A stretch of DNA of 56,094 nucleotides from a virus. Lineage: Duplodnaviria > Caudoviricetes. The notes below the pieces were generated by a model. The model saw nothing but the letters and a program-made list of their open reading frames with translations, was not told the origin of the DNA and did no database searches. The translations under genes and the position numbers were made by a program. Positions 1 through 56,094 of the stretch are shown here, piece after piece. How positions within the stretch are numbered: position 1 is the stretch's first letter; every line of letters starts with the position of its first letter. Where the stretch lies: positions 1 to 56,094 of the IMG/VR virus record IMGVR_UViG_3300033145_000771, one strand, 5' to 3'.

Positions 1-114
1 TAAATTTCGTGACGGGCCATAATTTCGAATTATAAAGCGCTCTGCCATTTCTAATCTCCTTACTTCTCGAATAGGTTAGGATGTGGTCAGTCTTTCCAGC
101 AACACACATGCGTT
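1..114. repeat. Terminal direct repeat, identical to 55981-56094 (circular assembly overlap)
   Basis: First 114 nt identical to last 114 nt; overlap falls inside coding sequence. Confidence 0.95.
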
Positions 115-1350
115 GACGTTTTCGATTGCACAGTCGGCTCGAATACTGTAGAACCAATAGGTAGCCTCATCAGCAGCAACTCTCTGAGCTTCAATTTTAA
201 TAGCTCGTTGAATACCGATAATCAGGTTGCCTTTCGGAGTCAACAGACAATCGCCGTATTCTCCACCACCAAGTACACCTTGAGCGGCAGCAGACATCGT
301 TACTGGCATAGCAGGAACCGATACGATAGGCACGGTTCCATACTGAAGCGGGGCCTTGCCGAGAATTGCACTATCGCCGAGAATTGTTGACCTGGCAGCA
401 AGTGCGTCAACGTAATCCTGTGTAATCTGATCCGAGTTGAAGAACCTTAAATTGGCCATGCCGACTTTTTTGTACTTGGACGGTAGTCTTTTCAGCATTT
501 GACCATATTTGAACTCCCAGTTATACGGAGCGGAAGCATTTTGCTGGGCAATCATTCCATGCAAAGTAGTATCATAAGCATGGCATCTCCATGTTGCCGT
601 GCCGTCAACAACCGTCTGTCCCAAAGTAGTAGGCCATACTGGATGTGCAGCACCCGTCGTTCCAGCAACAGAACAGATGTAAATGAACCCATTAGCTGTA
701 TCAGGTTCACACATTACTCCTTGTGCAACAGCAGTAGAGGCACCCGGAGTTGTTGCCCAATCATCATGGTTCAAAGCTGTGATCAATGTTGCCCTACCGG
801 ATACATCGTTGTAATGCGTGCTAAGATAACCTGTAGCAGCTTGACTGTTGATAATTCGATATCGCCAACCGTCGTATAAACTTCGAGTATCAGTTGCAGC
901 AAATCCGCCGATACTTCCGGTATCGCCGATCCAGAAGATCTCTTCCAGTTCATTTGCGATCTTCGCGGTGACCATACGCATCACATGGTCTGCAAATGCG
1001 TTGCCTTCGATGTTATCCTCAAGGTCATCGTCATAGATAGCAACTGCTCCTCGCATCTTCTTACTGGTTAGCGGAATCTTTTGATCCGTCAAAGTCTTCA
1101 GATAATCGCCTGAAGTGAACGTTGTGCCTGGATATAAGAATCGATTATCGCCAAGCCCCAACGCTCGAACATTTTTCGTTTCTTTTGCCATCTTGACATA
1201 ACGAACACTGTCCTTCATAACTGATTCATCGACAATATAGTCAATGAATTGATCTGCCTCTTCTGCTTCAAGAGAAATGGCCGGTAACGAAACCATTTTC
1301 ACAAAAGACTTTTTATCATGAGGCATTAACAGTTTTTTATTTGTGAACAT
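76..1350 (-). CDS. Major capsid protein (HK97-fold) with an inserted ~60-aa domain
   Basis: Follows protease and scaffold; EEADQFIDYIVDES, IYDDDLEDNIEG, LLTPKGNLIIGIQRAI motifs; AGGAG RBS. Confidence 0.85.
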   Translation of the reverse strand: MFTNKKLLMPHDKKSFVKMVSLPAISLEAEEADQFIDYIVDESVMKDSVRYVKMAKETKNVRALGLGDNRFLYPGTTFTSGDYLKTLTDQKIPLTSKKMRGAVAIYDDDLEDNIEGNAFADHVMRMVTAKIANELEEIFWIGDTGSIGGFAATDTRSLYDGWRYRIINSQAATGYLSTHYNDVSGRATLITALNHDDWATTPGASTAVAQGVMCEPDTANGFIYICSVAGTTGAAHPVWPTTLGQTVVDGTATWRCHAYDTTLHGMIAQQNASAPYNWEFKYGQMLKRLPSKYKKVGMANLRFFNSDQITQDYVDALAARSTILGDSAILGKAPLQYGTVPIVSVPAMPVTMSAAAQGVLGGGEYGDCLLTPKGNLIIGIQRAIKIEAQRVAADEATYWFYSIRADCAIENVNACVLLERLTTS

Positions 1351-1393
1351 TTTTAGCTCCTTATTAACTTACATTAAACTTCGTTAGATATAC

Positions 1394-2365
1394 TTACTCA
1401 TCTTCAGATTCGCCTACTAAGCTTGGCCAGCTACCGATAGCCCGACCTTGGTCGTCTTTTTTGACTTCTCTCTTAGCAGGAGCAGGGTCTTCTTCAAGGC
1501 TCTTTTTGGTTCCGGCGGGTTGGCCTTCAATAGTTTTCAGCCTCTTAGAAACGTCGGTCAGCTGCTCGGTAATCGTTGTTAGCTGGTCAGAAGTTTCCTT
1601 CTTTTCAAGTTGGCCGGTGATAGCAGCTACCGATTTAGCTAAATCCTCAACAGTCTGTTTGAGTTCCGAGGAATTATCATCGGTCTTCGATGTATCTGCT
1701 TTCTTTGTGGGCAGCAACGCCTGAGCTTCTGCAATCAAAGTCTCAAGCTTCTTCGTTTGCTCATCAGAAGCTTTATCAACTTTTTCCGAATCTGCTTTTT
1801 CTGTCGGCTTGTAACCTTGACCAGCATGAATAGCAATTAAACCAATTGCCGCACCGAGGTCAGTTGGAAAGTCGTCTTTGTAACCTTCAATAGTCTCCAG
1901 AGCCTTTACGATTTCGGTTATCGTCGCTTCGTTAAACTCTGCTTTTTCGAATTTGGTGATCTTCTCACCGAACGTCTTTTCTATAATTTTCTTAATTCTT
2001 TCGTCCATAGGACTGTCTCCTTTTGCGAGGTAGTAAGATTCGGTACGTTGAAAGCCACCTTCAGATTCTACGAGTTTGGAGTAAGAACAGCTAACCGAAG
2101 AATCATCAGGAGATTCACTCCAGACGCTGAAATTAAAGCTCTTCATATTAGCTATTTTTTCACCGTTAACTGTAACCGTAGTATTTTTCTTTGTACCGTC
2201 ACTTTCTATCTCAATGTTAATTTTCTTTTTTGCCTTCAAGAGAGAACCATCGCTTGGCTTCCCTTCTTGTTTGAACAATAGAAATGGTCTCTTGTTCGCA
2301 GGTTTGTCTACAAGAGACACTTCTTTAAGCGTGATATCTTTCATCTTTCTGCTTTTTTCAATCAT
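1394..2365 (-). CDS. Capsid scaffold-like protein with N-terminal protease-strand motif EVSLVDKPAN
   Basis: AGGAG RBS before ATG 2365; charged coiled-coil C-terminus; directly upstream of capsid gene. Confidence 0.7.
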   Translation of the reverse strand: MIEKSRKMKDITLKEVSLVDKPANKRPFLLFKQEGKPSDGSLLKAKKKINIEIESDGTKKNTTVTVNGEKIANMKSFNFSVWSESPDDSSVSCSYSKLVESEGGFQRTESYYLAKGDSPMDERIKKIIEKTFGEKITKFEKAEFNEATITEIVKALETIEGYKDDFPTDLGAAIGLIAIHAGQGYKPTEKADSEKVDKASDEQTKKLETLIAEAQALLPTKKADTSKTDDNSSELKQTVEDLAKSVAAITGQLEKKETSDQLTTITEQLTDVSKRLKTIEGQPAGTKKSLEEDPAPAKREVKKDDQGRAIGSWPSLVGESEDE

Positions 2366-2376
2366 TAGCAAAACTC

Positions 2377-3354
2377 CTAATCTGTTCTTGCGTAACCTGC
2401 CATTGAATAACCTGTCAACTTGCCCTTCTTGATCGCTTTCCAGATCTTGTTGTCAAGTATTCTGGTAACTAATACCCATGAGCCTTTCTTGACCGACTTT
2501 CCTTCGATCACAAAGTCTACAGGAGCAAGATAGTTCTCCAGTATTCGTACCTTAACATTCTTACCTTTGTGCATCACCTTGAAGGTTTGTACTTTTTCCA
2601 TAAACTGATACGCAGCTTTACGGATTTCCTCTGCATTCGCTTCGTCGCCTTGACTGTCTTCTTCATCCGGCTCGTACACAATACCGTAGACAATGCGCTC
2701 CTCTTTCTTAGTAGCTTTAAGAAGAGGTATAAAAGACACTTCTTTCTCAAACATCGGCTTACCGAGTTTGGAAGAACTTTCTACTTTTGGCATTTCTACC
2801 TTCTCTACTTTACAAGCTGGACGCAAAACCTTATCGAACAATGGAATGCAGTCACCACTAAAATCGGTCGTATAGACAAACACACAAGGCTTATCAAGCT
2901 GTTCACCAAGCATCTTGGTAATCGATTCTTCTAAAACCTCGTTTGGCTCGTCTTCATTAGACCATATAACAACCTCTACATCGTCGTTCTCCGCGGTAGC
3001 GAAATCTTCTTTGATAAGCACGGCCACTTTATCTAAGACAATTGGTTTGAATTGAGCAATATCTAAACCGACTCTCTTTATCTCCATCGCTTTTTTGAAT
3101 GCCTGCCGATCGATTGGCTCAGTGCTGTTCTCTAAATCTCGATTACGCATTACTTTCAACAGCATTCTGTATTTCGCTATAACGTCATTACGGTTAAGAC
3201 TTCCAACAACAATATCTTCGCTCTTCTCAAAGTGTTTGTTCCATAGGCCCATGAATCTCAATTTAAGCACATGCAACTCTCTGTCAGAAGCTTTGTTCAA
3301 CTGTTCATGTTCCAAGTCTTCTATACGTAATTTAATCTTATCGAACATATTCAT
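2377..3354 (-). CDS. XkdF-like prohead serine protease core with long N-terminal extension
   Basis: IVYGIVYEPD..D.QGD, MH, ENYLAP, KKGSWVL, IKKGKLTGYSMAG motifs. Confidence 0.85.
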   Translation of the reverse strand: MNMFDKIKLRIEDLEHEQLNKASDRELHVLKLRFMGLWNKHFEKSEDIVVGSLNRNDVIAKYRMLLKVMRNRDLENSTEPIDRQAFKKAMEIKRVGLDIAQFKPIVLDKVAVLIKEDFATAENDDVEVVIWSNEDEPNEVLEESITKMLGEQLDKPCVFVYTTDFSGDCIPLFDKVLRPACKVEKVEMPKVESSSKLGKPMFEKEVSFIPLLKATKKEERIVYGIVYEPDEEDSQGDEANAEEIRKAAYQFMEKVQTFKVMHKGKNVKVRILENYLAPVDFVIEGKSVKKGSWVLVTRILDNKIWKAIKKGKLTGYSMAGYARTD

Positions 3355-5279
3355 TATCCTTTGATTTTTTGGTTTGGAACTCTATGTCTAACTTTCGGCT
3401 TTGCTACAACAGGCTTCGTAGGCTTAACCGTAGGTATCTTCCCAACAGGAGGTTTACCACTAAGCCCTCCTTTGTGACCAAGCTTGCGTAGAGCACGGCT
3501 GATCTTGCTTGATTCGGCAGGACCTGCCTCCTCTAATTTATTGAGCAGACTCTGCACTTGTCCATCATGCAGTCTATCCGGCATAATACACGATGCGTTT
3601 GCCACTTCTCCCGGAGACCCCTGGCAGGGAGGTAAATCATTAACAACGGGCAGCATGGCACATCGGCAATTATGACTTGCAATTCCATTAGCAATATAGT
3701 ATGATTCGGTTGTTTCTAAATTGTAAACATAATTACTGAAATTAAAGGAGTTGATATGTACAACCGAATCGACAAAGAAATCGTTACACAAATTGTCAAT
3801 TTGTACGTTTCCGGATGGTCCGAAAATAGTGTTGCTCTGCATTTTGGATATAGCAGACGCTGTATTCGCAAACGTCTTTTGGATTCCGGTATTCATATCA
3901 GGAACCAAAGCGAGGCCGAAGCACTCAAATGGTCGCAAATGAGTCTTGAGCAACGAAAGGAACAAATTAAAGCTGCTCATGATGCGGCTAAGGGTCGGAC
4001 TGTAAGCTGGTCTACCAAATGCAAACATGCAAAAACGGTCGAAAAGAGACCAAGCAATGTCTCTGAATACGAGATTGTTGTTCAACGAAAGCTGTTTGTT
4101 AGAGGCATTCCGACCATCGCTCAGAAGGCTATCGGTGCCTATAATTGCGATATTGCTGCCAGTCCCGTCATAGTGGAAGTCTGGGGCGGAAACTGGCACT
4201 TCTTTGGTGATCACGCCCGGCGATGCGAAGAACGACTCAGCTATATCCTCAATTGTGGTTGGTTTGTTTATATCCTGCCAATCACTAAAAGATTCCCCCT
4301 GACGGAGGCCATGGCTGATAACTTGGCTTCCTATATCAAGCGAATTCGCAGGGACAAACCCTCTATTCGAGAGTATAGGATGGTTTGGTGTGGCTCTGAT
4401 TATACGACCAGTGGCTGTCTTGATAATATGAATTTTCCCCTTGTACCAACGTTTACTGGCCGCCGTAATCCTGCCTCTGGGAGATATGAGAGAATCGCCC
4501 GGTAGGCAATTTGGGTGGACAGGTATTATCCCTTTTGCCTCCGCTGCGGAATATCTTGTTTCATCCAAACCTAAACAATCGCCACAAGCACCCGGAGAAG
4601 CTGAGAATTCAACTTCAGTGACTCCCACATCTTCTAAGCCTTGTACATAGCCTATATTCTGGGCACGGGCCGTTTCGGTCCGGGCTATGGTAGCTGCACG
4701 CCTTCGGTGGGTCTTGCCGGCATATCGCTGGACCTTCTTATTAATATCGGCCGGCTTTAACTTTGGATACTTTTCTTTGTTCTCAAGAAGCCTGCGATAA
4801 TTGATAATCGACTGCGTTTGATTCTCTGTCAAGCCTACTAAGGGACGGAGTTCGCGGGCAATTTTCGGCATTCCCCGGCCTTCCTTTATCCCGGTTTTAA
4901 TGTAGGTACGAATGCCCATCTTCGTTTTCTTCGTGACTTCTCGTACCAATTCAGCGGTAAATTTTTCAGCAGCAGTAACTGCATTGACATTAAGTACGTC
5001 AAAAGCACCCTTTACCTGAAGTAACTTATAGGCATTATTTCCGCCTGTCTGCATGATTTTTAATGTAGCGGGTTTAAGCATCTCCCGTCCACGTTCCTCG
5101 ATGAAACCCCAATCGGATAACTCGGATGTAATATCCTTAATAAATTTATGTGTTAAGTCGTGACGGATCTGCTTATGGGCAAAATAAAACCAACTACGCA
5201 CAGCAATTAGCATAGTATTCTTATTCCTGCCTACTAAGCTGCTTAAATCACTCTGAATTGTCTTAGCTATAGTAATCAC
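3354..5279 (-). CDS. Minor head morphogenesis protein (MuF/SPP1 gp7-like) containing an intein
   Basis: RAATIARTETARA, C-x2-C, and HPN|CRC motif split by an intein. Confidence 0.85.
   Translation of the reverse strand: MITIAKTIQSDLSSLVGRNKNTMLIAVRSWFYFAHKQIRHDLTHKFIKDITSELSDWGFIEERGREMLKPATLKIMQTGGNNAYKLLQVKGAFDVLNVNAVTAAEKFTAELVREVTKKTKMGIRTYIKTGIKEGRGMPKIARELRPLVGLTENQTQSIINYRRLLENKEKYPKLKPADINKKVQRYAGKTHRRRAATIARTETARAQNIGYVQGLEDVGVTEVEFSASPGACGDCLGLDETRYSAAEAKGIIPVHPNCLPGDSLISPRGRITAASKRWYKGKIHIIKTATGRIIRATPNHPILSNRGFVPANSLDIGSQVISHGLRQGESFSDWQDINKPTTIEDIAESFFASPGVITKEVPVSAPDFHYDGTGSNIAIIGTDSLLSDGRNASNKQLSLNNNLVFRDIAWSLFDRFCMFAFGRPAYSPTLSRIMSSFNLFLSLLKTHLRPFECFGLALVPDMNTGIQKTFANTASAISKMQSNTIFGPSGNVQIDNLCNDFFVDSVVHINSFNFSNYVYNLETTESYYIANGIASHNCRCAMLPVVNDLPPCQGSPGEVANASCIMPDRLHDGQVQSLLNKLEEAGPAESSKISRALRKLGHKGGLSGKPPVGKIPTVKPTKPVVAKPKVRHRVPNQKIKG
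3677..3705 (+). promoter_or_regulatory. Sigma70-like promoter for antisense endonuclease
   Basis: TTGCAA(3677-3682)-17 nt-TATGAT(3700-3705); AAGGAG RBS at 3745-3750. Confidence 0.6.
3756..4505 (+). CDS. HTH + Vsr/DUF559-like PD-(D/E)XK endonuclease, antisense inside the MuF intein
   Basis: HTH (LYVSGWSENSVALHFGYSRRCIRKRL); SEYE...YNCDIA..VIVEVWGGNWH...LNCGWFV; RBS and promoter. Confidence 0.8.
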   Translation: MYNRIDKEIVTQIVNLYVSGWSENSVALHFGYSRRCIRKRLLDSGIHIRNQSEAEALKWSQMSLEQRKEQIKAAHDAAKGRTVSWSTKCKHAKTVEKRPSNVSEYEIVVQRKLFVRGIPTIAQKAIGAYNCDIAASPVIVEVWGGNWHFFGDHARRCEERLSYILNCGWFVYILPITKRFPLTEAMADNLASYIKRIRRDKPSIREYRMVWCGSDYTTSGCLDNMNFPLVPTFTGRRNPASGRYERIAR

Positions 5280-5521
5280 CGGCTTATAATTACCCCCTGA
5301 CGAATCAGTTTATTAAAATTATAAGCTTCAATTCCTTCAACAACTACACTCTGCACTGCCCGTTCAAACTGTTGCTGCTCAAGCTCTTTAGCCCGGGCAA
5401 CTCGCTTATTGGCAGGTTTGCATTTGTGCATCTTTTTCTTCTCTTCAAATTCTGCAAGACAAGCTGCCTCGAATTCTTCGCCACAATCACTACAAACAAA
5501 AGTTTCGATTTTTACGGTCAT
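5276..5521 (-). CDS. Small Zn-finger protein
   Basis: C-x2-C...H-x-C; in late operon. Confidence 0.55.
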   Translation of the reverse strand: MTVKIETFVCSDCGEEFEAACLAEFEEKKKMHKCKPANKRVARAKELEQQQFERAVQSVVVEGIEAYNFNKLIRQGVIISR

Positions 5522-5660
5522 GTTCGGCTTTAGCCTCTTTTATACTTGCTTCTTCATCGAAAAATTTCACAGTCTTTACTCTGTCTTTTCTGAAGTTGAC
5601 AGTTCGTTCACAAAGATACGTTTGAGCTACTTTCACTCCACTTCTATCAGTATCAGACAT

Positions 5661-6263
5661 CTATTCCCCAAAATCAGTCGATGGAAAGAACGCGCCGTCT
5701 GCCAATCTCCCAGTGCGTAATGATTTAGTAGGCAATGTGACCCTCTGCCTGTTTTTCACAGCCTGAACCCACACACGTTGCGCTCCTTTGGAATAGGCAT
5801 CAGTAAGAACCGGAGGTTCGGCTGGATACAATATTGGCGGACTATCAGTAACAGCTAAAACTAAAAGTGTTCGGCTATCACTTAAACCGATAATATTCGT
5901 AGCAGTCAAATTCAAATAATGAACGCCAACTACTGGTGCCATAAAAATGAAGTCAAAGTGTTGGCTCCATCCGCCTCCCAACTCCTTGACTTTATCTCCT
6001 TTGGTTACTGTTATTCCTTCCATGCCGGTAATAGTCAACTCTGTATCAAGCCCCCATTCGTTCCAAGCCGCCACATGATACACACTTGAAATATTTGGCC
6101 CGGTAATCGTCCACGCCATTACATCGCTATCGCAACAATTGACGTCATATTCAAACGGAACGTCGTATGGAATCGGAGGTCGTTCAATAGCTCCAGCTAA
6201 ATTTACCAGTCCATACATTAGCATGAATATAACAAAAGCAATCAACCAGATGTACAACTTCAT
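5661..6263 (-). CDS. Hypothetical membrane or secreted protein
   Basis: N-terminal hydrophobic helix; coupled to portal stop. Confidence 0.55.
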   Translation of the reverse strand: MKLYIWLIAFVIFMLMYGLVNLAGAIERPPIPYDVPFEYDVNCCDSDVMAWTITGPNISSVYHVAAWNEWGLDTELTITGMEGITVTKGDKVKELGGGWSQHFDFIFMAPVVGVHYLNLTATNIIGLSDSRTLLVLAVTDSPPILYPAEPPVLTDAYSKGAQRVWVQAVKNRQRVTLPTKSLRTGRLADGAFFPSTDFGE

Positions 6264-7621
6264 TCTATTTCTCCTTCCAAAAATACTTCTTCTGCTTTGC
6301 TTAACAATTCGTCCGGTTCTCCCACTTCAACAAAGGCAGAACCTATGTAAAATTTATCGCCTTCTGGATATCCTTTTCCTATGCCTAAATCTCTTCGTGC
6401 TTCATTCGGTGTTTCAATACCATGCTCAACTAAGGAATTATGTTGTGTTACCTCAGCATCGTAGTTGCGGCAATCTATATCATTGAATTTGAACTCATAA
6501 ATTTCCGATTGCAATAGTTTATCGTTTATAATTTCTTCGAGGTCCAACTGCAATGGCTCAATTACGCTTTGCACATAGATCTTTGTCGCCTCAGATGCAA
6601 CATTACCACCTAACTTGCCTATTACTCTAACCCCTATTCTTTCAGGCGGCATAGAATATGCGATCATAATATTGTTCCGGCGCTCCTGTTCGTACAGCTT
6701 AAAACTACCTTCTTTTGGATTTCCTACGAGAGGTGTGTATATGAACTTGCATCCATCCGGTTGTTTAACGACCATAGTGCTATGAGCATTTTCTGTTCCT
6801 CGAAGTCTATTATTAACAAATTGCTTTACTTGCTTATCAGATCCTTCTTCCCACTCTCCTTCAAGAACAATAATAGCAGCAGGGATGCCATAATTCTGAA
6901 AGAACGCTAAGTTATAATCTCGTTGACTGATTGCTCCAATCACATCTCCAATAGCAGGAAGCACGTCTGGGACACCGTAGTAATCCGAACGAGGGTAGTA
7001 ATTCTTATGAAAGATTAATTCGTTAGCGGCATTTGATTTAGTTTTGCTTTCTCTTCCGTCCTTCGCTGTAATATCTTTTTCGTAGCCGAACTTTTTGAAC
7101 CATACCTTTTTGGTGTCCCGAATCTGGCAGTATTTGTTTTTCTCTCGATGGACTTTTATAGTATAAGCAGGTACATGATAAATTTCCGCTACATGCTCTT
7201 TATCTTTAGCGCGAATAACTTCTAAACCGAACCATCCGATTGAGCCCCAATCAATAAGCAGCTCCTTCAATACGGCACGAAAAGAACAACCTGGATTAGG
7301 GTGTTCTAAGAATGCTTGAATCCTTTCGAGTTCTGTTTTGTCATCCTTCTTATCTGTTCGAAGTTGCAGTGACCAACCAAGTCCTGCTACGTCGATTGCA
7401 ATCTGCTTAACACAACGAGCGAAAGTAACGTTGGACTCAAGCAACACTAAGAACGCTGCAGGAGAATACGGAGGTTCAACTAAGCCTGCCTGAGTCAAAA
7501 ACTGTTGGTTTTGCTTAAGCTGCTTGCTGCTCTCTTTCTTTGCTTTGGCCAATAGATCGTAAGCGTAAATACCTTTAGTTGTCTGAACCAATACGTTGCC
7601 TTTTTTCTTTTCCTCAGCCAT
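6260..7621 (-). CDS. Portal protein (PBSX/HK97-like)
   Basis: HPNP, YYGVPD, FFQNYGIP, MPPERIG, TPNEAR motifs. Confidence 0.9.
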   Translation of the reverse strand: MAEEKKKGNVLVQTTKGIYAYDLLAKAKKESSKQLKQNQQFLTQAGLVEPPYSPAAFLVLLESNVTFARCVKQIAIDVAGLGWSLQLRTDKKDDKTELERIQAFLEHPNPGCSFRAVLKELLIDWGSIGWFGLEVIRAKDKEHVAEIYHVPAYTIKVHREKNKYCQIRDTKKVWFKKFGYEKDITAKDGRESKTKSNAANELIFHKNYYPRSDYYGVPDVLPAIGDVIGAISQRDYNLAFFQNYGIPAAIIVLEGEWEEGSDKQVKQFVNNRLRGTENAHSTMVVKQPDGCKFIYTPLVGNPKEGSFKLYEQERRNNIMIAYSMPPERIGVRVIGKLGGNVASEATKIYVQSVIEPLQLDLEEIINDKLLQSEIYEFKFNDIDCRNYDAEVTQHNSLVEHGIETPNEARRDLGIGKGYPEGDKFYIGSAFVEVGEPDELLSKAEEVFLEGEIE

Positions 7622-7899
7622 TATTTTTTCTCTGATGCTGGTTCGAATCTAATATATGATTGCTTGTGGTCTTTCAACCACTTCTTTGCTTGCTTGATTG
7701 TGAATTTACTTTTCGGAAAACGTATAGATTGCAACGTTGTTGTTGTTTTTCCTTTCAAAGGTCCACCATAGAACATGATACCTTCTTTACTGGTATTGAA
7801 CACACGAACTCGTGCAAACAACCCCGGACTCTTTATTCGGGCACTATGAAAATTTGGATACGGCATTTGTTGGCTTCTTTCCTTGATGTAATATTTCAA
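7621..7899 (-). CDS. Hypothetical protein (likely start MPYPN)
   Basis: Basic ORF coupled to the portal gene. Confidence 0.55.
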   Translation of the reverse strand: MKYYIKERSQQMPYPNFHSARIKSPGLFARVRVFNTSKEGIMFYGGPLKGKTTTTLQSIRFPKSKFTIKQAKKWLKDHKQSYIRFEPASEKK

Positions 7900-7907
7900 A
7901 CTCTTGT

Positions 7908-8186
7908 TTAAGGATTTCTTGATATCCTTGTTTTATTATTAGCATCTTCAACAGTAACACCTACTTTCTTCAACCCTTCTCTTATGCGATCGGCAAGCTC
8001 ATATTCGGCTTTCTCTCTCAACACCCGACGAACACTGATGAGAAGATTTTCCATGATAATCATCTTTTCTTTTTCTGATTTTCTTTGCTGTTCGATACGA
8101 CCGAATTCTTCCTCTAAATAATCGAAAAGACCCATCAAGGATTCTACCTTGTACCTCGCCTCTTTTTTGATTTCCTGGAAATCCAT
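7908..8186 (-). CDS. Protein with a CysRS C-terminal (anticodon-binding)-like segment
   Basis: REKAEYELADRIREGLKKVGVTVED resembles the CysS C-terminal motif. Confidence 0.5.
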   Translation of the reverse strand: MDFQEIKKEARYKVESLMGLFDYLEEEFGRIEQQRKSEKEKMIIMENLLISVRRVLREKAEYELADRIREGLKKVGVTVEDANNKTRISRNP

Positions 8187-8380
8187 ATCAAAACTTCTTT
8201 ACGTTTAACCGTAATTCTGCCACCAAGTTAACAATCTTTTCAAACGATAAGTATTACGACGTCCCCAAGAGCCTCTCATCTTTTCATTTAGCGACGAATA
8301 AAAGCCGGAGTCTATCTTCGGTTCTTTCGGCTCATCCTCGTATGTCATCTCAGATACACTGTTTGGATAACTTGTAGCAC

Positions 8381-11300
8381 TCATGCTGACACCGAACCTT
8401 TCTTTCTTGGTCTGTCTACGGTGTACAATATGTACCGTACAACGTCAAGCGTATGGTCGTTTTTCGCCAAAGGTAAATCTTTAGGATCCCTAGAGGCGGA
8501 GCCCTTTGGGTATTGGTACATGGCCATCTCCCGAGCTGTATTCCGGCAGGACTTAAAGATATATAAGCTCGGCTTCCCATTCGCCTTAACTTTGAGTTTA
8601 CTTTGTACAAGTTCAATACCACGAGCCACATCGTTTCGAGCTATCAGAGTAGGTATGCCGGCTTTGCGAAGCTCGCCTCTGTCCTCAGCATTTTCAGGGT
8701 CTGCGTAAGTTCCTTGATATTTCTCATTAGAACTTCTCGCTTTGATATTAGCAATATGCTCCTGAATGCCGGTTTTGGCTCTGTAATATTCGCGATATAC
8801 ATACCAGTTCTCATCCTTATCCTTAGCAAGCCACAGACAATTGCCACAAACCATCGGCCTGCCTCTACGCCTAACGACTAAAGTATTATACTTAGGAACT
8901 TCAACACAAAATATCATATCGTTATAATCTATTGACATGATTTTCATTTTTTGTACCGCAGCCAACTTAGCTTTGCAAATAGTAAGAATATAATAATCTC
9001 GCATTCCAGAATAACCTGCTGTCTTTGACGTTTTGATAGTCGTAGATTTTCCCAACAAAGCATAAACTTCCTGTAAATCATCTATTAGATTTTTACAAGT
9101 AGAAAAGTGCTGCATTCTATTTCTATCGCTTACTCCATCCCCCATCAAATGTCCTTTGACTAAGTTTTCTAATTCATCCCGACCCCAACTATAAATTTCT
9201 CTTGGAATATTCTTATTCTTATTCGGCGACCATTTTGTATTATTTAAGAACCAACTCCATAAATCTTTGCTTTGAATCCGATAATCTTTTACTCTATTAT
9301 CTGAGATTGCAGTTGTATATTTCCAACCGAGATTATTTAGTATTCTTTCCACTTCCTTACATTTTGTTTTTTGAGCAATTCTTACAAACCAACCGGCTTT
9401 ACCTTTAAGAAGCGATCCGTCAGCAAGCCATAATCCTACAAATTCAGCGAATGCGGTCTTATTTACAGGAGATAGAATGGTCTTAGAACGTTTTCCATGA
9501 GGTACTATAAAATCAACAGTCTTTTTGGCTGATATAGTGTTCCACCCTACAGGTATATCATAACAAGACAATTTTTCAGCAGGTACAAATTTCCATTTCT
9601 TTGGCTTTCTTCTATCTACAACCACCATCTTATGATTGGGCGTTACACAAAAGTTAGCACTTTCAACTCTAGGTGTACTAATTAACATTTTCCCTTTGTA
9701 TCGCTGTTTAATATATTTAACTGGTTTTTGATATTTTATTATTTTTGAAAGAGGATCTATAGTGGCAACTTTTTCTTTTTTATTAAGGTTAGCAAACAAT
9801 TTCCACCCTTCGTTAGTTAATATCTCTGTTTCTTTATCGTAGCAGACGAAAGGATTGGTAAAACCAAAATCAATACCTCGGTAGAGTGTCCAACCATCTG
9901 GAATCCTGAAAGGCTTTATAACATGTATCGAACGGTTGAAGTTTTTATATACAGCGCCATAATAGCTTGCGAACTTACCCTCAATACGAGTAGCCTGCAC
10001 TCCGTCCGGCCACTCAGCAATCATATTATCTATTCGTTGATCCTCTATAAACCCTCCTCGACTCTTCCTGTTATCGTTTAAGTTGAAATGAAATATTTCG
10101 TCTGTTGCGGGTAGTTCCTCTATTCTTTCTTCTAAAAAGGTTTGAGGCATAATAGGTGTCATGCTCCAACTGAGATAACCCTGATAAGTTATCAGTCGTG
10201 CTTGAGTTTCATGTAGTATGCCTTCGAAATCATGGAGACACTGTTCGTCGTAATGAGCAGATTTTATTGCTCTTCCCTGAAACAATGTTCGTCCCTGGTT
10301 GAATGCTTTGAACTCAATGGTATTGCCTGTATTTAAATATATTTTACGAGGCACTTTGTCCTGACCATAACGAATATCAATAATATGATGTTGAGGAATG
10401 AATTTCTGAAGATACTGTTCCCATAGAATATCTCGAACTTGTTCCCAGGTCTCAATTCCTACCCAATGAATTCCTTTAGCTTGCTTAAAAGGATGAATAT
10501 TGAGAGCTAACTGTGCGAGATCCATCATATTGGTATATGTTTTCCCGCTGTTGTGATGAATAACGCCACCTGACAAATAATTGTGATAAATAGGCACATT
10601 AAAATCCCAAATATCATCAAATCTCTTTACATCCAAACTAATTACCGCTATACTGTCATTTGATTTTAATTTAGGAGAATTACATGAAACGTAAGCATCC
10701 TGTTCGTGATCGTGGCCTACCACGGAAATGTTATGATTACCCAGTCGATTCAATCCGCCAATGGATTGCTGAGGGCAAAACTCAGGCATGGATTGGCAGT
10801 AAACTTGGAGTTGATGCAAAGTTAATTCATAAAGTTTGCAAAAAGCATGGCATAAAGTGCCAAAGAACCGGTCCGCGTTCCGGGCCTGAATGCCTATTTT
10901 GGAAAGGAGGTCGAATAATCGATAAAGACGGCTATGTCTCTGTCTATTGTCCGGGGCATCCTTATGCCAAAAAGCCAAACAAGAAGTATGTCCTTGAACA
11001 TCGCTTGATAATGGAACTTTCTCTTGGCCGTTACTTAAAGAGATACGAAATTGTCCATCACAAAAATGGGATAAGAAATGATAACCGTCTTGTAAATCTT
11101 GAGCTTTTTCATTCAAATGCAGAACATCTTCACAAGGAACTAAAGGGTCATTGCCCGAAATGGACGAAGGCTGGAAGAGAAAGGATGTTGGCTGGAGTTG
11201 TGAAATACTGGTCCAATTACAAAAAGAATCTAAAACCAAATGATTCGCCGAGCAAACAATAGATTGCCCATTTGACAGCTTGAGTTCATATAGCTGCGCC

Positions 11301-11572
11301 GGTGTTTTCTTAAATGGCTTATCTGCTTTTGCAATAACCTTCTTTTGTCCATCGAAAGCGTAAACATGAAATGGCTTATCTATGCTGGATACTTCTTTTT
11401 CTATTTTTTCTACAGGATCGTAAATCAATTGTTCTCCGCCTAAACACAAGTTGCCTCCGAACATCCATTGAATAGCGGCCTGCGATTTGAAATAAGCTCG
11501 TTGATCCTCGCTAAGAGGCTTATATAAAGCAATGTGTTTGCCTACTCGCTTTATTTGTTCCACACTAAGCAT
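8381..11572 (-). CDS. terL: Terminase large subunit with two inteins
   Basis: Spliced Walker A GGNL|SGKT, Walker B HYDEQ, SMTP, nuclease GIDFGFTNPFV|CLW, DHTLDVVRY. Confidence 0.95.
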   Translation of the reverse strand: MLSVEQIKRVGKHIALYKPLSEDQRAYFKSQAAIQWMFGGNLCLGGEQLIYDPVEKIEKEVSSIDKPFHVYAFDGQKKVIAKADKPFKKTPAQLYELKLSNGQSIVCSANHLVLDSFCNWTSISQLQPTSFLFQPSSISGNDPLVPCEDVLHLNEKAQDLQDGYHFLSHFCDGQFRISLSNGQEKVPLSSDVQGHTSCLAFWHKDAPDNRQRHSRLYRLFDLLSKIGIQARNADRFFGTLCHAFCKLYELTLHQLQVYCQSMPEFCPQQSIGGLNRLGNHNISVVGHDHEQDAYVSCNSPKLKSNDSIAVISLDVKRFDDIWDFNVPIYHNYLSGGVIHHNSGKTYTNMMDLAQLALNIHPFKQAKGIHWVGIETWEQVRDILWEQYLQKFIPQHHIIDIRYGQDKVPRKIYLNTGNTIEFKAFNQGRTLFQGRAIKSAHYDEQCLHDFEGILHETQARLITYQGYLSWSMTPIMPQTFLEERIEELPATDEIFHFNLNDNRKSRGGFIEDQRIDNMIAEWPDGVQATRIEGKFASYYGAVYKNFNRSIHVIKPFRIPDGWTLYRGIDFGFTNPFVCYDKETEILTNEGWKLFANLNKKEKVATIDPLSKIIKYQKPVKYIKQRYKGKMLISTPRVESANFCVTPNHKMVVVDRRKPKKWKFVPAEKLSCYDIPVGWNTISAKKTVDFIVPHGKRSKTILSPVNKTAFAEFVGLWLADGSLLKGKAGWFVRIAQKTKCKEVERILNNLGWKYTTAISDNRVKDYRIQSKDLWSWFLNNTKWSPNKNKNIPREIYSWGRDELENLVKGHLMGDGVSDRNRMQHFSTCKNLIDDLQEVYALLGKSTTIKTSKTAGYSGMRDYYILTICKAKLAAVQKMKIMSIDYNDMIFCVEVPKYNTLVVRRRGRPMVCGNCLWLAKDKDENWYVYREYYRAKTGIQEHIANIKARSSNEKYQGTYADPENAEDRGELRKAGIPTLIARNDVARGIELVQSKLKVKANGKPSLYIFKSCRNTAREMAMYQYPKGSASRDPKDLPLAKNDHTLDVVRYILYTVDRPRKKGSVSA
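8840..9844 (-). mobile_element. Terminase intein 2 (335 aa) with in-frame LAGLIDADG endonuclease
   Basis: CYDKETEILT...VTPNH...FVGLWLADGS...GHLMGDG...VCGN|C. Confidence 0.9.
10626..10654 (+). promoter_or_regulatory. Sigma70-like promoter for antisense HNH
   Basis: TTTACA(10626-10631)-17 nt-TATACT(10649-10654); AGGAG RBS at 10673-10677. Confidence 0.65.
10684..11262 (+). CDS. HTH + HNH endonuclease, antisense inside terminase intein 1
   Basis: WKGGR..DKDGY, YVLEHRLIME..LGR.L...EIVHHKNGIRNDNRLVNLEL. Confidence 0.9.
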   Translation: MKRKHPVRDRGLPRKCYDYPVDSIRQWIAEGKTQAWIGSKLGVDAKLIHKVCKKHGIKCQRTGPRSGPECLFWKGGRIIDKDGYVSVYCPGHPYAKKPNKKYVLEHRLIMELSLGRYLKRYEIVHHKNGIRNDNRLVNLELFHSNAEHLHKELKGHCPKWTKAGRERMLAGVVKYWSNYKKNLKPNDSPSKQ

Positions 11573-11915
11573 GATTCATTTTCAGCTCATCTTGAATTGC
11601 TTTAGCTTCTTCGTCGGACATTACAGCATGAGCAATTCCAAATTCACCGCTTACTGAACTAAGATCGGGTATGCGTTTTCGCATTACAGCAACTAAAATA
11701 GTTTTGTCTTCAAAAGCCTGCTCGACGAAATGCTCGGTTAAATTCATTCCTTTTCGCTTCTCGACTCTCGCGATAGCTTCTTCGAATTGAGCAATGGTTA
11801 TTCGATTACGGGTACCCTTTGGTCTGCCAGCAGGATTACCTGATTGCCCCTTCTGGAAGCGGTGTTTGTACTTAACAGAATTATCAGGCTTCTTTGTTTT
11901 TCCTTTTGTATCCAT
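11565..11915 (-). CDS. terS: Terminase small subunit (DUF5681-like)
   Basis: FQKGQSGNPAGRPKG; overlaps terL start. Confidence 0.8.
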   Translation of the reverse strand: MDTKGKTKKPDNSVKYKHRFQKGQSGNPAGRPKGTRNRITIAQFEEAIARVEKRKGMNLTEHFVEQAFEDKTILVAVMRKRIPDLSSVSGEFGIAHAVMSDEEAKAIQDELKMNHA

Positions 11916-12058
11916 ATTAGGCTCTATCTAAATCTACGTCCCGCCTAATCGGTTTGTTTGTTCTTCTGTACCTCATAATACTTCCTTTCGGTTTGGATTA
12001 TTCACCTATTTCCTGACAACCCCGATTAAAGACCAAAATCAACGGTACGTGTCAAGGA

Positions 12059-12087
12059 TCTATCCTACAACCTGGTTGTAGGATAGA
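12059..12087. repeat. Perfect inverted repeat with 14-bp arms
   Basis: TCTATCCTACAACC-T-GGTTGTAGGATAGA in the divergent intergenic region. Confidence 0.9.
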
Positions 12088-12455
12088 CCCCAATACAAGC
12101 CCAATATCCACGATTCGTACCAAAATTATTGCCAGATATTACCAAATCCACCATTTTTCCCACCTTGACAATACGCCGCTCTAAAAAACCTCGTTACGAG
12201 GCCAAAAATCCATGTTAACGTCACCACCATAACACAAACAACCTACAATATAAACTATCGGCATATAATGTCAAATCTAATTCCACTTTATTCCAGATAT
12301 GACGACTAACGCTATGACTGTTTCAGGGCTTGACGACCGTCGCCTCACTGATAAGTTGCATAAAACCAAGTGTCCACTTATAATTATCAAACTTTTATTT
12401 ATTTTTTATATCCTTGCTACGTCATGGGTTATGACTGTTTTAGGCACTTGGTCAT

Positions 12456-12483
12456 TTGCTATATGGGATTTTCTCCTTATACT
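12456..12483 (+). promoter_or_regulatory. Putative promoter of plus-strand block
   Basis: TTGCTA-16 nt-TATACT. Confidence 0.45.
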
Positions 12484-12602
12484 ATAGGTGTAAACTGTCG
12501 ATAAGGCATGAGTCATTGACAATTAACATTAGCATTTTCCGGCTTGTAGCTGGGAATAGCAGGGAGAATAGACCAATAAGTCTATTTTGAGAGGATAGTA
12601 AG

Positions 12603-12782
12603 ATGAGAGACAGAAGCAAAGACGGTTATATGTTTTTGGTGGCGTTTGCCGCCGGGTTCCTGATGGGGCTGATTATGCTCTTGCAGGGATGCGGAACCGC
12701 AAAAGGTGTGTGCGGGGACGCTGAGTATTTCTTTCATGGCGCCGGAACGTTGGCCGGTGATATGGAGGATGCATACAAGTAA
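12603..12782 (+). CDS. Small lipoprotein, entericidin-like (59 aa; not in ORF track)
   Basis: GAGGA RBS; hydrophobic stretch, lipobox LQG-C, then GTAKGVCGD. Confidence 0.55.
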   Translation: MRDRSKDGYMFLVAFAAGFLMGLIMLLQGCGTAKGVCGDAEYFFHGAGTLAGDMEDAYK

Positions 12783-12871
12783 TGTTTTCAAGCTCTGGCC
12801 CTTCGGCTCGTGGTCGGGGGGCCAGGCTTTATTAGCTGTAACTATTAACTCAAACTGAAAGGAGAATTACG

Positions 12872-13213
12872 ATGGGATTAGGCTTTACAAGAGGAAATGC
12901 ACATTGGAGTTATGGTGGTTTTATGACTTTTAGGCGCAGGCTGGCCGAGAGCATTGGCTTCGTTCTTGGCGATATGTATGGATTCGGCGGCGACATACAA
13001 TTTTGCACTATCAACGATCCGATTGTGCCCCTGTTAGATCACAGCGATTGCGAAGGCTTGTTGACTGCCGAGCAATGCCAGACAATTGCGCCAAGACTTG
13101 CTGAGATCGTCAAGGATTGGCCAGACGATGATTACGATAAGATCAATGCTCTTGAGCTTGTCGAAGGAATGAAACAAGCTGTCGAGGACGATACTAGCCT
13201 TATATTTTGTTAG
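12872..13213 (+). CDS. Hypothetical phage protein
   Basis: AAGGAG RBS; WSYGGF..FRRRLA, LLDHSDCEG. Confidence 0.75.
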   Translation: MGLGFTRGNAHWSYGGFMTFRRRLAESIGFVLGDMYGFGGDIQFCTINDPIVPLLDHSDCEGLLTAEQCQTIAPRLAEIVKDWPDDDYDKINALELVEGMKQAVEDDTSLIFC

Positions 13214-13312
13214 ATAGTTGCCAAGAACGTGAGCAAACGCCGGACTAATAGCCCCGCATCTGGAAGTTAACGGCTTAGGTAAGGAGTTAGGCTTTTATGA
13301 AAGGATAGGATT

Positions 13313-13534
13313 ATGAAATATTTAGTAGCACAGTGGAGGCCAGAAGAATCTCATTATAATATGGCCCTGTATGTTGTTATTTCAAATCATCCCCGCTTTG
13401 TCGAAGGTTCAAGGTTTGACTTCGGATTCCTGAACATTGCGTCTTGTGAGGGATACACGATTACAATCCTGCCGTCAGAGCAGACAATTGACAAGCGGAT
13501 AAAGGACGGCCATTTCAAAGTGGAGAAAGGATAG
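13313..13534 (+). CDS. Hypothetical protein
   Basis: RBS; tightly packed. Confidence 0.65.
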   Translation: MKYLVAQWRPEESHYNMALYVVISNHPRFVEGSRFDFGFLNIASCEGYTITILPSEQTIDKRIKDGHFKVEKG

Positions 13535-13538
13535 GACT

Positions 13539-13784
13539 ATGGGAGCAGAATATTTTCTACCAACAGGCGTAATATGCCCCGTTTGCCACAAAGAAATTAG
13601 CTCTAACGATATTATCGACTTGAGTCTTATTAAAAAGGCAAACTCTCAGCCGGAACTGTTGGAAGAATTAAAGACGATGACAGCATTAACCAGAATCAAA
13701 TATGGCAATTTGGAGTCAGACGTCTATGTAGAGATTAAGAAAGCCGAAGCTATTATCGCCAATTGCGAGAAAGTAAAGCCATGA
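13539..13784 (+). CDS. Hypothetical protein
   Basis: RBS; C-x2-C. Confidence 0.65.
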   Translation: MGAEYFLPTGVICPVCHKEISSNDIIDLSLIKKANSQPELLEELKTMTALTRIKYGNLESDVYVEIKKAEAIIANCEKVKP

Positions 13785-14047
13785 AAACTATTACCTTATT
13801 GCTATTGCTGCTGATAACAGGGTGTATGACGATAGAAAAACAGCGAGGGGAGCAAGCAAAGGCTGAATGGGTTAGACGACATAGAGAGAAAGAATCAGCA
13901 TGGAAACGTCAATGCGATAAAGCCATAATGGATGTATTGAGTAAGATAATACAAAAGAATACGCCTGAGCATAAACAAGCCATAAGAGAATATGAAGCAG
14001 CTATTGAGGCAAAAACAGACGTTGCGAGAAAGGTTAGCCCGTATTAA
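13781..14047 (+). CDS. Putative lipoprotein
   Basis: MKTITLLLLLLITG-C lipobox; ATGA overlap. Confidence 0.65.
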   Translation: MKTITLLLLLLITGCMTIEKQRGEQAKAEWVRRHREKESAWKRQCDKAIMDVLSKIIQKNTPEHKQAIREYEAAIEAKTDVARKVSPY

Positions 14048-14064
14048 GGGCGGAAAGGAATAAC

Positions 14065-14289
14065 ATGAATGTGGGATTAGCTCAATTGGAAATATGTGGT
14101 AGATTGGTACATCTCGGCGATTACGTTATTGTGGAATATACAAGCGGCGTTAGGATAAAAGGTAGCCGAATCAAAGGCCGTATTAAAAAATTATGGAGTT
14201 TGGAACATGGCGATGGCGTCAAGCAGGCCCAACTGGATAGTGGCTGGTGTTTCCATGAAGGCGATAAAATTATAACGCATTCAGATTAG
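14065..14289 (+). CDS. Hypothetical protein
   Basis: RBS within boundary repeat. Confidence 0.65.
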   Translation: MNVGLAQLEICGRLVHLGDYVIVEYTSGVRIKGSRIKGRIKKLWSLEHGDGVKQAQLDSGWCFHEGDKIITHSD

Positions 14290-14303
14290 CGGAAAGGAAT
14301 AAC

Positions 14304-14564
14304 ATGAATAAGTGCACACACGAACAAGGCAAATACTGTCGGCATAATTTAAGGGGTAAATGCCATTACGGAGCCGACGAGAGCCTAAAACAGCACACAA
14401 GGTGTCTCTATGACGGCTACTCGGCAATATCCGGAACAAGCTATTACGACAAAAAGGAACAGAAGAACATGGAGCTGGTTGATGCCTGGCTGTGGGCTAT
14501 CGGAATAATCGTCCTGTTGGTTATTGGCTGGCGACTGATTGTATATCTATGGGGGGTACTATGA
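14304..14564 (+). CDS. Hypothetical membrane protein
   Basis: Cys/His N-terminus; C-terminal TM; paralogous to 16499-16630. Confidence 0.65.
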   Translation: MNKCTHEQGKYCRHNLRGKCHYGADESLKQHTRCLYDGYSAISGTSYYDKKEQKNMELVDAWLWAIGIIVLLVIGWRLIVYLWGVL

Positions 14565-14725
14565 GAGGCTTAACGTATTGGAAAGCCCGTAAGATTGACC
14601 TGCGAGAAATCCTAAAGACAATTGATAGGCGGAGTAGTTATTATGGTGAAATCCAGCAAGCGTATCTGTACGCTGTGAAAAAGGTAATTGCAGGCGAGAA
14701 ACATTTGAAGGTGAGGATATACTAA
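14561..14725 (+). CDS. Hypothetical protein (MRGLTYW...)
   Basis: ATGA overlap upstream, TAATG overlap downstream. Confidence 0.55.
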   Translation: MRGLTYWKARKIDLREILKTIDRRSSYYGEIQQAYLYAVKKVIAGEKHLKVRIY

Positions 14726-14877
14726 TGACTTGGAAAGAATTTAAGGCTAAGGTTGAAGCCGAAGGTGCAAAAGATGATATGGTAATAGGGTGGATTAACG
14801 TTTCTGGATGCGATTGTCCCGAACTGGACGAATTAGACATTTTTGTTGAGGATAATGAGTTAATGATCCAAATGTAA
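14725..14877 (+). CDS. Hypothetical 50-aa protein (MTWKEFKAKVE...)
   Basis: GAGGA RBS; TAATG coupling. Confidence 0.55.
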   Translation: MTWKEFKAKVEAEGAKDDMVIGWINVSGCDCPELDELDIFVEDNELMIQM

Positions 14878-14911
14878 CATATATCCCATAAGGGTAGAAA
14901 GAAGGTGAAAC

Positions 14912-15094
14912 ATGGGTAGGGAGTATTTATTGGATGAAGAAAGAATAGAGTGGACAGAGCTTATAAAAAGAGCAAAAGAGATAGACGAGGATTTCGGGAA
15001 CCAGTTCTACCAATCTACATCACAGGCCGCTCAAATTCTCCGCGACCACGGCCACGAGGTTAGCGATGTTTGGCCCATAAGGGCGGAAAGATAG
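14912..15094 (+). CDS. Hypothetical protein
   Basis: Between two boundary repeats. Confidence 0.6.
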   Translation: MGREYLLDEERIEWTELIKRAKEIDEDFGNQFYQSTSQAAQILRDHGHEVSDVWPIRAER

Positions 15095-15097
15095 ATA

Positions 15098-15175
15098 ATG
15101 AACGTATGTAAAGACTGTGGTGGGCCTTGTATACAGGGCTATTGCTGTACTCGTTGCAAATCAAATAACCCATAA
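15098..15175 (+). CDS. 25-aa Cys-rich microprotein
   Basis: MNVCKDCGGPCIQGYCCTRCKSNNP; stop supplied by boundary repeat. Confidence 0.4.
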   Translation: MNVCKDCGGPCIQGYCCTRCKSNNP

Positions 15176-15229
15176 GGGCAGAAAGTTAGCTTTGAACTGG
15201 GGCGTTAAAAATCTGAAAGTGAGGATATT

Positions 15230-16000
15230 ATGACCGGCGAGTTAAGAGTAGCAATAGAATCCGACAAAGTTCTTAGCGATACATGGCCAATGATGAAATT
15301 GGTGGGTTACCGTGGAAGCATAGCACATGGAACAGCGGGCGATATAATCGACGACATAGATATTTGTGGCGTTTTCATTTCTAAGCCCAGTCACTATTTT
15401 GGGCTACACCAATTTGAGCATATTGAACGGATTGGGGTTGTTGATAAGTACGATTTTGCCTTATTTGAAATACGTAAATATTTCAAGCTCCTTTTGAAAT
15501 CCAATCCAAACGTCCTGTCGCTTTTGTGGCTGCCCCAGAACCTGTATATTGTCCAGGCTGATTGGGGTCACTGTCTCATAGAAAATAGACAGATATTTAT
15601 GAGCAAGGTTCTATATAAGAGTTTTGGCGGTTATGCTTATGGCCAGTTAAAGCGCATGACGCATAGCTGTACGTCACAGGCATACCAGGGAGCAAGGCGC
15701 AAAGAACGATTTGAGAAATTTGGATATGACTGCAAAAACGCAGCTCACTTAATCAGGTTGTTAAGAATGGGTATAGAGGCATTGACGACGGGCGAAATCA
15801 ACGTAACAAGACATGACGCGAAACAGTTAAAGGAAATAAAGTCTGGCCAATGGAAGCTGGAACAGGTGGAAACCGAAGCTAATAGACTGCAAATATTACT
15901 GGACGAAGCTTTTGTTCGCAGCAAACTACCAAACAAGCCGGACTACAAAAAGGCCGAAGGCATTCTAATTGACATTTTGAAAAAGGAATTACTTGCTTAG
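15230..16000 (+). CDS. Pol-beta superfamily nucleotidyltransferase (RlaP/YcgL-like)
   Basis: GSIAHG..D.D.D, KSNPNVLSLL, GYAYGQL, GYDCKNAAHLIRLL. Confidence 0.85.
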   Translation: MTGELRVAIESDKVLSDTWPMMKLVGYRGSIAHGTAGDIIDDIDICGVFISKPSHYFGLHQFEHIERIGVVDKYDFALFEIRKYFKLLLKSNPNVLSLLWLPQNLYIVQADWGHCLIENRQIFMSKVLYKSFGGYAYGQLKRMTHSCTSQAYQGARRKERFEKFGYDCKNAAHLIRLLRMGIEALTTGEINVTRHDAKQLKEIKSGQWKLEQVETEANRLQILLDEAFVRSKLPNKPDYKKAEGILIDILKKELLA

Positions 16001-16027
16001 CCCATAAGGGCGGAAAGAAGATGTAAA

Positions 16028-16279
16028 ATGAGTATTAACACCGGTTTAATTAAGCTTACGCAAATCGATTCGGGCTTGCCATGTTTTATCAGGGCAACAG
16101 ACATAGTCGCGATAGTAGAGCTTGAGGAGATAATTAATAGGGTGGACTGTCCTAAACGAACGCGAATAGACACTAAGGACTATGCGGGCATAGTTCTCGT
16201 TAAGGAAACTGCGAACTATATAAATGTTCAAATAGCAACTATAACGGCCATCGCCGAGCAGAAAGAAGGTGTAAAATGA
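16028..16279 (+). CDS. Hypothetical protein
   Basis: Follows boundary repeat. Confidence 0.6.
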   Translation: MSINTGLIKLTQIDSGLPCFIRATDIVAIVELEEIINRVDCPKRTRIDTKDYAGIVLVKETANYINVQIATITAIAEQKEGVK

Positions 16280-16536
16280 AAACGGAAATTATTCGCGTGC
16301 AAGGCGTTTATCCGTTAGCGCCCGAAGATACGAATAGCGCAATGCTTACTTCGTGTTGTGGAGCTGCAATTTGTGACAGTGAAGGGCGTTGCCCTCGATG
16401 CAATAAGAATGTAATTGGATGGGACGCAGAAACAAATCACGAACGCTACAGAATACGTTGGTCTTATGCTACTGCCCATTGGAACAGAAGGAAGCCATAT
16501 GAACTATTACGACAGGCAGGAACAGAAAAACATTGA
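16276..16536 (+). CDS. Hypothetical Zn-binding protein
   Basis: SCCG...CPRC. Confidence 0.6.
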   Translation: MKTEIIRVQGVYPLAPEDTNSAMLTSCCGAAICDSEGRCPRCNKNVIGWDAETNHERYRIRWSYATAHWNRRKPYELLRQAGTEKH

Positions 16537-16630
16537 ACTGGTCGAAACGTGGGCACTGGCCCTTTTTTACGCCGCTGTCATTGCGTTCTGTGGTGGCTGT
16601 TGGTACGGGCTTTACAAACTTTCCAATTAG
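16499..16630 (+). CDS. Small membrane protein
   Basis: MNYYDRQEQKNIELVETW + TM; paralogue of C-terminus of 14304-14564. Confidence 0.5.
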   Translation: MNYYDRQEQKNIELVETWALALFYAAVIAFCGGCWYGLYKLSN

Positions 16631-16663
16631 GTCAACAAATGCATAGGCTGAAAGAAGGAGTAA

Positions 16664-17248
16664 ATGATTATGGAAATCAAGGTTTACATCCAAAAAATTA
16701 AAGAGCTTGGCGCGTGCGGTGAGGCACTGAAAGAAGCACTGGCGTATGAGACATCGGAAGAACTATGGGCCAATTGCAAACGTGGCGATTGGATGCTTTG
16801 GCTCGTCGGCAGATTGTCAGGAGCGGCTGGTTGTGAAAAACGAAAACAGTTGGCGCTTACTTCTTGCAAATGCGCCAGACTTTCTTTGCGATATATTCCG
16901 CAAAATGAATTACGGCCTTTGAAAGCCATTGAAACGGCCGAGCAATGGGCAAGGGGAGAAAATAGCGTGACCCTTAAAGACGTGCGAGCTGCTGCTGCTG
17001 CCGCTGCTTATGATACTGTTGCTGCTGCTGCTGCTTATGCTTCTGCTGCTGCTTATTCTGCTGCTGCTTATTCTGCTGCTGCTGCTTATTCTGCTGCTGC
17101 TTATGCTGCTTATGCTTCTGCTGCTGCCGCCGCTGCTTCGGATGCTGATGCTTATGCTGCTGCTGCTGATGCAAAGATCCTATCTCAATGTGCAGATATA
17201 GTCAGGGCGGACTATCTAGATGTTGATGATTTATGGAAAGAAGAATGA
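16664..17248 (+). CDS. Hypothetical protein with Ala/Tyr-rich repeat tract
   Basis: AAGGAG RBS; RGDWMLW, RPLKAIETAEQW, AAAY repeats. Confidence 0.75.
   Translation: MIMEIKVYIQKIKELGACGEALKEALAYETSEELWANCKRGDWMLWLVGRLSGAAGCEKRKQLALTSCKCARLSLRYIPQNELRPLKAIETAEQWARGENSVTLKDVRAAAAAAAYDTVAAAAAYASAAAYSAAAYSAAAAYSAAAYAAYASAAAAAASDADAYAAAADAKILSQCADIVRADYLDVDDLWKEE
16987..17172 (+). repeat. GCT-rich coding microsatellite
   Basis: (GCT)n with TAT/TCT interruptions. Confidence 0.85.
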
Positions 17249-17250
17249 TT

Positions 17251-17979
17251 ATGGAAGAAAAACGTAAAGCCATATTATATAGTCGGTTCAGCCCCCGAAA
17301 AAACGAAAACGAATGTGAATCCATCGAGGCTCAGTTCGACTTCTGCCGGAAATATTGCAAGGATAACGATATTGAGATCGTAGCTGAGTTTTCAGACCGG
17401 GCGCTGTCGGGCGGCGACGAGGAGCGTCCGGGACTGTGGGCGGCAATACACGCTCTCAAGAAGGGTTACGTGCTGGTTGTTTATCGGCTCGACAGACTGG
17501 CTCGCAGCGTGTATCTCAGCGTAATTATCGAAAGGACAATCAAGAAAAGGAACGCGACTTTTCTAAGTACCGTTGGCGAAAGGACGTGGAATGATAGCAA
17601 TGAGGATTTCCTTACTCGTAATCTCCTGCAAGTATTCGCTGAATTTGAGCGCAGGGTGATTTCCGCCCGGACCAGTGCTGTCATGCTCAGACATCAAGCT
17701 AATGGAAGGTTGATGGGCTCTGTACCGCCTTATGGCTGGCAACTCGATCCTGAGAATCCCAAACGGATTATCGAGAATCCTAAAGAGCGTATTATCGCAA
17801 ACCAAATACTGAGACTACACCGCAAGGGACTGTCATTGCGTAAAATCGCTGCTGAATTGCACAGGCTGAATTACTTGCCGAGGAAGGTGAGGAAGAAGTT
17901 TAAAGGTCGCACAGTCTACGTTAAAGGCCATTGGCAGCCACAGACAATTTCCGCTATCCTTAAACGAATGAAAAAATAA
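17251..17979 (+). CDS. Serine recombinase (resolvase/invertase catalytic domain plus C-terminal DNA-binding region)
   Basis: LYSRFS catalytic Ser, SG...RPGL, RLDRLARS, AEFERRVI, PPYGW. Confidence 0.9.
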   Translation: MEEKRKAILYSRFSPRKNENECESIEAQFDFCRKYCKDNDIEIVAEFSDRALSGGDEERPGLWAAIHALKKGYVLVVYRLDRLARSVYLSVIIERTIKKRNATFLSTVGERTWNDSNEDFLTRNLLQVFAEFERRVISARTSAVMLRHQANGRLMGSVPPYGWQLDPENPKRIIENPKERIIANQILRLHRKGLSLRKIAAELHRLNYLPRKVRKKFKGRTVYVKGHWQPQTISAILKRMKK

Positions 17980-17981
17980 AA

Positions 17982-18022
17982 CCTGCCCCCGGACAAGTCG
18001 GCGTGAGACCGCCGAGAGCAGG
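17982..18022. terminator. Hairpin between convergent operons
   Basis: CCTGC...GCAGG enclosing TCGGCG/CGCCGA. Confidence 0.4.
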
Positions 18023-18036
18023 CCATAAAAAGATAA

Positions 18037-18219
18037 CTATTCGATTTTGCCATATCTCACTTTAATCATCGCATAAGTCTCTTTATAACAGTTGACGACG
18101 TTCTCGCCACCACACTCTATGCACTTGCAGTTCCGCTTATCGCTCACAAACGGCCAGTGGCAGTCTTTGCAGTATTGAGGGTAGAAGATTCGCTCGGTCA
18201 TTGCTTCCTTACCATTCAA
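18037..18219 (-). CDS. Small Zn-ribbon protein
   Basis: Two C-x2-C pairs. Confidence 0.55.
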   Translation of the reverse strand: MNGKEAMTERIFYPQYCKDCHWPFVSDKRNCKCIECGGENVVNCYKETYAMIKVRYGKIE

Positions 18220-18225
18220 AGTTTT

Positions 18226-18636
18226 TCATTTGTCCAGTACCCCCTTAATCAATTCAATAGCATCCCAGACGTTCCTATGGCACTGCTCTCCGTCCCGCCG
18301 GGCTATTAGGAATTCCCGGACTATTACTACAGGCTTCTTTTGATGACCCTTTATCCTTGCAATGGCATCGTCTATTGTGAGTGCGTTCTTGTGATGATCC
18401 CTGACAGATACCAAGAAGCTCAGGACTTCAACCAAGGCGTCCTCCCACCTCTCTTCCGGCGTTATACAATCATTAACCTTTGCCAGTTTTATATTTACCT
18501 GACTGTCAGACATTATAGGGTTTGTCGAGTGTTTTGGCATTTTGTTTTGCCTCCCTTCTTGCAGGATCAACGCTGTCCATACATCTTTGCGAACACCAAT
18601 ACTCATCTTCATCCGGCAGGTAAATTGGATTATCAA
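18226..18636 (-). CDS. Hypothetical protein (true start probably MPKHST)
   Basis: GGAGG before internal ATG. Confidence 0.5.
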   Translation of the reverse strand: MIIQFTCRMKMSIGVRKDVWTALILQEGRQNKMPKHSTNPIMSDSQVNIKLAKVNDCITPEERWEDALVEVLSFLVSVRDHHKNALTIDDAIARIKGHQKKPVVIVREFLIARRDGEQCHRNVWDAIELIKGVLDK

Positions 18637-18712
18637 GCGGATCCCTGAGTTTCTTCCTACATCCCTTACACTGGCATAAAAACTGCCTGGATTGTTGTGC
18701 TTTGCGTCTCAT
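18506..18712 (-). CDS. Small Zn-binding protein
   Basis: C..C...WCS.RC; ATGA overlap with MTase stop. Confidence 0.5.
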   Translation of the reverse strand: MRRKAQQSRQFLCQCKGCRKKLRDPLDNPIYLPDEDEYWCSQRCMDSVDPARREAKQNAKTLDKPYNV

Positions 18713-19494
18713 TCGAATAACGCTCCTAATGTCCTAATCGCCTTTTCCGCTTGAGCAGGAATTACCCCGTTGCCCAGGAGCCTAAGTCTGTCCATCCAAT
18801 AGGCAAGCCCATCATCCATTCTCGGAACATCGGAGATTTCTCTAAGTCTCGGCGGCCAAGGTGGAGGAGTACATCTCGTAATTTTGGTCCGCGTCGTAAT
18901 CCGCTCGTTTTGCTTATACGAGACCAAGTATTCCCCTCTGTAATTACTGGGCAACTGCCCCCCTGGGATTCCGCTGTTCGTGGCGTTGGCAAGCACAAAT
19001 AGCCGTTGCCGTGTCGCCGGGGCTCCAACTTCCCACGCTGTAAACAGTCCTGCCTCAACTGAGTAACCCATATTTCGTAGGCTTCGATAAACTTCGGGGA
19101 ATCCGAGGGTAAGGTGTCCGGCGACGTTCTCGAAGACGCACCAAACAGGTCTAACTGCCTCGACGATTCGAGCAATATGCGGCCAAAGGTGTCGGGGATC
19201 GTCGGTTCCCTGTCTCTTGCCAGCGAGGCTGAACGGCTGGCACGGAAATCCTCCCATAACGATGTCCACCCGTCCTCGAAAAGGCTCCGCATTGAAGGTT
19301 TTAAGATCCGTCCAGATAGGTGCTGCATCCATTTTACCCGCTTCAATCTTTGAAACCAAGTTCGCGCAAGCGAACATTTCGATCTCCACATAGCAGATTG
19401 TTCTAAGAGAGGGCATAACTCTTTTGACTCCAAGCTCAAGACCTCCATAGCCCGTGCAGAGGGATAAACAGGTAAATTCTTTGGTAAAATCCAC
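18709..19494 (-). CDS. C5 cytosine DNA methyltransferase, main polypeptide (likely GTG start 19494)
   Basis: Motif I SLCTGYGG, IV GGFPCQPFS, VI ENV, VIII RQRLF, X LLGNGV; motif IX absent from this frame. Confidence 0.9.
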   Translation of the reverse strand: MDFTKEFTCLSLCTGYGGLELGVKRVMPSLRTICYVEIEMFACANLVSKIEAGKMDAAPIWTDLKTFNAEPFRGRVDIVMGGFPCQPFSLAGKRQGTDDPRHLWPHIARIVEAVRPVWCVFENVAGHLTLGFPEVYRSLRNMGYSVEAGLFTAWEVGAPATRQRLFVLANATNSGIPGGQLPSNYRGEYLVSYKQNERITTRTKITRCTPPPWPPRLREISDVPRMDDGLAYWMDRLRLLGNGVIPAQAEKAIRTLGALFE

Positions 19495-19496
19495 AT
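18762..19496 (-). CDS. Alternative-frame methyltransferase subunit carrying motif IX
   Basis: 244-codon overlapping frame ending SPMFREWMMGLPIGWT. Confidence 0.7.
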   Translation of the reverse strand: MWILPKNLPVYPSARAMEVLSLESKELCPLLEQSAMWRSKCSLARTWFQRLKRVKWMQHLSGRILKPSMRSLFEDGWTSLWEDFRASRSASLARDREPTIPDTFGRILLESSRQLDLFGASSRTSPDTLPSDSPKFIEAYEIWVTQLRQDCLQRGKLEPRRHGNGYLCLPTPRTAESQGGSCPVITEGNTWSRISKTSGLRRGPKLRDVLLHLGRRDLEKSPMFREWMMGLPIGWTDLGSWATG

Positions 19497-19996
19497 TAGT
19501 TCTTGACACCTGTCAACCTTTCTATTATTGTAATAGTATTTATGAAAGGAATACGATGAGTTGTATACCAGATATTAAAACTACCAAGAAAATGTATAAG
19601 CTTTATCAACAGGGATTTAGTTTGGCTCAAGTAGGAAAAGCGTTTGGAGTAAGCAGACAAGCAGTATATGACCGCTTTCATGTTCGCAATCTTGAGTTGC
19701 GCACAGTCAAGCCATTGCCATTTATTATGTTTGAAGGCAAAAAATATACGCGTAGAAAATTGGGATATTATGCCTGCACTAACGGCGACAGACACTACCT
19801 GCATCGAGTTATATGGAAGTCTATAAATGGCAAAATACCACCAGGTTATGACATTCACCATATAGATGGTGATAGAACCAATAATCATATTGATAATCTT
19901 GAATTGATTACAAAATCTGAACATTCGTCTAAATATCCTCACCACAAAAATCAGTACACAAGCTGATACATCTAAGTTCTTCGGTATTATCCACAT
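19496..19996 (-). CDS. Open frame from duplicated MTase 5' end through the antisense of the HNH (possible coupling ORF)
   Basis: Starts MWIIPKNL; its TAA overlaps ATG of MWILPKNL (TAATG). Confidence 0.45.
   Translation of the reverse strand: MWIIPKNLDVSACVLIFVVRIFRRMFRFCNQFKIINMIIGSITIYMVNVITWWYFAIYRLPYNSMQVVSVAVSAGIISQFSTRIFFAFKHNKWQWLDCAQLKIANMKAVIYCLSAYSKRFSYLSQTKSLLIKLIHFLGSFNIWYTTHRIPFINTITIIERLTGVKN
19503..19531 (+). promoter_or_regulatory. Sigma70-like promoter for HNH, -35 within a palindrome
   Basis: TTGACA-17 nt-TATTGT; TTGACA-CC-TGTCAA; GAAAGGA RBS before ATG 19556. Confidence 0.6.
19556..19966 (+). CDS. HTH + HNH endonuclease, antisense, inserted at MTase 5' end
   Basis: GFSLAQVGKAFGVSRQAVY; YLHRVIW...DIHHIDGDRTNNHIDNLEL. 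Confidence 0.9.
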   Translation: MSCIPDIKTTKKMYKLYQQGFSLAQVGKAFGVSRQAVYDRFHVRNLELRTVKPLPFIMFEGKKYTRRKLGYYACTNGDRHYLHRVIWKSINGKIPPGYDIHHIDGDRTNNHIDNLELITKSEHSSKYPHHKNQYTS

Positions 19997-20004
19997 TCCA
20001 GCCC

Positions 20005-20199
20005 CTATTCCAGCGCCTTTATCACCAACTGTATGCAGTCATGGGTTATAACAGACTGTCCAGCGAGCAAAGCTTCGTCGGCTTGCCGTAATATCGTAAC
20101 AGATTCTCTTACCTCTTTAACCATCTCGGCCAACAACTCGTTAATCTTCCAGAGCTTCTCTGCGTTTTCCAATGTATTCTGAGTCAATATTGTATCCAT
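20005..20199 (-). CDS. Hypothetical protein
   Basis: Packed in operon. Confidence 0.55.
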   Translation of the reverse strand: MDTILTQNTLENAEKLWKINELLAEMVKEVRESVTILRQADEALLAGQSVITHDCIQLVIKALE

Positions 20200-20782
20200 T
20201 TTTTATTGCCCCTTCCAGTTTTCTAACTATTACCAACATTTCGTCGAGGTCGGGCTTCACGCTCGGATCATCCCTGTGCAGTTCGAACCAGGCCCATTGC
20301 TCCTTATGAGTTTTTTTCATCCAATCAGCGAACCGCTCTACGACGTCTGTCGCTCCGTGTGCTGCGATATCGCTCCCGAGGGCATGATAGTATGCGTTGA
20401 GGCATATTCCGTTCTCTACCGTCCACCTGTGGCTTAGGTTGCCCCTATGAATTAAATGGTGCGCCTCCAGATTGTCTGTTTTGTTAGAATAAGCACACTT
20501 CCAGCCGAACCTGACCTTGACAGCCGAAGACCACAACGAATCCGCCAGTGTGATCAGATGCTTGCGTATAGCGGCACGAATGCTGACTTTGGTGATCTTA
20601 GGGGATTTCACCCTGATCTTTGCATGAATCTCGTCAATGCCAGCACCACCCTTGTACAGCTTCGTGATAAAGCCCTTAGTTCCTGGTTTCATTTTTGCCA
20701 TCCTTGGCCTCCAATTCCTTTTCGTGGATGTTGCTGATGACTTCAAACCATTTATCCGCATCGTATAAACAATGGACTTCAT
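20141..20782 (-). CDS. NinG-like HNH-fold nuclease (likely start MAKMKP)
   Basis: ADSLWS..VK....C....NLEAHH.I.R.....RW..ENGICL. Confidence 0.65.
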   Translation of the reverse strand: MKSIVYTMRINGLKSSATSTKRNWRPRMAKMKPGTKGFITKLYKGGAGIDEIHAKIRVKSPKITKVSIRAAIRKHLITLADSLWSSAVKVRFGWKCAYSNKTDNLEAHHLIHRGNLSHRWTVENGICLNAYYHALGSDIAAHGATDVVERFADWMKKTHKEQWAWFELHRDDPSVKPDLDEMLVIVRKLEGAIKNGYNIDSEYIGKRREALED

Positions 20783-21071
20783 CTGGGTGAATACCTATAA
20801 AGCTACAATCATCTTGATTCCACGTTATTACAATTCCATCTTTGTCAAAATCTCCCTCGTATATATCAATCCCATTCCTGTCCTTGAGGCCGATGAACTG
20901 CTCAAGAATTGCATTGGGGACGGGCCGAAAATTTCCATCCTCCTCTGCGAACTCAATCTCCATTCCTCCACCACCCAAGCAGCAGATATACGGTTGTTCC
21001 TGCATTTCTTTTTTGTCTGGATCCCATGCTCTAAACTTTATCTCTCGCATCTTCGTTCTCCTTACATTCAT
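20676..21071 (-). CDS. YopX family protein
   Basis: MREIKFRAW, QFIGLKDRNGIDIYEGD, EVISNIHE. Confidence 0.85.
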   Translation of the reverse strand: MNVRRTKMREIKFRAWDPDKKEMQEQPYICCLGGGGMEIEFAEEDGNFRPVPNAILEQFIGLKDRNGIDIYEGDFDKDGIVITWNQDDCSFIGIHPDEVHCLYDADKWFEVISNIHEKELEAKDGKNETRN

Positions 21072-21104
21072 GCTTATTAATGCATCACTGGCACTTCCCC
21101 AAGC

Positions 21105-21635
21105 CTATAATAACTCTGGGTTATCGGACTTGTTGCCGATGATTTTAAGGCTGCCAGCAAATTCCCCAACAATTACGCAATCAGACTCGCTATCTTCGTA
21201 ATCAATAACGAAAGCTCCTTTGCGGAAGATTACTTCAAGTACTTGAGGTTCTTCGTCGCAATAAATTGAAGCCTCGACCATATCCCCTTGGCATATCTCC
21301 AGACCTTTTGGATATTCTTCTGTTCGCTTGCTGTCCATTTGGCCAATGAATTGGCCTACGGTTTCGGGAATGACTTCGATTGCACCATATATCGCTCTAT
21401 CGTTTTGTTCGACATCAAAAAAATCCCAAGCATCTTCGAGCGGTATTATAAAACAAGCAATATAACTCTCGTGTTTAACTTTGATTAACGATCCATACGC
21501 CCATTCCCCATTGTTTACACGCTTGCCTCTAAACTTTATCGTTCTCATTTTTCTCCTTTTTCTGGCAACACTTAGGAACTCGGGCAAGAATTTCTTCGTC
21601 AGTCCGATCATCCATAGCTGTTGTGAACTGATCAA
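21105..21635 (-). CDS. YopX family protein (start MRTIKFRG)
   Basis: IKFRGKR, WAYGSL, PETVGQF, IIGN..DNPELL. Confidence 0.85.
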   Translation of the reverse strand: MISSQQLWMIGLTKKFLPEFLSVARKRRKMRTIKFRGKRVNNGEWAYGSLIKVKHESYIACFIIPLEDAWDFFDVEQNDRAIYGAIEVIPETVGQFIGQMDSKRTEEYPKGLEICQGDMVEASIYCDEEPQVLEVIFRKGAFVIDYEDSESDCVIVGEFAGSLKIIGNKSDNPELL

Positions 21636-21711
21636 TGAATTCGCCGTTGACGATCCTGTGAAGCGATTCCATCCTGTTAATCCTATCTCGGATTCTCTGA
21701 CTTGATCTCAT
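21529..21711 (-). CDS. Hypothetical protein
   Basis: AAGG RBS; fills gap. Confidence 0.45.
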   Translation of the reverse strand: MRSSQRIRDRINRMESLHRIVNGEFIDQFTTAMDDRTDEEILARVPKCCQKKEKNENDKV

Positions 21712-21859
21712 TTCAGCTTTCCTTTCTTCTGATTTCCAGAAATTTCCAGCTTCCCTTCTAGGGATAGTAATACCTTGACTAGCGTATTCAATCTGCTAGC
21801 TTTTTATGCTTCTGCATCTGCCCTGGCCTCTGCTCCAGCAGAGGCTCTGCCTCTGCTTG

Positions 21860-21908
21860 GGCTTACTTTGGCTTACTTTGGCTTACTTTGGCTTACTTTT
21901 TGCTTACT
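21860..21908. repeat. Tandem 10-bp repeats GGCTTACTTT, candidate iterons
   Basis: Three perfect copies plus one partial at the 3' end of the initiator-like gene. Confidence 0.7.
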
Positions 21909-22265
21909 CCTGAATCGTTCTTGTGCTTTACGGTTTTGTTCTCGCCGCTTTTCGGGATCGCGTTTCTGTCGATACTTGGCATAATTGACGATTAGCCAGC
22001 CTCCATCAGCTTCAATAAGCCGCCGACCTTCATATTCTTTAGACCTGCTGTGTGGATCAGGAGCACAAAGGGCATCGATACTCTCCTGAGCATCTTTTAA
22101 ACTCATCCGAGCAATAGCAGCCATTCCGGGGATCGAGCCCGTTACGTAACCATCGGCATCGGTACTCGCGAGAAAAGTAATCCACATAATTCGTGTCTTA
22201 TCATCTTCCGACCAGATGCTGGAAGTAATGATATTGTTGAAAAGTTTTGTGAAACCGCCATTCAT
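21873..22265 (-). CDS. Replication-initiator-like N-terminal domain protein
   Basis: FTKLFNNIITSSIW, PDPHSRS, GWLIVNYAKYR; ends in the repeats. Confidence 0.7.
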   Translation of the reverse strand: MNGGFTKLFNNIITSSIWSEDDKTRIMWITFLASTDADGYVTGSIPGMAAIARMSLKDAQESIDALCAPDPHSRSKEYEGRRLIEADGGWLIVNYAKYRQKRDPEKRREQNRKAQERFRSKQKVSQSKPK

Positions 22266-22280
22266 TATAAGCATCCGTGC

Positions 22281-22412
22281 AAAAAATATCCCCCAGAGCA
22301 TGAACGCCGAATACCACAAGGGCATGGGCCTCTGAGGGATAATTGAAGCTGATTCTATTGTAATATCCAACGTTCATAATCACAAATATACAACAAATTT
22401 CCTATATGTCAA
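22281..22412 (-). promoter_or_regulatory. Promoter + A-B-A'-B'-polyU leader (copy 1)
   Basis: TTGACA-16-TATATT; ATGAACGTT/GGCGTTCAT; TATCCCTCAGAG/CTCTGGGGGATA; T6. Confidence 0.65.
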
Positions 22413-22451
22413 GTGTTTTTTTGTTTAACTGCTTGTTAGTCTTTGTCCTGC

Positions 22452-22628
22452 TTAGTTTGCTGTTTCTTCATACTTATTGCATTGTTCGACAATATCACGT
22501 ATCAGGGGCCACCACTGGAATGCCTCTGCCGTTAATTCGACCTCATCTTTTCTTGCTGAACAAGAAAAAGTCTCAAGCTCGTTGCCCTGAAACTCAAACT
22601 TCCAGCCTAATCTCATTAGTTCTTCCAT
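22452..22628 (-). CDS. Hypothetical 58-aa protein (MEELMRLGWKFEF...)
   Basis: Manually translated; GGAG/ACGGA upstream. Confidence 0.5.
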   Translation of the reverse strand: MEELMRLGWKFEFQGNELETFSCSARKDEVELTAEAFQWWPLIRDIVEQCNKYEETAN

Positions 22629-22751
22629 TATCCGTCAATCTCCATATTTACCCTTTCGGGAAAAAAACTTCCCTTCACCCATACCCCATAACACCTAATT
22701 CGCCTTTTCTTTTCCCAGAGTGCCTGTAGTGGCCACTCTGGCGTCAGGAAA

Positions 22752-22970
22752 CTATACGTACGGTCGGTACTTGAACAGTGGGCAGGTTACAACGGTACAT
22801 CTTTTGATCTCGGCTGCCTCCCAGCACATACAATCGAGACATTTGCTATTTATCGCAGCACGTATAGAATGCCCTTTCATAGCCTTATCGTACTGCCTGC
22901 GATATGAACCGTGAAACAAATCCGGGATTTTCTCCCGAAACAACTTTCTCTGTTCTTCTGTCGCGCTCAT
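22752..22970 (-). CDS. Hypothetical Cys-rich protein
   Basis: AINSKCLDC...C....CPLF..RPY. Confidence 0.65.
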   Translation of the reverse strand: MSATEEQRKLFREKIPDLFHGSYRRQYDKAMKGHSIRAAINSKCLDCMCWEAAEIKRCTVVTCPLFKYRPYV

Positions 22971-23006
22971 GTTAATATCATTCCTTTCTATTATATAAAT
23001 TTAGCA

Positions 23007-23213
23007 TTACATCCTGAGCCATTCTGCCCGGGTTTTCAAATGTGCGAGAATCTGTTTTTCAAGATCAGGGTCAAGCCAGTCTTGCCCAATAAGCCAATCC
23101 AAATAACCAACATCGATATCGCTTGCATAATTGCCGGCGTGTTTTCCAAATGGGATTATTGGGTCTGGCGTATCACTCATTAGTTCCTCAAAGTTCATAT
23201 AAACCACCTGCAC
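23007..23213 (-). CDS. Small DUF3820-like protein
   Basis: IPFGKHAG...DIDVGYLDWL. Confidence 0.65.
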   Translation of the reverse strand: MQVVYMNFEELMSDTPDPIIPFGKHAGNYASDIDVGYLDWLIGQDWLDPDLEKQILAHLKTRAEWLRM

Positions 23214-23237
23214 TTTGCCATAATCTTTTCCTTTTGC

Positions 23238-24084
23238 TTAAACAAATTTACTGTTCTTTACAAGCGCCAAGACCGCATCCCTGGTACAACCGGCCTGAAG
23301 CCACGCCCGTATATCCTTCTTTTGAGGCGGTTTGATAATCCTAACACTGCTCACGAACAGCTTGATGGAGCGAGCCAACTTTAACCCTCCGGAATACCCT
23401 GGAAAGAACTTCCTGCCGTCAGGCGTATATTTAGCTTCATCCTTGTCGGCAAACACCACGACCTGCCGGTTAGCATGCTCAATCATTTCTTTAATATACT
23501 TGTACCCTGTACCACAACTTGCCCTGCCGATAGCTGGAAATCCCAAATCCAATAGAGCTGCAGTGTCAGTCGGGCCTTCGGCGATGAATAGCAAGTCGTC
23601 GGACTCAGCCTTTATACTGCCTGGAATGAACAGGCCATTCTTCGAGCCTGGAACGCTAAACTTTTTACCTGTCAGCGTTCGCAGCCTAATCCCGATGATA
23701 TTCCCCTTACCGTCTTTCATCGGAAAGCAGTGGACTTTCTTCTGAGGATCCCAGCCAACAAGCAGGTCGTCAAGAGCCATCGCACTGAGCCCGAACATAG
23801 CAACTGCCTTTATTATATCCACATTATTGCGATAAGAGGCAACCAGTTTGCCCCAATTCGGCACAAGCGTCGGCTTAGGATTGCGCTTCGGAACGTATTT
23901 CCGTTTCTGTTTTGGCGGTCTGTCTATCAGATTATGAAGCCAGCCTGCACCTTTATCCCCAACTATACATACAGAGCCTTCCGATACCCGTGCGCAAATA
24001 GCAGCAGAGCCATCCTCGGCGTATAGGCACCAGTCAAAACCTTCCACAAATGACACAAGGATGATTTTTATTTACCCTAAGCAT
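23238..24084 (-). CDS. Zn-finger + TOPRIM primase with a +1 frameshift at 24034-24039
   Basis: AAGGAG-ATG 24084 MLRVNKNHPCVICGRF*, continues FDWCLY in +1 frame; IAEGPTD, FADKD, KDIRAW. Confidence 0.75.
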
Positions 24085-24136
24085 TTGATAGTCTCCTTTC
24101 CGCTGACACATAAAGCATTTTAGGTCGAATCATTGT

Positions 24137-24397
24137 CTAAACTCCTTCGTTTGGGATTCCTGCCGCTGCCAAAGCTTCGTCAAGAATGTATGGCTCCGAG
24201 CCGTCCCAGAGCTTTTGGCCTTCGTCGTATTTTTTGTCCTGAAATTCTTCAAACGCATCTGGAAATTTTTCGTAATCGGGACATTCGCCTCGCCAGTCAA
24301 GGTGGGTACTATCATTGTCCACCATAAGAACCCAGCCTTCTAATTTGCCTGACTTAAATGCGTTTGCCAATTCTTGTATGTTTTTGTATTTAGCCAT
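24137..24397 (-). CDS. Hypothetical protein
   Basis: AAGGA RBS. Confidence 0.65.
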   Translation of the reverse strand: MAKYKNIQELANAFKSGKLEGWVLMVDNDSTHLDWRGECPDYEKFPDAFEEFQDKKYDEGQKLWDGSEPYILDEALAAAGIPNEGV

Positions 24398-24408
24398 TGT
24401 CTTAGTCC

Positions 24409-24591
24409 TTAAGAATTTAATGCACGTTCAATCGAATCAAAATCTTCATGCGAAGATGTTAAATATTGTAACCGCTTCAACTCAGTCTCCATAGCTTCAA
24501 GCTTTGCCCCGATACACGAATTACACAGCCCAATATTCAAGGCGTAGTTGTAATTGTCTTCGCTTCCGCACTTTTCACATTTGTTAGCCAT
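24409..24591 (-). CDS. Hypothetical Zn-binding protein
   Basis: Two C-x2-C pairs. Confidence 0.55.
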   Translation of the reverse strand: MANKCEKCGSEDNYNYALNIGLCNSCIGAKLEAMETELKRLQYLTSSHEDFDSIERALNS

Positions 24592-24601
24592 TGTCTTTAC
24601 C

Positions 24602-24883
24602 CTATGGAAAGTTGTAGGTTATTGATGTCAATATATTGCAATGCTTACAATAATGGCCAGTGACTTCACTAACTTCAATACCGTCTGCTATTTCACTGTC
24701 TAATTCAACCGTCTCACCATTTTTATACGGCTCATCGTCCACCCGCCATTCGTCGTAAGGATAAACAAGCATCGTTTTGCCCCCGCACTCATCACATAGC
24801 GAATAGCCATCCTTTTTTTGCTCACCAATTATCTGGATAGTGAACCCTCTAACTTTTGCCTTAGCCATTGTCTTTCTCCTCAA
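24602..24883 (-). CDS. Hypothetical Zn-ribbon protein
   Basis: C-x2-C pairs; AGGAG before MAKAK. Confidence 0.6.
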   Translation of the reverse strand: MRRKTMAKAKVRGFTIQIIGEQKKDGYSLCDECGGKTMLVYPYDEWRVDDEPYKNGETVELDSEIADGIEVSEVTGHYCKHCNILTSITYNFP

Positions 24884-25055
24884 TGAGTTCTTTTCTGTAA
24901 AATCCCATAATCTTATCTCTTATACGGGGATTGTCTCTGAGAACTATAATCCTGTATTCCATATTGAGATTTGTCTCCCCAATCATCTTTCCTTTTTCCC
25001 CTCTCAATCGGCCTTTGCATATTACTATGCGACGTCCATATTTGTATTTAAGCAT
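24861..25055 (-). CDS. Hypothetical protein
   Basis: RBS; overlaps neighbours. Confidence 0.55.
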   Translation of the reverse strand: MLKYKYGRRIVICKGRLRGEKGKMIGETNLNMEYRIIVLRDNPRIRDKIMGFYRKELIEEKDNG

Positions 25056-25293
25056 TGTCTTCGTCCTCGTTCAGTCGGTCAAATTCTTTTATAGCGTTTC
25101 CCGTATCCGCCAGGAATTCGTCTAACTCGGCAGCGCACATATCGGGATGGGCTGTGATGAAGCCGAGAGTCTCCTTAACGGTTCCAACTATTAAATCGAT
25201 ACGCGAGATATCGCCCCTTCGAGAAGCGTGCGACATTCTCACGGTTAATTTGTAAATATCAATCTTATCTTTGTCTGTCAGCATATTTACCAC
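25048..25293 (-). CDS. Hypothetical protein
   Basis: Packed in operon. Confidence 0.55.
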   Translation of the reverse strand: MVNMLTDKDKIDIYKLTVRMSHASRRGDISRIDLIVGTVKETLGFITAHPDMCAAELDEFLADTGNAIKEFDRLNEDEDNA

Positions 25294-25450
25294 ACAATAC
25301 CTTTGCTTTGCCTTTGCTGTGCGATGCTTCGCCGGGCCAAGCTTTGCCTTTGCTTTGCCGTGCCTCGCGCTGCCTTTGCACTCGGCTTCGTCTTTGGGTA
25401 TATAATTATCTTCTTTCTTAGAAAAATGTAAGCAAGGCCATGTTAGTTTA

Positions 25451-26380
25451 TTAGAATCGATAGACGATATTTATACCAAGACAGTCGGCGTCGTTGGCAA
25501 ACTCCGCTTCAAGGCCCATCATCAAGGCTTTGCTCAAATGAAATTGCATACCTACGATGACGCCTACATCTTCTATGCTGAGTCTTGAATCTTCACGCAT
25601 GGATACAGTTCGTGTTTCAGAAGTACAAAGACCGTAACCATCTTCAGTTCTATCGTCGGTTATAGTATTTGAAACATCAACCCACGCTGTATAGTCTCCT
25701 CGCATAACATTGTAGCAAGGCCCGCCATAAACAACACACTGATTCGTCAGCCGATAAGTCGGTCCGACCAGGAATTTCAATTCATCGTATCTCATGTCCC
25801 ATTCCGCACAGTACACATTCAAAGGTGGTTCTGCATCTAAATCGAAATCAGCTTGCCATTGAGCTCCTATCCATCGGGCCGATGCACCTATGGTGAGTTT
25901 ATCTTTTTGGTAGAGATTCATTCTCAAACCGAATCCTCCCGCATATCCGGTGTCATGTTTCAAGTCACCGCTGGGATCGAGTTCTGAACCGCCGAGATAA
26001 ATATCTACACTCAAATCTTTAGTTACACCAATTCCCATTCGGCCAAGATATGAAGTAGTATTGAAACCTTTAGACTTGAATTTGAACTTCGTAGTTTCAG
26101 TTGGCAAAGTTGTAATTTCAGTCGTTGTTTCTTCGGAGTCGGGAACATAAAGACCATATTTAGTCATACCGCCTTGATATGTCATAGTTTCTGTAAATTC
26201 AACTTGACCGCTTAATGTTAATTTCCCAGTCGTATCAAAATCGTCAAGCTTGAATTCTGAAAAACCAAAACCATACTCAAACTGGCCTTGCTTCAAATCT
26301 GCCATAGGCGGACCCATGACTGCTATTGCTGTTGAACTGAATAATGCTACCAACATTATTGTTGTCATTAACCATTTCAT
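25451..26380 (-). CDS. Putative outer-membrane beta-barrel protein
   Basis: Signal peptide; amphipathic strands; terminal GINIVYRF. Confidence 0.7.
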   Translation of the reverse strand: MKWLMTTIMLVALFSSTAIAVMGPPMADLKQGQFEYGFGFSEFKLDDFDTTGKLTLSGQVEFTETMTYQGGMTKYGLYVPDSEETTTEITTLPTETTKFKFKSKGFNTTSYLGRMGIGVTKDLSVDIYLGGSELDPSGDLKHDTGYAGGFGLRMNLYQKDKLTIGASARWIGAQWQADFDLDAEPPLNVYCAEWDMRYDELKFLVGPTYRLTNQCVVYGGPCYNVMRGDYTAWVDVSNTITDDRTEDGYGLCTSETRTVSMREDSRLSIEDVGVIVGMQFHLSKALMMGLEAEFANDADCLGINIVYRF

Positions 26381-26535
26381 TTTTTTTCCTTAAATTTAAT
26401 TTCGGTTATTGTTTCGTACGTCAACATCTAACATGTTCTACAAGGCGAACGACACCTTTTTGTCTTCATTCTATTTTACCTCCTTTACGGGCTTTCATGC
26501 GCCGCATAGCATCAAACAATTAAGCTGTGCCATTT

Positions 26536-28221
26536 TTATTTTGCTCCCGGCTGCAGATTCTTAGGCAGTCGCCATCTTTGCCAGCCACATTTTGCCAACG
26601 CGCCTATTCTCTTGCTGGCATCCGCGAAAGACATTTCGGTAGTGTCAAATCCGGCCTTCTGGAGGCACTTGGCCTGCTTATAAGTACACGTACCCCCTTC
26701 ACGCCGCTTAATCATAACGTCAATGATCTGCGAGGCGTGAGAAAACGACAGGCCATCGGTAGGGACGCCGCTTTTTTCAAGATACGCAAGCTGTCTTTGA
26801 GACGGCGGCTTGCCTTTGTGCCAGGGTGCTTCTCTTACAGGGTCGATATCGAGTACGTTGAAGGGATTGATTTTCGCAGTCGAATACTTTGCCCTGAGCA
26901 GTAGGTGATCTCGGGCAATAGCATCTTCCCTGTCCCTGTGCCTTTTTGCTATCTCCCGCTCGGCCTTCTGCAGCTCAGTAGCGACATCGACAGGCATTTT
27001 GTTTTCGTCCGATTTCTTGGCGGCGTTTTCATTCGCAAGCTCCACGACTTCATCGGAATAATTACCACCGAGGATATCGGCCGGACATATCAGTTTATGC
27101 CTACCAGCGTTGCCCACAAAGTCCAAAATTGTCGCAAAGGGCTTTGCACTATTCATTATAGCCTCTCTGCGTGCCTCCACGGAATCATATTGGTCGATAT
27201 CTATTTCTGTTAGTACGCGGCCAGCCCTGCCCACCATCTGCGTGTAGAGACTTCTACTCTTCGTTGGCCTGGCGAGAACAACGGCCATGATCGAGGGATC
27301 ATCGTAACCCTCAGTAAAGCAAGAAACATTAACAAGATACTGGAATTTATTCCTGGCGTAATCCGTAACGATAATTCGTCGCAACTCTTTTGGTGTGGCG
27401 CCACAAACGAATCGTGCGGAGTCTCTTTTGTGTCGATTGATAATCTCTGTCAGTCTTTCAGCTTGGGCCACGGACGCTGCGAATACCAATGTCTTTTTGT
27501 CGTCGGTCAACTGCACGGTCGGGTCCGCTATGCCGTGCAGATTTTCCTCGAATTCGAGCACCGCAGCCAGATCCTTGCCGTTCAAGTCACCGGCGGTCGT
27601 CTTGACATTCGAGTAATCCAGCCCTTCTACGAAAACGCTCTGCTGCTCGAACGGGGTAAGCCAGCCATCACTGATACCATCTTTGATGTCATACTCATAA
27701 GCCACTTCTTCAAATATCTGGCCCATCGCCTTCTTATCGTGTCTGTCAGGCGTCGCTGTCAAGCCGAGAACTTTCAGCTTGGGATTTTGTTTGTAATAGT
27801 CAATGACCTTTTTCCATGAAGTCGAGACTCCGTGATGCGCTTCGTCTGCTATCAAAAGTGAAAATTCATTCGGATCGAACCTGGTCATGCGCCCGCCGTT
27901 CCTGCCTGCGATTTGCGTCTGAACAGTGGACACTACGATATCGGATTTGAAAGAATCGAACGCCGTTGCCCACTGGCTCCCCATCTCGATATCACCGACA
28001 CAGCCGGTAACTCTTTCGATTTTATCCTGCGCCTGTGTTATCAATTCTTCTCGATGGGCAATCACCATAATCCGACCGGATTCCTGAAAATGCTTTACGA
28101 GGTGGGCCGCTATAATAGTTTTTCCCAACGAAGTTGCAAGGACACACAAAGCGGTATCGTTCTTTTCAAAAGCCTTGAGTACACAGTCGTATGCTTCCTT
28201 TTGATAAGAACGCATAATCAT
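26536..28221 (-). CDS. SF2 DEAH-box helicase
   Basis: RSYQ, LGKT, DEAHH, GLTATP, TEGYDDP, QMVGRAGR. Confidence 0.95.
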   Translation of the reverse strand: MIMRSYQKEAYDCVLKAFEKNDTALCVLATSLGKTIIAAHLVKHFQESGRIMVIAHREELITQAQDKIERVTGCVGDIEMGSQWATAFDSFKSDIVVSTVQTQIAGRNGGRMTRFDPNEFSLLIADEAHHGVSTSWKKVIDYYKQNPKLKVLGLTATPDRHDKKAMGQIFEEVAYEYDIKDGISDGWLTPFEQQSVFVEGLDYSNVKTTAGDLNGKDLAAVLEFEENLHGIADPTVQLTDDKKTLVFAASVAQAERLTEIINRHKRDSARFVCGATPKELRRIIVTDYARNKFQYLVNVSCFTEGYDDPSIMAVVLARPTKSRSLYTQMVGRAGRVLTEIDIDQYDSVEARREAIMNSAKPFATILDFVGNAGRHKLICPADILGGNYSDEVVELANENAAKKSDENKMPVDVATELQKAEREIAKRHRDREDAIARDHLLLRAKYSTAKINPFNVLDIDPVREAPWHKGKPPSQRQLAYLEKSGVPTDGLSFSHASQIIDVMIKRREGGTCTYKQAKCLQKAGFDTTEMSFADASKRIGALAKCGWQRWRLPKNLQPGAK

Positions 28222-28433
28222 TTGTCATTCTCCTTTAGGGCTTGTCTACCTTTTGCAGTTATCGTAAAATACTCATCGGGAGCCCATGTCCCTTTTTTGC
28301 CCTCTGATATCATCAATCCCTGAGATACAAGAGCTTGCATATCGGCAGAATCGCCACAGTAATAGTTACTTGCCGCTCTGTATAATGTGTGGCTAAGTAT
28401 CTCTCGTTGACTTTTTGATATTGCCATTGTCAT
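28218..28433 (-). CDS. Hypothetical protein
   Basis: AAGGAG RBS. Confidence 0.65.
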   Translation of the reverse strand: MTMAISKSQREILSHTLYRAASNYYCGDSADMQALVSQGLMISEGKKGTWAPDEYFTITAKGRQALKENDK

Positions 28434-28761
28434 TCTCCTTGATAGAAGGATCTATCTTTGAGGTTGCTATCCAAGTTGCAGAATAGGTAGGAACCATTTC
28501 ACCAGACACTTCATACTCTTCGATACCATCTTTTGTCTGTACACGTACTGTCGTAGTTTCCCCTTTCAGTAAATCGTAATCTCCGGCGTCAATCCTCTCA
28601 GCCCTAAGTCTTGCCGCTTCTTCCACCGTATGAGCATATACTTCCGTCCATTCGTCCTCTTCAAAAGTAGGTACATTAGTTTTCCATAACGGCGGACACT
28701 TATGATCGCCGCGAGAAAACATAAAGCCTTTACATTTTGGACACCAATTACCCATTGTCAT
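28393..28761 (-). CDS. Hypothetical protein
   Basis: AAGGAG RBS; C-x2-C...H-x-C. Confidence 0.65.
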   Translation of the reverse strand: MTMGNWCPKCKGFMFSRGDHKCPPLWKTNVPTFEEDEWTEVYAHTVEEAARLRAERIDAGDYDLLKGETTTVRVQTKDGIEEYEVSGEMVPTYSATWIATSKIDPSIKENDNGNIKKSTRDT

Positions 28762-28942
28762 TCTCCTTGCGTTGCATTTCTACGAGTTCCTGTTGTTCTC
28801 GTCGGCGTTCTTCTTCTCGTTGGTGTTCTTGTCGTTCATATTCTTCTGGGTTTGCATCGTAAGCGGCTTGTTTTTCTCGTATTCCCCTGATTACTCCGGG
28901 CGTCATAATGCAATTGAGATATTCAGGTCTACTCATCGTCAT
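28748..28942 (-). CDS. Hypothetical protein
   Basis: AAGGAG RBS. Confidence 0.6.
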   Translation of the reverse strand: MTMSRPEYLNCIMTPGVIRGIREKQAAYDANPEEYERQEHQREEERRREQQELVEMQRKENDNG

Positions 28943-28948
28943 TCTCCT

Positions 28949-29266
28949 TTAGGACTTAGGATATTCTCCTTTTAGTAAATCTCTGCCTATTTGTTCGTGG
29001 TCGTCCAACAGTAGAAGTAATTTGCTATTCGCTTCGTCCCAATTTTCTACTGGAATGTATGTTTCAAATATTTCATTATACGCATCTTTCATCTTGGCGT
29101 TCTCGTCTTCGAGGTCATTATATTCCAGTTGTAGTTCACAGAGTTCGGCAACAGCCTCATTATATTTCTTTTTGAGGTCCTCGTTCTCGGGGTAAACCTT
29201 CATAAAACTGTCCAAGTTTCTCTGGCTTAGTTTTTCTGCTTTTGTTGAGTCTTTAGCCATTGTCAT
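28949..29266 (-). CDS. Hypothetical coiled-coil protein
   Basis: AGGAG RBS. Confidence 0.65.
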   Translation of the reverse strand: MTMAKDSTKAEKLSQRNLDSFMKVYPENEDLKKKYNEAVAELCELQLEYNDLEDENAKMKDAYNEIFETYIPVENWDEANSKLLLLLDDHEQIGRDLLKGEYPKS

Positions 29267-29324
29267 TCTCCTATCAAAAAGCGGCGGCCGCCATCCCTGG
29301 CTTGAGAAGGCAATCTGGCGTAGG

Positions 29325-29870
29325 TTAAGGCATTTGGCTTCCTGCCGACCTGCCTACAGGTTCTGCCGCCGTAAGTTTCATATAATCATTTGGGAAGTTT
29401 ATTAAAGCAAATTCACCGAAGAACTCTATTGCTGCTTTGTCGTAGGCTTTAGCAGCTTCTTCCTCAGTTGCCCGAGTACCGAGATGCGTCATTTTGCCCT
29501 GGAACTTAATTCTTGCCTCCCACCCTTTTCCTGTTCTGCCCGGCCTTATCCCCTTAAATCTGGACGCCTTGGTTTTCCATGGATGAGAGTTCATCGCATT
29601 TTCCCCCTTCGAACATGCCCTGATGTTGGATTTGCGGTTATTGAGTCCATTATGGTCCCGGTGGTCTGTTGATATGCCATCTTTGGGTTGCAAGCCGAGA
29701 ATCTCGCGGTGCATATAAAAATATAATGTCTTTTTCCCTACCCTCTTACTCCTGATAGCATAAAAAGTGTATGGGGTTTTTAGTACACGCCACTTGTACT
29801 GGTTTATTCGCTCATAATCCTCATCATCAACCACTGCAACTTTGCCTTGCGTTAGTGGAATTGTTTTCAT
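29325..29870 (-). CDS. HNH + AP2 endonuclease
   Basis: IPLTQGK.A.VDDED, MHREIL, DHRDHNGLNNRKSN, WEARI..HLG...EAAKAYD. Confidence 0.9.
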   Translation of the reverse strand: MKTIPLTQGKVAVVDDEDYERINQYKWRVLKTPYTFYAIRSKRVGKKTLYFYMHREILGLQPKDGISTDHRDHNGLNNRKSNIRACSKGENAMNSHPWKTKASRFKGIRPGRTGKGWEARIKFQGKMTHLGTRATEEEAAKAYDKAAIEFFGEFALINFPNDYMKLTAAEPVGRSAGSQMP

Positions 29871-30781
29871 TTGAACTCCTTTGGAGTAGCCTTGAAAGTG
29901 ATCTCATTGACCCATCCGCACCCGTCACAGGCCCGGCATTCTGCGTTATTCTCATCAGCTTGGCAATAGCCACAGACAGCAAAAGGCATAGCGAACTTGA
30001 ATATCCTCTTGACGTTCCCGATCTGTGCTGTCAGGTTCTCGATCTTGATGTACCTATAGAACAGGTCACCCTTTTCCTTTCCCTCCCGAACAGTCCTGAG
30101 CTGGTCGTTGAGCTGCTTAATCATCGCCCTGTATTCGTTGGCCCGCTCGAAATACTTGATAAGGTGTTTGGGCACCTGTTTGCCTGTCGCATCGAGGACT
30201 TTTTTCTCCGGAACGGTAACTTCGCATTCGCCATCGCCTCGCCTGACTGTTCGGGTTTTTGCCCGAGAAAGTTGATTATTGGGCTTAGAATCAGGTTTGA
30301 GGTATGAACTGTTCATACCTCGATTTTCTCCGGAAGTATCCTGTTTTTTTAAGTCAGCCTGAATCTTGAATACATACCTCTCGGTACATCCGACATGGTC
30401 TGCAATCCCCCTCGCCGACATTGTCGCCCATTCCTCATCCTTCAAAATCTTCTCGATAATGCCCTTGGCTGTACCGGGCTGGCGTGGGAAGGCGTTCGTC
30501 TTGTTCGCCGCGAACGAAAAGAATATGGCGTCTCGCCGAGTGCCTTTTTCGACGGTGGCCGAGATGTACTTCTTTCCGAGCTTCAAGTGGGCGAAATAAC
30601 GATGATAACCGTCCCATAAGTATTTGTTATTGCCATCGGTTATGATGGATACAGATGGAAATTCAAAGCCCTCCTTTATCAGAGCCTTGTAGCGCTTCAT
30701 TGTATCGTCGTCAACTGGACGTTGCTGAGTTCCACCGTCAATTACTATGTCTTTTAAAGGAACTTCTTTTGTTGCTGCCAT
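29867..30781 (-). CDS. ParB/Srx-like domain protein with HTH and C-terminal Zn finger
   Basis: LWDGYHR, SARGIADHVGCT, C-x2-C pairs. Confidence 0.75.
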   Translation of the reverse strand: MAATKEVPLKDIVIDGGTQQRPVDDDTMKRYKALIKEGFEFPSVSIITDGNNKYLWDGYHRYFAHLKLGKKYISATVEKGTRRDAIFFSFAANKTNAFPRQPGTAKGIIEKILKDEEWATMSARGIADHVGCTERYVFKIQADLKKQDTSGENRGMNSSYLKPDSKPNNQLSRAKTRTVRRGDGECEVTVPEKKVLDATGKQVPKHLIKYFERANEYRAMIKQLNDQLRTVREGKEKGDLFYRYIKIENLTAQIGNVKRIFKFAMPFAVCGYCQADENNAECRACDGCGWVNEITFKATPKEFK

Positions 30782-30801
30782 CAGTGAATCCTTTCAGGTA
30801 G

Positions 30802-30894
30802 AAAAAAACCGATGCAGGGCTGAGAAGCACTATAGGGGGTTCTACAGAACGACCCTGCATCGGCTTTGTTTAGTATTGGTTTCGTGCTTCTCAT
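30802..30894 (-). promoter_or_regulatory. A-B-A'-B'-polyU leader (copy 2)
   Basis: TGAGAAGCAC/GTGCTTCTCA; CCGATGCAGGG/CCCTGCATCGG; T7. Confidence 0.65.
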
Positions 30895-30999
30895 GGCATT
30901 CTCTACTTCCATTATCGGCTACCTGTACCAGATAAGTCCAGTAAAATCCGGCCACAGGAATATTCCTTCACGCCTGCAGCCGGCCCGTCCGTCCGTGGC

Positions 31000-32319
31000 C
31001 TACTTTCCGTCCTTGAAAAGCTCGCCATCCTTGTCTGGAGCTACTACGCTGCCGTCTTCTATAATGAACCCCGTCTTTCCTTCCCCGGTTATCCTCTCGA
31101 TCCAAACCTGATAATCCTTTTCCTCGGCCATCTTGCAAACAGCTTCGAGATTGGCTTCGTCCAAGTCGTTTCCCTTCATCAAGATCACTTTCAGCTTGGG
31201 ATTCAGTGCCATTGAGATAGCCACAGCGATTTGAAGCTGCATTGATTCGTTCACCTGAGCAAGAGGTATGCCTTCAAAGAGGATGGTATCTTCCCCGACA
31301 GACAGGCCCTCGATAGGCATCTTCACCGCGGCCAATCTTTCCGCCTTCTTCGCTTCCAGGGTCTTTATCTCTTTGCCGAGAGTAGCGAATTCCTTGCTTT
31401 TGCCAGCCGATTTACTGACCAATTCCTTCTCGTGAACCTTCCGCCGAACATTATCGTTAATGGCTTCCGCATTTTGGATTTCCCCGTTGATCGATCCTAA
31501 ATCTATTAGCGGCTCCAGTGTTTCAGCCAATTTCACTTGGTCGGCTTGAGCCTTGATAAGCGCATCCTGTCCCTGCTTCTGCACTCTCTCCGCCTTCGCC
31601 AACTTTAGTCTCAAGTCTGCTATGAGCTGGAGGTTGTCGCTCAGGCTTTCTTTGAGGCGTTCGATTTCATCTTCCCCTGCGTCTATCGCCCGGGCAGTCT
31701 CGCCTTGTTTTTCGTTATGCCGTGTGGCTTCCGTCAGCTTCTCTGTCAACGCTGTCATTGACACCAGTTCCTCTGGCGTATCTTCCGGGACTTCAATCTT
31801 GCCGGCCTCGTAGTCGTAGGTTTCCTTCTCGGTCTTAACTGTGGAACGCTGCTGTTTGACTTTCGCTATATCTGCATTGATATCGTCGAAGTCCAGACCG
31901 ACCAGCTTCATCAGCGCGTGGAGCTGCTCACGCTGCTTCTTTACGTCCTTGCAGTCTTTGAAGAACGCCATCGGTTCGAAAGCGATTTCCCCGACCAGCT
32001 TATCGAGCAGGCCCTGCGGGGAAGACGCCTTCATGCCTTCGGCGTTCGATATCGTTACCGACCCACCGCCCTTGGCAGTGAAAGTGCGTTTGATGATGAA
32101 ATTATCAGTTTCAACAACAATCTCCGCTGATTTTTCTCCATCACGGATGGGCTTAGCCGGTGTACACTTCTTGCCACAAAAAGCGCTCATTACGGCATCT
32201 AACACGGAACTCTTCCCCGCTCCATTCTTCCCAGTTATGAGAATCGCATTCCCTTTGGGACTTATCTCGACAGCCCGCAATTTCATAAAGTTTTCTACAG
32301 TCAGCTTTATAATCTTCAT
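31000..32319 (-). CDS. SMC/RecN-like ATPase
   Basis: VENFM, GKNGAGKSS Walker A, long coiled coil. Confidence 0.85.
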   Translation of the reverse strand: MKIIKLTVENFMKLRAVEISPKGNAILITGKNGAGKSSVLDAVMSAFCGKKCTPAKPIRDGEKSAEIVVETDNFIIKRTFTAKGGGSVTISNAEGMKASSPQGLLDKLVGEIAFEPMAFFKDCKDVKKQREQLHALMKLVGLDFDDINADIAKVKQQRSTVKTEKETYDYEAGKIEVPEDTPEELVSMTALTEKLTEATRHNEKQGETARAIDAGEDEIERLKESLSDNLQLIADLRLKLAKAERVQKQGQDALIKAQADQVKLAETLEPLIDLGSINGEIQNAEAINDNVRRKVHEKELVSKSAGKSKEFATLGKEIKTLEAKKAERLAAVKMPIEGLSVGEDTILFEGIPLAQVNESMQLQIAVAISMALNPKLKVILMKGNDLDEANLEAVCKMAEEKDYQVWIERITGEGKTGFIIEDGSVVAPDKDGELFKDGK

Positions 32320-32341
32320 TTTCAATCCTTTCAGTTTGGGT

Positions 32342-32809
32342 TTAAGTTCTAAGTCTTGCGAAGACTTTGTTATCTTGGTCTCTTGCATTGGATACGTCAG
32401 AATAAAGCACTTTGCATTCCTTCCCGGTCAAGTCATCGGTGAACCAGAATTTATTGAAGTTCGGCAGGCTCGGTAAACAGTGAAGATGGGTGAAAGTATA
32501 GGGTAGAAACTTATGACCCTTTCTCCACACTCCGAGCCAACTATCGTGACTGTCCTGGTAATCTCTTACTATTTCCAAGTCCACGTACTCCGGATCCGGC
32601 TCCGGTTCCGGTTGGTAGTCGGGATTGATGCTGTAGACTAATTGTGGGGAATCAAACATCCAAGATCCCGATTTCCATTTTCCTGGACCACGGTATACCA
32701 CAACAGCCTTTTTCTTATTTACCTGCCTGAGACATTCCTGTTCTTCCAGCGACAATAAGCCGAAGGGCTTTTCGTTCTTTTTGAGTTTTTCAATCATTTC
32801 GTTATTCAT
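32342..32809 (-). CDS. Hypothetical protein
   Basis: AAGGAG RBS. Confidence 0.65.
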   Translation of the reverse strand: MNNEMIEKLKKNEKPFGLLSLEEQECLRQVNKKKAVVVYRGPGKWKSGSWMFDSPQLVYSINPDYQPEPEPDPEYVDLEIVRDYQDSHDSWLGVWRKGHKFLPYTFTHLHCLPSLPNFNKFWFTDDLTGKECKVLYSDVSNARDQDNKVFARLRT

Positions 32810-33042
32810 GGTTTCTCCTTACGAAGAATAAGATTAAGGGCTTCTTGGACAGTTTTGATGGACTCTGCTTCTTCATCTGTTATGCTAATATCAAACACGT
32901 CCTCACATTCCATAACCAATTCGACACAGTCAAGCGAATCCATAGTAAAATCTTCAGCGAGATTCTTATCAAGTGTGACTTCATGTATATCAATGCCAAA
33001 TTGCTCTGAGATAATAATTTTAAGGCGTTCTATCTCTTTCAT
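32806..33042 (-). CDS. acpP: Acyl carrier protein
   Basis: 78 aa, acidic; MDSLDCVELVMECEDVFDISITDEEAESIKTV. Confidence 0.9.
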   Translation of the reverse strand: MKEIERLKIIISEQFGIDIHEVTLDKNLAEDFTMDSLDCVELVMECEDVFDISITDEEAESIKTVQEALNLILRKEKP

Positions 33043-33069
33043 AGTTTCTCCTTTATTTGGGTTTACTTG

Positions 33070-33678
33070 TTATCCGAATAATCTTAACTGTCCCTTATTT
33101 GTCGCGTTCTTGCCTAAATTGCATCTCAGATGCGTTGCCTGCACATTTACTGGTGAATCGTTGCCGCCTCTACTGAGCGGAACGATATGGTCAATGCTCC
33201 CTGAGCGGGGATTCGGGTATTTCAGTCTTTTGTTTATCTTCCGTCCGCAAAGCTGGCAAATCCAACCATCACGTTCAAAAACATAATTGGTTGCATAGGG
33301 CTTATGTTTAACTCCACACCTGAAGGCTTTCCGTTTTCTGTCATGAAGCTTGCTTTGTTCTAAATGGGCTTTGCGATATTCCCTTGCACGTTTCTTACAT
33401 TTTTCGGCGTGTTTTTTATAAAAAGCTTTTCTGCGTATTTTTATCTTTTCGCTATTGGCTAACTGGTTTGCTTTAGCGGCTGCTTTCATCTTTTCTGAAT
33501 TAGCTTTGTAATAAGCTTTGCGAATAATCTTAAGGTGGACTGAATTCGCCAAATTATAAGCTTTATCGTATGCTTTCTGGCAAGATTTGCAGAAACTATT
33601 TAGGCCGTCCTTTTTAGTCTTGTTTTTGTGAAATTCCGACAATGGTTTGATTTCTTGACATTTCGAGCAAGTTTTCAT
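33070..33678 (-). CDS. HNH endonuclease with N-terminal Zn finger
   Basis: KTCSKC..KPLSEFH, ERDGWICQLC, SIDHIVPLSRGG, HLRCN. Confidence 0.9.
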   Translation of the reverse strand: MKTCSKCQEIKPLSEFHKNKTKKDGLNSFCKSCQKAYDKAYNLANSVHLKIIRKAYYKANSEKMKAAAKANQLANSEKIKIRRKAFYKKHAEKCKKRAREYRKAHLEQSKLHDRKRKAFRCGVKHKPYATNYVFERDGWICQLCGRKINKRLKYPNPRSGSIDHIVPLSRGGNDSPVNVQATHLRCNLGKNATNKGQLRLFG

Positions 33679-33682
33679 GTTA

Positions 33683-33817
33683 TCTCCAATAAAAAAGCCA
33701 ATCAGGTTGATACCAGCGCGGACAAAGTGCGTCCTCGAACTGACCTGATTGACTTTAGTATTCTTATTAACGCTGGTATCATACATATAAGATAAATCTT
33801 TTATTGGAGATCGTCAA
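33683..33817 (-). promoter_or_regulatory. Promoter + A-B-A'-B'-polyU leader (copy 3)
   Basis: TTGACG-17-TATCTT; TGATACCAGCG/CGCTGGTATCA; AAAGTCAATCAGGT/ACCTGATTGGCTTT. Confidence 0.65.
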
Positions 33818-34945
33818 CTATTTTTTTCCGAAATGTCCATCTAATTCTAAATCTTGCGAGGGTTTCAGCTTAGAGACACCTATATCTTGAAATTCGGTTG
33901 TAAAGCGTTCGGTAGGTTTTTTTTTGGTAAATACAACTTTACTACCTTCAATCGCTCCCCTACTCTTTACCCAGGCCGTGGCGGCCGCCTTCTGCCTTTT
34001 GAGCCACTCGGTAACTACCACAAGCCTGTCAACGTACGCTTTTGGATCGTCAGCTATTTCTTTCGCATCCATATCGGCCATCGGACAGAATCTAATCATA
34101 TCGCACCATGCGCAGCTCTGCGGCAAGGGCCACGGGTCTTTACAGTTCTTCATAAACAAGTCCACCGCGGACATTACTCTGCCTTGAATCGCTACCTCTG
34201 TTGTAAGCCCCGGCAATCGAGGGTGCTCCTCGGTTCTAACGAATTTCGCGTAGGCTTTAGTACCCCAAAGAGTTTCAAAGTACCAGAAGTGAACCGTATT
34301 GATTTCTTGGTACGGCTCCTGCCGGAACAGTAGCCATGAACCAAATTCCGCCTGAAAAGATTCAGCGGCTTCGGAGTTCGTCAGACGCTTAAAACCGGTC
34401 TTCCAATCCATCACATGAAGGTTGCCCTTCCCCGAACCGAGAAGGTCATATCTCATTGTTACTATGACCGCCGGTGTGGTTTCTGTTTCGGGAATAACGA
34501 CAAGCGAAACCTGATGCTCGACAGCAATCAAGTTGACGTGATATTCGCTTATTAGATCAGCTGCATGTCTGGCATGACGGATTGCCATCGGTTGTATGTT
34601 CGGCTTGATCTTGGGCAGGTTGTCTACGAACCATTCCGGAATGAGATGGAGATCATTCCGGCATTCTTCAAAAGCCCTTTTGAACAGATCGTGGATCTCT
34701 ACGCCACACTCGCTTAGACAGCCGTCTGTCGATTGCAAAGCAACGGCCTTCATCCGGTCTATTAACTCCGGGTCAGCTCCTTTGACACGTTCAACTTCCC
34801 ACGAAAACTGCTCCAGACCATTTGCTTTTGCCTTAATAGCATCCCATAACAATGTTAAATACGCCTGTCGGGGGCAAGTCGCGTATTGCTGTAGACGGGA
34901 TCGGTCCAATACGATTGGCTTTAACTTTAACTTATTTTCGTCCAT
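33818..34945 (-). CDS. PD-(D/E)XK exonuclease (RecB/Cas4-like)
   Basis: YATCPR, YDLL...MDWKTG, C-x2-C-x5-C. Confidence 0.75.
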   Translation of the reverse strand: MDENKLKLKPIVLDRSRLQQYATCPRQAYLTLLWDAIKAKANGLEQFSWEVERVKGADPELIDRMKAVALQSTDGCLSECGVEIHDLFKRAFEECRNDLHLIPEWFVDNLPKIKPNIQPMAIRHARHAADLISEYHVNLIAVEHQVSLVVIPETETTPAVIVTMRYDLLGSGKGNLHVMDWKTGFKRLTNSEAAESFQAEFGSWLLFRQEPYQEINTVHFWYFETLWGTKAYAKFVRTEEHPRLPGLTTEVAIQGRVMSAVDLFMKNCKDPWPLPQSCAWCDMIRFCPMADMDAKEIADDPKAYVDRLVVVTEWLKRQKAAATAWVKSRGAIEGSKVVFTKKKPTERFTTEFQDIGVSKLKPSQDLELDGHFGKK

Positions 34946-34949
34946 GTTA

Positions 34950-35525
34950 TTATCCTATCAACCTTAATTGCCCACCAGCACCAGCACTTTTGAGTTGATT
35001 ACATCTTAGATGTGAGGTTTGTAAATTATGTGGTGCATCCGCTCCGCCTTTTGAAATCGGAATAATGTGGTCGATTGATTTCGATAAGGGATTAGGGTGC
35101 TTCAATCTTTTGTTTACCTTTCGACCGCAAATACAGCATATCCAGCCATCACGTTCAAAAATATAATTGTCTGTGTACGGCTCGTGCTTACTGTTTCGTT
35201 TCAATGCTCGGCGTTTTCTACTATAGAATCTATACTTCTCAAGATTTTTTCGGTGATACTCCCTCTGCTGTTTAATCAGTTTTTTTGCATTAGCCAGATA
35301 TTTCGCTCTATCATATTCTGCTATTTCTTTTCTGTGAGTCAGATTATACACTTTGTGTCGGTCTGCTATTTCTTTCCTGTGAGCTAAATAATAAGCTCTG
35401 TCATATTCAGTTCTTTCTTTTTTGTGAGCCAAGCGATAAGCCTTGCTACGTGCGTTGTGCTCCTTTTTGTGCACAAGATAACGAGCTTTATCGTTTGCCT
35501 TTCTTTCTTCTTTGCTTAGAGCCAT
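34950..35525 (-). CDS. HNH endonuclease (paralogue of 33070-33678)
   Basis: 15-aa basic repeats; ERDGWICCIC, SIDHIIPISKGG, HLRCN. Confidence 0.9.
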   Translation of the reverse strand: MALSKEERKANDKARYLVHKKEHNARSKAYRLAHKKERTEYDRAYYLAHRKEIADRHKVYNLTHRKEIAEYDRAKYLANAKKLIKQQREYHRKNLEKYRFYSRKRRALKRNSKHEPYTDNYIFERDGWICCICGRKVNKRLKHPNPLSKSIDHIIPISKGGADAPHNLQTSHLRCNQLKSAGAGGQLRLIG

Positions 35526-36532
35526 TATGAAATCTCCACACCAGAGGTCTCGATATAAGCCTTAATCTGTTTTAGCTGCTCGTCGTTAAGCTTGTCCGGG
35601 CCAACTTCGTCCTCATCGACACAGAGGACAAAAGCTACAAACGCAACGAAGTCTTCGCCGCCCTTCTCAACATACAGTGCGTTGACCTCTATATATAAGT
35701 CCTTCACGTCTACGGGTTTTTCTTCCTTGGCAGGTTCGGCAGTGGATTCATCGTCTGGCACTATTCTTTTTACTCGACTATTCGGCAAATAAACTTCCGG
35801 TTCCGTCTCGACTTCCCGTATAGGCGCCGCCCCACCACATGGCCCATCGAGGCTTAGCGGGACGCCTTCCGTTTCTTCAACAGGCTTCCTCGTCGTATCG
35901 ACAGCCGAACTCGGCACAGCCAAACGCCGCTCGTCTCTGGGAGGTACATCGGACTCGGGGGCCGGTAATGGCTCTTCGCCAACCATTTCTTCTGTTATGT
36001 GCATCCCGAACAGAACATCGGGAAAGTTGTCACGCAAGTTGAATGCTCTTGCCTTGTATTTCAGCATGCGCTTCGGGTGGGTACACCACGGCCCCTTTTT
36101 TCCCCATAGACCCGCTGTCTTGGCGTCGGCTACAGAGAAGATGGAAACGACCTTATTGGAAAGCTCACCGTCCTTCCTAACACTCTCTACAAAGGCTACC
36201 ATTGAATCGCCTTCGCCAGTTACTTTCTCCGAGAAGGAATGCAACAGACCGCTCCTCTTTACCAACGCCAGAGCAGCATCGCCATACATCGTAGGCTTGC
36301 CGTGAATGACAGCGAAGGAATTAAGCGATTGCATAGGCGATAAATTTATCTCTGCACCTGTTTGAATTGCTATAAGAACTTGTTCTGAGGTTTGATAGCT
36401 ATCTGGCGCAAGACCAGATTTAATTACATATTGACCAAAACGATACATATCTTCCAAAGAGTTTAACTGCAATCCCCGATTGCCTATTGTTATCTGCTGT
36501 TTAACAATCTGTTTGTTTTCATCTTTTTCCAT
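35525..36532 (-). CDS. RecT-like single-strand annealing protein
   Basis: SGLAP, GAEINLSPMQ, GKPTMYG, AGLWGKKGPW..HPKRML. Confidence 0.8.
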   Translation of the reverse strand: MEKDENKQIVKQQITIGNRGLQLNSLEDMYRFGQYVIKSGLAPDSYQTSEQVLIAIQTGAEINLSPMQSLNSFAVIHGKPTMYGDAALALVKRSGLLHSFSEKVTGEGDSMVAFVESVRKDGELSNKVVSIFSVADAKTAGLWGKKGPWCTHPKRMLKYKARAFNLRDNFPDVLFGMHITEEMVGEEPLPAPESDVPPRDERRLAVPSSAVDTTRKPVEETEGVPLSLDGPCGGAAPIREVETEPEVYLPNSRVKRIVPDDESTAEPAKEEKPVDVKDLYIEVNALYVEKGGEDFVAFVAFVLCVDEDEVGPDKLNDEQLKQIKAYIETSGVEIS

Positions 36533-36547
36533 AATCTTTACCTTCTT

Positions 36548-36994
36548 TCAAATTTTATGATATATCTTCTTCGCTTCCAAGTAAGCATTGTGAGCTTCTT
36601 CGGCAGTCTGAAAATCTCCCAGATGTATGGACTTGCCGTTTAATCTTATCTGTGCTTGATATTTCTTTTTTCTTTTATGCCAATGATAACCTCTGGGATT
36701 CGTTTTATTCCATTGATTCTGACTATGGGTTACGATTCGTAGATTCGACCTGCAATTATTAAGGGTTATGTGATTTTCGTGGTCTGCTTGACGCTTATCG
36801 CCTCTTTTGAGTCCAAGGATTTCACGTGCCATATAAATCTTATGCTCCTTGCCATTTATTAGACCGTTATATCGCCTCGCATAGTAGCTTTTCGTATTTT
36901 TCCATTCGGCAAACCATTTCCATTGATTCAGCCATTCGTAATCTTCGTCATCGACTATTGCATATTGGCCTTGTGTAAGTGGTATTTGTTTCAT
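36548..36994 (-). CDS. HNH + AP2 endonuclease
   Basis: IPLTQGQYAIVDDED, DHENH.TLNN.RSNLR, YQAQI..HLG.F..AEEA. Confidence 0.9.
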   Translation of the reverse strand: MKQIPLTQGQYAIVDDEDYEWLNQWKWFAEWKNTKSYYARRYNGLINGKEHKIYMAREILGLKRGDKRQADHENHITLNNCRSNLRIVTHSQNQWNKTNPRGYHWHKRKKKYQAQIRLNGKSIHLGDFQTAEEAHNAYLEAKKIYHKI

Positions 36995-37006
36995 TTTATC
37001 TCTAAT

Positions 37007-37133
37007 AAAAAAAGCCAGCCGAAGTTGTTACGCAGAATGGGATTGCTCCCGATTTGCCTTCGGCTGGTTGTATTTGAATCTTTTGTTCTGCGTAACATGC
37101 CGTAATAATATGTCTTCTATCGGCTTAGTGCAA
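37007..37133 (-). promoter_or_regulatory. Promoter + A-B-A'-B'-polyU leader (copy 4)
   Basis: TTGCAC-17-TATTAT; TGTTACGCAGAA/TTCTGCGTAACA; CCAGCCGAAG/CTTCGGCTGG; T-run. Confidence 0.65.
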
Positions 37134-37453
37134 CACAATTCTTTAGAGATTTTTGAAGTTTTTTCTAAGATGTGTATTGCGTGGAGGTTATGGCAATTAT
37201 TTTTTTCAATTACCTTTGCTCGTACTTCTCATACCGTATAGCATACAAAAGAAAGAGACGGCCAGCCGAACTGAATACCGCCTCTACCACCTTTGTTACA
37301 GAAGGGTTTACTTTCTATGCCTATTCCTGAATTCTTCCACTTTACGAATAGGCCATGCTATACCTTTTAGTAAAAAGATAATCCGATCCCACACATAGTT
37401 AACTATCTTTTCACCTTTAGTATAGTCAGGTTGTTTTCCAGGCCCAATCATGT

Positions 37454-37999
37454 TCAATCTTTCGGAAAAGGTATTCGCCAGCCGATACGAGTTATAAATT
37501 CATAATCCGTTCGACCGCCTAAATCACCGAACATAGAACCGTAACTTGTCTCTACTTCTATCGAAGAAGTTGCTTCCGGAGTCAACTTAATAGAGACACC
37601 CGCCATCGCTTCAATAAGACCAGCGTCTTTATCTATCAAATTTATAGTGCATTGACCGCCGAAGTATGGGCGCATTACAGCGTCTTCCGTTATCACTTTA
37701 AGCAACATTCCCGGCAATAACGGAATTTGACTTTCAGGATCAAGTACATCCGATAGTCTTTGGATAGCGCCAAGAGTTATTACTTGTGGAGTGTCTTCTC
37801 TGGGAAACCATACACATCCAATGAAGGGCTCTAACCCGCCGTTCTCATTTCCGAGATAATAACCGAGACGCGCTGTAAGAGCGTTATCAGAATTGACTGA
37901 CGTTACCTGCTCCGTCATCACTGCAACCGTTAGTCCGGCAGCTTGTACCATTGAACATGTTAGAATTATGATCCCTAGTATAAGTAGTAGTTTTTTCAT
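37454..37999 (-). CDS. Secreted, putative small outer-membrane beta-barrel protein
   Basis: Signal peptide ending VQA; C-terminal RIGWRIPF. Confidence 0.55.
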   Translation of the reverse strand: MKKLLLILGIIILTCSMVQAAGLTVAVMTEQVTSVNSDNALTARLGYYLGNENGGLEPFIGCVWFPREDTPQVITLGAIQRLSDVLDPESQIPLLPGMLLKVITEDAVMRPYFGGQCTINLIDKDAGLIEAMAGVSIKLTPEATSSIEVETSYGSMFGDLGGRTDYEFITRIGWRIPFPKD

Positions 38000-38032
38000 C
38001 TTCTTATTTTCCTTTCTTGTATTTTCTGTAAG

Positions 38033-38260
38033 TTATTTAGGGCCGTATTTCTTAACCCCTCTTTTAAGATCAAGGCCAGTAACAACGTTTGCAATCTTGA
38101 GCCAACCTTGAAACTTCTTCATCCACTTGTTATCGGTCTCGTTAGGAGTGATAGCAACGATAACGCTTGCTATCCCATATACGAAACCAACAATAGCTAA
38201 AAATTCAGTGGTGCCAAATTTTGTAGTTGCATCGGCAACTACCATACTTAGATTAAGCAT
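38033..38260 (-). CDS. Putative holin-like membrane protein
   Basis: TM then ITPNETDNK; basic C-terminus; follows tail genes. Confidence 0.5.
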   Translation of the reverse strand: MLNLSMVVADATTKFGTTEFLAIVGFVYGIASVIVAITPNETDNKWMKKFQGWLKIANVVTGLDLKRGVKKYGPK

Positions 38261-38275
38261 TGCTTCTCCTTTCTT

Positions 38276-38638
38276 TTATCCAGCTTCTTTTGAAACGTTA
38301 GTGCTATGATTTAGTTCAACCTTCTGAGTAGAACGAGCTTGATCACGATATATAAGTAACAGCCATCCAGCAAGGCTGATAATTGACGTGGCTATGACAA
38401 CTTTAAGAATACACAACCAGAAATCTTGCCACTTATTAAACTGTCCTTTAGATTGCACAAGGCGATCTACTTGCTTAACCATGCCATTATTCCCTTTCTC
38501 TCCGTAGATCGTACCTCTTAATTCTTCTATTTTAGCTTCATGGAAGACGTATCGTTGTTCAAAACTGGCTCGCCACAAAAGCATCGTGTCGAGTTTTTTA
38601 TCCATAGCGTCAAGTTTGTTTTCCATTGCTGTCGGCAT
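38276..38638 (-). CDS. Coiled-coil + TM protein (lysis-associated?)
   Basis: Single C-terminal TM. Confidence 0.5.
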   Translation of the reverse strand: MPTAMENKLDAMDKKLDTMLLWRASFEQRYVFHEAKIEELRGTIYGEKGNNGMVKQVDRLVQSKGQFNKWQDFWLCILKVVIATSIISLAGWLLLIYRDQARSTQKVELNHSTNVSKEAG

Positions 38639-38965
38639 TTATTTTTTCTCCAAGTTTGTTATTCGGTTGAATATTGCTTGTAGTTGTTCATTAGTGATTT
38701 TCGCAGGTTTTTGTGTTTCTGGTATTTCTGGTGGCTTTGGTGGTTTGTCCGCTTCAATTTCTTCTGACGTCTTATCAACTACCCGTGGATTAATAGGCTG
38801 TCCTTCGTCATCAAAACCGTCAAATTGTACTTTTTGAATACTGTCATTTGCCTCACCTTCAATTACAAATTCATCTGGTTTATGAGCTTCGGCATCAAAC
38901 AAAAAACCAGGGCAGCTTCCAGACCTTTGAATGTTTCCTTCTTTATTGTAGATAATATAGTTCAT
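38639..38965 (-). CDS. Tail-associated small protein
   Basis: TAATG coupling to tail-tip gene. Confidence 0.55.
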   Translation of the reverse strand: MNYIIYNKEGNIQRSGSCPGFLFDAEAHKPDEFVIEGEANDSIQKVQFDGFDDEGQPINPRVVDKTSEEIEADKPPKPPEIPETQKPAKITNEQLQAIFNRITNLEKK

Positions 38966-41900
38966 TATTTTTTCACCGCTATTGCAAACATTGAACGAAA
39001 TGTACAAGAAAATTGAGTACTACCATCTAATTGTATTGAATATGTCACTACTGCAGCACCTGGAATATCTGTGAATGTTACTGGCAGCTGTATGCCAAAA
39101 TTATTTAATATAGATATTCCTACAGCTGGCACATTATCGTATATAGTAGTTGGTGTGCCACCAACTGTTCGCAATATCTTTATTCCATCTATATGCTCTG
39201 TCTGCCCCGCTGTATTAATAACCGTACAAGTAAATGATATCCAAACAGGAACATCTGCTGCGACCTCAATAACAAGAGATTGAACAGTTGTGTACGAAGT
39301 CTGAACTGTAATCGACCCCGCAGTATAAGCAGACACAGGAATTGTTACCGCATTATTTGCAATTTTAAGTGTGTCAACCGCCAAGTCTTTGATATTACCA
39401 TATTCGACAGCTAACAACCCGATCTTGGCGCTCGTGACAGCAAGCGCCGCGATCTTGCCTTCACTCACAGCCAAGTTTGCAAGTTTAGTTGTGCCGACGG
39501 CTAAATCAGCAAGCTTTGCTTGAACGACGGCATTGTCCGCAAGTATCTCAGACGCCGCTGTGATCGCACCTTCTTCAATGTCGTCAGTCTGAGCTTGTCT
39601 TATCACTAAAGCATCGTCACAATACATGTATCCCGCAGTCATACTGTATGCGCGTATTCTAAGCATCCCGTACGCCGCGGTAGCTGGAACAGTTAAAATT
39701 TTGGACGCTTCTTGCCACGAAGTGCTGGGAGTAAGATTTACTCCATCGCCAGAAACATAAACATCTGCAGCAGTGTACCAATAAATATCAACACCAGAGC
39801 TTCCTGTCGCCGCAAAAGTTGCTGAAAACATCATCCAAGCAGACATGTGATATTTTTCGCCTGGAATTACATAAAACTTATTGCTGGTAAAAACTCTACT
39901 TCCCACTCCGGTTGCTCTTGCCATCCAGGCACCGGTACGACTACTGGCTGATTCATAAATTATACCATCCGTTGGTTTAGTCCAAACAACATCTCCTGCC
40001 TCAAAGCCCGGATTCTGGATTAGATTCGTGAAATTTGAAGCTACCAAGTGCTCTGGTAGAATTGCCAAATCTTGTATATTAGCAGCACCAACGGCCAATG
40101 CACCTATTTGTCCAAACTCAGCAGTAAGAGTACCAGCTTGTATTAGCCCACCGTGAATGATTTGGAAGGGTTGGGCACTGTGGACTACACCGTCTATATT
40201 AAAAGCCATGCACCAACCGCCAGCTAAAATAGCAGTCGTCACGTCACTGAAAAGGTTTGTTGTTGAAAATTGGTTTTCTGCTCCCGGATCCCAATAAATA
40301 TAAGAATCTGTAGTATTGTCTGCGGCTATCTCATATAAGACGCCTTTGATTCTGAGCATGATAGGGTCTTCGCCATCCGTGTTCGCCCATGAGACTGTAT
40401 CAACATCATTCCCGCTCCATGTGCAATTACTCATCAATGGTATATCATGTGAAGGTTCAATTGGAAGTACCCTATTAACATAAGCAGTCATTTCCTTCCA
40501 AGTTACAGGTCTTCCTACATCAAGTACTGGGCCAGGCCATATATAATTTACATTAGGATTTGCAGGATCAGCATCATCTGAGTCATAAAGTGCAACGTCA
40601 TAAGTCTCGACCACGACATCGAAATAGTTGTTGGTAGATGGATCGATGCTTTTGATTCGCCTTAGTTTAGTTGTCCCCACTGCCACTTGATTACCTTTGA
40701 TAGGTGTAACAGCCCAATTTATAGTTACTGTAATTACACGCCCTGATACAGAATCTACTATGTAATCTTCGGTACGGACAACTTTCATGGCGCCATCGTA
40801 TGTGCGGATATAAAGTGCATCGGCCGGAGATACTTCATCCTCAACATTTCTGTCAACAGTAATAGTATCTGCAGTTGCGCTCATGACTCTGAATGCTTTG
40901 CCCCAATTGGCAGGTCTATTTTGTAATCTTATCACGTCACCAAGTTTATAACGGAATCCTTCTTTATGTACCTGAAATTGGTTTACGTTACGAATCAATT
41001 TGTTGCGTGTAAGAAGATGATGTGCATAGTGCCAGGCAGCACCACGAGAAGTAAGTCCAACGCCTTCAAATTCTTTTATTTTTCTGAACCCACCAGCATC
41101 TGCCATTGCATCGTCTGCCGAAGTTCTCTCGTAACCTTGTTTTTCGTCAATGTACATCACTTTAATGACGCCTGGTAATTCAGAAGCTATAGCCCACGCG
41201 TTGCTCCACGTACCAGGCATTATGCTGTCCATCGTCACAAGATCGATTGGCGTCGCTACGGCTTGTTCAATCCAACCCGTGAGCTTATCAGAATAATAAA
41301 GATGTGCACGTCCGACTTCTGCTATCTTATGAGCAAGGTCAAAGATATTCGTAAATTCTTTGACTTTAATATTACAGTCGCATCGGTGCTCGGTGCCGCC
41401 ATAACCGTCATCAACGTTAACATCGCAAAAAGTAGCCCATGCAGTAAAAAATGTCGGGTCTAAATTACTTGGATCTAAACCATCATAACGTTCAATCGCG
41501 TATACACCTTCGCCACCACCATCGCCGTCACCACTAATACATGGTTGTGTCAATATATCCCAAGTAACAGAAGCTCTGTTATTGCAATATTCTAAATCAC
41601 CAGTTAACAAATTGTAAATAATTCTATCTTCACGCACGACCTTGATGTTAAGACTTCCACTTAGCCTATCTGTAGCTACTGCTGTAATACCAAGCAATGC
41701 TCTACCTGGATATGTATAAGCTATTTCAGATACTTCACGAACTGATCTAAGAGTTGCATCCAGTACAAAACGATCTGTAGTGTCCGCACTTAGTTTCTTG
41801 TAACTCAACTCATATTGCGTTCCTTTGACAACCCTGCCCGGACTTAACGTGTTTACGCTATATTGTTTGAAAAAAGGTTCTCTTGTTTCTCTTGTTATCG

Positions 41901-42504
41901 CAGCAGGAGAAATATCTTCCCAACTTCCGCCAACTGGACGGATTTTAATTTCGATGTCTACTGTCGTATATTTTGTACCACCATCACCCATGTTACGAAT
42001 CATACCGTTGGGATACATGATCGTAAATTCAATGTCATCAAAGAAATCATTCGGTGTTATAAATGTCTGAGTCTTGTTATATAACAACTCGGTATTTTGA
42101 CCATACTCAAGCTTAAGTTTCTCAAAACCCGTCATGCACGTCTGCTCCATAGTGCCAAGACGCTCTTGTATAGTTACATCACCGTAACTGGTATATGGCT
42201 GGTCGTTAATATAGACAATGTTATCGCCGATGCCTTTTGTTGGTCCGTCACCGTGATCAAGAATCATGTGCAAAATTTCACGTTCAGATCCATCGACACT
42301 TGTCCACCTTGCGATAATGTTTCCATGGTGTAAATTCTTACCATAATTACGAGGTCTTGGCGGACCTTCTATCTGTGACGAGCGATCTCTCCACGTACGA
42401 CTTCCTACACCTTCTATTGGATCTTCATCAAATTCGACATCAGGTTGAAGCCATTTCAAGATAGGCTTCAAAGGCCAAGTAATGAAATCCCAAAAATTAC
42501 TCAT
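38965..42504 (-). CDS. Tail tip / host-specificity protein (gpJ-like) with carbohydrate-binding-like domain
   Basis: 1179 aa after tape measure and minor tail genes; NLIQNPGFEAG; LAV repeats. Confidence 0.8.
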   Translation of the reverse strand: MSNFWDFITWPLKPILKWLQPDVEFDEDPIEGVGSRTWRDRSSQIEGPPRPRNYGKNLHHGNIIARWTSVDGSEREILHMILDHGDGPTKGIGDNIVYINDQPYTSYGDVTIQERLGTMEQTCMTGFEKLKLEYGQNTELLYNKTQTFITPNDFFDDIEFTIMYPNGMIRNMGDGGTKYTTVDIEIKIRPVGGSWEDISPAAITRETREPFFKQYSVNTLSPGRVVKGTQYELSYKKLSADTTDRFVLDATLRSVREVSEIAYTYPGRALLGITAVATDRLSGSLNIKVVREDRIIYNLLTGDLEYCNNRASVTWDILTQPCISGDGDGGGEGVYAIERYDGLDPSNLDPTFFTAWATFCDVNVDDGYGGTEHRCDCNIKVKEFTNIFDLAHKIAEVGRAHLYYSDKLTGWIEQAVATPIDLVTMDSIMPGTWSNAWAIASELPGVIKVMYIDEKQGYERTSADDAMADAGGFRKIKEFEGVGLTSRGAAWHYAHHLLTRNKLIRNVNQFQVHKEGFRYKLGDVIRLQNRPANWGKAFRVMSATADTITVDRNVEDEVSPADALYIRTYDGAMKVVRTEDYIVDSVSGRVITVTINWAVTPIKGNQVAVGTTKLRRIKSIDPSTNNYFDVVVETYDVALYDSDDADPANPNVNYIWPGPVLDVGRPVTWKEMTAYVNRVLPIEPSHDIPLMSNCTWSGNDVDTVSWANTDGEDPIMLRIKGVLYEIAADNTTDSYIYWDPGAENQFSTTNLFSDVTTAILAGGWCMAFNIDGVVHSAQPFQIIHGGLIQAGTLTAEFGQIGALAVGAANIQDLAILPEHLVASNFTNLIQNPGFEAGDVVWTKPTDGIIYESASSRTGAWMARATGVGSRVFTSNKFYVIPGEKYHMSAWMMFSATFAATGSSGVDIYWYTAADVYVSGDGVNLTPSTSWQEASKILTVPATAAYGMLRIRAYSMTAGYMYCDDALVIRQAQTDDIEEGAITAASEILADNAVVQAKLADLAVGTTKLANLAVSEGKIAALAVTSAKIGLLAVEYGNIKDLAVDTLKIANNAVTIPVSAYTAGSITVQTSYTTVQSLVIEVAADVPVWISFTCTVINTAGQTEHIDGIKILRTVGGTPTTIYDNVPAVGISILNNFGIQLPVTFTDIPGAAVVTYSIQLDGSTQFSCTFRSMFAIAVKK

Positions 42505-42512
42505 AATTTCCT

Positions 42513-43199
42513 CTATGTTCTAGAAACGCTTGGGTCGAGTCCAAGATTGCCACCCCAATGTGTAGCATTACTCTTCGTGATGCAGTCCTCAAGTTTACCA
42601 GTACATGTACCGTCGCCACCAGCGTATTGACACTCTGGACCTTTGAACAACCCAGGCAAAGCATAAGGACAAAGTTTGCTTGAGTAACGTCTTAACGGTA
42701 CTTTCATCAACAACGGATTCGGTAATCCACAGGAAATAGCAATAATCTTTTCATCACTTTCGGAGTTAAGTATGTCTATGGTTTGCTCTAACTCTTCAAT
42801 AGCAAAGGTAAGAAAGTCTTCATGTGTTCTTATTATTTTAATCGTGCCGCCATATCCACCTTCAGTCGCATTAAGTCTGTCTTCTAAAATATGGTCGGCA
42901 TCTTGAGTAAATAATATAGTCGTTCTTGGCACTGAACCTCCACCAGTTAAAGATGACATTCTTAGGTCGAAGTTGTATGCAACGTAAGTGATGCCACCAT
43001 AGACGATGTTCTCATTATTACGTGCGTAGTATAATGTATCATAACCAGATATGGTAATTTCAACTAACCATAACCATGCCCCCCCGCTATACGGATCTAT
43101 CAAGGCCGCGTGCATGGCGGGCGGCATCGTTGCAATATGAAGATATCCCTCAGAAACGTCTTCAGCTGTTGCTGCTTCAGTTATTGTAGCATTAGCCAT
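42513..43199 (-). CDS. Minor tail protein (gpL-like)
   Basis: CPY..FKGPECQY....TC....DC Cys cluster. Confidence 0.7.
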   Translation of the reverse strand: MANATITEAATAEDVSEGYLHIATMPPAMHAALIDPYSGGAWLWLVEITISGYDTLYYARNNENIVYGGITYVAYNFDLRMSSLTGGGSVPRTTILFTQDADHILEDRLNATEGGYGGTIKIIRTHEDFLTFAIEELEQTIDILNSESDEKIIAISCGLPNPLLMKVPLRRYSSKLCPYALPGLFKGPECQYAGGDGTCTGKLEDCITKSNATHWGGNLGLDPSVSRT

Positions 43200-43273
43200 A
43201 ATTTATTCTCAGGTAATAATAAAGAGGCAGGAGGAACGATATACTACCCGCCTCACTCCGGATATTTCTGCAA

Positions 43274-43830
43274 TTAAAGTGAAGCTGTGTAGGTTACATT
43301 CAGTGTGTCAGTATCTGCAACAACTTTGTCGCCGCCTGTAAAGGCACCTGCGGAGTATAATACGCCACCGGTATTATCAACGGTTGATACAGCACCAGTG
43401 TGGAACACGATGAAACAACCCTTAACTGTACCTGCTCCTGTAATTGCAAAAGAAACTGCCGACGATAAAGCTTTACTCCCTGCTGCTGCGGCGTCCCATG
43501 AACAAGTCTTTCTTGGAACAGTGTAAGTCGGTGCATTGGTTACACCAGCTTCTTTCCAACCAGAGTGTGATGCCATTGTATCACCAGCGGCTACTGCTGA
43601 CCAATCAACGCTGCTAATCAAGCCAAGAAACGGGCCTGTGACCGTGTAAGACGATCCTTGCCTATCGTACAGACCACATTATCAATGGAAGCCTTCCATT
43701 TGAGCTTTCCGTTTTTGTCGAGACATTCGACATCGAATCTGCCATGAGCAGAGGCCTTTTCGCTATGGCCAGATCCACGAATGATACCAGCATCGCAGTG
43801 ATCCAATTCATTTGCTTTTTCTGTGTGCAT
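43274..43830 (-). pseudogene. Virion structural gene split by a frameshift (43618-43830 and 43274-43621)
   Basis: NVVCTIGK continues as GSSYTVTGPFLGLISS in the -1 frame near 43655. Confidence 0.55.
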
Positions 43831-43842
43831 AACTATTCCTTT

Positions 43843-44193
43843 CTATAAGGGACTGTACTGAGTGAACATTAAATCGATTCGCCAACGTGTTTTAAGTCTA
43901 TCGAGAGCACATTTAGGTGGACGAGCAAAGATAACTTCATATTCTTCGCCGTCTTGATTATTAGTCCACTTAAATGGCACATCGCAATTAGCTTTATAAA
44001 ACGTTATAACACTTTCTTTATCAGTCTGTGTTACAAGATTCAACTGCACTGTAAAAGTTTTAGGGTCAAAGGTGAATAACTTATTCAACAATGGCAATCC
44101 ACTTGCTTTGTTGGCAACCTGAACAGCGTCTGTACTCTGTACTTCCATAAAATTATGTCCAGGTGTACGTGATAACACAGGAAAAGTTTCCAC
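43843..44193 (-). CDS. Distal/minor tail protein
   Basis: Directly after tape measure; AGGAG-GTG. Confidence 0.65.
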   Translation of the reverse strand: METFPVLSRTPGHNFMEVQSTDAVQVANKASGLPLLNKLFTFDPKTFTVQLNLVTQTDKESVITFYKANCDVPFKWTNNQDGEEYEVIFARPPKCALDRLKTRWRIDLMFTQYSPL

Positions 44194-44194
44194 T

Positions 44195-46318
44195 TTAACT
44201 CCTTACTGTCTGTTTAATGGCTCTACGAAGTTTTCCATCGGTAGCCATAGCAGAGATAAATACATCCACCGTGTTTGGACCGCTGCGTTGTGCTGTGACT
44301 TCAACAGGCGCATTGTTGGTTATATTTACGACAATATTGCTACTTGCCGATTGTTCAGATTTCGTAAGAACCTTTTCACCTTCGTGCAGTCTGTATAAAC
44401 CAGTTTCTTCGATGTAACCACCTGTCTGTTTAGAAGGCACTGACATTGCCGCCAAAGATGAAAACAAATTTGATATTGCGGGCATGCCCGCGGTTACGTT
44501 GGCTCCAAATGTAAATACAGTTTGTAAGGCAACAGCTATCATAAGCGTGGCTATCATCACAAGAAGTTGCTTGACGACCATCTTTGCAAAATTCTTCCAT
44601 GCATCTTCGCCACCCATCAAAGCATCGACTACGACTGCTCCCATACTTCTGAAAGCATCAGTCAAAACTTCGCCTAATCGTGCACCCCAATTCATGGAAG
44701 ATTCATAGAATTCGGACATACTCATTTTGAGAGCGTCCCAACCTTCAATGCGTGACTGTTTATACCTATCATACTCCTCCTGAAGAAGACCCATTGCTTC
44801 ACTTTCCTCAGCCCACGTGCTGCGTTTTGCCTCCATATAGGTGTTGAGATTCATAATCTTTTCATCTAATGTCATCAAATCTTGAGTTCGTAGCCACTCT
44901 ATATGTTGTTGTGCCTCTGCGGTCGCCGCTGCAAAGTCAAAAGTAGGCATTACGTCTTGTGGTTCAGGCTGCCTACCTAAAATGTCTCCAATACCCGCAC
45001 CCCCAAAGATACCAGGCGTAGCGCCTACTTTAATTGCGGTCGTCCGTATTTCAGCAAGTTTTTCCGCTAACTCAGGTGGTATAAGTTTTTTTATTTCTAC
45101 TGTTGTTTCCTTGGCAAGTTCTTTGATCCTGCCAAGCGTTCCTTCTACCTCGATAAGAGGGTAAGCTTCTTCGAGCACCGGTTGAAAATAACCGGTACTG
45201 AGTTTTGCCGCAGCCATTTTTTGAGCACGAGCCAAATAAACTGCCTCTGCTTCTTTAGTTATCCCGCCTGAAATTTCCATTCCTTCTAAGAATTCTTTAG
45301 TAAGTTCACGAAACTCCAATCCTTGAGCAATCCCACGCTTAGTCCAAACACCAAGATTTCTGCCAATACTTGTAAACAAATCCTCCATGAGTACCATCAC
45401 CGATGCAGCAAAACCTTGAAAAAATACAACAGAAACTTCAAGAATAGTTTTCAATCCCTGCTTCCAATCGCCGTGCATAAATTTAATGAATGTCCATAAA
45501 ACATCTTTCACATAAGTAACTTTTTTGGCGACAATTTCAGCCCACTTGCCAATTCTTGCTTGATTCTTTTCTGCCCATTCCTTAATAGCTATAGCAGTAT
45601 TTTGTATTCCTGGTAGAAGAGCCTTGCCTATTACCTCGGCTACGTCGCCAAGGGCGTTCCACATCTGTCGCAAACTACCTGAAGTTGTCTTCGCTCTTTC
45701 TTCGGCAAGCTTGAACCCTGCAGCAGCAAACTCCGTTACAATTTTCAACTGTTCGGTAGCATCTGTAGTTGATCGTAAAGCAGGAATATATCTACGCAAC
45801 ATTGTAAATTCTCCCTGCTGAGCTAAAGCTATATACATAGCCATAGATTTAACATCTCGTCCGGTTGCTGTTGCCAAACCAATGGACATTTTAGCTGCTT
45901 CTTCTAATTTATCAGAAGTAACTCCAAGACTTTTTTGAAGTTGCATCAACGCCAACACTTCTTCGTCGCCATATATGGTTACTTGTTGTATGCTTGCTGC
46001 AAAGGCTTCAAACCGGTGTTGTAATTTCAATGTCCACTCACCGCTAATTTTCAAAGCTGCCGCCAGCAAGAATTGAGCATCCTCTTGCTTCATCGCTGCT
46101 TTCGTTGCAAGAGTCAAAGCTCCTACTATAGCAAGGGCACCCCACTTTGCATATCTTACCATCTTGTCAAAAGCTGCTTTGAATGAAACAGCCATCTTAC
46201 TAAAGGTTGTTTTGATAGCAGAGACGGTTCTTGTAACAGCTGTTTTAGCTTTAGCTAATTGAGCTGGCAAACCCTTGTCGTCCACAGCAATCTTTACGCT
46301 GGCTGAGAGAAAATTCAC
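44195..46318 (-). CDS. Tail tape measure protein
   Basis: Ala-rich helical; QTGGYI...LHEGEKVL C-terminal motif. Confidence 0.85.
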   Translation of the reverse strand: MNFLSASVKIAVDDKGLPAQLAKAKTAVTRTVSAIKTTFSKMAVSFKAAFDKMVRYAKWGALAIVGALTLATKAAMKQEDAQFLLAAALKISGEWTLKLQHRFEAFAASIQQVTIYGDEEVLALMQLQKSLGVTSDKLEEAAKMSIGLATATGRDVKSMAMYIALAQQGEFTMLRRYIPALRSTTDATEQLKIVTEFAAAGFKLAEERAKTTSGSLRQMWNALGDVAEVIGKALLPGIQNTAIAIKEWAEKNQARIGKWAEIVAKKVTYVKDVLWTFIKFMHGDWKQGLKTILEVSVVFFQGFAASVMVLMEDLFTSIGRNLGVWTKRGIAQGLEFRELTKEFLEGMEISGGITKEAEAVYLARAQKMAAAKLSTGYFQPVLEEAYPLIEVEGTLGRIKELAKETTVEIKKLIPPELAEKLAEIRTTAIKVGATPGIFGGAGIGDILGRQPEPQDVMPTFDFAAATAEAQQHIEWLRTQDLMTLDEKIMNLNTYMEAKRSTWAEESEAMGLLQEEYDRYKQSRIEGWDALKMSMSEFYESSMNWGARLGEVLTDAFRSMGAVVVDALMGGEDAWKNFAKMVVKQLLVMIATLMIAVALQTVFTFGANVTAGMPAISNLFSSLAAMSVPSKQTGGYIEETGLYRLHEGEKVLTKSEQSASSNIVVNITNNAPVEVTAQRSGPNTVDVFISAMATDGKLRRAIKQTVRS

Positions 46319-46373
46319 TTTGACTCCTGTTCAAGGTAATTTCCTGCGGCGTGTTTATAACCTTTTTTTGGCA

Positions 46374-46676
46374 TTAGATATCCTTCTGAGAGCAATTCCA
46401 ACAAAATAAAATATCTTCAAACATTTGTTTACCTTCACCATAGAATTTTACAATCTCGATCACCGCCTGATGGTTGAGTCCTACGACTGTTCCATCCATA
46501 CCTGCCCGAAGCATTTGATTGCGACATAGAGAAAAAAGCTTCCATACTTTACGATTTTCTGGCCATAGTTCTACATAACAACCTTCGCATGGTGGTTCCT
46601 TGTCTCCATAAAGAGCTATGCAGTCTTCACAGCTGGCTGCTCGTCCGGACCACTTGACGAACCGTTCAAGTTTTTT
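46374..46676 (-). CDS. Tail assembly chaperone frameshift extension (gpGT-like)
   Basis: Slippery A AAA AAC at 46670-46676; -1 frame open to 46374 (CEDC...PPCEGC...LWPENRKVW). Confidence 0.75.
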   Translation of the reverse strand, partial: KKLERFVKWSGRAASCEDCIALYGDKEPPCEGCYVELWPENRKVWKLFSLCRNQMLRAGMDGTVVGLNHQAVIEIVKFYGEGKQMFEDILFCWNCSQKDI

Positions 46677-47053
46677 AGTCGCGCCTCCTCAAGTGCCGCA
46701 TTTGTATCGACCAGTTTTTCTAGGCATGTTGCAACAAACTTTAAGAAATCAGTTACCTTGACCAGCTTCCATTTATTTTCCTTCGTACATGCCATCGTCT
46801 GACCGTCGAGTTGAATGCCTTTCCAATCGACGATGCAGTAGTCCCAACGAAGCTTGTTTGCAAGACTCTCGTTTACATCTGGGTCGTCGTAAGCGATTCC
46901 GCGTTTGACTTTCTTCTTGTGCTTCACAGTAAGACGCTCGATCTCTTCATACTTCTCAGATGAACATTCACGTAAGCACACACCACCAGCATCATGGTCT
47001 GCCTCATCGAAGTAAAACCATGTCCCAGAATTATCGCTATTGAAATTGATCAT
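46616..47053 (-). CDS. Tail assembly chaperone (gpG-like)
   Basis: IVDWKGI; between tail tube and tape measure. Confidence 0.8.
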   Translation of the reverse strand: MINFNSDNSGTWFYFDEADHDAGGVCLRECSSEKYEEIERLTVKHKKKVKRGIAYDDPDVNESLANKLRWDYCIVDWKGIQLDGQTMACTKENKWKLVKVTDFLKFVATCLEKLVDTNAALEEARLKNLNGSSSGPDEQPAVKTA

Positions 47054-47093
47054 ATTAAACTCCTGTAAAAACTCTAATTTACTAACTTAACGA

Positions 47094-47870
47094 TTACGAG
47101 TCTTTTGTGGTGAATGACATTGTTTCGCCATACACCAAGCTCGTATCAGCAAGCTTAGCGACCGCACGGTAGTAGTACACTGTTGGCGTGTCTGTAATCA
47201 AATCGGCTGCTGAATCTGCATCATATTCACCCTTATCGGGTGTAGCAAACGTAGTTTCAGAAGCATAAGTTGTCTCGCCGAAACTTTCAGTCGTACCGTA
47301 CTCGAAATAACATTCGATGTCGCCAGCTTCGCCACCACGATGGATAAGACTGCCCCAGAAGGTTACCTGCCCTGTATTACCAGCACCGTAAGTATTATCA
47401 ATCTCACCAAGAGTCTGAACCGCAACCGCTGTGGTTGAACCTACTTGCTCAAGAGAACCATTGACATGCAACGTAGCGCTGAATGTGCCGACACCTGCTT
47501 TATCGACACCAACGTTGTTTACATTGGTGACAATAACATGAGACTGGCCGCCATTTAGGCCGGTCGCACTTGGTGTCATGTAAATAGCATTATCTTTGTC
47601 AGTATAAAGTCTTAGATTAGTAATCTCTGTTGCAGCATCAAAATCAGTTTTGAGTTGCTTCTGGCCTTGGTCTGAATCGACAAGATAATGGCCACTGATG
47701 GTGATATCGCCTCCGACTATCTGCAACGGTAATTGTGGTATGACTTCATCTCCAAATTCATCGACGTCCACCATATTTCTGGTCTCGCCACTGTAATTCC
47801 AAGTACCGACACCGATTTTGTAATCTGTTCCGTACCAAACTGCGCCTTTGTAACCTGCCTTAACAGTCAT
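47094..47870 (-). CDS. Tail tube protein with C-terminal Ig/Fn3-like extension
   Basis: Position; FEYGTT...YYYRAVA...YGETMSF. Confidence 0.75.
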   Translation of the reverse strand: MTVKAGYKGAVWYGTDYKIGVGTWNYSGETRNMVDVDEFGDEVIPQLPLQIVGGDITISGHYLVDSDQGQKQLKTDFDAATEITNLRLYTDKDNAIYMTPSATGLNGGQSHVIVTNVNNVGVDKAGVGTFSATLHVNGSLEQVGSTTAVAVQTLGEIDNTYGAGNTGQVTFWGSLIHRGGEAGDIECYFEYGTTESFGETTYASETTFATPDKGEYDADSAADLITDTPTVYYYRAVAKLADTSLVYGETMSFTTKDS

Positions 47871-47882
47871 AATAAAATCTCC

Positions 47883-48269
47883 TTAATTCTTTTGTAAATA
47901 AAGTTTGTAGGTCACGGCATAATGCCATACATTTTCTTCTTTGATGAGATTAGCAGGACCTCTTTCCATACTAATCGTAGTATAATCTGTTACTATCAAA
48001 TCAAACTTATCGAAAGCTGCTTTCAACAGTTCAAATAAGTTGCAGACTTCCGTTGAGTCAGACTTAACATCACTGAACAAGCTGAACTGTATCAAACAAT
48101 CTTCAAAATCTTCTCCGAAAGTCCAATCAGCTACAACACTCGGCAATGAAAAAACTCCATAAGGAAACACAGCGTCCGATCGAGCTTGAGTACAATAAAA
48201 ATCTGTCAACGAACCAGACAATTCTGTTGCTTCATACCGAGAGTAGATAGCTTGAAAAAGTGTTTTCAT
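47883..48269 (-). CDS. Tail terminator / completion protein
   Basis: FPYGVF, IQFSLFS; position. Confidence 0.7.
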   Translation of the reverse strand: MKTLFQAIYSRYEATELSGSLTDFYCTQARSDAVFPYGVFSLPSVVADWTFGEDFEDCLIQFSLFSDVKSDSTEVCNLFELLKAAFDKFDLIVTDYTTISMERGPANLIKEENVWHYAVTYKLYLQKN

Positions 48270-48676
48270 TTTGCTTTGAATAACCTTTTAATTGCAGCCA
48301 TATTAGCCTCAAGAGCAGGACGTAAATAAGGTTTTGCTGCTTGATTATAATGCCTGCCTAATTTGTCTTTACCTGTAAACCCAAGTTCAATTCGTCTAGC
48401 GTATTCAATATTCGTTCCTATGACCGCCCTTTTATTACTTTGTGGATTGATTTTTGTCTTACCTGCTTTAATCCCTTTCTTTTTATTTTCTGACCATGAA
48501 ACACTGCGTGAACCTGCTGCCCCATACCAGTTTGAGATTATACTACGTTTCAAAGTTCCTGTTAACACAGGGCACATCTGTTTAGCTGTTCGCTCAACCA
48601 TCAAAGCTGCTTTTCTGAGCTTCTGACTGACTCGTTTATCAACCTCATTCAGTATATTTCGAGTATTGTCCTTCAT
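48266..48676 (-). CDS. HK97 gp10-like neck protein
   Basis: CPVLTGTLKRSI, NIEYA..IELG, PYLRPAL. Confidence 0.85.
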   Translation of the reverse strand: MKDNTRNILNEVDKRVSQKLRKAALMVERTAKQMCPVLTGTLKRSIISNWYGAAGSRSVSWSENKKKGIKAGKTKINPQSNKRAVIGTNIEYARRIELGFTGKDKLGRHYNQAAKPYLRPALEANMAAIKRLFKAK

Positions 48677-48825
48677 TTAATTTTCCGATTCATCAGCTTT
48701 CGTAACAACTCCTCACCTTCATTTTTTATACGACTAAGAGTTACCTCAAGTTTGTGAATAGCGTCCAATAGTTTAACTGTTTCATTAGTCAAACCTTCAA
48801 GTTTTTTCTCATCTTTCTTGCTCAT
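48673..48825 (-). CDS. Hypothetical 50-aa protein (MSKKDEKK...)
   Basis: Fills gap; ATGA overlap. Confidence 0.5.
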   Translation of the reverse strand: MSKKDEKKLEGLTNETVKLLDAIHKLEVTLSRIKNEGEELLRKLMNRKIK

Positions 48826-48826
48826 T

Positions 48827-49141
48827 TTATTCTAACTTCCTTAAATCTAAAACTAACTGCCGGTTCAAATTATCGGTATTTTGCACGTCCACAATTTCGT
48901 ATTTCTTGTCATCATATACAACTCTATCATCTGTTGTAATATCAACAACTCTACAATATAGCCGTGCATCCGAAAAATGAGTTGTTTTATCAAAGAAGAT
49001 CTTTTCCGAACCACGTCGCCAAACAATTCGACAAGGCAAATTATTATGCAAGACATTCTCAACTTCTGTCCAACCGCCCATGCCATTGGAAGTTTTTGTT
49101 ATCCTAAGTATGTTGACTTTTATATTTAGTTGCATCAACAA
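48827..49141 (-). CDS. Head closure protein
   Basis: NGMGG, DRVVY...YEIVDV. Confidence 0.75.
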   Translation of the reverse strand: MLMQLNIKVNILRITKTSNGMGGWTEVENVLHNNLPCRIVWRRGSEKIFFDKTTHFSDARLYCRVVDITTDDRVVYDDKKYEIVDVQNTDNLNRQLVLDLRKLE

Positions 49142-49797
49142 GCTCCAAGCATCGGCTTACGCCTTATGAAATTTCTCAATAATCGATCACACTCGTGAAT
49201 GCCGGTAAGAAACTTCTTGGTTCCACGGCTATAACTTGCATCATCGAGCTTATCAGAAACAACATCGTCATAGGCAGTGTAAAGAGTTTCATCGTTTTCA
49301 AATCGGCAAAGAATTATAGCTGCTTGCTTGATTGCTGCAGGACAAGAAGCCCATCCATACGTACCGGTGATTTTGATATTGTTCGTTCCTTTCGGAAACA
49401 ATCCATGCGCATATTTTAAGCGTAGCATCAACTCCGGATCGTCAATTCCACCTGTCGCTGATTCGGGATCAAGGTAAACTGAACTGCTGTTATAAGTCCA
49501 CCAACTTGTATCCAAAGCTATCCCATGAATCAATATTTCGGTCACAGTGAGAATGTTCGGCTGTAAATTAAGAATAAGCAGATCTTGGCCGTTCCCATCG
49601 CAATAAATACTGAACGCTTTGGAGTAAAAATAATCGTGAGTGAGGCTTTCAATAAGCTGTTCCGCTCGATTGATAGTCGCTAACTTCTGCGCTGCAGTAG
49701 CATCGTCTGCCCAATTATCAATGTCAGTATTGTCAATGTAATTACCTTCGGCAGTTGGATCAGTTGCAGCAGTCCCGGTAGTTGTCCAATCACTCAT
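49135..49797 (-). CDS. Head-tail adaptor
   Basis: FPKG..NIKITGTYGW..CPAAIKQA. Confidence 0.75.
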   Translation of the reverse strand: MSDWTTTGTAATDPTAEGNYIDNTDIDNWADDATAAQKLATINRAEQLIESLTHDYFYSKAFSIYCDGNGQDLLILNLQPNILTVTEILIHGIALDTSWWTYNSSSVYLDPESATGGIDDPELMLRLKYAHGLFPKGTNNIKITGTYGWASCPAAIKQAAIILCRFENDETLYTAYDDVVSDKLDDASYSRGTKKFLTGIHECDRLLRNFIRRKPMLGAC

Positions 49798-50456
49798 TAT
49801 GGTGCTACCTCCGTTCCAGGATTAGTAAAATTGTAACCCGCTTTCTGAGACCACATATAGTAAGTTGTTCCACTGTCAAGCATAAACGTAACTTTCCCGC
49901 TATCGTTTGTCGTACCAGAAGCTACAATGTTCGTTCCTGCTTCATCTGTAGTCACCCATACAGCAACACCATCAATTGGATTTGAATCACCGTCTAAAAC
50001 AGTATAGGTTGTAGCAGTAGCTCCTGCTCCAAGTGTTGCAACTGCATCAAGCTGATCAGACAAAGTTTCCAATGTGTCGCCATCTGCTCCCATTATTGTA
50101 GTGATATCTGTTTGCACATCATCTACAACAGTTGAACGAGGCAATATATTCTCACCAACCGGGATGTGCAAGTCGCCATCTTCTTTAGCGTACAATAAAT
50201 AAGCAACATCTTTTGTCCACACGGCAGTAGGCAAAGACAAATACCAATGTCCGTCAGAACGATGAGTTGCTGCTCCAGCAATAGCTTCGGCGGCTTGCCA
50301 GGATGTATCAGCCCCACGATACCACTTGCCGGCATTGTCACCATCTTTAGCCAACAAGTAAAAATTTACCATGCCGGCAGTAATTGGAGTACCATCAGCT
50401 TTTGCAACTAAAGGTAATGACACTACATTAGTTTGTCCCACTAATACTTCAGCCAT
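49797..50456 (-). CDS. Virion structural protein
   Basis: Beta-rich; PIDGVAVW, GTTNDSG. Confidence 0.6.
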   Translation of the reverse strand: MAEVLVGQTNVVSLPLVAKADGTPITAGMVNFYLLAKDGDNAGKWYRGADTSWQAAEAIAGAATHRSDGHWYLSLPTAVWTKDVAYLLYAKEDGDLHIPVGENILPRSTVVDDVQTDITTIMGADGDTLETLSDQLDAVATLGAGATATTYTVLDGDSNPIDGVAVWVTTDEAGTNIVASGTTNDSGKVTFMLDSGTTYYMWSQKAGYNFTNPGTEVAP

Positions 50457-50460
50457 GATA

Positions 50461-50877
50461 TTATCCAGTTAATGTGATTACAAAACTTACTTGAAGCGTA
50501 TCACCGTTTACCAAGAAACGTTCTACTGACAAAGCAGCACCACAAATCAATTTGCCAGCATCATCACCGGTCGTTCCCATGAAGGCATACAACGCACCGT
50601 TCCAAGTACCAGTAGCTGTAAATGTAACCGTTTTTGTAGTGACTTTTCTATCATTAGTTCCAGTTGAAGCTTCTGTGAAATCTGTACCATCAGAAGCCAC
50701 CTGTTGACGGTCATACCCATCAGCTTCAGCAAGTTCAGTTAAGTCTGTGAGCCCATCTGTTTCCAAGACTTCGTCCTCGCATAAACCAACTTCGAAATTA
50801 ACCGGGACAGATTGTACTTCTGTGAAAGCTGTTTCGAGTATATACTCCAAACCTTCTTCTACCACGTCATCTGGCAT
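50461..50877 (-). CDS. Virion structural protein
   Basis: GYDRQ, VTFTATG, GDTLQV. Confidence 0.6.
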   Translation of the reverse strand: MPDDVVEEGLEYILETAFTEVQSVPVNFEVGLCEDEVLETDGLTDLTELAEADGYDRQQVASDGTDFTEASTGTNDRKVTTKTVTFTATGTWNGALYAFMGTTGDDAGKLICGAALSVERFLVNGDTLQVSFVITLTG

Positions 50878-50888
50878 GATTTAGCTCC

Positions 50889-51281
50889 TTAATCTTTCTT
50901 TGCTACTGATTTTGCAGCAACATGAATTTCTTCTTTAATTAAACGAGAACCGTCCTCACGAATCTCCACAGATGATTTGCCCGATTCTACTTTTGTAACC
51001 TTAAATCGAGATTTCTCTTTGGGAATTACAGTAGCAGTAGTTTCAGCATCAGCAGTAGCGCCACATCGGGGACAAGTGATCTTATCCGCAGTTGCTATTC
51101 TGGCCCACTTCTTGATGCCTATATTTCTACCACAAGCAGAGCACTTGAGCATGTCCTGGTCACAACCAGTACCATCTTTAATTCCAATTTGCTTTTTGAA
51201 ATTAGCGATGATCGGTTCTTCTTTTTTGTCTCTGTCCAAGCGTCTCTGGCGATGCATCGCCCGTCTTTCTTCTTCAGTCAT
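50889..51281 (-). CDS. Hypothetical Zn-ribbon protein
   Basis: CSAC...CPRC. Confidence 0.6.
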   Translation of the reverse strand: MTEEERRAMHRQRRLDRDKKEEPIIANFKKQIGIKDGTGCDQDMLKCSACGRNIGIKKWARIATADKITCPRCGATADAETTATVIPKEKSRFKVTKVESGKSSVEIREDGSRLIKEEIHVAAKSVAKKD

Positions 51282-51292
51282 AATTTACCTTT

Positions 51293-53107
51293 CTATGAAT
51301 GTGTTTGCCTCATTACCATAAATGCAGCCAAGTGGAATAACGTTCCACCAACCGGTGTATAGATTTCAGTTCCTATTGAGGGTAACATTGTCACTTCTAC
51401 TGCTTTCGCAAGCTCTACCATAGCATGCTTATCTATGCTCGTAACAATAGCAGCGGCAACAGAAACTGCTTTAGCGGTATCAACCATAGCCGATACATCA
51501 GTCTTAGTTATAGCAGCGGCAGCCGAGACATCTTTACCAGTGTCAATCATAGCAGAGATATCAGTATCTTTAGTGACGGATGCAGCAGCCGCGACTGCTT
51601 TACCGGTGTCGGCCATTTGATGTGTGTCAGAACCACGTTCAGTGTATGAACCGTAGGCATCAAAGATCGGGCCATTACCCCAATTTAACTCATTGCCGGC
51701 AACATCTTCAGTCTCTATAATTTCAACTTTAATGTATCGACCTGATTTATCTGTCGAATCATATTCCACCCAGTCATCCGTGTCTTGCCACGTATTGATA
51801 CCTTCAGCAACTGCTACACCCCAACTTTCCTTACTATCGGATACATAAATATCTACATCAATAGGATCATCTGTTTGATTGGAACGACTTCTGAATTTCG
51901 TTAGATTTACACTTTTACCTAAATCAAGAATAAACCAATGCGTATGCTCAGTTGAATGAAACCACCTATAGGCTCCGTCAAGTGCGTACGCTAACTGGGT
52001 TCCATCTTCTTGGCCACAAAGACTATCTATATGTTCACTACCAATACCGTACCATTCTGTGAATTCCTTGACCATAAAGATAGAAGCTGATACTGCTTTA
52101 TTCAAATCCTTCATCGCTGATGTATCGGTTTTAGAAACTGACGCAGCAGCAGAAACAGCTCTATTTGTTTCTAAGAATGTTCGTATATCCGTTTCAGTAA
52201 CAGAAGCAGCAAAAGAAACAGCTAACCCAGTGTCCGCTACATGCTTAGCGTCAATACCAGTAGTTACAGAAGCCGCAAAACTTAAAGCCTTCTCTGTATC
52301 TACCATAGCTGAAACATCAATGCCTTTAGTGGCTGAAGCAGAGAAGTCGATTGTCAATCCAGTCTCTATATATTCTATTCCGCCGGCAGCACCGCTTGCT
52401 GCTGCTGCTACAATAATCGGTAAATTATCCCGCTTGAACATCCGAAGGGAATTGACATAAAGTTGCTGGATTTCGGTGGCGGAGAGGGCACGTTCCCACA
52501 GCATCGGCATATCAATTATTTCTATCGCTGTACTACTAAAGCAGGGCACTGTTTCAAGTATCGAATGTGAGTCGATAACACCGCCAGGCCATGCGGTTGT
52601 ATCCCGAAGAACTCCATCGACATATATCCTAACAAACGCACCGTCCAGAGTACCAACTACATGATGCCAGCCTGGATTATTCTTAAACCCATCCGTCCAT
52701 TTTGCAATAATGTCATTATGTAAGGTATCATTAACGTTGAATATCACATCTTCTGTTACGTTAGTATAAAGACTAAAGGGGTCGTATCCAGCCCCACTCC
52801 ATGTAATCATATACACTGTGCCGGAAACAGCATTGCCAGGAATATAAACCCAACAGGCCGCACTCATAAAAGATTTACCTTCAATGAATGGTTTGAGTTC
52901 CATATTTACCCTGCCACCAAGTAACGCAGGGCCGAATTGCCCGGAAGTCCACTCAGCCGTATCTATTGTACCGTTCCAGTTATTCCCACTCACATCCTGA
53001 ACGGTATTCCCACCGGCCTCATTCATCAACCAATAGCCAACGAGATTCCTGGCGAGAGGATGTCCGCTAAGTTTAAGTAATCTGCCTTTTGGTGGTTTTA
53101 ATATCAT
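51293..53107 (-). CDS. LamG/ConA + repeat stalk + F5/8 discoidin-like virion protein
   Basis: LVGYWLMNE, WHHVVG...IYVDG, RALSATEI; ILDLGK...GRYIKVEI. Confidence 0.75.
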   Translation of the reverse strand: MILKPPKGRLLKLSGHPLARNLVGYWLMNEAGGNTVQDVSGNNWNGTIDTAEWTSGQFGPALLGGRVNMELKPFIEGKSFMSAACWVYIPGNAVSGTVYMITWSGAGYDPFSLYTNVTEDVIFNVNDTLHNDIIAKWTDGFKNNPGWHHVVGTLDGAFVRIYVDGVLRDTTAWPGGVIDSHSILETVPCFSSTAIEIIDMPMLWERALSATEIQQLYVNSLRMFKRDNLPIIVAAAASGAAGGIEYIETGLTIDFSASATKGIDVSAMVDTEKALSFAASVTTGIDAKHVADTGLAVSFAASVTETDIRTFLETNRAVSAAASVSKTDTSAMKDLNKAVSASIFMVKEFTEWYGIGSEHIDSLCGQEDGTQLAYALDGAYRWFHSTEHTHWFILDLGKSVNLTKFRSRSNQTDDPIDVDIYVSDSKESWGVAVAEGINTWQDTDDWVEYDSTDKSGRYIKVEIIETEDVAGNELNWGNGPIFDAYGSYTERGSDTHQMADTGKAVAAAASVTKDTDISAMIDTGKDVSAAAAITKTDVSAMVDTAKAVSVAAAIVTSIDKHAMVELAKAVEVTMLPSIGTEIYTPVGGTLFHLAAFMVMRQTHS

Positions 53108-53110
53108 AAC

Positions 53111-53530
53111 TTAACTCGCCACTGGAACATCGGCTATTTGGAACTTGAATGTGGTAGTCAACGATTGACCAGACTCATTAAGCATCCATATCTTGACAGA
53201 ATCACCCCACTCATTAGCACACAATGTAAACCAATCTCTGATTGTCTTAGATTCAGTAGGTTCTATTTGAAAACTGTACGCAGGATCGTCAAGGTATATC
53301 TGGTAATCTCCATCCGCGACTTCATTCAAGACATAGATTGTCACAAGACCGTCAATAGCACCAGCACCTGCGGTTAAAGAATAGCCAATCTTCACTGATG
53401 TTTTAGTGGCAAATGCAATCGCTCCACTTCCGGCGTTCGCATTATCGATGACCGCCAAAGCCGTCCAATCACCGCCACCGGACTTTTGCACTGCTGCCCA
53501 AGCATCTCGACTAAATCCTGTATTTGCCAT
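53111..53530 (-). CDS. Hypothetical structural protein
   Basis: Coupled in late operon. Confidence 0.6.
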   Translation of the reverse strand: MANTGFSRDAWAAVQKSGGGDWTALAVIDNANAGSGAIAFATKTSVKIGYSLTAGAGAIDGLVTIYVLNEVADGDYQIYLDDPAYSFQIEPTESKTIRDWFTLCANEWGDSVKIWMLNESGQSLTTTFKFQIADVPVAS

Positions 53531-53829
53531 TATCTACTTGCCTCCCATGATTCAAGAGTTGACTTAGCTGCCTGCTCAAGATTCGTTATCATTTCATTGA
53601 TTCTTGTAGCCTCTTGCTCTGCTTCCAAGACTTTATTTTTAACAGTTTCCAACAATGCCTGCCGTATGGTTTGAGTTTCCTCCGGAGTGTCTCCCGCTAT
53701 AATCGCGTTTGAAAAACTAAACTCCATAGGAGTCAAAGCACTTTCCGTATCGGTTCGCGTGAAAGTTATAGTAGCTCTTTTAGCAGACACTTTTACATCG
53801 CTGATTTTGGGATCCCAGTTAATTGCCAT
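53530..53829 (-). CDS. Hypothetical protein
   Basis: AAGGAG RBS. Confidence 0.65.
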   Translation of the reverse strand: MAINWDPKISDVKVSAKRATITFTRTDTESALTPMEFSFSNAIIAGDTPEETQTIRQALLETVKNKVLEAEQEATRINEMITNLEQAAKSTLESWEASR

Positions 53830-53847
53830 TATTTACTCCTTTTTTCC

Positions 53848-54381
53848 TTAAACTACCCCTACGTTGCCATGAAAAGCTTTGTCAACATGTTCACACCAAT
53901 GCAAACGCATGGTTGCGTATACGTCAGCAAAAGTTTCAACAGCTACAATATATTTTGTGTTCGGCTTCAGAATATATGCTCGCCTTCCTTCTGATCCACC
54001 TGTAAGCGCACTAAATTTATCAGTTGCACCAATCCGAGAAGCTTTAATCGTGATAGCTCCATCTGTTGAACCTCCGGAAACGCCTCTATGCACTACAACA
54101 GTTGCAGCAGCAGGAATTCCAACACGATTTCTGTTAACAGGTGTTAACGCTGTTGTTCCTGTTCTGTCTGCTCCTTCGGTTACAAGAACAGACTGTTCGC
54201 CTGTGCACAAAAAGTCAAAGATTATACGAGCGTAAACTTTAGTATTCGGAGTAGTAATCATCCATTTTTGAGTAGTAGTGTTAACATTCAAAACATCATC
54301 TACCTTGAAGTCTTGACCTTCTCCAAGTTCATGTTCTTCATGTGTAACTATAACTACTGAACCTGTTGTTGGATCAACCAT
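53848..54381 (-). CDS. Hypothetical structural protein
   Basis: EHEL.EG, ILKPNTKY. Confidence 0.6.
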   Translation of the reverse strand: MVDPTTGSVVIVTHEEHELGEGQDFKVDDVLNVNTTTQKWMITTPNTKVYARIIFDFLCTGEQSVLVTEGADRTGTTALTPVNRNRVGIPAAATVVVHRGVSGGSTDGAITIKASRIGATDKFSALTGGSEGRRAYILKPNTKYIVAVETFADVYATMRLHWCEHVDKAFHGNVGVV

Positions 54382-54487
54382 TTCAATTAGCTCTCGACGT
54401 CCAGCCTATCAACAGTCATATTTGTACCGGGTATAGTAATAACTCGTAAACTAACAGGTGTAATTTCAACATCGTAAATTTGCATTT

Positions 54488-54784
54488 TCAATCTCCTATT
54501 AAATTACCCTGCCTATCTCTCGGCCAGATACTTAACTTTGATTTACCAATACCTCTGGCCATAATTTTCCGAGGTATCGGACCGCCTTCTCTGGTAGTAT
54601 ATCCTGCTTTGTGGCTACGAATATTTAATTCCTGCAAATAATCCCTTTGAGGCATACCTCGCAGTTCAGGATTTATAATATCCATCGTTCTTGGGTCATC
54701 AGCCATAATAGTATAATTCCGTGACAGCTGTTTTTCACGGCACAGCTGCCGAAGCCGTTTAGAAGGGGAATTATGTTTTTTCAC
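54488..54784 (-). CDS. Hypothetical protein
   Basis: GTGA overlap. Confidence 0.5.
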   Translation of the reverse strand: MKKHNSPSKRLRQLCREKQLSRNYTIMADDPRTMDIINPELRGMPQRDYLQELNIRSHKAGYTTREGGPIPRKIMARGIGKSKLSIWPRDRQGNLIGD

Positions 54785-55620
54785 GGACTTATTTTCAGGA
54801 ACACCAAACCTGAATCAGTTGTATCTGTTACCCAACCAGAGTAACCAATTGCTTCATTAGTAAGTGCTCCATCATCAACTGCACATGAACCCGCAGCTGT
54901 TACATCACGTAATACGTTTGTTCCAGCAGTTAAAGCTGTCTTATTCAGGACGTTTGCTAGTCCCCATGTTTGCTGCCAATGATAATATTCAGATGTAACT
55001 GCTATAGTTGGAACTCCGACTATCATACCAGTTGGAGTCGTTACAGGAGCCTGTATAACAGCTTTATACAAATTCGTGCAGATAGTTATTCTGGAACTTG
55101 TTGTCCAAGCGGTTGACAATCCACGATCAAGTGTGAAGATTAATGCACCGGCAGCTCCACCTGTATGTGAAACAATACGATATTTTTCACCTTGACCAAT
55201 TGATGCTCCACCATCAGATATTATTAATGTCCCACCTGCAAAGAGGTTAGCTGCAATAGTGTCTGTAACTGTTGTAATAGTTACTTGTGTGGCTCCTATG
55301 GCTGCCGCTACTGGAGTTAGATCATGCTGATATGTAGTTGTACCACCTTCAGCAGCACTTTGCGATAGTTCACCCGCAGCTAAACTAGCGCCAGCGGAAG
55401 CATAACGATGTACTTCTCCATCCCATGTTACACGTCGAGTACCAAGAAGGCAATTTTGTGCAACAGATTCAGCATGCAACCCTTGAATATCGCTCTGGCC
55501 AGCTAATAATCCGCCAAAAATTAGATCATTAGTAAAACCATGTGCAAAGCCTTCCTGAATTTGCCGACCGATCATCTGCCCGATGTTGCGGTCTAGCGTT
55601 GCTAAATTTTGTCTACTCAT
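54781..55620 (-). CDS. Capsid decoration/cement-like protein
   Basis: Two genes after capsid; LGTR...DG..RYA, YHWQQTWG. Confidence 0.6.
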   Translation of the reverse strand: MSRQNLATLDRNIGQMIGRQIQEGFAHGFTNDLIFGGLLAGQSDIQGLHAESVAQNCLLGTRRVTWDGEVHRYASAGASLAAGELSQSAAEGGTTTYQHDLTPVAAAIGATQVTITTVTDTIAANLFAGGTLIISDGGASIGQGEKYRIVSHTGGAAGALIFTLDRGLSTAWTTSSRITICTNLYKAVIQAPVTTPTGMIVGVPTIAVTSEYYHWQQTWGLANVLNKTALTAGTNVLRDVTAAGSCAVDDGALTNEAIGYSGWVTDTTDSGLVFLKISP

Positions 55621-55647
55621 TTTATTTACTCCTTGTATATTGATATT

Positions 55648-56028
55648 TTACTTTTGTTTACGATTAGTCAACTTGGCGAGTTCTCGTTCGGTAGCAATCT
55701 CTTGAAGATCAGAAACACGCAGAGTCTCATAATCAATAGCGACAGCCTCTTCGACTTGGTCTTCGCCCTGATCGACTTTGTCTTTGACTTTGTCATCGTC
55801 ATCTTCAGGAGGCTCTGGACCTACAGGTGGTTGAGGCAAGATCGCAGGTCGGCCAAACTCTTCGCCTCTATCTGTCACATGTATCTGCGGATATGTAGCG
55901 AATAACTTCGCCATATTTGGGTCACTTGTAGCTCGCACTCTATCACGTTCGATAAAAATATACGAGCCCTTACCGTCTTTTAAATTTCGTGACGGGCCAT
56001 AATTTCGAATTATAAAGCGCTCTGCCAT
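55648..56028 (-). CDS. Hypothetical protein downstream of the capsid gene
   Basis: AAGGAG RBS; C-terminal LQEIATERE helix. Confidence 0.65.
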   Translation of the reverse strand: MAERFIIRNYGPSRNLKDGKGSYIFIERDRVRATSDPNMAKLFATYPQIHVTDRGEEFGRPAILPQPPVGPEPPEDDDDKVKDKVDQGEDQVEEAVAIDYETLRVSDLQEIATERELAKLTNRKQK

Positions 56029-56094
56029 TTCTAATCTCCTTACTTCTCGAATAGGTTAGGATGTGGTCAGTCTTTCCAGCAACACACATGCGTT
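55981..56094. repeat. Terminal direct repeat, identical to 1-114
   Basis: Exact copy of window start. Confidence 0.95.

What the first reader, a model, noticed from the sequence alone, without database searches (positions are those of the whole stretch)
3669..19996. Recurring system: self-promoted HTH-endonuclease genes nested antisense in host genes whose sense frame stays open
Seen: three plus-strand nuclease ORFs (3756-4505, 10684-11262, 19556-19966) lie inside minus-strand genes. Each has an N-terminal HTH, a -35/17-nt/-10 promoter and an RBS, and the opposite strand is stop-free across each. Known: intein homing endonucleases are normally in-frame domains between the splicing halves, as in intein 2 here. 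Inference: these mobile elements decouple nuclease expression from the host gene (own timing, possible HTH autoregulation, antisense interference). The antisense-derived junk peptide is removed by splicing (inteins) or bypassed by translational coupling (MTase). Two different nuclease folds suggest independent origins. Novelty needs a literature check.
Basis: partly seen in the sequence, partly recalled or inferred. Interest (0 to 1): 0.95.

Follow-up and report, generated by a model that had tools for sequence, protein, structure and literature searches.

The report
Backwards nuclease genes inside phage genes
One phage genome carries three selfish DNA-cutting-enzyme genes written backwards inside or against host genes whose own reading frame is kept free of stop codons, a layout that is real and widespread but already partly described in recent preprints.

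Summary
Three plus-strand nuclease genes lie antisense to open minus-strand frames. They sit in a MuF-like head-gene intein (Vsr-like nuclease), a terminase P-loop intein (HNH), and just upstream of a C5-methylase (HNH).

Pfam or fold matches and codon-position patterns show that the plus strand codes. Synonymous resampling predicts 7.0, 9.4 and 3.8 antisense stops; none is seen.

Both intein layouts recur. 79 of 80 (Vsr-like) and 80 of 80 (HNH) related viral loci keep both frames open. The closest terminase relatives (23 of 23) and the single MuF relative found lack the inteins, so the elements are mobile.

The methylase case is a 5' insertion that duplicated the gene start. In relatives lying antiparallel to their neighbours, 1 of 84 Leu/Ser codons would give an antisense stop, against 32 of 95 in the other relatives.

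Own promoters, HTH autoregulation and antisense interference remain untested.

Antisense Vsr-like and LAGLIDADG nucleases in phage inteins are in a 2025 preprint. A same-strand hidden HNH in a methylase was published in 2025. I found no paper on an antisense HNH in an intein or on the 5'-leader form.

This scan has noted the same layouts on other DNA many times. Verdict: new variant of a known kind.

The parts
3354..5279 (-). MuF-like head-morphogenesis (minor capsid) gene, 641 aa precursor; 361 aa after splicing
   Evidence: Pfam Phage_Mu_F 7.2e-6 and Intein_splicing 1.6e-10. PHROG head protein 6.4e-43. Lengths.
3669..4508 (-). Intein of 280 aa (residues 258-537) inserted in the HPN|CRC motif. 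It begins CLPGDS, has TPNH as block B, and ends SHN before Cys+1.
   Evidence: Boundaries. An intein-free relative reads VHPRCRCAMLP (L368). In the AF2 model the Hint parts have pLDDT 82-95, and residues 129-241 are below 50.
3756..4505 (+). ORF1: HTH plus Vsr-like (PD-(D/E)XK) nuclease gene of 249 aa. It runs codon for codon antisense to the intein, and its stop codon is the antisense of intein Leu2.
   Evidence: 19 homologues. 511 tblastn-confirmed relatives in viral contigs. Plus-strand codon signature for residues 1-200. AF2 pLDDT 86. Foldseek top matches 3r3p and 1vsr. Register.
3672..3705 (+). Two overlapping promoter-like sites (ATGACT-17-TATAGT and TTGCAA-17-TATGAT) that lie antisense to intein block F/G codons. 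An AAGGAG box stands at 3745-3750.
   Evidence: These are consensus matches only; no transcript evidence.
8381..11572 (-). Terminase large subunit gene, 1063 aa precursor with two inteins; 429 aa after splicing
   Evidence: PHROG terminase large subunit 8.3e-29. Lengths. 23 of 23 closest relatives are intein-free at both sites.
10550..11446 (-). Terminase intein 1 of 299 aa (residues 43-341) in the Walker-A P-loop, GGNL|C...HHN|SGKT
   Evidence: Pfam Intein_splicing 1.9e-10. Boundaries. Empty alleles read GGNLSGKTY.
10684..11262 (+). ORF2: HTH-HNH nuclease gene of 192 aa, antisense to intein 1 in an offset register
   Evidence: HNH_3 1.3e-8. PHROG HNH 9.9e-28. 183 homologues. At least 576 viral relatives. 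81 of 81 keep both frames open. Codon position 3 varies far more than positions 1 and 2 for residues 18-170.
10626..10654 (+). Promoter-like site TTTACA-17-TATACT (10 of 12). An AGGAG box stands at 10673-10677.
   Evidence: A similar site stands at the same offset in the two closest relatives, L136 and L137.
8840..9844 (-). Terminase intein 2 of 335 aa (residues 577-911), with a conventional in-frame LAGLIDADG endonuclease
   Evidence: LAGLIDADG_3 1.4e-5. Boundaries. Absent from 23 of 23 closest relatives.
19556..19966 (+). ORF3: HTH-HNH nuclease gene of 136 aa, transcribed divergently from the methylase
   Evidence: HNH_3 6.6e-20 and HTH_7 4.4e-4. Relatives at 52-76% identity beside or inside C5-methylase genes. 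Plus-strand codon signature 0.171/0.127/0.43.
19503..19531 (+). Promoter-like site TTGACA-17-TATTGT (10 of 12). An AAGGA box stands at 19546-19550.
   Evidence: Consensus match only.
19496..19996 (-). 166-codon leader ORF. It consists of a duplicated methylase 5' remnant (MWIIPKNL...) followed by the codon-aligned antisense of ORF3. Its TAA stop overlaps the ATG of methylase frame B (TAATG).
   Evidence: Open by chance at a fraction of 0.012. TTA/CTA/TCA avoidance in antiparallel relatives is 1 of 84 codons against 32 of 95.
18709..19509 (-). C5 cytosine methylase read in two overlapping frames. Frame A (to 18709) carries motifs I-VIII and X. Frame B (19496-18762) carries a motif IX-like segment.
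   Evidence: Pfam DNA_methylase 2.2e-32. phrog_1008 1.7e-11 for frame B. Both frames are open end to end in 43 of 43 viral relatives and in phage C75C1.

Best explanation
The 56-kb phage genome has been colonised by three independent free-standing homing-endonuclease genes that sit in reverse orientation to their host genes.

Two of them lie inside inteins: a Vsr-like nuclease in the MuF HPN|CRC intein and an HNH in the terminase P-loop intein. Most likely each invaded a mini-intein. The host gene is still translated straight through, because selection removes every codon of the nuclease gene whose antisense would be a stop. The meaningless linker peptide leaves with the intein at protein splicing. 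The nuclease, made from the opposite strand, cuts intein-free alleles and so spreads the whole intein.

The third gene, an HNH, entered the 5' end of a C5-methylase gene at motif I and carried with it a fresh copy of the gene's start. The old 5' stump now heads a stop-free 166-codon frame that runs antisense through the nuclease gene and ends on the new methylase start. This keeps ribosomes on the operon transcript and hands them to the methylase.

Shown here: the plus strand codes, the host frames are open by selection, the layouts recur, empty alleles exist, and the splicing motifs are intact.

Inferred: expression from the elements' own promoters, cleavage specificity, actual splicing, and the anti-polarity or coupling role of the leader.
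For: Coding strand.
- Pfam HNH_3 hits fall only on the plus frames.
- GC skew rises from about -0.2 to about 0 over ORF1 and ORF2.
- Plus-strand codon position 3 is the most variable. ORF1 family, residues 61-150: 0.349/0.290/0.541. ORF2 family, pairs at 90% identity or more: 0.023/0.019/0.101. ORF3 clade: 0.171/0.127/0.43.
- The ORF1 model has pLDDT 86 and its best matches are I-Bth0305I and Vsr.
- The minus-frame model of the same DNA is unstructured over intein residues 129-241.

Open frames by selection.
- 0 of 3000, 0 of 3000 and a fraction of 0.012 of synonymous resamplings stay open.
- 79 of 80 ORF1-family loci and 80 of 80 ORF2-family loci, plus the window, keep the minus frame open.
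- 0 of 35 distant HNH ORFs have any open antisense frame.
- Relatives of ORF3 antiparallel to their neighbours have 0, 1, 0, 0 and 0 TTA/CTA/TCA codons. The same-orientation or unknown-context relatives have 5, 4, 3, 1, 10 and 9. Fisher p = 2e-9 at codon level, not corrected for phylogeny.

Inteins and mobility.
- Junction motifs were found in 64 of 71 (N-terminal) and 67 of 71 (C-terminal) distinct MuF loci, and in 74 of 79 and 54 of 79 distinct terminase loci.
- 23 of 23 closest terminase relatives, and the single close MuF relative found, are intein-free.
- 43 of 43 relatives of the methylase lack an HNH at that site.
- One contig (the source of L005 and L351) carries the MuF element but an intein-free terminase.

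5' duplication. The remnant and the new start share the first 8 codons with 5 of 24 bases different (my count on the sequence). L261 and L260 show the same kind of duplication.
Against: - There is no transcript, peptide or cleavage evidence. No sequencing run was listed.
- Promoter-like sites are not enriched in the region overall (42 against 35.1 +/- 5.9). Only 22-25% of family members have a site of 9 of 12 or better upstream.
- An SD-like box was found in only 19 of 65 (ORF2 family) and 33 of 67 (ORF1 family) members. My choice of start codons may be partly to blame.
- ORF1 has no sequence-level match to any solved structure (0 hits at E up to 10), and no Foldseek match is at or below 1e-3.
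- In L267 the antisense frame ends about 100 nt inside the methylase gene, and in L266 it ends about 180 nt before the next gene. Stop-start coupling is therefore not general.
- The antiparallel ORF3 relatives are few: five sequences in about three lineages.
- One ORF1-family locus (L031) has no open minus frame.
Confidence: 0.8

Rival explanations
1. The plus-strand ORFs are non-coding shadows. On this view the real endonuclease domain is the in-frame middle of each intein on the minus strand, and the plus frames stay open only as a by-product.
For: In the codon-aligned register both frames look conserved. The minus-frame alignment of MuF inteins shows invariant F111, H112 and D114 in its middle. 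PHROG head-protein profile 15127 aligns across residues 175-515 of the precursor.
Against: - The conserved minus-frame stretch VPVSAPDFH lies codon for codon antisense to the plus-frame stretch VEVWGGNWH, which holds invariant residues E141, G145, W147 and H148 (register).
- Variation peaks at plus-strand codon position 3, not position 1. In ORF2's offset register it is lowest at plus position 2, which is minus position 3.
- No Pfam nuclease or other domain matches the minus-frame middle, while HNH_3 matches the plus frame.
- The minus-frame middle has pLDDT 30-45; the plus-frame protein has 86.
Confidence: 0.03
2. The nuclease genes are decaying relics that are no longer expressed. The inteins and the leader persist by vertical descent only, and the double open frames are inherited rather than maintained.
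For: There is no expression evidence. Strong promoter-like sites are present in only about a quarter of family members. The 2025 preprint notes that some antisense Vsr-like inteins look vertically inherited (section 15).
Against: - The plus ORFs end in a stop codon in 78 of 80 (ORF1 family) loci; the other two run off contig ends. They are open across the match in all 80 ORF2-family loci, at 37-67% identity.
- They carry a clear purifying-selection signature.
- The inteins are absent from all 23 closest terminase relatives and from the single close MuF relative found, which points to recent gain.
Confidence: 0.08
3. In the methylase case the open antisense frame has no function of its own. It is either chance, or a leftover from an ancestor that sat in frame inside a methylase ORF and was translated through. 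The nuclease is simply a divergently transcribed neighbour.
For: - The chance of an open frame in this window alone is 0.012, which is not negligible for a feature picked after the fact.
- Earlier notes of this scan describe antisense HNH genes translated through inside methylase ORFs.
- In L261 the antisense frame is joined to remnant frame A, while here it is joined to frame B.
- In L266 and L267 the frame does not end at a start codon.
Against: - Stop-making codons are avoided in about three lineages that differ at 43-54% of third codon positions. This argues for continuing selection rather than inheritance.
- 0 of 35 distant HNH genes, and none of the six same-orientation or unknown-context close relatives, have the frame open.
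Confidence: 0.2
4. The terminase-embedded HNH is not a homing enzyme but a domesticated packaging helper, like the HNH proteins that assist cos cleavage next to terminase genes.
For: HNH proteins beside terminase genes are known packaging factors (PMC3592412; abstract seen in the listing only).
Against: - ORF2 belongs to the HNH_3 type with an N-terminal HTH, typical of free-standing homing endonucleases.
- It lies wholly within the intein.
- The 23 closest terminase relatives lack both the intein and the HNH.
Confidence: 0.04

Closest known systems
Non-canonical actinobacteriophage inteins with anti-sense VSR-like or anti-sense LAGLIDADG homing endonucleases (Gosselin, Arsenault and Gogarten, bioRxiv 10.1101/2025.01.02.630785; sections 8 and 15 and passages read). 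That preprint cites Gorbalenya 1998 and Gogarten 2002 for the Synechocystis DnaX intein; I did not read those two papers.
   Same: The homing endonuclease is encoded on the strand opposite the intein, and the host frame is open across it. The host proteins include minor capsid (MuF-like) and terminase large subunit. The VSR-like nuclease resembles 3R3P (I-Bth0305I). The proposed origin is invasion of an intein by a free-standing endonuclease gene.
   Different: - The preprint lists no anti-sense HNH; all 5 mentions of HNH concern in-frame or generic cases.
- It says nothing on promoters (0 occurrences).
[quoted passage not shown] Here ORF1 ends at intein codon 2 and overlaps the whole N-terminal Hint lobe.
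- The preprint calls these architectures rare. Here at least 511 and at least 576 viral loci were found, and the Vsr-like type occurs in 104 GenBank phage records, with only the host gene or a hypothetical protein named under the matches in the 25 rows I saw.
ShiLan domain: a hidden out-of-frame HNH endonuclease inserted in a mycobacteriophage DNA methylase (Arsenault, Gosselin and Gogarten 2025, PMC11855218; abstract and section 19 read)
   Same: An HNH homing-type gene is associated with a phage DNA methylase gene. The host-strand frame has no stops across the insertion. There is no intron or intein.
   Different: In ShiLan the HNH is on the same strand in another frame, lies inside the methylase, and is thought to remain in the protein as a loop. 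Here the HNH is antisense and sits at the 5' end next to a duplicated gene start. The stop-free frame is a separate leader ORF that ends on the regenerated start. The paper has no occurrence of 'antisense' or 'opposite strand'.
Fractured genes: split inteins with a free-standing GIY-YIG or Vsr-like endonuclease gene between the halves (Dassa et al. 2009, PMC2677866; passages read)
   Same: A free-standing Vsr-like endonuclease gene lies inside an intein coding region. The invading element supplies start signals for the downstream gene part, as the methylase case also shows.
   Different: In fractured genes the endonuclease gene has the host's orientation and breaks the gene and intein in two. 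Here it is inverted, so the intein stays contiguous.
I-Bth0305I / EDxHD (Vsr-like) homing endonuclease family (Taylor et al. 2011, PMC3239194; passages read)
   Same: A Vsr-like catalytic core follows N-terminal DNA-binding modules. The protein is associated with self-splicing elements in phages.
   Different: There is no sequence-level match, and the fold match is only marginal (E 1.3e-3). I-Bth0305I is intron-encoded on the sense strand.
Cyanobacterial dnaX intein with an out-of-frame LAGLIDADG endonuclease (Phillips, DeSimone and Gogarten, bioRxiv 10.64898/2026.09.14.751524; abstract and section 17 read)
   Same: The endonuclease is read in a frame other than the intein's. The endonuclease frame is under purifying selection and the intein frame is relaxed. 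Secondary invasion of a mini-intein is proposed.
   Different: That intein is bacterial and chromosomal, with a LAGLIDADG endonuclease and a different host gene.

Membership tests
Intein (Hint-domain protein-splicing element) | Cys, Ser or Thr at intein position 1, and C-terminal His-Asn followed by Cys, Ser or Thr | tested here: met
   MuF intein: HPN|CLPGD...ASHN|CRC. Terminase intein 1: GGNL|CLGGE...IHHN|SGKT. Terminase intein 2: NPFV|CYDKE...VCGN|CLW.
Intein (Hint-domain protein-splicing element) | Profile match to the splicing domain above the curated cut-off | tested here: met
   PF14890 scores 41.4 and 41.2 bits against a cut-off of 35.8 on the precursors. In the six-frame search the scores were 43.1 bits (MuF) and 32.5 bits (terminase, below the cut-off).
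Intein (Hint-domain protein-splicing element) | Insertion in a conserved host motif, with contiguous intein-free alleles in relatives | tested here: met
   23 of 23 closest terminase relatives read GGN(L/Q)S(G/S)KTY or GGNLASKTY without an insert. MuF relative L368 reads VHPRCRCAMLP.
Intein (Hint-domain protein-splicing element) | Protein splicing actually occurs | not testable with these tools
   Inferred from the intact motifs and from the essential nature of the terminase.
Inteins with an antisense-encoded homing endonuclease (Gorbalenya 1998, Gogarten 2002, Gosselin et al. 2025) | A complete endonuclease ORF on the opposite strand within the intein, with the host frame open across it | tested here: met
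   ORF1 lies within 3669-4508 and ORF2 within 10550-11446. Both frames are open in 79 of 80 and 81 of 81 loci.
Inteins with an antisense-encoded homing endonuclease (Gorbalenya 1998, Gogarten 2002, Gosselin et al. 2025) | The endonuclease frame is under purifying selection | tested here: met
   Codon position 3 is the most variable in the plus frame.
Inteins with an antisense-encoded homing endonuclease (Gorbalenya 1998, Gogarten 2002, Gosselin et al. 2025) | The nuclease is of the reported types (LAGLIDADG or VSR-like) | tested here: not met
   Met for ORF1 (Vsr-like). Not met for ORF2, which is HNH_3. The preprint reports HNH only in frame.
EDxHD / Vsr-like homing endonucleases (I-Bth0305I) | Vsr-like catalytic fold | tested here: inconclusive
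   The best Foldseek matches are 3r3p_A (E 1.3e-3, probability 1.00, TM 0.63 over the target) and 1vsr (5.3e-3). None is at or below 1e-3. phmmer against PDB sequences gives 0 hits.
EDxHD / Vsr-like homing endonucleases (I-Bth0305I) | Conserved catalytic residues of the composite EDxHD motif | tested here: inconclusive
   E106, D132, E141 and H148 are invariant in 16 sequences. I made no residue-by-residue superposition on 3r3p, so the equivalence is not shown.
EDxHD / Vsr-like homing endonucleases (I-Bth0305I) | Cleaves the element-free allele of its host gene | not testable with these tools
   Needs an enzyme assay.
HNH_3 (PF13392) phage homing-type endonucleases | Profile match above the curated cut-off | tested here: met
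   ORF2 scores 34.7 bits and ORF3 70.9 bits against a cut-off of 24.8. The six-frame search finds both on the plus strand.
ShiLan-type hidden HNH insertion in a phage DNA methylase | HNH ORF associated with a methylase gene, with no stop in the host-strand frame across it and no intron or intein | tested here: met
   The 19496-19996 minus frame is open. There is no Rfam family in the window and no Intein_splicing hit there.
ShiLan-type hidden HNH insertion in a phage DNA methylase | HNH on the same strand in another frame, with the insertion retained inside the methylase polypeptide | tested here: not met
   The HNH is antisense. The open frame ends in a stop (TAATG) before the regenerated methylase start.
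Fractured genes (split intein plus free-standing endonuclease gene) | Host gene and intein broken into two ORFs by a same-orientation endonuclease gene | tested here: not met
   Both intein-bearing genes are single ORFs of 641 and 1063 aa.

The most novel reading that the evidence does not exclude
Stop-free antisense coding may be a general, selected way for free-standing homing-endonuclease genes to live backwards inside essential phage genes and operons. It would not be a rare accident. It works with splicing (inteins, with at least two nuclease folds and two codon registers) and without splicing (a translated leader that runs through the nuclease gene and delivers ribosomes to a regenerated host start). 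The reverse orientation would itself be favoured, because it gives the nuclease its own promoter and timing. About 75-100 codons of ORF1 would then encode two folded domains at once: the Hint N-lobe on one strand and the nuclease core on the other.
Probability: 0.3. Interest if true: 0.7.

Novelty: new variant of a known kind. Interest (0 to 1): 0.5.

Why it matters
Gene callers and curators miss these nuclease genes. In the 25 GenBank phage rows I saw for the Vsr-like type, and in Pectobacterium phage Ymer for the HNH type, only the host gene or a 'hypothetical protein' is annotated. The load of mobile elements in phages is therefore undercounted.

The layouts are natural cases of long two-strand coding under measurable double constraint. 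They are useful for studying how overlapping genes evolve.

They also bear on how inteins acquire their endonucleases, through invasion of mini-inteins by free-standing genes.

The methylase case suggests that a host-strand frame can be kept open purely so that it is translated, without any splicing. That is directly testable.

Tried and rejected
- DNA searches of the two intein-bearing genes against GenBank phages found nothing.
- A single-sequence scan for ORF2 gave only 3 distant loci. The alignment-based scan was needed.
- No sequencing run was listed for window 3300-11600 ('none was listed'). Read laying was therefore not used, and there is no evidence on expression either way.
- Rfam gave no family at gathering score in the whole window, so I have no evidence of an intron around any of the three genes.
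- The search for operator-like inverted repeats at the three promoter-like sites gave only a 9-nt palindrome at the ORF1 -35 element. HTH autoregulation is unsupported.
- phmmer of ORF1 against PDB sequences gave 0 hits.
- The shadow-ORF reading was considered and rejected on the codon-position data.
- Paper searches found no description of antisense endonucleases in inteins. Searches did find the Gogarten-lab papers. One search was badly framed and gave nothing useful.
- Gorbalenya 1998 is not held and is cited second-hand.
Supplemental Table 1 and the supplemental figures of the 2025 preprint may hold cases that I could not see, including any antisense HNH.
- Complex prediction and the protein atlas were not used.
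- Rows dropped. L033 and L080 (partial or mis-extended ORFs) were left out. Identical sequences were collapsed before the counts. L271 (62% identity over a partial match) was left out.

Full report
WHAT IS THERE

The window is a complete 56,094-bp virus record with direct terminal repeats. Almost all long ORFs are on the minus strand.

- ORF1 (3756-4505, 249 aa) lies within a 641-aa MuF-like head-morphogenesis gene.
- ORF2 (10684-11262, 192 aa) lies within a 1063-aa terminase large-subunit gene.
- ORF3 (19556-19966, 136 aa) lies opposite a 166-codon frame directly upstream of a C5-methylase.

INTEINS

The MuF gene carries an intein of 280 residues (window 3669-4508) in the motif HPN|CRC.

The terminase carries two inteins. 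One of 299 residues (10550-11446) splits the Walker-A loop as GGNL|SGKT. The other, of 335 residues (8840-9844), has an ordinary in-frame LAGLIDADG domain.

All three inteins have Cys1 and a terminal Asn followed by Cys or Ser. The MuF intein ends SHN and terminase intein 1 ends HHN; intein 2 ends CGN, without the usual penultimate His.

ORF1 lies wholly inside the MuF intein, and ORF2 lies wholly inside terminase intein 1.

WHICH STRAND CODES

HNH_3 matches ORF2 (1.3e-8) and ORF3 (6.6e-20) in the plus frames. Nothing but the splicing domain matches the minus-frame middles.

GC skew is about -0.2 over the minus-strand genes and rises to about 0 over ORF1 and ORF2.

ORF1 has 19 full-length homologues. 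Its AlphaFold model has pLDDT 86. The best structural matches are the catalytic domain of the homing endonuclease I-Bth0305I and E. coli Vsr, but the E-values are marginal (1.3e-3 and 5.3e-3). There is no sequence-level PDB match.

I built codon alignments of relatives to see where variation falls.

- ORF1, residues 1-200: variation is highest at plus-strand codon position 3. For example, residues 61-150 give 0.349/0.290/0.541 in pairs at 50-70% identity.
- ORF1, residues 201-249: the pattern reverses. This is where the DNA also encodes the intein's first splicing blocks (69 distinct ORFs; L033 and L080 dropped).
- ORF2, residues 18-170: position 3 again dominates (0.023/0.019/0.101 in pairs at 90% identity or more). 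Residues 171-192, which overlap block B, show the minus-frame pattern (74 distinct ORFs).
- ORF3 and its two close relatives give 0.171/0.127/0.43.

The minus-frame model of the MuF intein has confident Hint parts (pLDDT 82-95). Residues 129-241 form a stretch of 113 residues with pLDDT below 50. The conserved minus-frame stretch VPVSAPDFH lies codon for codon antisense to the plus-frame stretch VEVWGGNWH, which holds invariant residues of the nuclease family.

ARE THE OPEN HOST FRAMES MORE THAN CHANCE?

ORF1 and ORF3 lie codon against codon with the host frame. ORF2 lies in an offset register.

I resampled synonymous codons with this phage's usage. The expected numbers of antisense stops are 7.0, 9.4 and 3.8; none is observed. 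The frame stays open in 0 of 3000 trials, 0 of 3000 trials, and a fraction of 0.012.

RECURRENCE

ORF1 family:
- A profile scan of viral contigs found 511 confirmed relatives of ORF1.
- Among the best 80, 79 have a minus-strand stop-free frame across the whole match, inside stretches of 277-1102 codons. The exception is L031.
- In 64 of 71 distinct loci the junction H..C[LVFIM] stands at the plus ORF's stop.
- In 57 loci the stop codon is the antisense of the intein's second codon.

ORF2 family:
- At least 576 relatives were confirmed.
- All of the best 80, plus the window, keep the minus frame open in the same register, inside stretches of 337-1205 codons.
- P-loop junction motifs were found in 74 of 79 (N-terminal) and 54 of 79 (C-terminal) distinct loci.

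Cultured phages:
- The Vsr-like type occurs in 104 GenBank phage records (Salmonella 62, Pseudomonas 15, Gordonia 8 and others). In the 25 rows listed, only the head gene or a hypothetical protein is named under the match.
- In Pectobacterium phage Ymer the HNH type lies antisense inside a 754-aa 'hypothetical protein' next to the portal gene.

MOBILITY

All 23 closest relatives of this terminase (58-79% identity) have a contiguous P-loop and no second intein. The one close MuF relative found is intein-free. One contig carries the MuF element but an empty terminase (L005 and L351).

THE METHYLASE CASE

The methylase is read in two overlapping same-strand frames. Frame A carries motifs I-VIII and X. 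Frame B starts MWILPKNL and carries a motif IX-like segment. Both frames are open end to end in 43 of 43 viral relatives and in phage C75C1. This recalls M.EcoHK31I, whose beta chain with motif IX is encoded in another frame within alpha (PMC2836561, passages read).

None of the 43 relatives has an HNH at this site.

In the window, the minus frame opposite ORF3 starts with MWIIPKNL. This is a diverged copy of the frame-B start, with 5 of 24 bases different (my count on the sequence). In frame A the copy continues as a diverged motif-I segment. It then runs antisense through ORF3 and stops in TAATG on the frame-B ATG, 14 nt after the frame-A GTG.

Close relatives of ORF3 (52-76% identity) are regularly tied to C5-methylase genes:
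- L261 has the same layout, with the antisense frame joined to a frame-A remnant.
- L260 has two tandem endonuclease insertions at the methylase 5' end, each with a 5' remnant.
- L262, L263, L265, L268 and L270 have the HNH in the methylase's orientation, splitting the gene or fused to it.

The five relatives antiparallel to their neighbours (the window, L260, L261, L266, L267; about three lineages) have 0, 1, 0, 0 and 0 TTA/CTA/TCA codons among 84 Leu and Ser codons. The six same-orientation or unknown-context relatives have 32 among 95. Fisher p = 2e-9, at codon level and not corrected for phylogeny. None of 35 more distant HNH ORFs has any open antisense frame.

Stop-start coupling fits the window and L261. 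It does not fit L266 or L267.

PROMOTERS, RBS AND HTH

Each ORF has a 9-10 of 12 sigma-70-like match with a 17-nt spacer and an AGGAG/AAGGA box. Over the whole region, such matches are no commoner than in shuffles (42 against 35.1 +/- 5.9).

Within the families, a match of 9 of 12 or better is found upstream in 24.6% (ORF2 family) and 22.4% (ORF1 family) of members. Control windows inside the ORFs give 2.8% and 4.0%. The ORF1 site lies in the antisense of conserved intein block F/G codons, so its conservation is confounded.

HTH matches are all below Pfam's cut-offs. No operator-like repeat was found. No RNA data could be obtained.

WHAT IS KNOWN

A 2025 bioRxiv preprint on actinobacteriophage inteins (10.1101/2025.01.02.630785; sections 8 and 15 and passages read) reports anti-sense LAGLIDADG and anti-sense VSR-like endonucleases in inteins of minor capsid, terminase and other genes. 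It attributes them to invasion by free-standing endonuclease genes, and it cites Gorbalenya 1998 and Gogarten 2002 for earlier antisense LAGLIDADG cases. It lists HNH only in frame and does not mention promoters.

A 2026 preprint describes an out-of-frame LAGLIDADG endonuclease in the cyanobacterial dnaX intein (10.64898/2026.09.14.751524; abstract and section 17 read).

The ShiLan paper (PMC11855218; abstract and section 19 read) describes a same-strand, out-of-frame HNH inside a phage methylase whose frame stays open. It has no mention of antisense.

Dassa et al. 2009 (PMC2677866) and Taylor et al. 2011 (PMC3239194) define the Vsr-like homing endonuclease family, in split inteins and in an intron. 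The passages I searched mention no antisense case.

My paper searches found no description of an antisense HNH inside an intein, nor of the 5'-leader form at a methylase. Supplements were closed and may hold such cases.

Earlier notes of this scan describe the same three layouts on many other genomes.

VERDICT

- Case 1 is a new member of a kind already in a preprint.
- Case 2 adds a nuclease class and a very large family.
- Case 3 is an antisense, 5'-end variant of a published type.

Overall this is a new variant of a known kind, of moderate interest.

Noticed in passing
window 18709-19509, minus strand; L216 2494-3936; L217-L259: The C5-methylase is encoded in two almost fully overlapping same-strand frames. 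Frame A carries motifs I-VIII and X. Frame B, which starts MWILPKNL, carries TRD-like W.TP repeats and a motif IX-like ...LMGLPxGWT segment. Both frames are open end to end (233-628 codons) in 43 of 43 viral relatives and in phage C75C1. This resembles M.EcoHK31I alpha/beta (PMC2836561), but here the second frame spans the whole gene.
   Followed up: partly
L260 615-1738 (metagenome contig): Two endonuclease genes are inserted in tandem at the 5' end of one methylase. One is an antisense ORF3-like HNH. The other is a sense-strand classical HNH fused to a remnant of about 38 codons of methylase frame B. The intact two-frame methylase follows. The methylase 5' end and motif I look like a hot spot for endonuclease insertion.
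   Followed up: partly
L262, L263, L265, L268, L270 (metagenome contigs): ORF3-like HNH genes stand in the same orientation as C5-methylase fragments. They lie after about residue 30-38 or residue 174 of the methylase, or are fused in frame in a 433-aa ORF. These may be methylase genes split by endonuclease genes.
   Followed up: no
window 29592-29681, 33103-33258, 34983-35138, 36713-36784, minus strand: There are four further HNH-type matches on the main coding strand. Two are PF01844 matches above the cut-off and two are PF13392 matches below it. Together with the Vsr-like, LAGLIDADG and two antisense HNH genes, the phage carries about eight nuclease modules.
   Followed up: no
window 19995-20018: A tandem 12-nt direct repeat (ATTCCAGCCCCT / ATTCCAGCGCCT) spans the end of the 64-aa upstream ORF and the start of the leader ORF. 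It may be a scar of the insertion or recombination event.
   Followed up: no
window 19503-19516: The -35 element of the ORF3 promoter-like site is part of the small palindrome TTGACA-CC-TGTCAA, which lies between the divergent HNH and methylase starts. It is too short for the repeat finder to report.
   Followed up: no
window 3669-4190 (both strands): About 75-100 codons appear to encode two confidently modelled folds at once. The Hint N-lobe (intein residues about 31-105, pLDDT 87-95 apart from a dip at 70-77) lies on the minus strand. The C-terminal half of the nuclease core (ORF1 residues about 147-221, pLDDT 77-95) lies on the plus strand.
   Followed up: partly

Follow-up and report, generated by a model that had tools for sequence, protein, structure and literature searches.

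A Vsr-like putative homing endonuclease gene lies antisense to a contiguous intein in a phage head-morphogenesis gene

Endonucleases related to VSR and encoded antisense to inteins have been described in actinobacteriophage minor capsid proteins of the MuF type (IPR006528) by Gosselin, Arsenault & Gogarten (bioRxiv 10.1101/2025.01.02.630785). Their HHpred search matched 3R3P, and the proposed origin is a free-standing endonuclease that invaded the intein. Antisense LAGLIDADG endonucleases in inteins are older still (Gorbalenya 1998 and Gogarten 2002, cited in bioRxiv 10.1101/2025.01.02.630785). Three further systems are instructive: I-Bth0305I, an EDxHD-family enzyme (PDB 3r3p) encoded within a recA group I intron on the sense strand (Taylor et al. 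2011, PMC3239194); fractured genes, in which a free-standing Vsr-like or GIY-YIG endonuclease gene lies between the halves of a split intein (Dassa et al. 2009, PMC2677866); and the ShiLan insertion, an HNH endonuclease hidden out of frame in a phage methylase (Arsenault et al. 2025, PMC11855218).

The DNA analysed here, the window, is a 56,094-nucleotide stretch of an uncultured virus (IMG/VR record IMGVR_UViG_3300033145_000771), whereas the preprint's phages are actinophages from PhagesDB. The two share the MuF host gene family, a contiguous intein, an antisense open reading frame (ORF), and a Vsr-like fold. The layout is thus not new in kind, having been described in those other phages already (bioRxiv 10.1101/2025.01.02.630785). 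What is added here is its wider distribution, its codon-level anatomy, and the overlap with the splicing blocks. In the portion of the preprint available to us, neither distribution beyond actinophages nor a codon-level selection analysis was found. Set against the cases described there, the window ORF spans blocks A and B as far as intein residue Leu2, and starts opposite the C-terminal splicing region (Table 1).

The other systems resemble the locus in part. Like the window protein, I-Bth0305I has a Vsr-like fold, with an N-terminal helix-turn-helix (HTH)-type region followed by a C-terminal nuclease, and both genes reside in phages in association with a self-splicing element (PMC3239194); sequence similarity between the two proteins, however, is not significant (profile E 0.25). 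In fractured genes, too, which occur mainly in phages, a Vsr-like gene inside an intein carries expression signals of its own, and endonuclease and intein coding overlap (PMC2677866). There, however, host gene and intein are split into two ORFs, whereas the window has a continuous 641-aa frame with the endonuclease antisense. A fractured gene with a split intein is ruled out by this single open frame, open also in 158 of 160 relatives. The antisense LAGLIDADG genes likewise occupy the opposite strand of a contiguous intein, but represent another nuclease family in other host genes (bioRxiv 10.1101/2025.01.02.630785). The ShiLan insertion also reads through in the host frame, with the nuclease in another frame of the same DNA, but differs in having both on the same strand, no splicing domain, and an HNH nuclease (PMC11855218).

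Table 1. Features of the MuF locus, in window coordinates.
Feature	Position	Strand	Evidence
MuF / SPP1 gp7-type head morphogenesis gene, 641-aa precursor including intein	3354..5279	-	ORF list, Pfam, PHROG
N-extein, 257 aa, ending ...IPVHPN	4509..5279	-	253/258 aligned residues (98%) match the intein-less allele P0021
Class-1 intein, 280 aa, Cys1...TPNH (block B)...SHN	3669..4508	-	sequence, alignment, HINT fold, absence from P0021
C-extein, first residues CRCAMLPVV, plus stop codon	3354..3668	-	directly after HPN in P0021
Intein C-terminal splicing region, residues 241-280, blocks F and G	3669..3788	-	pLDDT 85-96
249-aa gene, HTH + Vsr-like (EDxHD-type) putative homing endonuclease, including TAG	3756..4505	+	homologs, fold, selection
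Endonuclease stop TAG, antisense of intein Leu2 codon CTA	4503..4505	+	sequence
Doubly coding stretch: intein residues 1-68 (blocks A, B) on minus, endonuclease residues ~184-249 on plus	4305..4508	both	pLDDT, codon-position variability, Vsr alignment
N-terminal HTH DNA-binding module, residues 1-47	3756..3896	+	VIA-align; relatives match HTH Pfam families
Vsr-like nuclease domain, residues ~100-221	4053..4418	+	family alignment, Foldseek, VIA-align
Shine-Dalgarno AAAGGAG, 5 nt before ATG 3756	3744..3750	+	sequence
Sigma-70-like TTGCAA (3677-3682), 17-nt spacer, TATGAT (3700-3705)	3677..3705	+	sequence; weak evidence

The host gene matches Pfam Phage_Mu_F (E 7e-6) and Intein_splicing (E 1.6e-10; 41.4 bits against a cut-off of 35.8), as well as a PHROG head protein (E 6e-43). 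Its neighbours encode an XkdF-type protease and a portal protein. The intein is inserted at HPN|CRC. At the N-terminal junction, GCA at 4506-4508 is the antisense of TGC, the Cys1 codon, and 4509-4511 is the antisense of AAT, the Asn codon of HPN; at the C-terminal junction, the intein ends in SHN at 3669-3671 and the Cys+1 codon follows at 3666-3668. The residues expected of a class-1 intein are all present: C1; T40-P-N-H43 (T-x-x-H); H279-N280; and Cys+1. Moreover, C1, H43, H279, and N280 are invariant in an alignment of 77 inteins. The HINT fold superimposes on the Mtu RecA mini-intein and on the hedgehog autoprocessing domain with Z 13.0-13.1 (107-108 residues aligned, rmsd 1.6-1.9).

Confidence in the AlphaFold model is highest at the two ends of the intein: pLDDT exceeds 90 for residues 1-60, is 81 for 61-70 and 62-91 for 80-128, falls below 50 for 143-236, and recovers for 241-280. 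The middle of the intein is accordingly predicted to be disordered. The original prediction had described this middle as lacking any recognisable domain. That description holds, since a Pfam scan of the precursor returned only Intein_splicing and Phage_Mu_F and no domain between the splicing regions, with the nuance that residues 80-128 are modelled with intermediate to good confidence.

The plus-strand ORF is codon-aligned with the intein frame (offset 0). By comparison, the next longest antisense ORF listed between 1500 and 7500 has 121 aa, and the other two plus frames contain 5 and 19 stops in DNA of moderate GC content. As had been proposed, the ORF ends 3 nt from the N-terminal splice junction, its TAG being followed directly by the antisense of the Cys1 codon, and blocks A and B are dual-coding: the last ~55 endonuclease codons are antisense to them. 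The stop falls opposite Leu2 in 100 of 119 distinct related loci. At the other end, the first ~11 codons and the ribosome-binding site are antisense to the intein C-terminal splicing region. Reading of the sequence and a subgroup alignment place the ATG, the Shine-Dalgarno sequence, and the promoter-like hexamers all opposite intein residues 241-280. The structural alignment with Vsr (VIA-align) extends to endonuclease residue 221, and thus into the doubly coding stretch.

A Vsr-like, PD-(D/E)XK fold, named in advance as a point on which the original prediction could fail, is predicted for the plus-strand product: an N-terminal HTH joined to a Vsr-like nuclease domain, modelled at pLDDT 89.3. 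Residues 1-47 align with the HTH domains of GcrA, Pax, Tc3, and resolvase (VIA-align, Z about 7). The top Foldseek match is 3r3p, the I-Bth0305I catalytic domain (E 4e-4; TM 0.61 on the target), to which VIA-align gives Z 10.2 (93/97 aligned). The nuclease core also has the fold of the E. coli Vsr mismatch endonuclease at Z 11-12 (1cw0, Z 12.0, rmsd 2.2, 113 aligned; 1vsr, Z 11.3). E. coli Vsr is a repair enzyme, with neither an HTH module nor a mobile context.

Similarity at the sequence level is faint. A profile search of PDB sequences gave weak matches to 3hrl (E 0.028) and 3r3p (E 0.25), and a phmmer search with the single protein found none at E<=10. In Pfam, the window protein matched no nuclease family at E<=1, including Vsr (PF03852), DUF559 (PF04480), and MTES_1575 (PF18741), and its PHROG matches are weak. 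A search of the window with PF18741 likewise returned nothing; this family is matched by 44 of 77 relatives (best E 3e-8). Five residues are invariant across the 77 family sequences (E106, D132, E141, H148, and R160), and the window protein keeps every one. The first four are candidate counterparts of the EDxHD motif; the sole residue-level alignment to 3r3p is the weak profile match.

Family size, model confidence, and the pattern of substitutions mark the plus-strand ORF as a real gene, under purifying selection in its own frame. Dual coding exceeds chance. Of 160 related loci, 158 have an intein frame without stops over the full length of the endonuclease match. Three kinds of sense codon (TTA, CTA, and TCA) would place a stop in the opposite frame; in 100 open loci they are absent by construction (0/1580 Leu; 0/1466 Ser), whereas in the neighbouring N-exteins they make up 12.6% of Leu and 10.3% of Ser codons. 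At this host codon usage, the chance that a locus stays open is ~10^-1.6, or about 2%.

Variability at codon positions follows the plus frame over most of the gene. Across endonuclease residues 1-195, the plus-frame third codon position is the most variable and the plus-strand protein is better conserved than the minus-strand one; single-base codon changes are silent only in the plus frame 1779 times and only in the minus frame 599 times, about 3:1. For residues 196-249 the two classes are balanced (363 vs 406), although none of these pair counts are phylogenetically independent. The pattern of codon-position variability correspondingly flips or equalises within the doubly coding stretch.

Signals for expression are less uniform. 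A promoter had been proposed opposite the block F/G codons. The hexamers and their spacing are indeed present, but the match (9/12) is not distinctive: 11 sites of equal quality occur in 2.1 kb where 3.7 are expected, so that the match taken alone does not rise above chance. The hexamers recur in a subgroup of 20 loci, yet they coincide with the conserved IASHN and ESYY codons of the intein, which confounds their conservation. A search of sequencing runs listed no RNA run containing the stretch and only six DNA runs, with a 0.05 share of words, a blank that does not bear on expression. The endonuclease start lies antisense to the block-F region. A heuristic choosing the best candidate start picked up a Shine-Dalgarno-like motif in 58 of 99 related loci; in 36 of the 99, counted by hand, the ATG is the antisense of the His codon of GHVYNLE, and GAGG or GGAGG precedes it by 8 nt.

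Comparison of alleles supports mobility of the intein. P0021 is a 361-aa MuF allele, 98% identical, in which HPNCRC is contiguous and precisely the intein stretch is missing. At a second locus, L081, DNA identity to the window is 90.5% over the intein (840 nt), 66% over the N-extein (770 nt), and 53% over the C-extein (189 nt), dropping sharply at both intein junctions. Precise loss of the intein, as opposed to its gain, could also account for the empty allele. Part of the difference in identity could stem from the slower divergence that dual coding itself imposes, but its sharp edges could not. The exact empty site and the identity cliff at both boundaries favour the homing endonuclease proposed from the letters.

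Relatives are numerous. The plus-strand protein has 19 full-length homologs (39-88% identity), and the family comprises 11,534, 2965, and 1313 cluster representatives at E<=1e-3, 1e-10, and 1e-30, respectively. At least 529 stretches in IMG/VR hold relatives, as do 120 cultured phage records, mostly of Salmonella, Pseudomonas, and Klebsiella phages. Three cultured-phage records were inspected: Aggregatibacter phage Aaphi23, Gordonia phage Fosterous, and Salmonella phage vB_SenS_SE1. In all three the gene is unannotated. Each has a long, open plus frame, yet the GG-x-WH portion of the motif has changed or is absent, which suggests that some family members may be inactive.

Plus-frame stops in relatives had been named beforehand as a possible refutation. 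The frame is kept open, a result that is circular for locus sets seeded with the endonuclease itself. In a set seeded with the intein, three of 80 loci were inspected by hand: two have full-length plus ORFs, one of them (L240, 253 aa) with a degenerate motif; in the third (L178), the intein is down to 188 aa and the endonuclease ORF to 110 aa, a state to be expected in the late phase of a homing cycle. Elsewhere in the same phage, a terminase intein holds an antisense HNH gene; a single-protein search with that ORF found three distant loci only.

Taken together, these observations suggest, with a probability of roughly 80%, that the MuF gene carries a mobile intein and that the putative homing endonuclease has its own gene on the other strand. 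The minus strand, open throughout, would be read straight through into the 641-aa precursor. Intein residues ~1-68 and ~241-280, which together make up the HINT domain, would then bring about excision and the joining of HPN to CRC, yielding a 361-aa MuF protein; splicing is suggested by the fold, by the empty-site allele, and by catalytic residues that are intact. The ~170 middle residues would be mostly a passenger peptide: they read the endonuclease gene in antisense, are largely disordered, and would be under no constraint beyond the absence of stops. The plus strand would encode the 249-aa protein, an HTH followed by a Vsr-like nuclease of the I-Bth0305I (EDxHD) type. Intein DNA contains the ribosome-binding site, the ATG, and the stop alike, so that the whole cistron would move with the intein. 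Presumably, in a mixed infection, the nuclease cuts intein-less MuF at or near the conserved HPN-CRC codons, and recombinational repair copies intein and endonuclease together into the cut allele.

Three other explanations deserve attention. The gene might be a former homing endonuclease, now an inactive remnant kept open mainly through the limits imposed by the intein frame. The weak promoter, the altered catalytic motifs in cultured-phage relatives, decay by deletion in L178, and the degenerate motif in the intact L240 ORF are all compatible with this, but it is unlikely for the window: every family-invariant residue is kept, the 3:1 plus-frame preference falls in residues 1-195, where the minus product is a disordered passenger, and transfer looks recent, judging from the 90% vs 66% identity cliff and the 98% identical empty allele.

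A little less probable again is a functional protein with a role other than homing: an HTH regulator, a nuclease in phage-phage competition, or an antisense control of late MuF expression. Its N-terminal HTH could serve such a role, and placement antisense within a late structural gene would permit transcriptional interference. However, in the loci examined the family resides within an open minus frame, and an ORF end at the second intein codon in 100 of 119 distinct loci links the gene with the intein and not with a host function. Moreover, among solved structures Foldseek places it nearest to an enzyme proven to be a homing endonuclease, and the unit that moves is exactly the intein.

Finally, it is very improbable that the ORF is a mere shadow, opened by chance or codon bias across an in-frame intein domain truly coded on the minus strand: long shadow ORFs do arise most easily in the codon-aligned phase, where only three sense codons give antisense stops, but this notion is contradicted by conservation, codon-change counts, and the confidence of the two models (pLDDT 89 for the plus product, below 50 for the minus middle), and also by the nuclease fold with its HTH, the Shine-Dalgarno sequence and ATG, the moderate GC content, and the stops in the other plus frames.

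Within the favoured reading, a mobile intein with its endonuclease gene on the opposite strand, a stronger proposition is advanced tentatively, at somewhat under even odds: that the two genes do not simply overlap but lock each other in by design. The endonuclease stop is the Leu2 codon of the intein, the last strands of the Vsr fold are encoded opposite block B, and codons of the block-F region supply both ATG and Shine-Dalgarno, which in many relatives derive from HVYNLE itself. Such a lock would make the cistron exactly co-extensive with the mobile unit, able to work in any MuF allele it enters, and hard to lose by decay without damage to splicing. If true, it would explain why the antisense form is so widespread and has lasted so long, with both frames intact at 37-88% identity, when endonucleases usually pass through a cycle of decay. 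Here, too, one run of codons would naturally yield two folded protein segments, one from each strand.

Together, the evidence from selection and mobility indicates that a homing endonuclease can live antisense to a contiguous intein. The locus also offers a compact, natural illustration of dual-strand coding under constraint: the endonuclease never uses the three sense codons, so the intein can be read through. The intein-plus allele and its 98% identical empty counterpart provide a ready pair for homing assays. Moreover, this hidden gene has been overlooked by annotation pipelines, and the antisense-endonuclease layout is common in phage head-morphogenesis genes well beyond the actinophages.

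The 249-aa ORF on the plus strand is a genuine gene and is conserved. The longest other antisense ORF listed for region 1500-7500 has 121 aa, and a word-indexed search returned 19 full-length homologs (39-88% identity), nearly all with the same carboxyl-terminal R-I-P-R. A profile of 77 sequences, searched against 1.84 billion proteins, matches 11534 cluster representatives at E<=1e-3, 2965 at E<=1e-10, and 1313 at E<=1e-30; pattern scans found at least 529 relatives in IMG/VR and at least 529 in metagenome contigs. Residues E106, D132, E141, H148, and R160 are invariant in the 77-sequence family alignment.

The AlphaFold model of this protein (mean pLDDT 89.3) was compared with known structures. 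In Foldseek, the top match is the catalytic domain of I-Bth0305I (3r3p, E 4e-4); Vsr and 3hrl, a DUF559 protein, come next. VIA-align places model residues 100-221 on Vsr 1cw0 (Z 12.0, rmsd 2.2, 113 aligned), with Z 11.3 for 1vsr and Z 10.2 (93 aligned) for 3r3p; residues 1-47 resemble helix-turn-helix (HTH) domains (Z about 7). Pfam PF18741 is matched by 44 of the 77 relatives, and no Pfam nuclease match was found for the window's own endonuclease protein. The profile matches PDB sequences weakly (3hrl, E 0.028; 3r3p, E 0.25). The Vsr-like nuclease of the original prediction is borne out as a predicted fold.

Features of the MuF and terminase loci (window coordinates)
Feature	Position	Strand	Evidence or remark
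MuF ORF, 641 aa	3354-5279	minus	Pfam Phage_Mu_F and Intein_splicing; PHROG 'head protein' E 6e-43
Intein C-terminal end, ...IASHN	3669-3671	minus	then CRC (sequence)
TTGCAA-17-TATGAT	3677-3705	plus	9/12 promoter match
Shine-Dalgarno-like AAAGGAG	5 nt before ATG 3756	plus	sequence
Endonuclease ORF, 249 aa	3756-4505	plus	TAG at 4503-4505
Intein Cys1 codon	4506-4508	minus	directly after ...IPVHPN (sequence)
Terminase large subunit gene	8381-11572	minus	
Terminase N-terminal intein	about 10550-11446 (read from sequence)	minus	Pfam residues 72-341
Antisense HNH_3 ORF, 192 aa	10684-11262	plus	HNH_3 E 1.3e-8; AGGAG ribosome site upstream; HTH-like N-terminus

The host gene, MuF, lies between genes for an XkdF-type protease and the portal, in a complete virus record of 56,094 bp with direct terminal repeats. 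Across 77 aligned inteins, C1, H43 (of T-P-N-H), H279, and N280 are invariant. The intein model is confident at both ends (pLDDT above 90 for residues 1-60, 81 for 61-70, 85-96 for 241-280) and falls below 50 in residues 143-236; in superpositions with mini-inteins and the hedgehog autoprocessing domain, 107-108 residues are aligned (Z 13). The low pLDDT and the limited extent of this HINT superposition point to a middle that is, as modelled, mostly disordered passenger peptide. Residues 80-128 (window about 4125-4271) are modelled as a helix and two strands, with pLDDT 62-91. They lie opposite the nuclease catalytic core and are not among the superposed residues; their predicted order may be an artefact, arising because the opposite strand imposes conservation, or may represent a genuine small sub-structure.

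The endonuclease TAG is the antisense of the second intein codon, and the two frames are therefore codon-aligned; this overlap, abutting the Cys1 codon, had been described from the DNA and was confirmed on reading the sequence. The aligned minus frame is open over the entire endonuclease match in 158 of 160 fetched loci (exceptions, L031 and L150). The stop was located in 157 loci, the window included, which reduce to 119 distinct endonuclease DNAs once duplicates are removed; in 100 of these the Leu2 codon beside Cys1, mostly after x-H-P-N, reads as that stop (TAA or TAG) on the opposite strand. Only TTA, CTA, and TCA can stop the intein frame in this phase. By construction, these codons account for 0/1580 Leu and 0/1466 Ser in the 100 open loci; in the adjoining N-exteins their share is 12.6% for Leu and 10.3% for Ser, so that an intein frame would be open by chance at about 10^-1.6 per locus.

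Selection differs along the overlap. Over endonuclease residues 1-195, the most variable position is the third of the plus frame, and conservation is higher in the plus protein than in the minus protein; single-base codon changes silent only in plus number 1779, versus 599 silent only in minus (pairs not independent). The two classes balance (363 versus 406) in residues 196-249, which face intein blocks A-B. Because the Vsr alignment reaches residue 221, both strands seem to code for folded elements in part of this stretch. Each frame is maintained, and the weight on each changes along the overlap.

For the start of the antisense gene, a Shine-Dalgarno-like motif is present in 58 of 99 loci, as counted by a heuristic that chooses the best candidate start per locus. 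In 36 of the 99, the distance from the ATG to the intein C-terminal end is 60 nt, and the ATG falls opposite the His codon of G-H-V-Y-N-L-E; GAGG or GGAGG, made from the N-L-E codons, stands 8 nt upstream. The window is one of 20 loci in a subgroup whose start is at +87; there, TTGCAA is found in 14 and TATGAT in 12. This conservation is no proof of a promoter, because the same bases encode I-A-S-H-N and E-S-Y-Y. The promoter first proposed is indeed present as a motif, but sites of its quality (9/12) number 11 in 2.1 kb, versus 3.7 expected. A search among sequencing runs turned up none from RNA for this stretch.

Three comparisons bear on mobility. An intein-less MuF homolog, P0021 (361 aa, or 641 minus 280), found in the N-extein search, is 98% identical, with HPNCRC contiguous. 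Locus L081 encodes an endonuclease 88% identical to the window's; DNA identity is 90.5% in the intein (840 nt), 66% in the N-extein (770 nt), and 53% in the C-extein (189 nt). At both junctions, the adjoining bins show a drop in identity from 0.92 to 0.62-0.68. In locus L178, the intein at the same insertion point in MuF (1501-2064) is shortened to 188 aa; its antisense ORF (minus ORF 1504-1836) retains only 110 aa, the HTH and first half of the nuclease core being gone, and it looks like an intermediate on the way to a mini-intein. From sequence, the three are compatible with a putative homing element caught at various points of its cycle.

Searching cultured phages by tblastn gives endonuclease matches in 120 phage records, every one with an identity under 60%; Salmonella phages account for 62 of the records, Pseudomonas phages for 15, Gordonia and Klebsiella phages for 8 each, and others for the remainder. 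The CDSs that overlie these matches are annotated as minor head, MuF-like, or hypothetical. Three GenBank records were inspected: Aaphi23 (AJ560763.1), Gordonia phage Fosterous (MH976510.1), and Salmonella phage vB_SenS_SE1 (MK479295.1). In each, annotation covers just the MuF gene on the opposite strand and not the plus frame, which is open (253-340 aa across the three). The nuclease-motif segment G-G-x-W-H is altered or absent in all three, and SE1 alone ends at the canonical Leu2 stop.

Many MuF homologs of 55-65% identity (for example, P0024, P0031, and P0044) have no intein, and carry instead C-terminal ADP-ribosyltransferase-type domains (PF03496, PF01129). MuF-toxin fusions of this kind have been described. 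In another homolog, P0030 (N-extein 62% identical), the same HPN|C site is occupied by a different intein, which carries an in-frame, sense-strand DUF559/MTES_1575 (Vsr-like) domain. The core of that domain gives a weak alignment to the antisense endonuclease of the window (32% over 56 residues, E 0.007). The VSR-like endonucleases in the architectures of Gosselin, Arsenault & Gogarten are on the anti-sense strand only, and the available part of that preprint states that no intein-associated VSR-like endonuclease was reported outside split inteins (bioRxiv 10.1101/2025.01.02.630785).

The terminase N-terminal intein of the same phage also encloses an antisense endonuclease ORF, of HNH type, whose frame is not codon-aligned with that of the intein. 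It has 188 homologs and 571 relatives in IMG/VR; in six of six sampled loci the ORF lies wholly within a minus ORF of 696-1161 aa. All three minus ORFs scanned match Intein_splicing (one over cut-off), and two have terminase domains. In-frame HNH is listed in the preprint, and antisense HNH is absent from the four architectures in its available part, so this may be a new architecture variant; a literature search found no further report of antisense HNH in inteins. A second intein is seen in the same gene (residues about 575-915, boundaries approximate). Residues 806-868 match LAGLIDADG_3 in frame, and PHROG intein-bearing RNR and ThyX families match residues 575-912. The phage therefore has three inteins, each with its own type of endonuclease.

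The arrangement itself is already known, since the preprint describes VSR-like endonucleases, matched by HHpred to 3R3P, on the anti-sense strand of contiguous inteins in the minor capsid proteins of actinophages; for anti-sense LAGLIDADG endonucleases it refers to previous work (bioRxiv 10.1101/2025.01.02.630785). Searches under other wordings returned nothing relevant, or only papers on I-Bth0305I (Taylor et al. 2011, PMC3239194) and on Vsr-like endonucleases in split inteins (Dassa et al. 2009, PMC2677866); unlike the latter, the window's intein is not split. According to the preprint, antisense ORFs of this kind typically lie outside the splicing domain, whereas the window's overlaps the splicing blocks. 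The window adds a member outside actinophages; the present analysis contributes the breadth of the family, the codon avoidance, the frame-specific selection, and a cistron co-extensive with its intein.

What the first reader, a model, noticed from the sequence alone, without database searches (positions are those of the whole stretch)
10550..11446. Terminase Walker-A intein with an antisense HNH, beside a conventional LAGLIDADG intein
Seen: intein 1 has intact splicing motifs but a linker without recognisable domain. Its antisense is a clean HTH-HNH with TTTACA-17-TATACT and AGGAG, and the HNH tail overlaps block B (CSANH). Its frame offset differs from the MuF case. Intein 2 in the same gene is canonical, giving an internal contrast.
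Basis: partly seen in the sequence, partly recalled or inferred. Interest (0 to 1): 0.88.

Follow-up and report, generated by a model that had tools for sequence, protein, structure and literature searches.

The report
Terminase intein with antisense HNH gene
A phage DNA-packaging gene is interrupted by a self-splicing protein element whose middle part is, on the opposite DNA strand, an intact and evolutionarily conserved DNA-cutting (HNH) gene, and the same arrangement turns up in many other uncultured phages.

Summary
terL (8381-11572, minus strand, 1063 aa) carries a 299-aa intein (10550-11446) in the Walker A motif (FGGNL|SGKT). A second, LAGLIDADG intein lies at 8840-9844. Inside intein 1, on the plus strand, lies a 192-aa ORF (10684-11262) that matches Pfam HNH_3.

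Comparative data settle which strand is selected. The 80 best of 574 confirmed IMG/VR relatives of the HNH, and at least five of eight Pectobacterium/Dickeya phages, show the same nesting in the same codon phase. Codon-position entropy, pairwise identity (48% against 23%) and dN/dS (0.14 against 1.9) all show purifying selection on the HNH frame. The terL frame is kept only free of stops: 0 in 12,657 codons, against 4.6 per 100 codons in free-standing relatives.

AlphaFold gives a confident mini-intein fold plus a roughly 157-residue unstructured loop for the sense product. It gives an HTH plus HNH fold for the antisense product.

All 23 of the closest terL relatives lack both inteins, and HNH and extein similarities disagree, so the unit is mobile. 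It also sits in the Walker A region of helicase genes.

Antisense LAGLIDADG and VSR-like endonucleases in inteins are already published. An antisense HNH was not found in print. Expression, cleavage and splicing are inferred, not shown.

The parts
8381..11572 (-). terL (large terminase) precursor ORF, 1063 aa, containing two inteins
   Evidence: Continuous ORF. The 23 closest relatives are 416-468 aa open frames without either insertion.
10550..11446 (-). Intein 1, 299 aa, inserted in Walker A between FGGNL and SGKT
   Evidence: Empty sites reading FGGNLSGKT or FGGNQSSKT occur in 23 of 23 relatives.
11156..11446 (-). Hint N-lobe (intein aa 1-97), including block A (Cys1) and block B (CSANH at 11240-11254)
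   Evidence: pLDDT at least 95, all beta. Matches mini-intein structures. H69 is invariant.
10685..11155 (-). Sense-strand linker (intein aa 98-254), a stop-free and unconserved spacer predicted to be unstructured
   Evidence: pLDDT below 50 with no secondary structure. 23% pairwise identity and 0 stops in 83 sequences. Apparent dN/dS 1.87.
10550..10684 (-). Hint C-lobe (intein aa 255-299), blocks F and G, ending HHN
   Evidence: pLDDT 86-98 for aa 261-299. D281, V284 and N299 are invariant.
10684..11262 (+). Antisense HNH endonuclease gene, 192 aa: HTH (aa 21-54), beta-beta-alpha HNH core (aa 102-153), C-terminal helix (aa 162-181)
   Evidence: Pfam HNH_3 and PHROGs. Model pLDDT 83.8. I-HmuI is the top structural hit. 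dN/dS 0.136.
10626..10654 (+). Sigma-70-like promoter match TTTACA-17-TATACT, lying inside the coding region of the Hint C-lobe
   Evidence: 10 of 12 positions match. This is a consensus match only, and the site count is no higher than in shuffles.
10673..10677 (+). Shine-Dalgarno AGGAG, 6 nt upstream of the HNH ATG
10538..10549 (-). C-extein start SGKT, the rest of Walker A; Ser is the +1 nucleophile
8840..9844 (-). Intein 2, 335 aa, with an in-frame LAGLIDADG endonuclease, inserted between NPFV and CLW; it ends ...VCGN, so the penultimate residue is Gly rather than His
   Evidence: The empty site NPFVCLW (or a variant) occurs in 23 of 23 relatives.

Best explanation
Intein 1 is a mobile, splicing-competent class-1 intein in the P-loop of the large terminase. 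Its homing-endonuclease module is a separate HNH gene encoded on the opposite strand.

**Shown by computation**
- The plus-strand ORF is an HTH-HNH protein under purifying selection.
- The minus-strand reading through it is kept free of stops but is otherwise unconstrained. It is predicted to form a loop of about 157 unstructured residues between the two lobes of a mini-intein (Hint) fold.
- The Hint domain and the HNH co-vary.
- The element is absent from the closest terL relatives. It is present in very distant terL genes and in other P-loop NTPase genes, always at Walker A and always in one codon phase.

**Inferred**
- The HNH is transcribed from its own promoter, against the late operon, and translated from its own AGGAG-ATG.
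- During co-infection it nicks or cuts intein-less Walker-A coding DNA (GGnGGnAAyCTn/CGn | TCn/AGyGGnAAAACn).
- Repair that uses the intein-bearing allele as template copies the intein and the HNH together.
- After translation of terL, the Hint domain excises itself together with the meaningless loop and restores FGGNLSGKT.
- This phase (codon position 1 opposite position 1) lets nearly every sense-frame stop be removed by synonymous changes in the HNH frame. That follows from the genetic code and may explain why the phase is fixed.
For: **The HNH frame is coding and conserved**
- Pfam HNH_3 scores 34.7 bits. The best PHROG HNH family match is 1e-27.
- 20 columns are invariant across 81 sequences, including E/H106, H125, H126, N134, N138 and H148.
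- The model has pLDDT 83.8 with an HTH plus a beta-beta-alpha core. The top structural hit by both methods is the HNH homing endonuclease I-HmuI.

**The nesting is conserved**
- All 80 of the best 80 IMG/VR relatives (40-67% identity) lie inside an opposite-strand open frame of 523-1175 aa, or one that runs off the contig. All are in the same phase.
- The same holds in the 5 Pectobacterium/Dickeya phage loci that were fetched.
- Of the best 80 hits in genome contigs, 31 are nested and 49 more distant ones are free-standing.

**Selection acts on the HNH strand**
- Entropy at HNH codon positions 1, 2 and 3 is 1.10, 0.92 and 1.63 bits.
- Mean amino-acid identity is 0.479 in the HNH frame and 0.229 in the terL frame.
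- Median dN/dS is 0.136 against 1.87, and the HNH value is lower in 132 of 132 pairs.
- In a six-frame comparison of window against Ymer, the HNH frame gives E 1e-31 and the terL frame gives no hit.

**Stops are avoided in the terL frame**
- The shuffled expectation is 10.2 stops; 0 are observed, and 0 of 5000 shuffles reach 0.
- Nested copies have 0 stops in 12,657 codons, against 4.58 per 100 codons in 49 free-standing relatives.

**The sense product folds as an intein**
- Residues 1-97 and 261-299 have block-mean pLDDT of 86-98, and residues 98-254 are below 50.
- Mini-intein structures match at E 2.4e-6, with TM-score normalised to the target of up to 0.84.

**The unit is mobile**
- All 23 closest terL relatives lack both inteins, and no HNH homologue lies within their loci.
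- The window's HNH is 58-61% identical to HNHs whose exteins are only 15-20% identical. Conversely, exteins that are 94% identical carry HNHs that are 35% identical.
- Hint and HNH identities correlate at 0.87.
- The same unit sits at Walker A of Sno-type and SNF2 helicases.
Against: - No expression, cleavage or splicing data exist for this element, and no sequencing run could be listed.
- The promoter is a consensus match only, and the number of such matches in the region equals the shuffled expectation.
- Only 34 of 83 loci have a recognisable Shine-Dalgarno core.
- In the one closely related natural pair, Ymer against Taid, the 26 differences in the overlap split 10 synonymous to 14 non-synonymous in the HNH frame. 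That pair therefore shows no purifying signal.
- Structural similarity to I-HmuI is modest: Foldseek E 0.11, and VIA Z 6.5 with rmsd 4.2 over 81 residues.
- The loci were chosen by similarity to the HNH, so decayed copies would be under-sampled.
- The pairwise statistics are not phylogenetically independent.
- Low pLDDT in the loop may partly reflect the lack of conservation in the alignment.
Confidence: 0.8

Rival explanations
1. The HNH gene in this particular phage is a silent relic. The intein persists as a mini-intein with a long spacer, the endonuclease is no longer expressed or active, and the element is now inherited only vertically.
For: There is no expression evidence. The promoter match is not above chance. 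The window has no close intein-bearing relative; its nearest HNH is 67% identical on the best segment. Selection in its own recent lineage therefore cannot be measured. The Ymer/Taid pair shows no purifying signal.
Against: The ORF is intact at 192 aa, with ATG and AGGAG. It carries all 20 family-invariant residues. An unselected antisense ORF would be expected to hold about 5 stops given the sense protein, and only 4 of 5000 shuffles are open. All 23 closest terL relatives lack the intein, which points to a comparatively recent arrival.
Confidence: 0.1
2. The nested HNH is not a homing enzyme. It is a terminase accessory nuclease of the HK97 gp74 type, needed for packaging, or it serves another phage function such as competition with co-infecting phages, and it merely resides in the intein.
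For: HNH genes next to terminase genes are common packaging factors; this is stated in the abstract of PMC3592412, seen in the search listing. The gene sits inside terL.
Against: The 23 closest phages with the same terminase type have no homologue within about 2.5 kb of terL. The same HNH-intein unit occurs in helicase genes unrelated to packaging. The protein carries an HTH and belongs to HNH_3, with I-HmuI, a homing enzyme, as its top structural hit. A separate HNH of the PF01844 type lies elsewhere in the genome, at 33070-33786.
Confidence: 0.05
3. The sense-strand linker is the functional part, as a novel in-frame domain, and the plus-strand ORF is a by-product of its composition.
For: Both frames are open. 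The antisense frame is also improbable by chance given the sense protein, so the shuffle tests alone do not show which frame is selected.
Against: The sense frame has the lowest conservation of all antisense frames (23%). Its most variable codon position is position 2. Its apparent dN/dS is 1.87. It has no BLASTP, Pfam or PHROG match, and it is predicted to be unstructured.
Confidence: 0.02

Closest known systems
Inteins with an endonuclease encoded on the antisense strand: LAGLIDADG in Synechocystis DnaX (Gorbalenya 1998 and Gogarten 2002, as cited in the preprint), and LAGLIDADG or VSR-like in actinobacteriophage terL, minor capsid and other genes (Gosselin, Arsenault and Gogarten, bioRxiv 10.1101/2025.01.02.630785; sections 8 and 15 read, plus term searches)
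   Same: The intein ORF is continuous. The region between the splicing blocks is the reverse complement of an intact endonuclease gene. Phage terL is among the host genes. The proposed origin is invasion of an intein by a free-standing endonuclease gene, and there is evidence of continued transfer.
   Different: Here the endonuclease family is HNH (HNH_3, with an HTH). That preprint lists HNH only as an in-frame type. The carriers here are not actinophages: they are uncultured environmental phages, Pectobacterium phages, and MAG contigs labelled with many phyla. This report adds strand-wise selection measurements, the fixed codon phase and the stop-avoidance statistics. The preprint's supplementary tables could not be seen.
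Fractured genes: split inteins with a free-standing endonuclease gene between the halves (Dassa et al. 2009, PMC2677866; abstract seen in the listing)
   Same: A free-standing-type endonuclease gene with its own expression signals sits inside an intein in phage replication or packaging genes.
   Different: The host gene here is not broken. The sense frame reads through the endonuclease gene, so the intein is contiguous and cis-splicing.
Hidden out-of-frame HNH in the ShiLan insertion of phage methylases (Arsenault et al. 2025, PMC11855218; abstract read, plus one term search)
   Same: An HNH gene overlaps a host ORF that stays open through it. The in-frame product is thought to be a tolerated loop.
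   Different: In ShiLan the HNH is on the same strand in another frame, and no splicing domain is present. Here it is antisense and is flanked by a complete Hint domain.
Classic P-loop inteins of TerL and other ATPases (Kelley et al. 2016, PMC5050341; passages read)
   Same: The insertion is in Walker A. The family's 'site b' (GK|T) is the classic Lys|Thr site described there.
   Different: The window's site ('site a', GGNL/R|SGKT) lies three residues upstream, and the endonuclease is antisense HNH rather than in-frame LAGLIDADG.
I-HmuI-type HNH homing endonucleases of phage group I introns (PDB 1u3e)
   Same: It is the top structural match for the HNH core, and the Pfam family type (HNH_3) fits.
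   Different: I-HmuI is intron-encoded on the sense strand. The similarity is modest (Z 6.5, 20% identity). Whether the enzyme nicks or makes a double-strand cut is untested here.

Membership tests
Intein (class 1, Hint fold) | In-frame insertion relative to intein-less homologues of a conserved host protein | tested here: met
   All 23 closest terL relatives read FGGNLSGKT or FGGNQSSKT without a break.
Intein (class 1, Hint fold) | N-terminal Cys/Ser, block B His, C-terminal (H)N, and a +1 Cys/Ser/Thr | tested here: met
   C1, H69 (in CSANH) and HHN299 followed by Ser. C1, H69 and N299 are invariant in 64 sequences.
Intein (class 1, Hint fold) | Hint fold | tested here: met
   AlphaFold gives pLDDT of at least 95 for aa 1-97 and 86-98 for aa 261-299. 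Foldseek matches Ssp and Npu DnaB mini-inteins and the Mtu RecA splicing domain, best E 2.4e-6, with probability 1.00 for each listed hit.
Intein (class 1, Hint fold) | Protein splicing activity | not testable with these tools
   Inferred from the intact motifs and from terL being essential.
HNH endonuclease (Pfam HNH_3, beta-beta-alpha-Me) | Profile match above the curated threshold, with conserved His/Asn/His residues | tested here: met
   HNH_3 scores 34.7 bits against a 24.8 cut-off. H125, H126, N134, N138 and H148 are invariant or nearly so in 81 sequences.
HNH endonuclease (Pfam HNH_3, beta-beta-alpha-Me) | Fold similarity to a solved HNH homing endonuclease | tested here: inconclusive
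   I-HmuI is the top hit by both methods, but the scores are weak: Foldseek E 0.11 at probability 0.97, and VIA Z 6.5.
Homing endonuclease gene (functional class) | Sporadic distribution and phylogeny incongruent with the host gene | tested here: met
   Absent from 23 of 23 close terL relatives. HNH and extein identities disagree in both directions.
Homing endonuclease gene (functional class) | Site-specific cleavage of the empty allele, and expression during infection | not testable with these tools
   No RNA holder was listed. The promoter and SD are sequence matches only.
Published antisense-endonuclease inteins (LAGLIDADG or VSR-like) | Endonuclease ORF on the opposite strand between the splicing blocks, with the sense frame open | tested here: met
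Published antisense-endonuclease inteins (LAGLIDADG or VSR-like) | Endonuclease belongs to the LAGLIDADG or VSR-like/EDxHD family | tested here: not met
   The antisense ORF is HNH_3. It is therefore a different endonuclease family in the same architecture.
Fractured gene / split intein with a free-standing endonuclease (Dassa 2009) | Host gene broken into two ORFs, with N- and C-intein halves | tested here: not met
   A single 1063-aa ORF with no stop. There are 0 sense-frame stops in 83 family members.
Terminase-associated packaging HNH (HK97 gp74-like) | Conserved companion gene of the terminase in related phages | tested here: not met
   No tblastn hit at E<=1e-3 in 23 loci, 112 kb in all, around the closest terL relatives.

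The most novel reading that the evidence does not exclude
This may be one member of a large and so far unannotated family of P-loop-homing inteins that always encode their HNH endonuclease on the antisense strand, in one fixed codon phase. In that family the sense reading is selected only for being translatable, a stop-free and sequence-free loop. The unit hops between the Walker A sites of unrelated NTPases: large terminases, Sno-type and SNF2 helicases, and other ATPases. It is found in phages and in MAG contigs labelled with many bacterial phyla. If so, it would be among the largest natural antisense dual-coding gene families in prokaryotic viruses, and a clean natural system for studying how two strands are co-encoded.
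Probability: 0.6. Interest if true: 0.75.

Novelty: new variant of a known kind. Interest (0 to 1): 0.62.

Why it matters
**Annotation.** Gene callers report only the long terL ORF. In the four annotated Pectobacterium phage records examined (the fifth, Setonix, carries no annotation), that ORF is labelled 'hypothetical protein' and the HNH is not called. Hundreds of endonuclease genes and terminases are probably mis-annotated or missed for this reason.

**Intein evolution.** The element supports the view that free-standing endonuclease genes invade pre-existing inteins. It adds HNH to the antisense types already described. It also shows quantitatively that one strand is selected as protein while the other is selected only to stay open.

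**Use as a tool.** The intein tolerates a loop of about 157 arbitrary residues, which is of interest for intein engineering. An HNH enzyme that recognises P-loop coding DNA could be a useful nicking or cutting reagent.

**Spread between genes.** Its presence in several classes of NTPase gene makes testable the idea that shared nucleotide-binding motifs let inteins switch host genes.

Tried and rejected
- **Window terL against the phage collection.** Megablast found no match.
- **Single-protein scans of IMG/VR.** The HNH gave only 3 free-standing relatives, and the sense intein gave none. Only the alignment-based scan reached the nested family.
- **The look-up of sequencing runs on terL.** No RNA holder was listed and no run of any kind was listed. 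This says nothing about expression, and read laying was therefore not used.
- **First shuffle script.** It hit the time limit and was rerun with faster code.
- **Synonymous shuffling for the MuF case.** It cannot test that case, because in the codon-aligned phase the number of stops does not change under shuffling.
- **PDB sequence profile search with the HNH alignment.** It gave only an HTH-region match to a 'CAP repeat' chain, which was not informative.
- **Regex for intein boundaries.** It failed in 16 of 81 loci, because of run-offs or variant junctions. Those loci were left out of the intein alignment, as was L025, where the regex picked a wrong N-boundary. They were kept in the HNH analyses.
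- **L128 (AAA_2 host).** It has Gly after HHN, so its junction is unclear. L177 (a methylase host) shows no clear intein ends. Neither is counted as a confirmed intein.
- **The sense linker as a hidden in-frame domain.** Considered and rejected.
- **A split-intein reading.** Considered and rejected.
Full report
**What is in the window.**
- The window is a complete 56,094-bp virus record with direct terminal repeats.
- The minus strand carries one continuous 1063-aa ORF, 8381-11572. Its flanks are DUF5681, a possible small-terminase position, and a portal gene.
- Translation and motif location place intein 1 at aa 43-341, which is 10550-11446 and 299 aa. It runs from CLGGEQ... to ...GGVIHHN and is followed by SGKT, so it splits the Walker A motif FGGNL|SGKT.
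- Intein 2 is at aa 577-911 (8840-9844). It has two LAGLIDADG_3 stretches.
- Pfam sees only the splicing domain in intein 1.
- On the plus strand, wholly inside intein 1, lies a 192-aa ORF (10684-11262). It matches Pfam HNH_3 above threshold and 12 PHROG HNH families.
The promoter scan finds no more sites than in shuffled sequence.
- The last codons of the HNH ORF overlap block B (CSANH, 11240-11254).

**The arrangement is conserved elsewhere.**
- tblastn of the HNH against GenBank phages found 192 records. Only eight cover at least 80% of the query, all Pectobacterium or Dickeya phages at 36-37% identity.
- In phage Ymer the match lies antisense inside a 754-aa ORF next to the portal gene. 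That ORF has an intein at the same place (AGFG|C...HHN|TGKS) and the same codon phase.
- Four further records were fetched, and they share the same 2265-nt ORF.
The best 80 were kept, at 40-67% identity.
- In all 80 of those 80, the HNH match lies inside a long open frame on the opposite strand, always with codon position 1 opposite position 1.
- Junctions could be parsed in 65 of 81 loci. 53 are at GGNR|SGKT-type sites ('site a', as in the window). 12 are at the classic GK|T site ('site b').
- In prokaryotic genome and MAG contigs, 31 of the best 80 hits are nested, all in the same phase and mostly among the top-scoring hits. The other 49 are more distant and free-standing, with no comparable open antisense frame.

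**Which strand is selected.**
- Between window and Ymer, a six-frame BLASTP of the overlap gives 103 bits (E 1e-31, 39% identity over 150 aa) in the HNH frame. The terL frame gives nothing at E<10. The terL frame has 0 stops in both sequences, while the four other frames have 8-18.
- Across 83 sequences and 164 well-occupied codon columns, entropy at HNH codon positions 1, 2 and 3 is 1.10, 0.92 and 1.63 bits. That is the coding signature in the HNH frame, and it puts the most variable site at position 2 of the terL frame.
- Mean pairwise identity is 47.9% in the HNH frame and 22.9% in the terL frame. The terL frame is the least conserved of the three antisense frames yet the only one without stops (0, against 5.4 and 7.9 per sequence).
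- Nei-Gojobori estimates on 132 pairs at 3-30% nucleotide divergence give a median dN/dS of 0.136 for the HNH frame and 1.87 for the terL frame. The HNH value is lower in 132 of 132 pairs.
- These pairs are not independent. The value above 1 in the terL frame is a by-product of the overlap, not positive selection.
- One result does not fit. Ymer and Taid differ at 26 sites in the overlap, split 10 synonymous to 14 non-synonymous in the HNH frame. The overlap is also three times less diverged than the C-extein (3.7% against 11.5%). That suggests recent transfer or double constraint rather than measurable purifying selection in that pair.

**Stop avoidance is not chance.**
- Shuffling synonymous codons of the HNH ORF predicts 10.2 stops in the terL frame for the window, 5.2 for Ymer and 6.5 for Taid.
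- None are observed. 0, 3 and 0 of 5000 shuffles respectively reach zero.
- Conversely, holding the sense peptide fixed predicts 5.0 stops in the HNH frame, and 4 of 5000 shuffles are open.
- As a natural control, 49 free-standing relatives carry 4.58 stops per 100 codons in that phase. The 80 nested genes carry none in 12,657 codons.

**Predicted structures.**
- With an 81-sequence alignment, the HNH model has pLDDT 83.8. It shows three N-terminal helices (21-54), a beta-beta-alpha core (102-153) and a C-terminal helix.
- I-HmuI is the top hit by Foldseek (E 0.11, probability 0.97) and by VIA (Z 6.5, rmsd 4.2, 81 residues). The N-terminal helices match many HTH DNA-binding domains at Z 5-6.4. 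These scores are modest.
- The sense intein was modelled with a 64-sequence alignment. Residues 1-97 have pLDDT of at least 95 and residues 261-299 have 86-98. Residues 98-254 have pLDDT below 50 and no secondary structure.
- The folded part matches mini-intein crystal structures (6frg at 2.4e-6; 4o1r with target-normalised TM-score 0.84).
- HNH residues from about 159 onward lie opposite the folded N-lobe, so only that short stretch is doubly functional. The HNH-frame pattern persists there.

**Mobility.**
- The 23 closest terL relatives in IMG/VR are 58-79% identical over aa 342-576. All lack both inteins and read FGGNLSGKT or FGGNQSSKT, and NPFVCLW, without a break. None has an HNH homologue in the fetched locus.
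- The window's HNH is 58-61% identical to HNHs in terL genes whose exteins are only 15-20% identical to the window's. Conversely, exteins that are 94% identical carry HNHs that are 35% identical.
- Hint-lobe identity tracks HNH identity (r 0.87; partial r 0.78 given the extein) more closely than it tracks extein identity. The Hint domain and the HNH therefore travel as one unit.
- The same unit also sits at Walker A of Sno-type helicases (AAA_34), SNF2 helicases and another ATPase.
- Flanking DNA consensus is the P-loop coding sequence.

**Mechanism.**
- Shown: the architecture, selection by strand, the predicted folds and the distribution.
- Inferred: the HNH is expressed from its own signals against the late operon. 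It nicks or cuts empty P-loop alleles in co-infecting genomes. Recombinational repair copies the intein and HNH together. The Hint domain then removes itself and the meaningless loop from TerL.
- From the genetic code, in this phase a sense stop needs xTT|A, xCT|A or xTC|A across two HNH codons. Almost all of these can be avoided synonymously, the exception being Phe followed by Ile, Met, Thr, Asn or Lys. This is a plausible reason for the fixed phase, and it is inference.

**Comparison with print.**
- The preprint 10.1101/2025.01.02.630785 (sections 8 and 15 and term hits read) describes antisense LAGLIDADG and antisense VSR-like endonucleases in actinophage inteins, including terL and minor capsid. 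It credits antisense LAGLIDADG to Gorbalenya 1998 and Gogarten 2002, and it lists HNH only as an in-frame type.
- Arsenault 2025 (PMC11855218; abstract and one term search) describes same-strand out-of-frame HNHs without splicing domains.
- Dassa 2009 (abstract in the listing) describes split inteins with free-standing endonucleases.
- Kelley 2016 (passages) describes P-loop TerL inteins.
- Five full-text searches found no report of an antisense HNH in an intein.

**Verdict.** The finding is real and well supported, and it is a new variant of a known kind. What is new is the endonuclease family, the size and breadth of the family, the fixed phase, and the measured one-strand selection. The concept of an antisense endonuclease in an intein is not new.

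Noticed in passing
window 3354-5279 (-) and 3756-4505 (+): The MuF-like minor capsid gene (641 aa; Phage_Mu_F plus Intein_splicing) has an intein (CLPGDS...SHN|C). Its linker is antisense to a 249-aa ORF in the codon-aligned phase. That ORF has no Pfam, PHROG or PDB sequence hit. Its nearest ESM Atlas clusters carry DUF559 (Vsr-like) and HTH families, with a score of 0.97. All 9 IMG/VR relatives are likewise nested in MuF-like ORFs ending THN|C, in the same phase. This probably matches the published 'anti-sense VSR-like' type.
   Followed up: partly
L131-L133, L139, L145, L147, L122, L128 (genome contigs): The same HNH-antisense intein unit is inserted at Walker A of SNF2 and Sno-type (AAA_34/Helicase_C_4) helicases and other ATPases, not only in terminases. 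In L128 a Gly follows HHN, so its junction is unclear.
   Followed up: partly
L177:1919-3643 (-): A relative of the HNH lies antisense inside an open frame that looks like a DNA methylase (DPPAGISF motif). No intein ends were recognisable. It recalls the intein-less 'ShiLan' type of insertion, but on the opposite strand.
   Followed up: no
window 8840-9844 (-): Intein 2 ends ...VCGN|C, with Gly rather than the usual His in the penultimate position. Splicing may therefore depend on compensating residues.
   Followed up: no
window 29325-29870 (-) and 33070-33786 (-): There are two further free-standing HNH-type genes in the same phage. One is a weak HNH_3 match (20.8 bits, below the cut-off). 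The other is a clear PF01844 HNH at 39 bits.
   Followed up: partly
L001, L007, L008, L010 (Pectobacterium phages Ymer, Sabo, Taid, Abuela): In these GenBank records the intein-containing terL is annotated 'hypothetical protein' and the nested HNH is not annotated. A small upstream ORF carries the name 'terminase'.
   Followed up: no
L043 vs L047, L040 vs L053 (IMG/VR): terL exteins that are 94% identical carry intein/HNH units that are only 35-36% identical (HNH) and 41-49% identical (Hint lobes). This suggests independent invasions, or replacement of the element, at the same site.
   Followed up: partly

Follow-up and report, generated by a model that had tools for sequence, protein, structure and literature searches.

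To our knowledge, homing endonuclease genes (HEGs) are thought to persist in coding sequence only by means of introns or inteins, in intergenic sites, or occasionally by splitting the gene that they enter. The closest analogues of the locus described here appear to be the mobile ORFs (mORFs) of fungal mitochondria, which replace the C-termini of their host genes and carry such a replacement in atp6 of Allomyces macrogynus and in atp6, atp9, cox2 and nad3 of Glomus (PMC3630166). In the passages of that report that deal with them, mORFs bring a LAGLIDADG or GIY-YIG endonuclease into the 3' end of a gene without an intron, and the endonuclease ORF shares the phase of its host gene. A foreign gene terminus is brought along, and the native terminus is left as an unused remnant, 91–98% identical to endonuclease-free relatives and 64–81% identical to the inserted copy. 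T4-like phages carry free-standing Seg and Mob endonuclease genes, which have their own expression signals, lie beside conserved genes, and presumably cleave the allele that lacks the endonuclease, a resistant flank being co-converted (excerpts of PMC2988022). The same excerpts discuss a UAAUGA stop–start overlap at nrdA/mobE as translational coupling, which keeps endonuclease expression low; nowhere does that review use the word 'duplication'. The excerpts also describe genes in pieces, in which insertion of mobE into nrdA of Aeromonas phage Aeh1, or of mobA into T4 gene 60, has split the protein into two polypeptides that reassemble.

The window analysed here is a complete 56-kb phage genome (56,094 nt). 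It contains a minus-strand gene for a C5 DNA methyltransferase, preceded by an antisense HNH_3 endonuclease gene and, further upstream, by a 42-nt remnant of a methylase 5' end; an initial annotation of the DNA had placed each of these elements correctly. We consider it probable (roughly 0.7) that the locus holds a free-standing antisense HNH_3 homing gene at motif I of the methylase, which carries a replacement 5' end for its target together with a stop-free bridge ORF for reinitiation. Three hallmarks of a free-standing HNH gene are present, namely a catalytic domain, its own expression signals, and presence or absence among homologous loci.

As in the mORFs, an endonuclease has entered without an intron and brought a foreign gene terminus, and the native terminus persists as an unused remnant; this remnant is 92.9% identical to endonuclease-free relatives and matches the inserted copy at 31 of 45 positions (69%). 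The combination that marks a mORF, a foreign terminus plus a native remnant closer to endonuclease-free relatives, is therefore found at the methylase locus. In contrast to the mORFs, the 5' end is replaced, the setting is a phage, the endonuclease is of the HNH type and it lies antisense. The displaced start would still fire here, so a stop-free bridge ORF and a stop–start overlap would be needed; neither is described for mORFs in the passages of PMC3630166 concerned. With the Seg and Mob genes the HNH gene shares its free-standing organization, its own expression signals, its position beside a conserved gene, and presumably the cutting of an endonuclease-free allele with co-conversion of a resistant flank. 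Whereas coupling at nrdA/mobE limits the endonuclease, the antisense strand of the endonuclease gene would here be translated for the host gene, and whereas NrdA and the gene 60 product are split, the methylase stays whole because its 5' end is supplied anew (compared with the excerpts of PMC2988022). The methylase locus may thus show one more way in which phage endonuclease genes persist in coding sequence, mirroring the C-terminal replacement of fungal mitochondria.

Upstream of the remnant, the early operon includes a 64-aa ORF (20005..20199, minus strand) that matched no family and whose TAG (20007–20005) stands 8 nt before the remnant ATG. A G-rich stretch resembling a Shine–Dalgarno sequence (AGGGGCTGGA, 19997..20006, minus strand) can be read there; it may once have served the original methylase start and may now serve the bridge ORF, and in L001 and L003 G-rich stretches lie equally far from their own starts. 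The remnant itself (19953..19996, minus strand) is the 5' end of a resident VDNT-type methylase and encodes VDNTEELRCISLCT in the methylase frame (from GTG 19994) and MWIIPKNL in the +1 frame (from ATG 19996). The working copy (19496–19440, minus strand) encodes VDFTKEFTCLSLCTGYGG and MWILPKNL in the corresponding frames. As annotated, the remnant is broken inside motif I: similarity ends after LCT, and the methylase frame stops 7 codons on. Read on the plus strand, the remnant provides the HNH gene with its final codons and its TGA.

Aligned without gaps, the remnant and the replacement 5' end (VDFTKEFTCLSLCT in the methylase frame, MWILPKNLPV in the +1 frame; 19452..19496, minus strand) are identical at 31 of 45 positions, compared with 25 of 45 for the next best match on both strands of the whole window, a repeat beyond chance. 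Over 42 nt, identity between the remnant and the 5' end of the HNH-free loci L001/L002 reaches 92.9% (E = 9e-11), whereas the methylase body shares just 76.3% identity with L001 (460 nt compared). Since the remnant is 93% identical to an HNH-free relative and matches the working copy at just 31 of 45 positions, the working copy is a replacement from another allele. The duplication of the methylase 5' end proposed initially therefore stands as two copies but not as a duplication, as these differ in allelic origin. Over the first 10 codons, remnant and replacement differ at 6 codons in the +1 frame, 4 of them synonymously, and at 4 codons in the methylase frame, all of which alter the residue. 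A VDN[T/P/S] start is found in 59 of 131 distinct HEG-free alleles. Its nucleotide form, RTGTGG(A/C)T(A/G)AT(A/T)CC, begins all six readable remnants and none of the eight distinct HNH-linked working copies.

The HNH gene (19556..19966, plus strand; ORF extent 19454/19556..19966) encodes a protein of 136 aa with an N-terminal helix-turn-helix and a start, MSCIPD, that is kept in homologues. The protein matches PF13392 HNH_3 (E = 6.6e-20, above the cut-off) and phrog_99 (8.8e-20). Homologues score E = 1.4e-10 to 1.6e-20 for the HNH catalytic domain, and helix-turn-helix family HTH_7 scored above the cut-off in the homologues of L165, L179 and L209. A sequence match to a promoter (TTGACA, 17 nt, TATTGT; 19503..19531, plus strand) agrees at 10 of 12 positions, with its layout kept in 8 of 8 homologous loci, and AAAGGA lies 6 nt 5' of the HNH ATG. 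Reading the sequence also revealed an inverted repeat, TTGACA-GG-TGTCAA (19503..19516), that overlaps the −35 box and GTG 19509 about 5 nt upstream of the methylase starts; speculatively, it might be an operator for the HNH helix-turn-helix. The GC content is about 0.35–0.42 in the HNH gene, 0.34–0.42 across the insert and 0.44–0.58 in the methylase body.

The annotation had called the element non-splicing, which agrees with its orientation on the opposite strand and with the outcome of an Rfam search of positions 19000–20500, where no family, self-splicing RNA included, was matched on either strand at E ≤ 1. A group I or group II intron is ruled out by the lack of a ribozyme match in that interval at that threshold, and an intein by the position of the HNH ORF on the plus strand and the methylase on the minus strand. 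Splicing is unnecessary because the new 5' end is complete.

In the mechanism that we propose, the HNH gene, with its own promoter, would neither splice nor split the methylase gene, and would travel with start codons and about 15 codons up to motif I. Its enzyme would cut endonuclease-free VDNT-type alleles near motif I, and repair would copy the HNH gene and the replacement 5' end out of the donor, with the old 5' end as left homology arm and the methylase body as right arm. Used as the left arm, the old 5' end would stay behind as a remnant of 42–55 nt, complete with the ribosome-binding site and start codons of the native gene. Both copies would escape recutting, the remnant having no right half-site and the new copy a diverged left half. 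Ribosomes from the orphaned native start would otherwise halt inside the antisense HNH gene, which may be why that gene avoids TTA, CTA and TCA. This avoidance would give a bridge ORF of 160–240 codons with a TAA on or beside the new start; the bridge would keep the transcript translated, and termination–reinitiation would pass ribosomes to the new start. As the methylase-frame start lies 2–5 nt past the +1 start, both products could be served. We infer cleavage (including that at motif I), homing, immunity and reinitiation from the sequence, in which the layout and its recurrence, the avoidance of stops, the overlap of stop and start, the different allelic origins of the two copies and the patchy distribution are seen directly.

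Two observations bear on the repair steps of this scheme. The remnant junctions vary by locus, falling after LC, LCT, GYG, GYGGL or ELALKRV, which fits small deletions occurring later; alternatively, every invasion could have involved non-homologous joining, and the case for the left-homology-arm step would then be weaker. A replacement-type 5' end occurs without an HNH gene in L003/L065, so that it may be a mere natural allele.

The bridge ORF (19496..19996, minus strand; 166 codons) runs from the remnant ATG through the whole HNH antisense strand, codon-aligned with the HNH frame, to a TAA at 19498–19496. The last A of this TAA is the first A of ATG 19496–19494, giving a TAATG junction (19494..19498, minus strand) that is followed by the methylase-frame GTG at 19494–19492. 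The junction had been annotated as lying on the new methylase start; the junction holds, but the ATG begins the +1 frame, and the methylase GTG comes 2 nt on. The methylase would measure 266 aa from GTG 19509 and 261 aa from GTG 19494, the latter being the more likely start. The bridge frame ends at the next start, with its stop within 8 nt, in 9 of 9 loci. The junction is TAATG in six of these; in two others the TAA stops 2 nt short of the ATG, and in the last one 5 nt short. Stop/start overlap or abutment, a hallmark of termination–reinitiation coupling, is thus present in all nine. Among 99 HEG-free loci, 62 have an upstream ORF of at least 40 codons that ends −20 to +8 nt from the same start, 34 of them at offsets −3, −2 or +7, so the bridge would restore a common native arrangement.

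The same bridge could merely shield the transcript from Rho-dependent termination or decay, with the methylase and the +1 gene using their own ribosome-binding sites. We regard this as unlikely. It draws on a GAAAGG 7 nt before GTG 19509, a sequence that could support an independent methylase-frame start there in the window and is kept in other loci as GAAAGG, GAACGG or GAATGG, and on the three of nine loci in which the TAA falls 2–5 nt short of the ATG without overlap. However, GTG 19509 is rejected as a general methylase start, since stops follow it in L209, L081 and L212, and GAAAGG doubles on the other strand as the spacer of the HNH promoter, so that its conservation has another cause. 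A stop no more than 8 nt from the start in 9 of 9 loci, and TAATG in 6 of 9, is also a precision needless for protection against polarity, and an equally tight stop–start arrangement is often native (34 of 99 loci).

To place the locus among its relatives, we compared the window with 160 related loci on metagenomic contigs. An antisense HNH homologue (61–72% identity) lies directly upstream of the methylase in 8 of the 160; two of these, L160 and L165, are near-duplicates, and L212 is cut short at 22 aa. Wherever assessment was possible, in 7 of 7 cases including the window, the HNH gene is accompanied by a remnant and by a bridge ORF of 160–237+ codons. A tblastn search for a second copy of the N-terminus and motif I returned 7 of 161 sequences, each with an endonuclease gene between the copies; an endonuclease is also present in four more loci with shorter remnants (L194, L179, L081 and L203). 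In keeping with the annotated insertion, no HNH-free locus with both 5' copies was found by tblastn among the 161 sequences. Three other HNH families are likewise flanked by a remnant on one side and a new 5' end on the other, in these cases in sense orientation: phrog_8446 (L097, L210), phrog_3377 (L208) and PF01844 (L203). In the sense-oriented variant of L097, the endonuclease ORF reads in phase from the remnant.

On a FastTree phylogeny of 140 catalytic domains, many forks of which are weakly supported, the HNH-bearing state requires at least seven changes; the seven HNH-bearing loci are mutually related and do not amount to seven fully independent trials. A general link between the HNH family and methylases was rejected: none of 52 loci fetched with the HNH protein alone, which match the HNH domain only (34–67% identity), has a relative of the methylase or of the +1 product, so the methylase link is confined to this HNH subgroup. 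In 50,697 phage records, the best methylase match was below 60% identity and no close HNH relative was found. Identity of 80% or more is limited to about 510 nt of the catalytic domain. No flanking genes are common to the window and L001–L004 or shared among the HNH-bearing loci, and a pre-insertion version of this phage was not found among the relatives compared.

This patchy distribution might also arise through methylase loss and recombination around a cassette that is no longer mobile and whose HNH protein has been domesticated, perhaps into a regulator that binds the inverted repeat at its own promoter and at the methylase start. The position of that repeat over the −35 box, about 5 nt upstream of the methylase starts, and the N-terminal helix-turn-helix (HTH_7 above the cut-off in L165, L179 and L209) would suit a regulator, and no near-identical copies in different backbones were found. 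We nevertheless consider domestication improbable. All five of the proteins tested retain a well-conserved HNH_3 catalytic domain (E = 1e-10 to 1e-20), the remnants resemble the HEG-free majority allele and the linked working copies never do, and the same site is held by other HNH families, as for a homing hotspot.

The MWIIPKNL frame was confirmed to stay open for 166 codons (19996..19496) through the HNH antisense strand. None of the 9 Leu and 8 Ser codons of the window's HNH gene is TTA, CTA or TCA, an outcome with a chance of about 0.005 per gene if these codons are used at the 27% found in control HNH genes matched for GC. In seven methylase-associated HNH genes, these three codons account for 0 of 117 Leu and Ser codons, compared with 188 of 690 in the controls, 20 GC-matched HNH genes. 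No stop interrupts the antisense frame in any of the 7 full-length HNH genes that accompany a methylase, whereas not one of 35 distinct HNH relatives from other contexts has it open (median of 10 antisense stops), an openness beyond chance; a frame routinely closed in homologues, which would have spoken against the annotated reading, was thus not seen. At four-fold sites the HNH genes have diverged almost to saturation (mean identity 0.37), and mere inheritance therefore does not account for their codon choices. First positions of the bridge frame coincide with third positions of the HNH frame and differ at 0.44–0.68, so the bridge protein is not conserved. What is conserved in the bridge ORF is its openness only and not its protein sequence.

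It is very unlikely that the openness reflects purifying selection on a functional, perhaps membrane, protein of 166 codons. The product is hydrophobic and has a weak match to BofA (E = 0.0018, below Pfam's cut-off), but hydrophobicity is expected of the reverse complement of a Lys/Glu/Asn-rich gene, and the product has no PHROG match. Full-length matches between bridge products and that of the window reach 32–46% identity, compared with 61–72% for the HNH proteins, and bridge first positions vary like unconstrained HNH third positions (0.44–0.68). Nor is the N-terminal frame constant, the bridge starting in the +1 frame in the window, L165 and L081 and in frame 0 in L163, L209, L194 and L179. 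Least probable of all is an ordinary intergenic free-standing endonuclease beside the debris of an old illegitimate recombination, with the open frame and TAATG accidental or inherited: free-standing HNH genes are common between phage genes (excerpts of PMC2988022) and L004 has an AP2/HNH_3-like ORF upstream of the methylase without a remnant, but the codon counts (0/117 versus 188/690), the open frame (7/7 versus 0/35), the saturated HNH synonymous sites, the recurrence of a remnant with a new 5' end in four unrelated HNH families, and the lack of two 5' copies in any HEG-free locus all argue against accident.

The insertion of a free-standing antisense homing gene, which is largely how the initial annotation read the locus and a reading that the data largely support, would mean that the codon usage of the HNH gene has been shaped by backward translation that keeps its host gene coupled. 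We found no description of this in the literature searched, nor any of 5'-end replacement by phage endonucleases, in a search that took in a minority of the subscription journals. We would put at even odds the broader proposal that phage HEGs have here a third way into coding sequence, besides introns or inteins and gene splitting. It would combine a resistant 5' 'exon', a remnant serving as portable homology arm, an antisense strand recoded stop-free by the element itself, and a dual-coding target with two products that start 2–5 nt apart and form one enzyme. If true, this would explain why the MWI(I/L)PKNL peptide of the +1 frame is kept over changed DNA. A cheap genome-wide signature would be an antisense gene that is free of TTA, CTA and TCA and has the remnant of a gene on one side and its intact copy on the other; synonymous recoding of the HNH gene, which closes the bridge and leaves the nuclease unchanged, offers an experimental handle.

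The target of the insertion is itself unusual. The methylase (18709..19509, minus strand, frame 0) matches PF00145 (E = 2.2e-32), and residues 3–160 of M.HaeIII match its residues 14–174. Motifs I, IV (PCQ), VI (ENV), VIII and X (GNGV) lie in one frame and are invariant in alignments (X as GNxV). By these hallmarks, the frame-0 product qualifies as a predicted C5 cytosine DNA methyltransferase. Overlapping it is a +1-frame gene of 244 aa (18762..19496, minus strand; MWILPKNL...EWMMGLPIGWTDL) that matches phrog_1008. In 129 of 130 loci, 80% or more of the methylase gene can be read without a stop in the +1 frame, compared with 3 of 130 in which the +2 frame reaches 50%, and synonymous shuffles gave P ≤ 0.0005 for this openness in 6 of 6 genes. 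Identity at four-fold sites is 0.62 in the methylase versus 0.37 in the neighbouring HNH gene, and higher in 20 of 21 pairs. The TAATG start thus appears to belong to a conserved +1 gene that spans the whole methylase. Few conserved overlaps between genes on the same strand of a phage are likely to be longer, and the host gene is a strong candidate for a place among the longest.

A model of the +1 and frame-0 proteins in complex scored 0.87, against 0.02 for the best control, both alignments being derived from the same DNA. The +1 product is thus predicted to bind the frame-0 protein, a result that offers support rather than proof. Modelled alone with AF2, the +1 protein consists mostly of helices (pLDDT 62.7, pTM 0.28). 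Its profile had no match in the PDB at E ≤ 10 or in Pfam at E ≤ 1. Its C-terminal LNPxWVEQLMGLPxGWT resembles what we take to be methylase motif IX, a likeness unsupported by those PDB and Pfam searches. An atlas search returned mostly viral clusters only, none with a name.

The same +1 internal ORF is found in the same methylase clade in Paenibacillus phage Diva, in which gp49 and gp50 (phrog_363 and phrog_1008) are annotated as 'DNA-cytosine methyltransferase' and 'g49 internal gene'. Unlike the window, Diva-type phages have no endonuclease insertion, and the overlap is known from them as annotation only; the literature search, of the same scope as above, found no description of a +1 overlap or internal gene. 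The overlap bears on the origin of methyltransferase specificity subunits and on annotation pipelines, which miss overlapping genes. M.AquI is a C5 methyltransferase of two polypeptides, both of which are needed, and its ORFs overlap at their ends only, whereas the overlap here covers nearly the whole gene, with starts 2–5 nt apart. Comparable to that two-product requirement, motif X lies in the +1 frame in the relatives L199, L204 and L208.

With 56,094 bp and direct terminal repeats, the window constitutes a complete viral record. Its minus strand carries a C5 cytosine methyltransferase gene (19509/19494-18709; PF00145, E 2.2e-32) with motif I (LSLCTGYGG), PCQ, ENV and GNGV. The plus strand, opposite to the methylase, bears an HNH_3 endonuclease gene (19556-19966; E 6.6e-20) whose product has an N-terminal helix-turn-helix, and the GC content of this HNH region is 0.34-0.42, compared with 0.44-0.58 for the methylase body. 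Upstream of the HNH region, a remnant of a methylase 5' end (19996-19953, minus strand) gives VDNTEELRCISLCT when translated in the methylase frame and MWIIPKNL in the +1 frame; it is broken inside motif I, where similarity ends. Ungapped comparison with the working copy of the 5' end (about 19452-19496, minus strand) gave 31/45 identities, the next-best match in the window on either strand being 25/45. Every element of this layout listed in the initial annotation is present, as is the 166-codon frame that it described. This bridge ORF (minus strand) starts in the +1 frame of the remnant and runs codon-aligned antisense to the HNH gene as far as a TAA at 19498-19496, the last A of which is the first base of the ATG at 19496. 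The stop-start overlap (TAATG) was described correctly, but the ATG, referred to there as the new start, belongs to a gene overlapping the methylase in the +1 frame.

Two scans with a methylase alignment yielded 160 related loci (80 viral, 80 metagenomic; handles beginning with L), 146 of them distinct by their first 400 nt, with homologues coming from related environmental samples. Full-length HNH homologues (61-72% identity; tblastn) were found antisense and directly upstream of the methylase in 8/160 loci (L163, L209, L081, L194, L160, L165, L179 and L212). Of these, L160 and L165 nearly duplicate each other, and contig ends truncate both L160 and L212. All seven assessable cases, including the window, have a methylase 5' remnant upstream, and in all seven an ORF of 160-237+ codons leads from the remnant through the entire HNH antisense. 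The bridge stop overlaps the next ATG as TAATG in 6/9 loci, whereas the end of the TAA precedes the ATG by 2 nt in L163 and L179 and by 5 nt in L081. The window, L165 and L081 feed the bridge from the +1 frame of their remnants, and L163, L209, L194 and L179 from the methylase frame, a switch that appears to be accounted for by small deletions in the motif I core; the window junction resembles the L163 junction shortened by 14 nt, and the L194 junction the same one shortened by 12 nt. On a FastTree tree of 140 catalytic domains, in which many forks are weak, the HNH-bearing state requires at least 7 changes, and starred forks place L209 beside the HNH-free L075 and L179 beside the HNH-free L197. 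In L081, tandem repeats of about 30 nt (1-260), upstream of the HNH gene, stand in place of the remnant's 5' part; several frames are open through them, one encoding the peptide RSPGLRGAAQ.

A second 5' copy was detected in 7/161 sequences, each time with an endonuclease between the copies, and four more loci with shorter remnants also carry an endonuclease there. Two copies of the N-terminus and motif I were found in none of the endonuclease-free loci at the sensitivity of the search (161 sequences), so the HNH-free relatives with both copies that would have spoken against the original proposal did not appear. The proposed duplication itself did not hold up. Over 42 nt, the remnant shares 92.9% identity with the 5' end of two HNH-free relatives, L001 and L002, whereas the identity of the working methylase is only 76.3% to L001 across the next 460 nt, and 79.0% to L003. 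The N-terminus of L003 (VDFTKEF) is similar to that of the working copy, so the two copies derive from different alleles. The second 5' end is best read from these identities as a replacement, not a duplication. Among the first ten +1 codons, 6 differ between the copies and 4 of these changes are synonymous, whereas the changed methylase-frame codons of the same stretch alter the residue in 4/4 cases, which argues for selection on the +1 peptide here.

The two copies also differ in N-terminal type. A VDN[T/P/S] start is present in 59/131 distinct endonuclease-free alleles, and a start like that of the window's working copy in 1/131. All six readable remnants begin RTGTGG(A/C)T(A/G)AT(A/T)CC, the form of the VDN[T/P/S] majority, which is carried by 0/8 distinct HNH-linked working copies (5 VDxSK-type, 3 (M/L)DVxT-type). 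This is the pattern expected of target and resistant alleles if the majority form, across motif I, serves as the recognition site of the enzyme: the remnant would escape because just the left half of that site is left in it, and the working copy because its left half has diverged. Together, these results support an element in which an HNH gene would supply a replacement 5' end, and we infer that the HNH protein acts by cleavage and homing.

TTA, CTA or TCA codons in a sense gene close its codon-aligned antisense frame. These codons make up 0/117 of the Leu and Ser codons in seven methylase-linked HNH genes, which are related to one another, compared with 188/690 in 20 HNH relatives of comparable GC (0.35-0.55) used as controls. 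The antisense frame is open in 0/35 distinct control relatives (median 10 stops), and the chance of an open frame is 0.002-0.02 per gene. Because four-fold sites of the HNH genes are near saturation (mean identity 0.37), codon choices have been re-drawn many times. Routine closure of the frame in homologues, raised earlier as a possible objection, is thus not seen in the methylase-linked genes, and their codon usage indicates that the open antisense frame is selected. Bridge products share 32-46% identity with that of the window over full-length matches, compared with 61-72% for the HNH proteins, and first codon positions of the bridge vary at 0.44-0.68, like unconstrained third positions. What is kept in the bridge is its openness and stop position, the protein sequence not being conserved. 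In 62/99 loci lacking an endonuclease, an upstream ORF of 40 codons or more terminates at -20 to +8 nt of the methylase or +1 start, with stop offsets of -3, -2 (TAATG/TGATG) or +7 in 34/99 (L062-L221); the bridge thus recreates a common arrangement with the natural upstream neighbour. The tight placement in endonuclease-free loci holds whatever the upstream gene.

The +1-frame ORF (18762-19496, minus strand; 244 aa) starts at the ATG of TAATG and runs the length of the methylase gene, making a dual-coding methylase a second, possibly larger finding beside the HNH element. Both frames are bounded in 130 distinct relatives (38-78% identity to the window); in 129 of these the +1 frame stays open for 80% or more of the methylase length, and in 3 the +2 frame reaches 50%. 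Synonymous-codon shuffles gave P<=0.0005 for the +1 frame in 6/6 genes, including those of Paenibacillus phage Diva and phage C75C1, and results as expected for the +2 frame. Four-fold-site identity is 0.62 for the methylase vs 0.37 for the adjacent HNH gene in the same locus pairs, the methylase being higher in 20/21. These data indicate that the whole methylase gene is dual-coding, with the +1 frame constraining synonymous sites. The +1 product matches phrog_1008 (E 1.7e-11 in the window, down to 1.5e-25 in relatives) and has 1827 relatives among predicted proteins (E<=0.001), with no Pfam domain among the matches listed (120 of 1827). The phage Diva annotation reads only 'g49 internal gene', and no description of the internal gene was found in the open-access literature. 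In three relatives the ORF lies at 3939-4943 (L001), 4002-4910 (L003) and 3987-5012 (L004).

A complex model of the +1 product with the methylase scored 0.87 (best control 0.02), a mark reached by 58/80 solved complexes and 2/110 mismatched pairs; both alignments derive from the same DNA, and near-diagonal contacts may be artefacts. Three runs share at least 73% of contacts with partner pLDDT of at least 73, and the strongest predicted contacts, between +1 residues 2-5 and methylase residues 43-62, fall well away from the diagonal. The model supports, but does not show, binding of the +1 product to the methylase. Since the two starts are only 2 nt apart (RTG-TG-GAT), or 5 nt in the MDVxT type, a ribosome released at the TAA could restart in either frame. 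M.AquI is a two-subunit C5 methyltransferase, and the sequences suggest that in parts of the methylase clade the enzyme has two subunits or is frameshifted. A match to the C-terminal motif X lies in the +1 frame in L199, L204 and L208. In L072, L107, L109 and L197, frame 0 ends after the catalytic domain and the +1 ORF continues for 370-1070 nt.

Members of three further HNH families are found at this position in sense orientation, each flanked by a VDNT-type remnant on one side and a whole new 5' end on the other. HNH genes of phrog_8446 (L097 1820-2434; L210 84-524) and phrog_3377 (L208 457-1026) lie at or near motif I, and one of PF01844 (L203 212-736) follows about codon 42. All of these ORFs terminate on the new methylase start, and the remnant peptide NVDNTETINVLSLCTGYG is shared by L208 and L209, where it stands beside different endonucleases. 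This layout, shared by several HNH families, makes 5' replacement a general strategy at this gene. An AP2/HNH_3-like ORF in L004 (3024-3629, sense; same contig as L075 and L214), for which neither match reaches Pfam's cut-off, is situated about 270 nt upstream of a methylase that has neither HNH nor remnant, and looks like an ordinary intergenic endonuclease at this gene.

The nearest description found is a fungal mitochondrial mobile endonuclease ORF that inserts with a foreign C-terminus, leaving behind the native one, which is 91-98% identical to relatives compared with 64-81% for the inserted copy (PMC3630166, accessible part); there the 3' end is replaced, whereas here it is the 5' end. 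In its accessible part, a T4 review (PMC2988022) covers intronless homing, gene splitting and stop-start overlaps limiting endonuclease expression, and the word 'duplication' does not occur. Relative to what is available of both sources, the present case differs in 5' replacement, in phages, with an antisense endonuclease, and in a stop-free bridge with a precise stop-start junction; no description of this combination was found in open-access text.

A promoter-like site precedes the HNH gene (TTGACA, 17 nt, TATTGT; 10/12), and a -35 box, 17-nt spacer and TAnnnT-like -10 box are common to 8/8 loci. An inverted repeat, TTGACA-GG-TGTCAA (19503-19516), conserved with variations in 9 HNH-bearing loci, overlaps the HNH -35 box about 5 nt upstream of the methylase starts, and may be an operator for the helix-turn-helix of the HNH protein. 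No Rfam family matched within 19000-20500 at E<=1.

The window methylase is a mosaic (18709-19036, minus strand): the nearest sequences to its first 175 residues are L145, L160 and L165 (74-79%), and its short C-terminal half is similar to the short forms L142, L144 and L154, without the WPARPGQPQYEWEEPRVV block found in L001, L003 and L004. A 64-aa ORF (20199-20005, minus strand) directly precedes the methylase/HNH region and shares 59 nt with a 213-aa ORF (20141-20782, minus strand), which has an HNH-like stretch by eye (EAHHLIHRGN...NGICLNAYYH) and no match in Pfam at E<=0.01 or PHROG at E<=0.001. Two YopX-like ORFs (minus strand) come before the 213-aa ORF in gene order, a serine recombinase (plus strand) lies nearby, and small zinc-finger-like ORFs (minus strand) lie beyond the methylase/HNH region in gene order. 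A 194-aa ORF (16664-17248, plus strand) has an alanine-rich, repetitive C-terminal half, and other frames of the same DNA hold long Leu-rich and Gln-rich ORFs.
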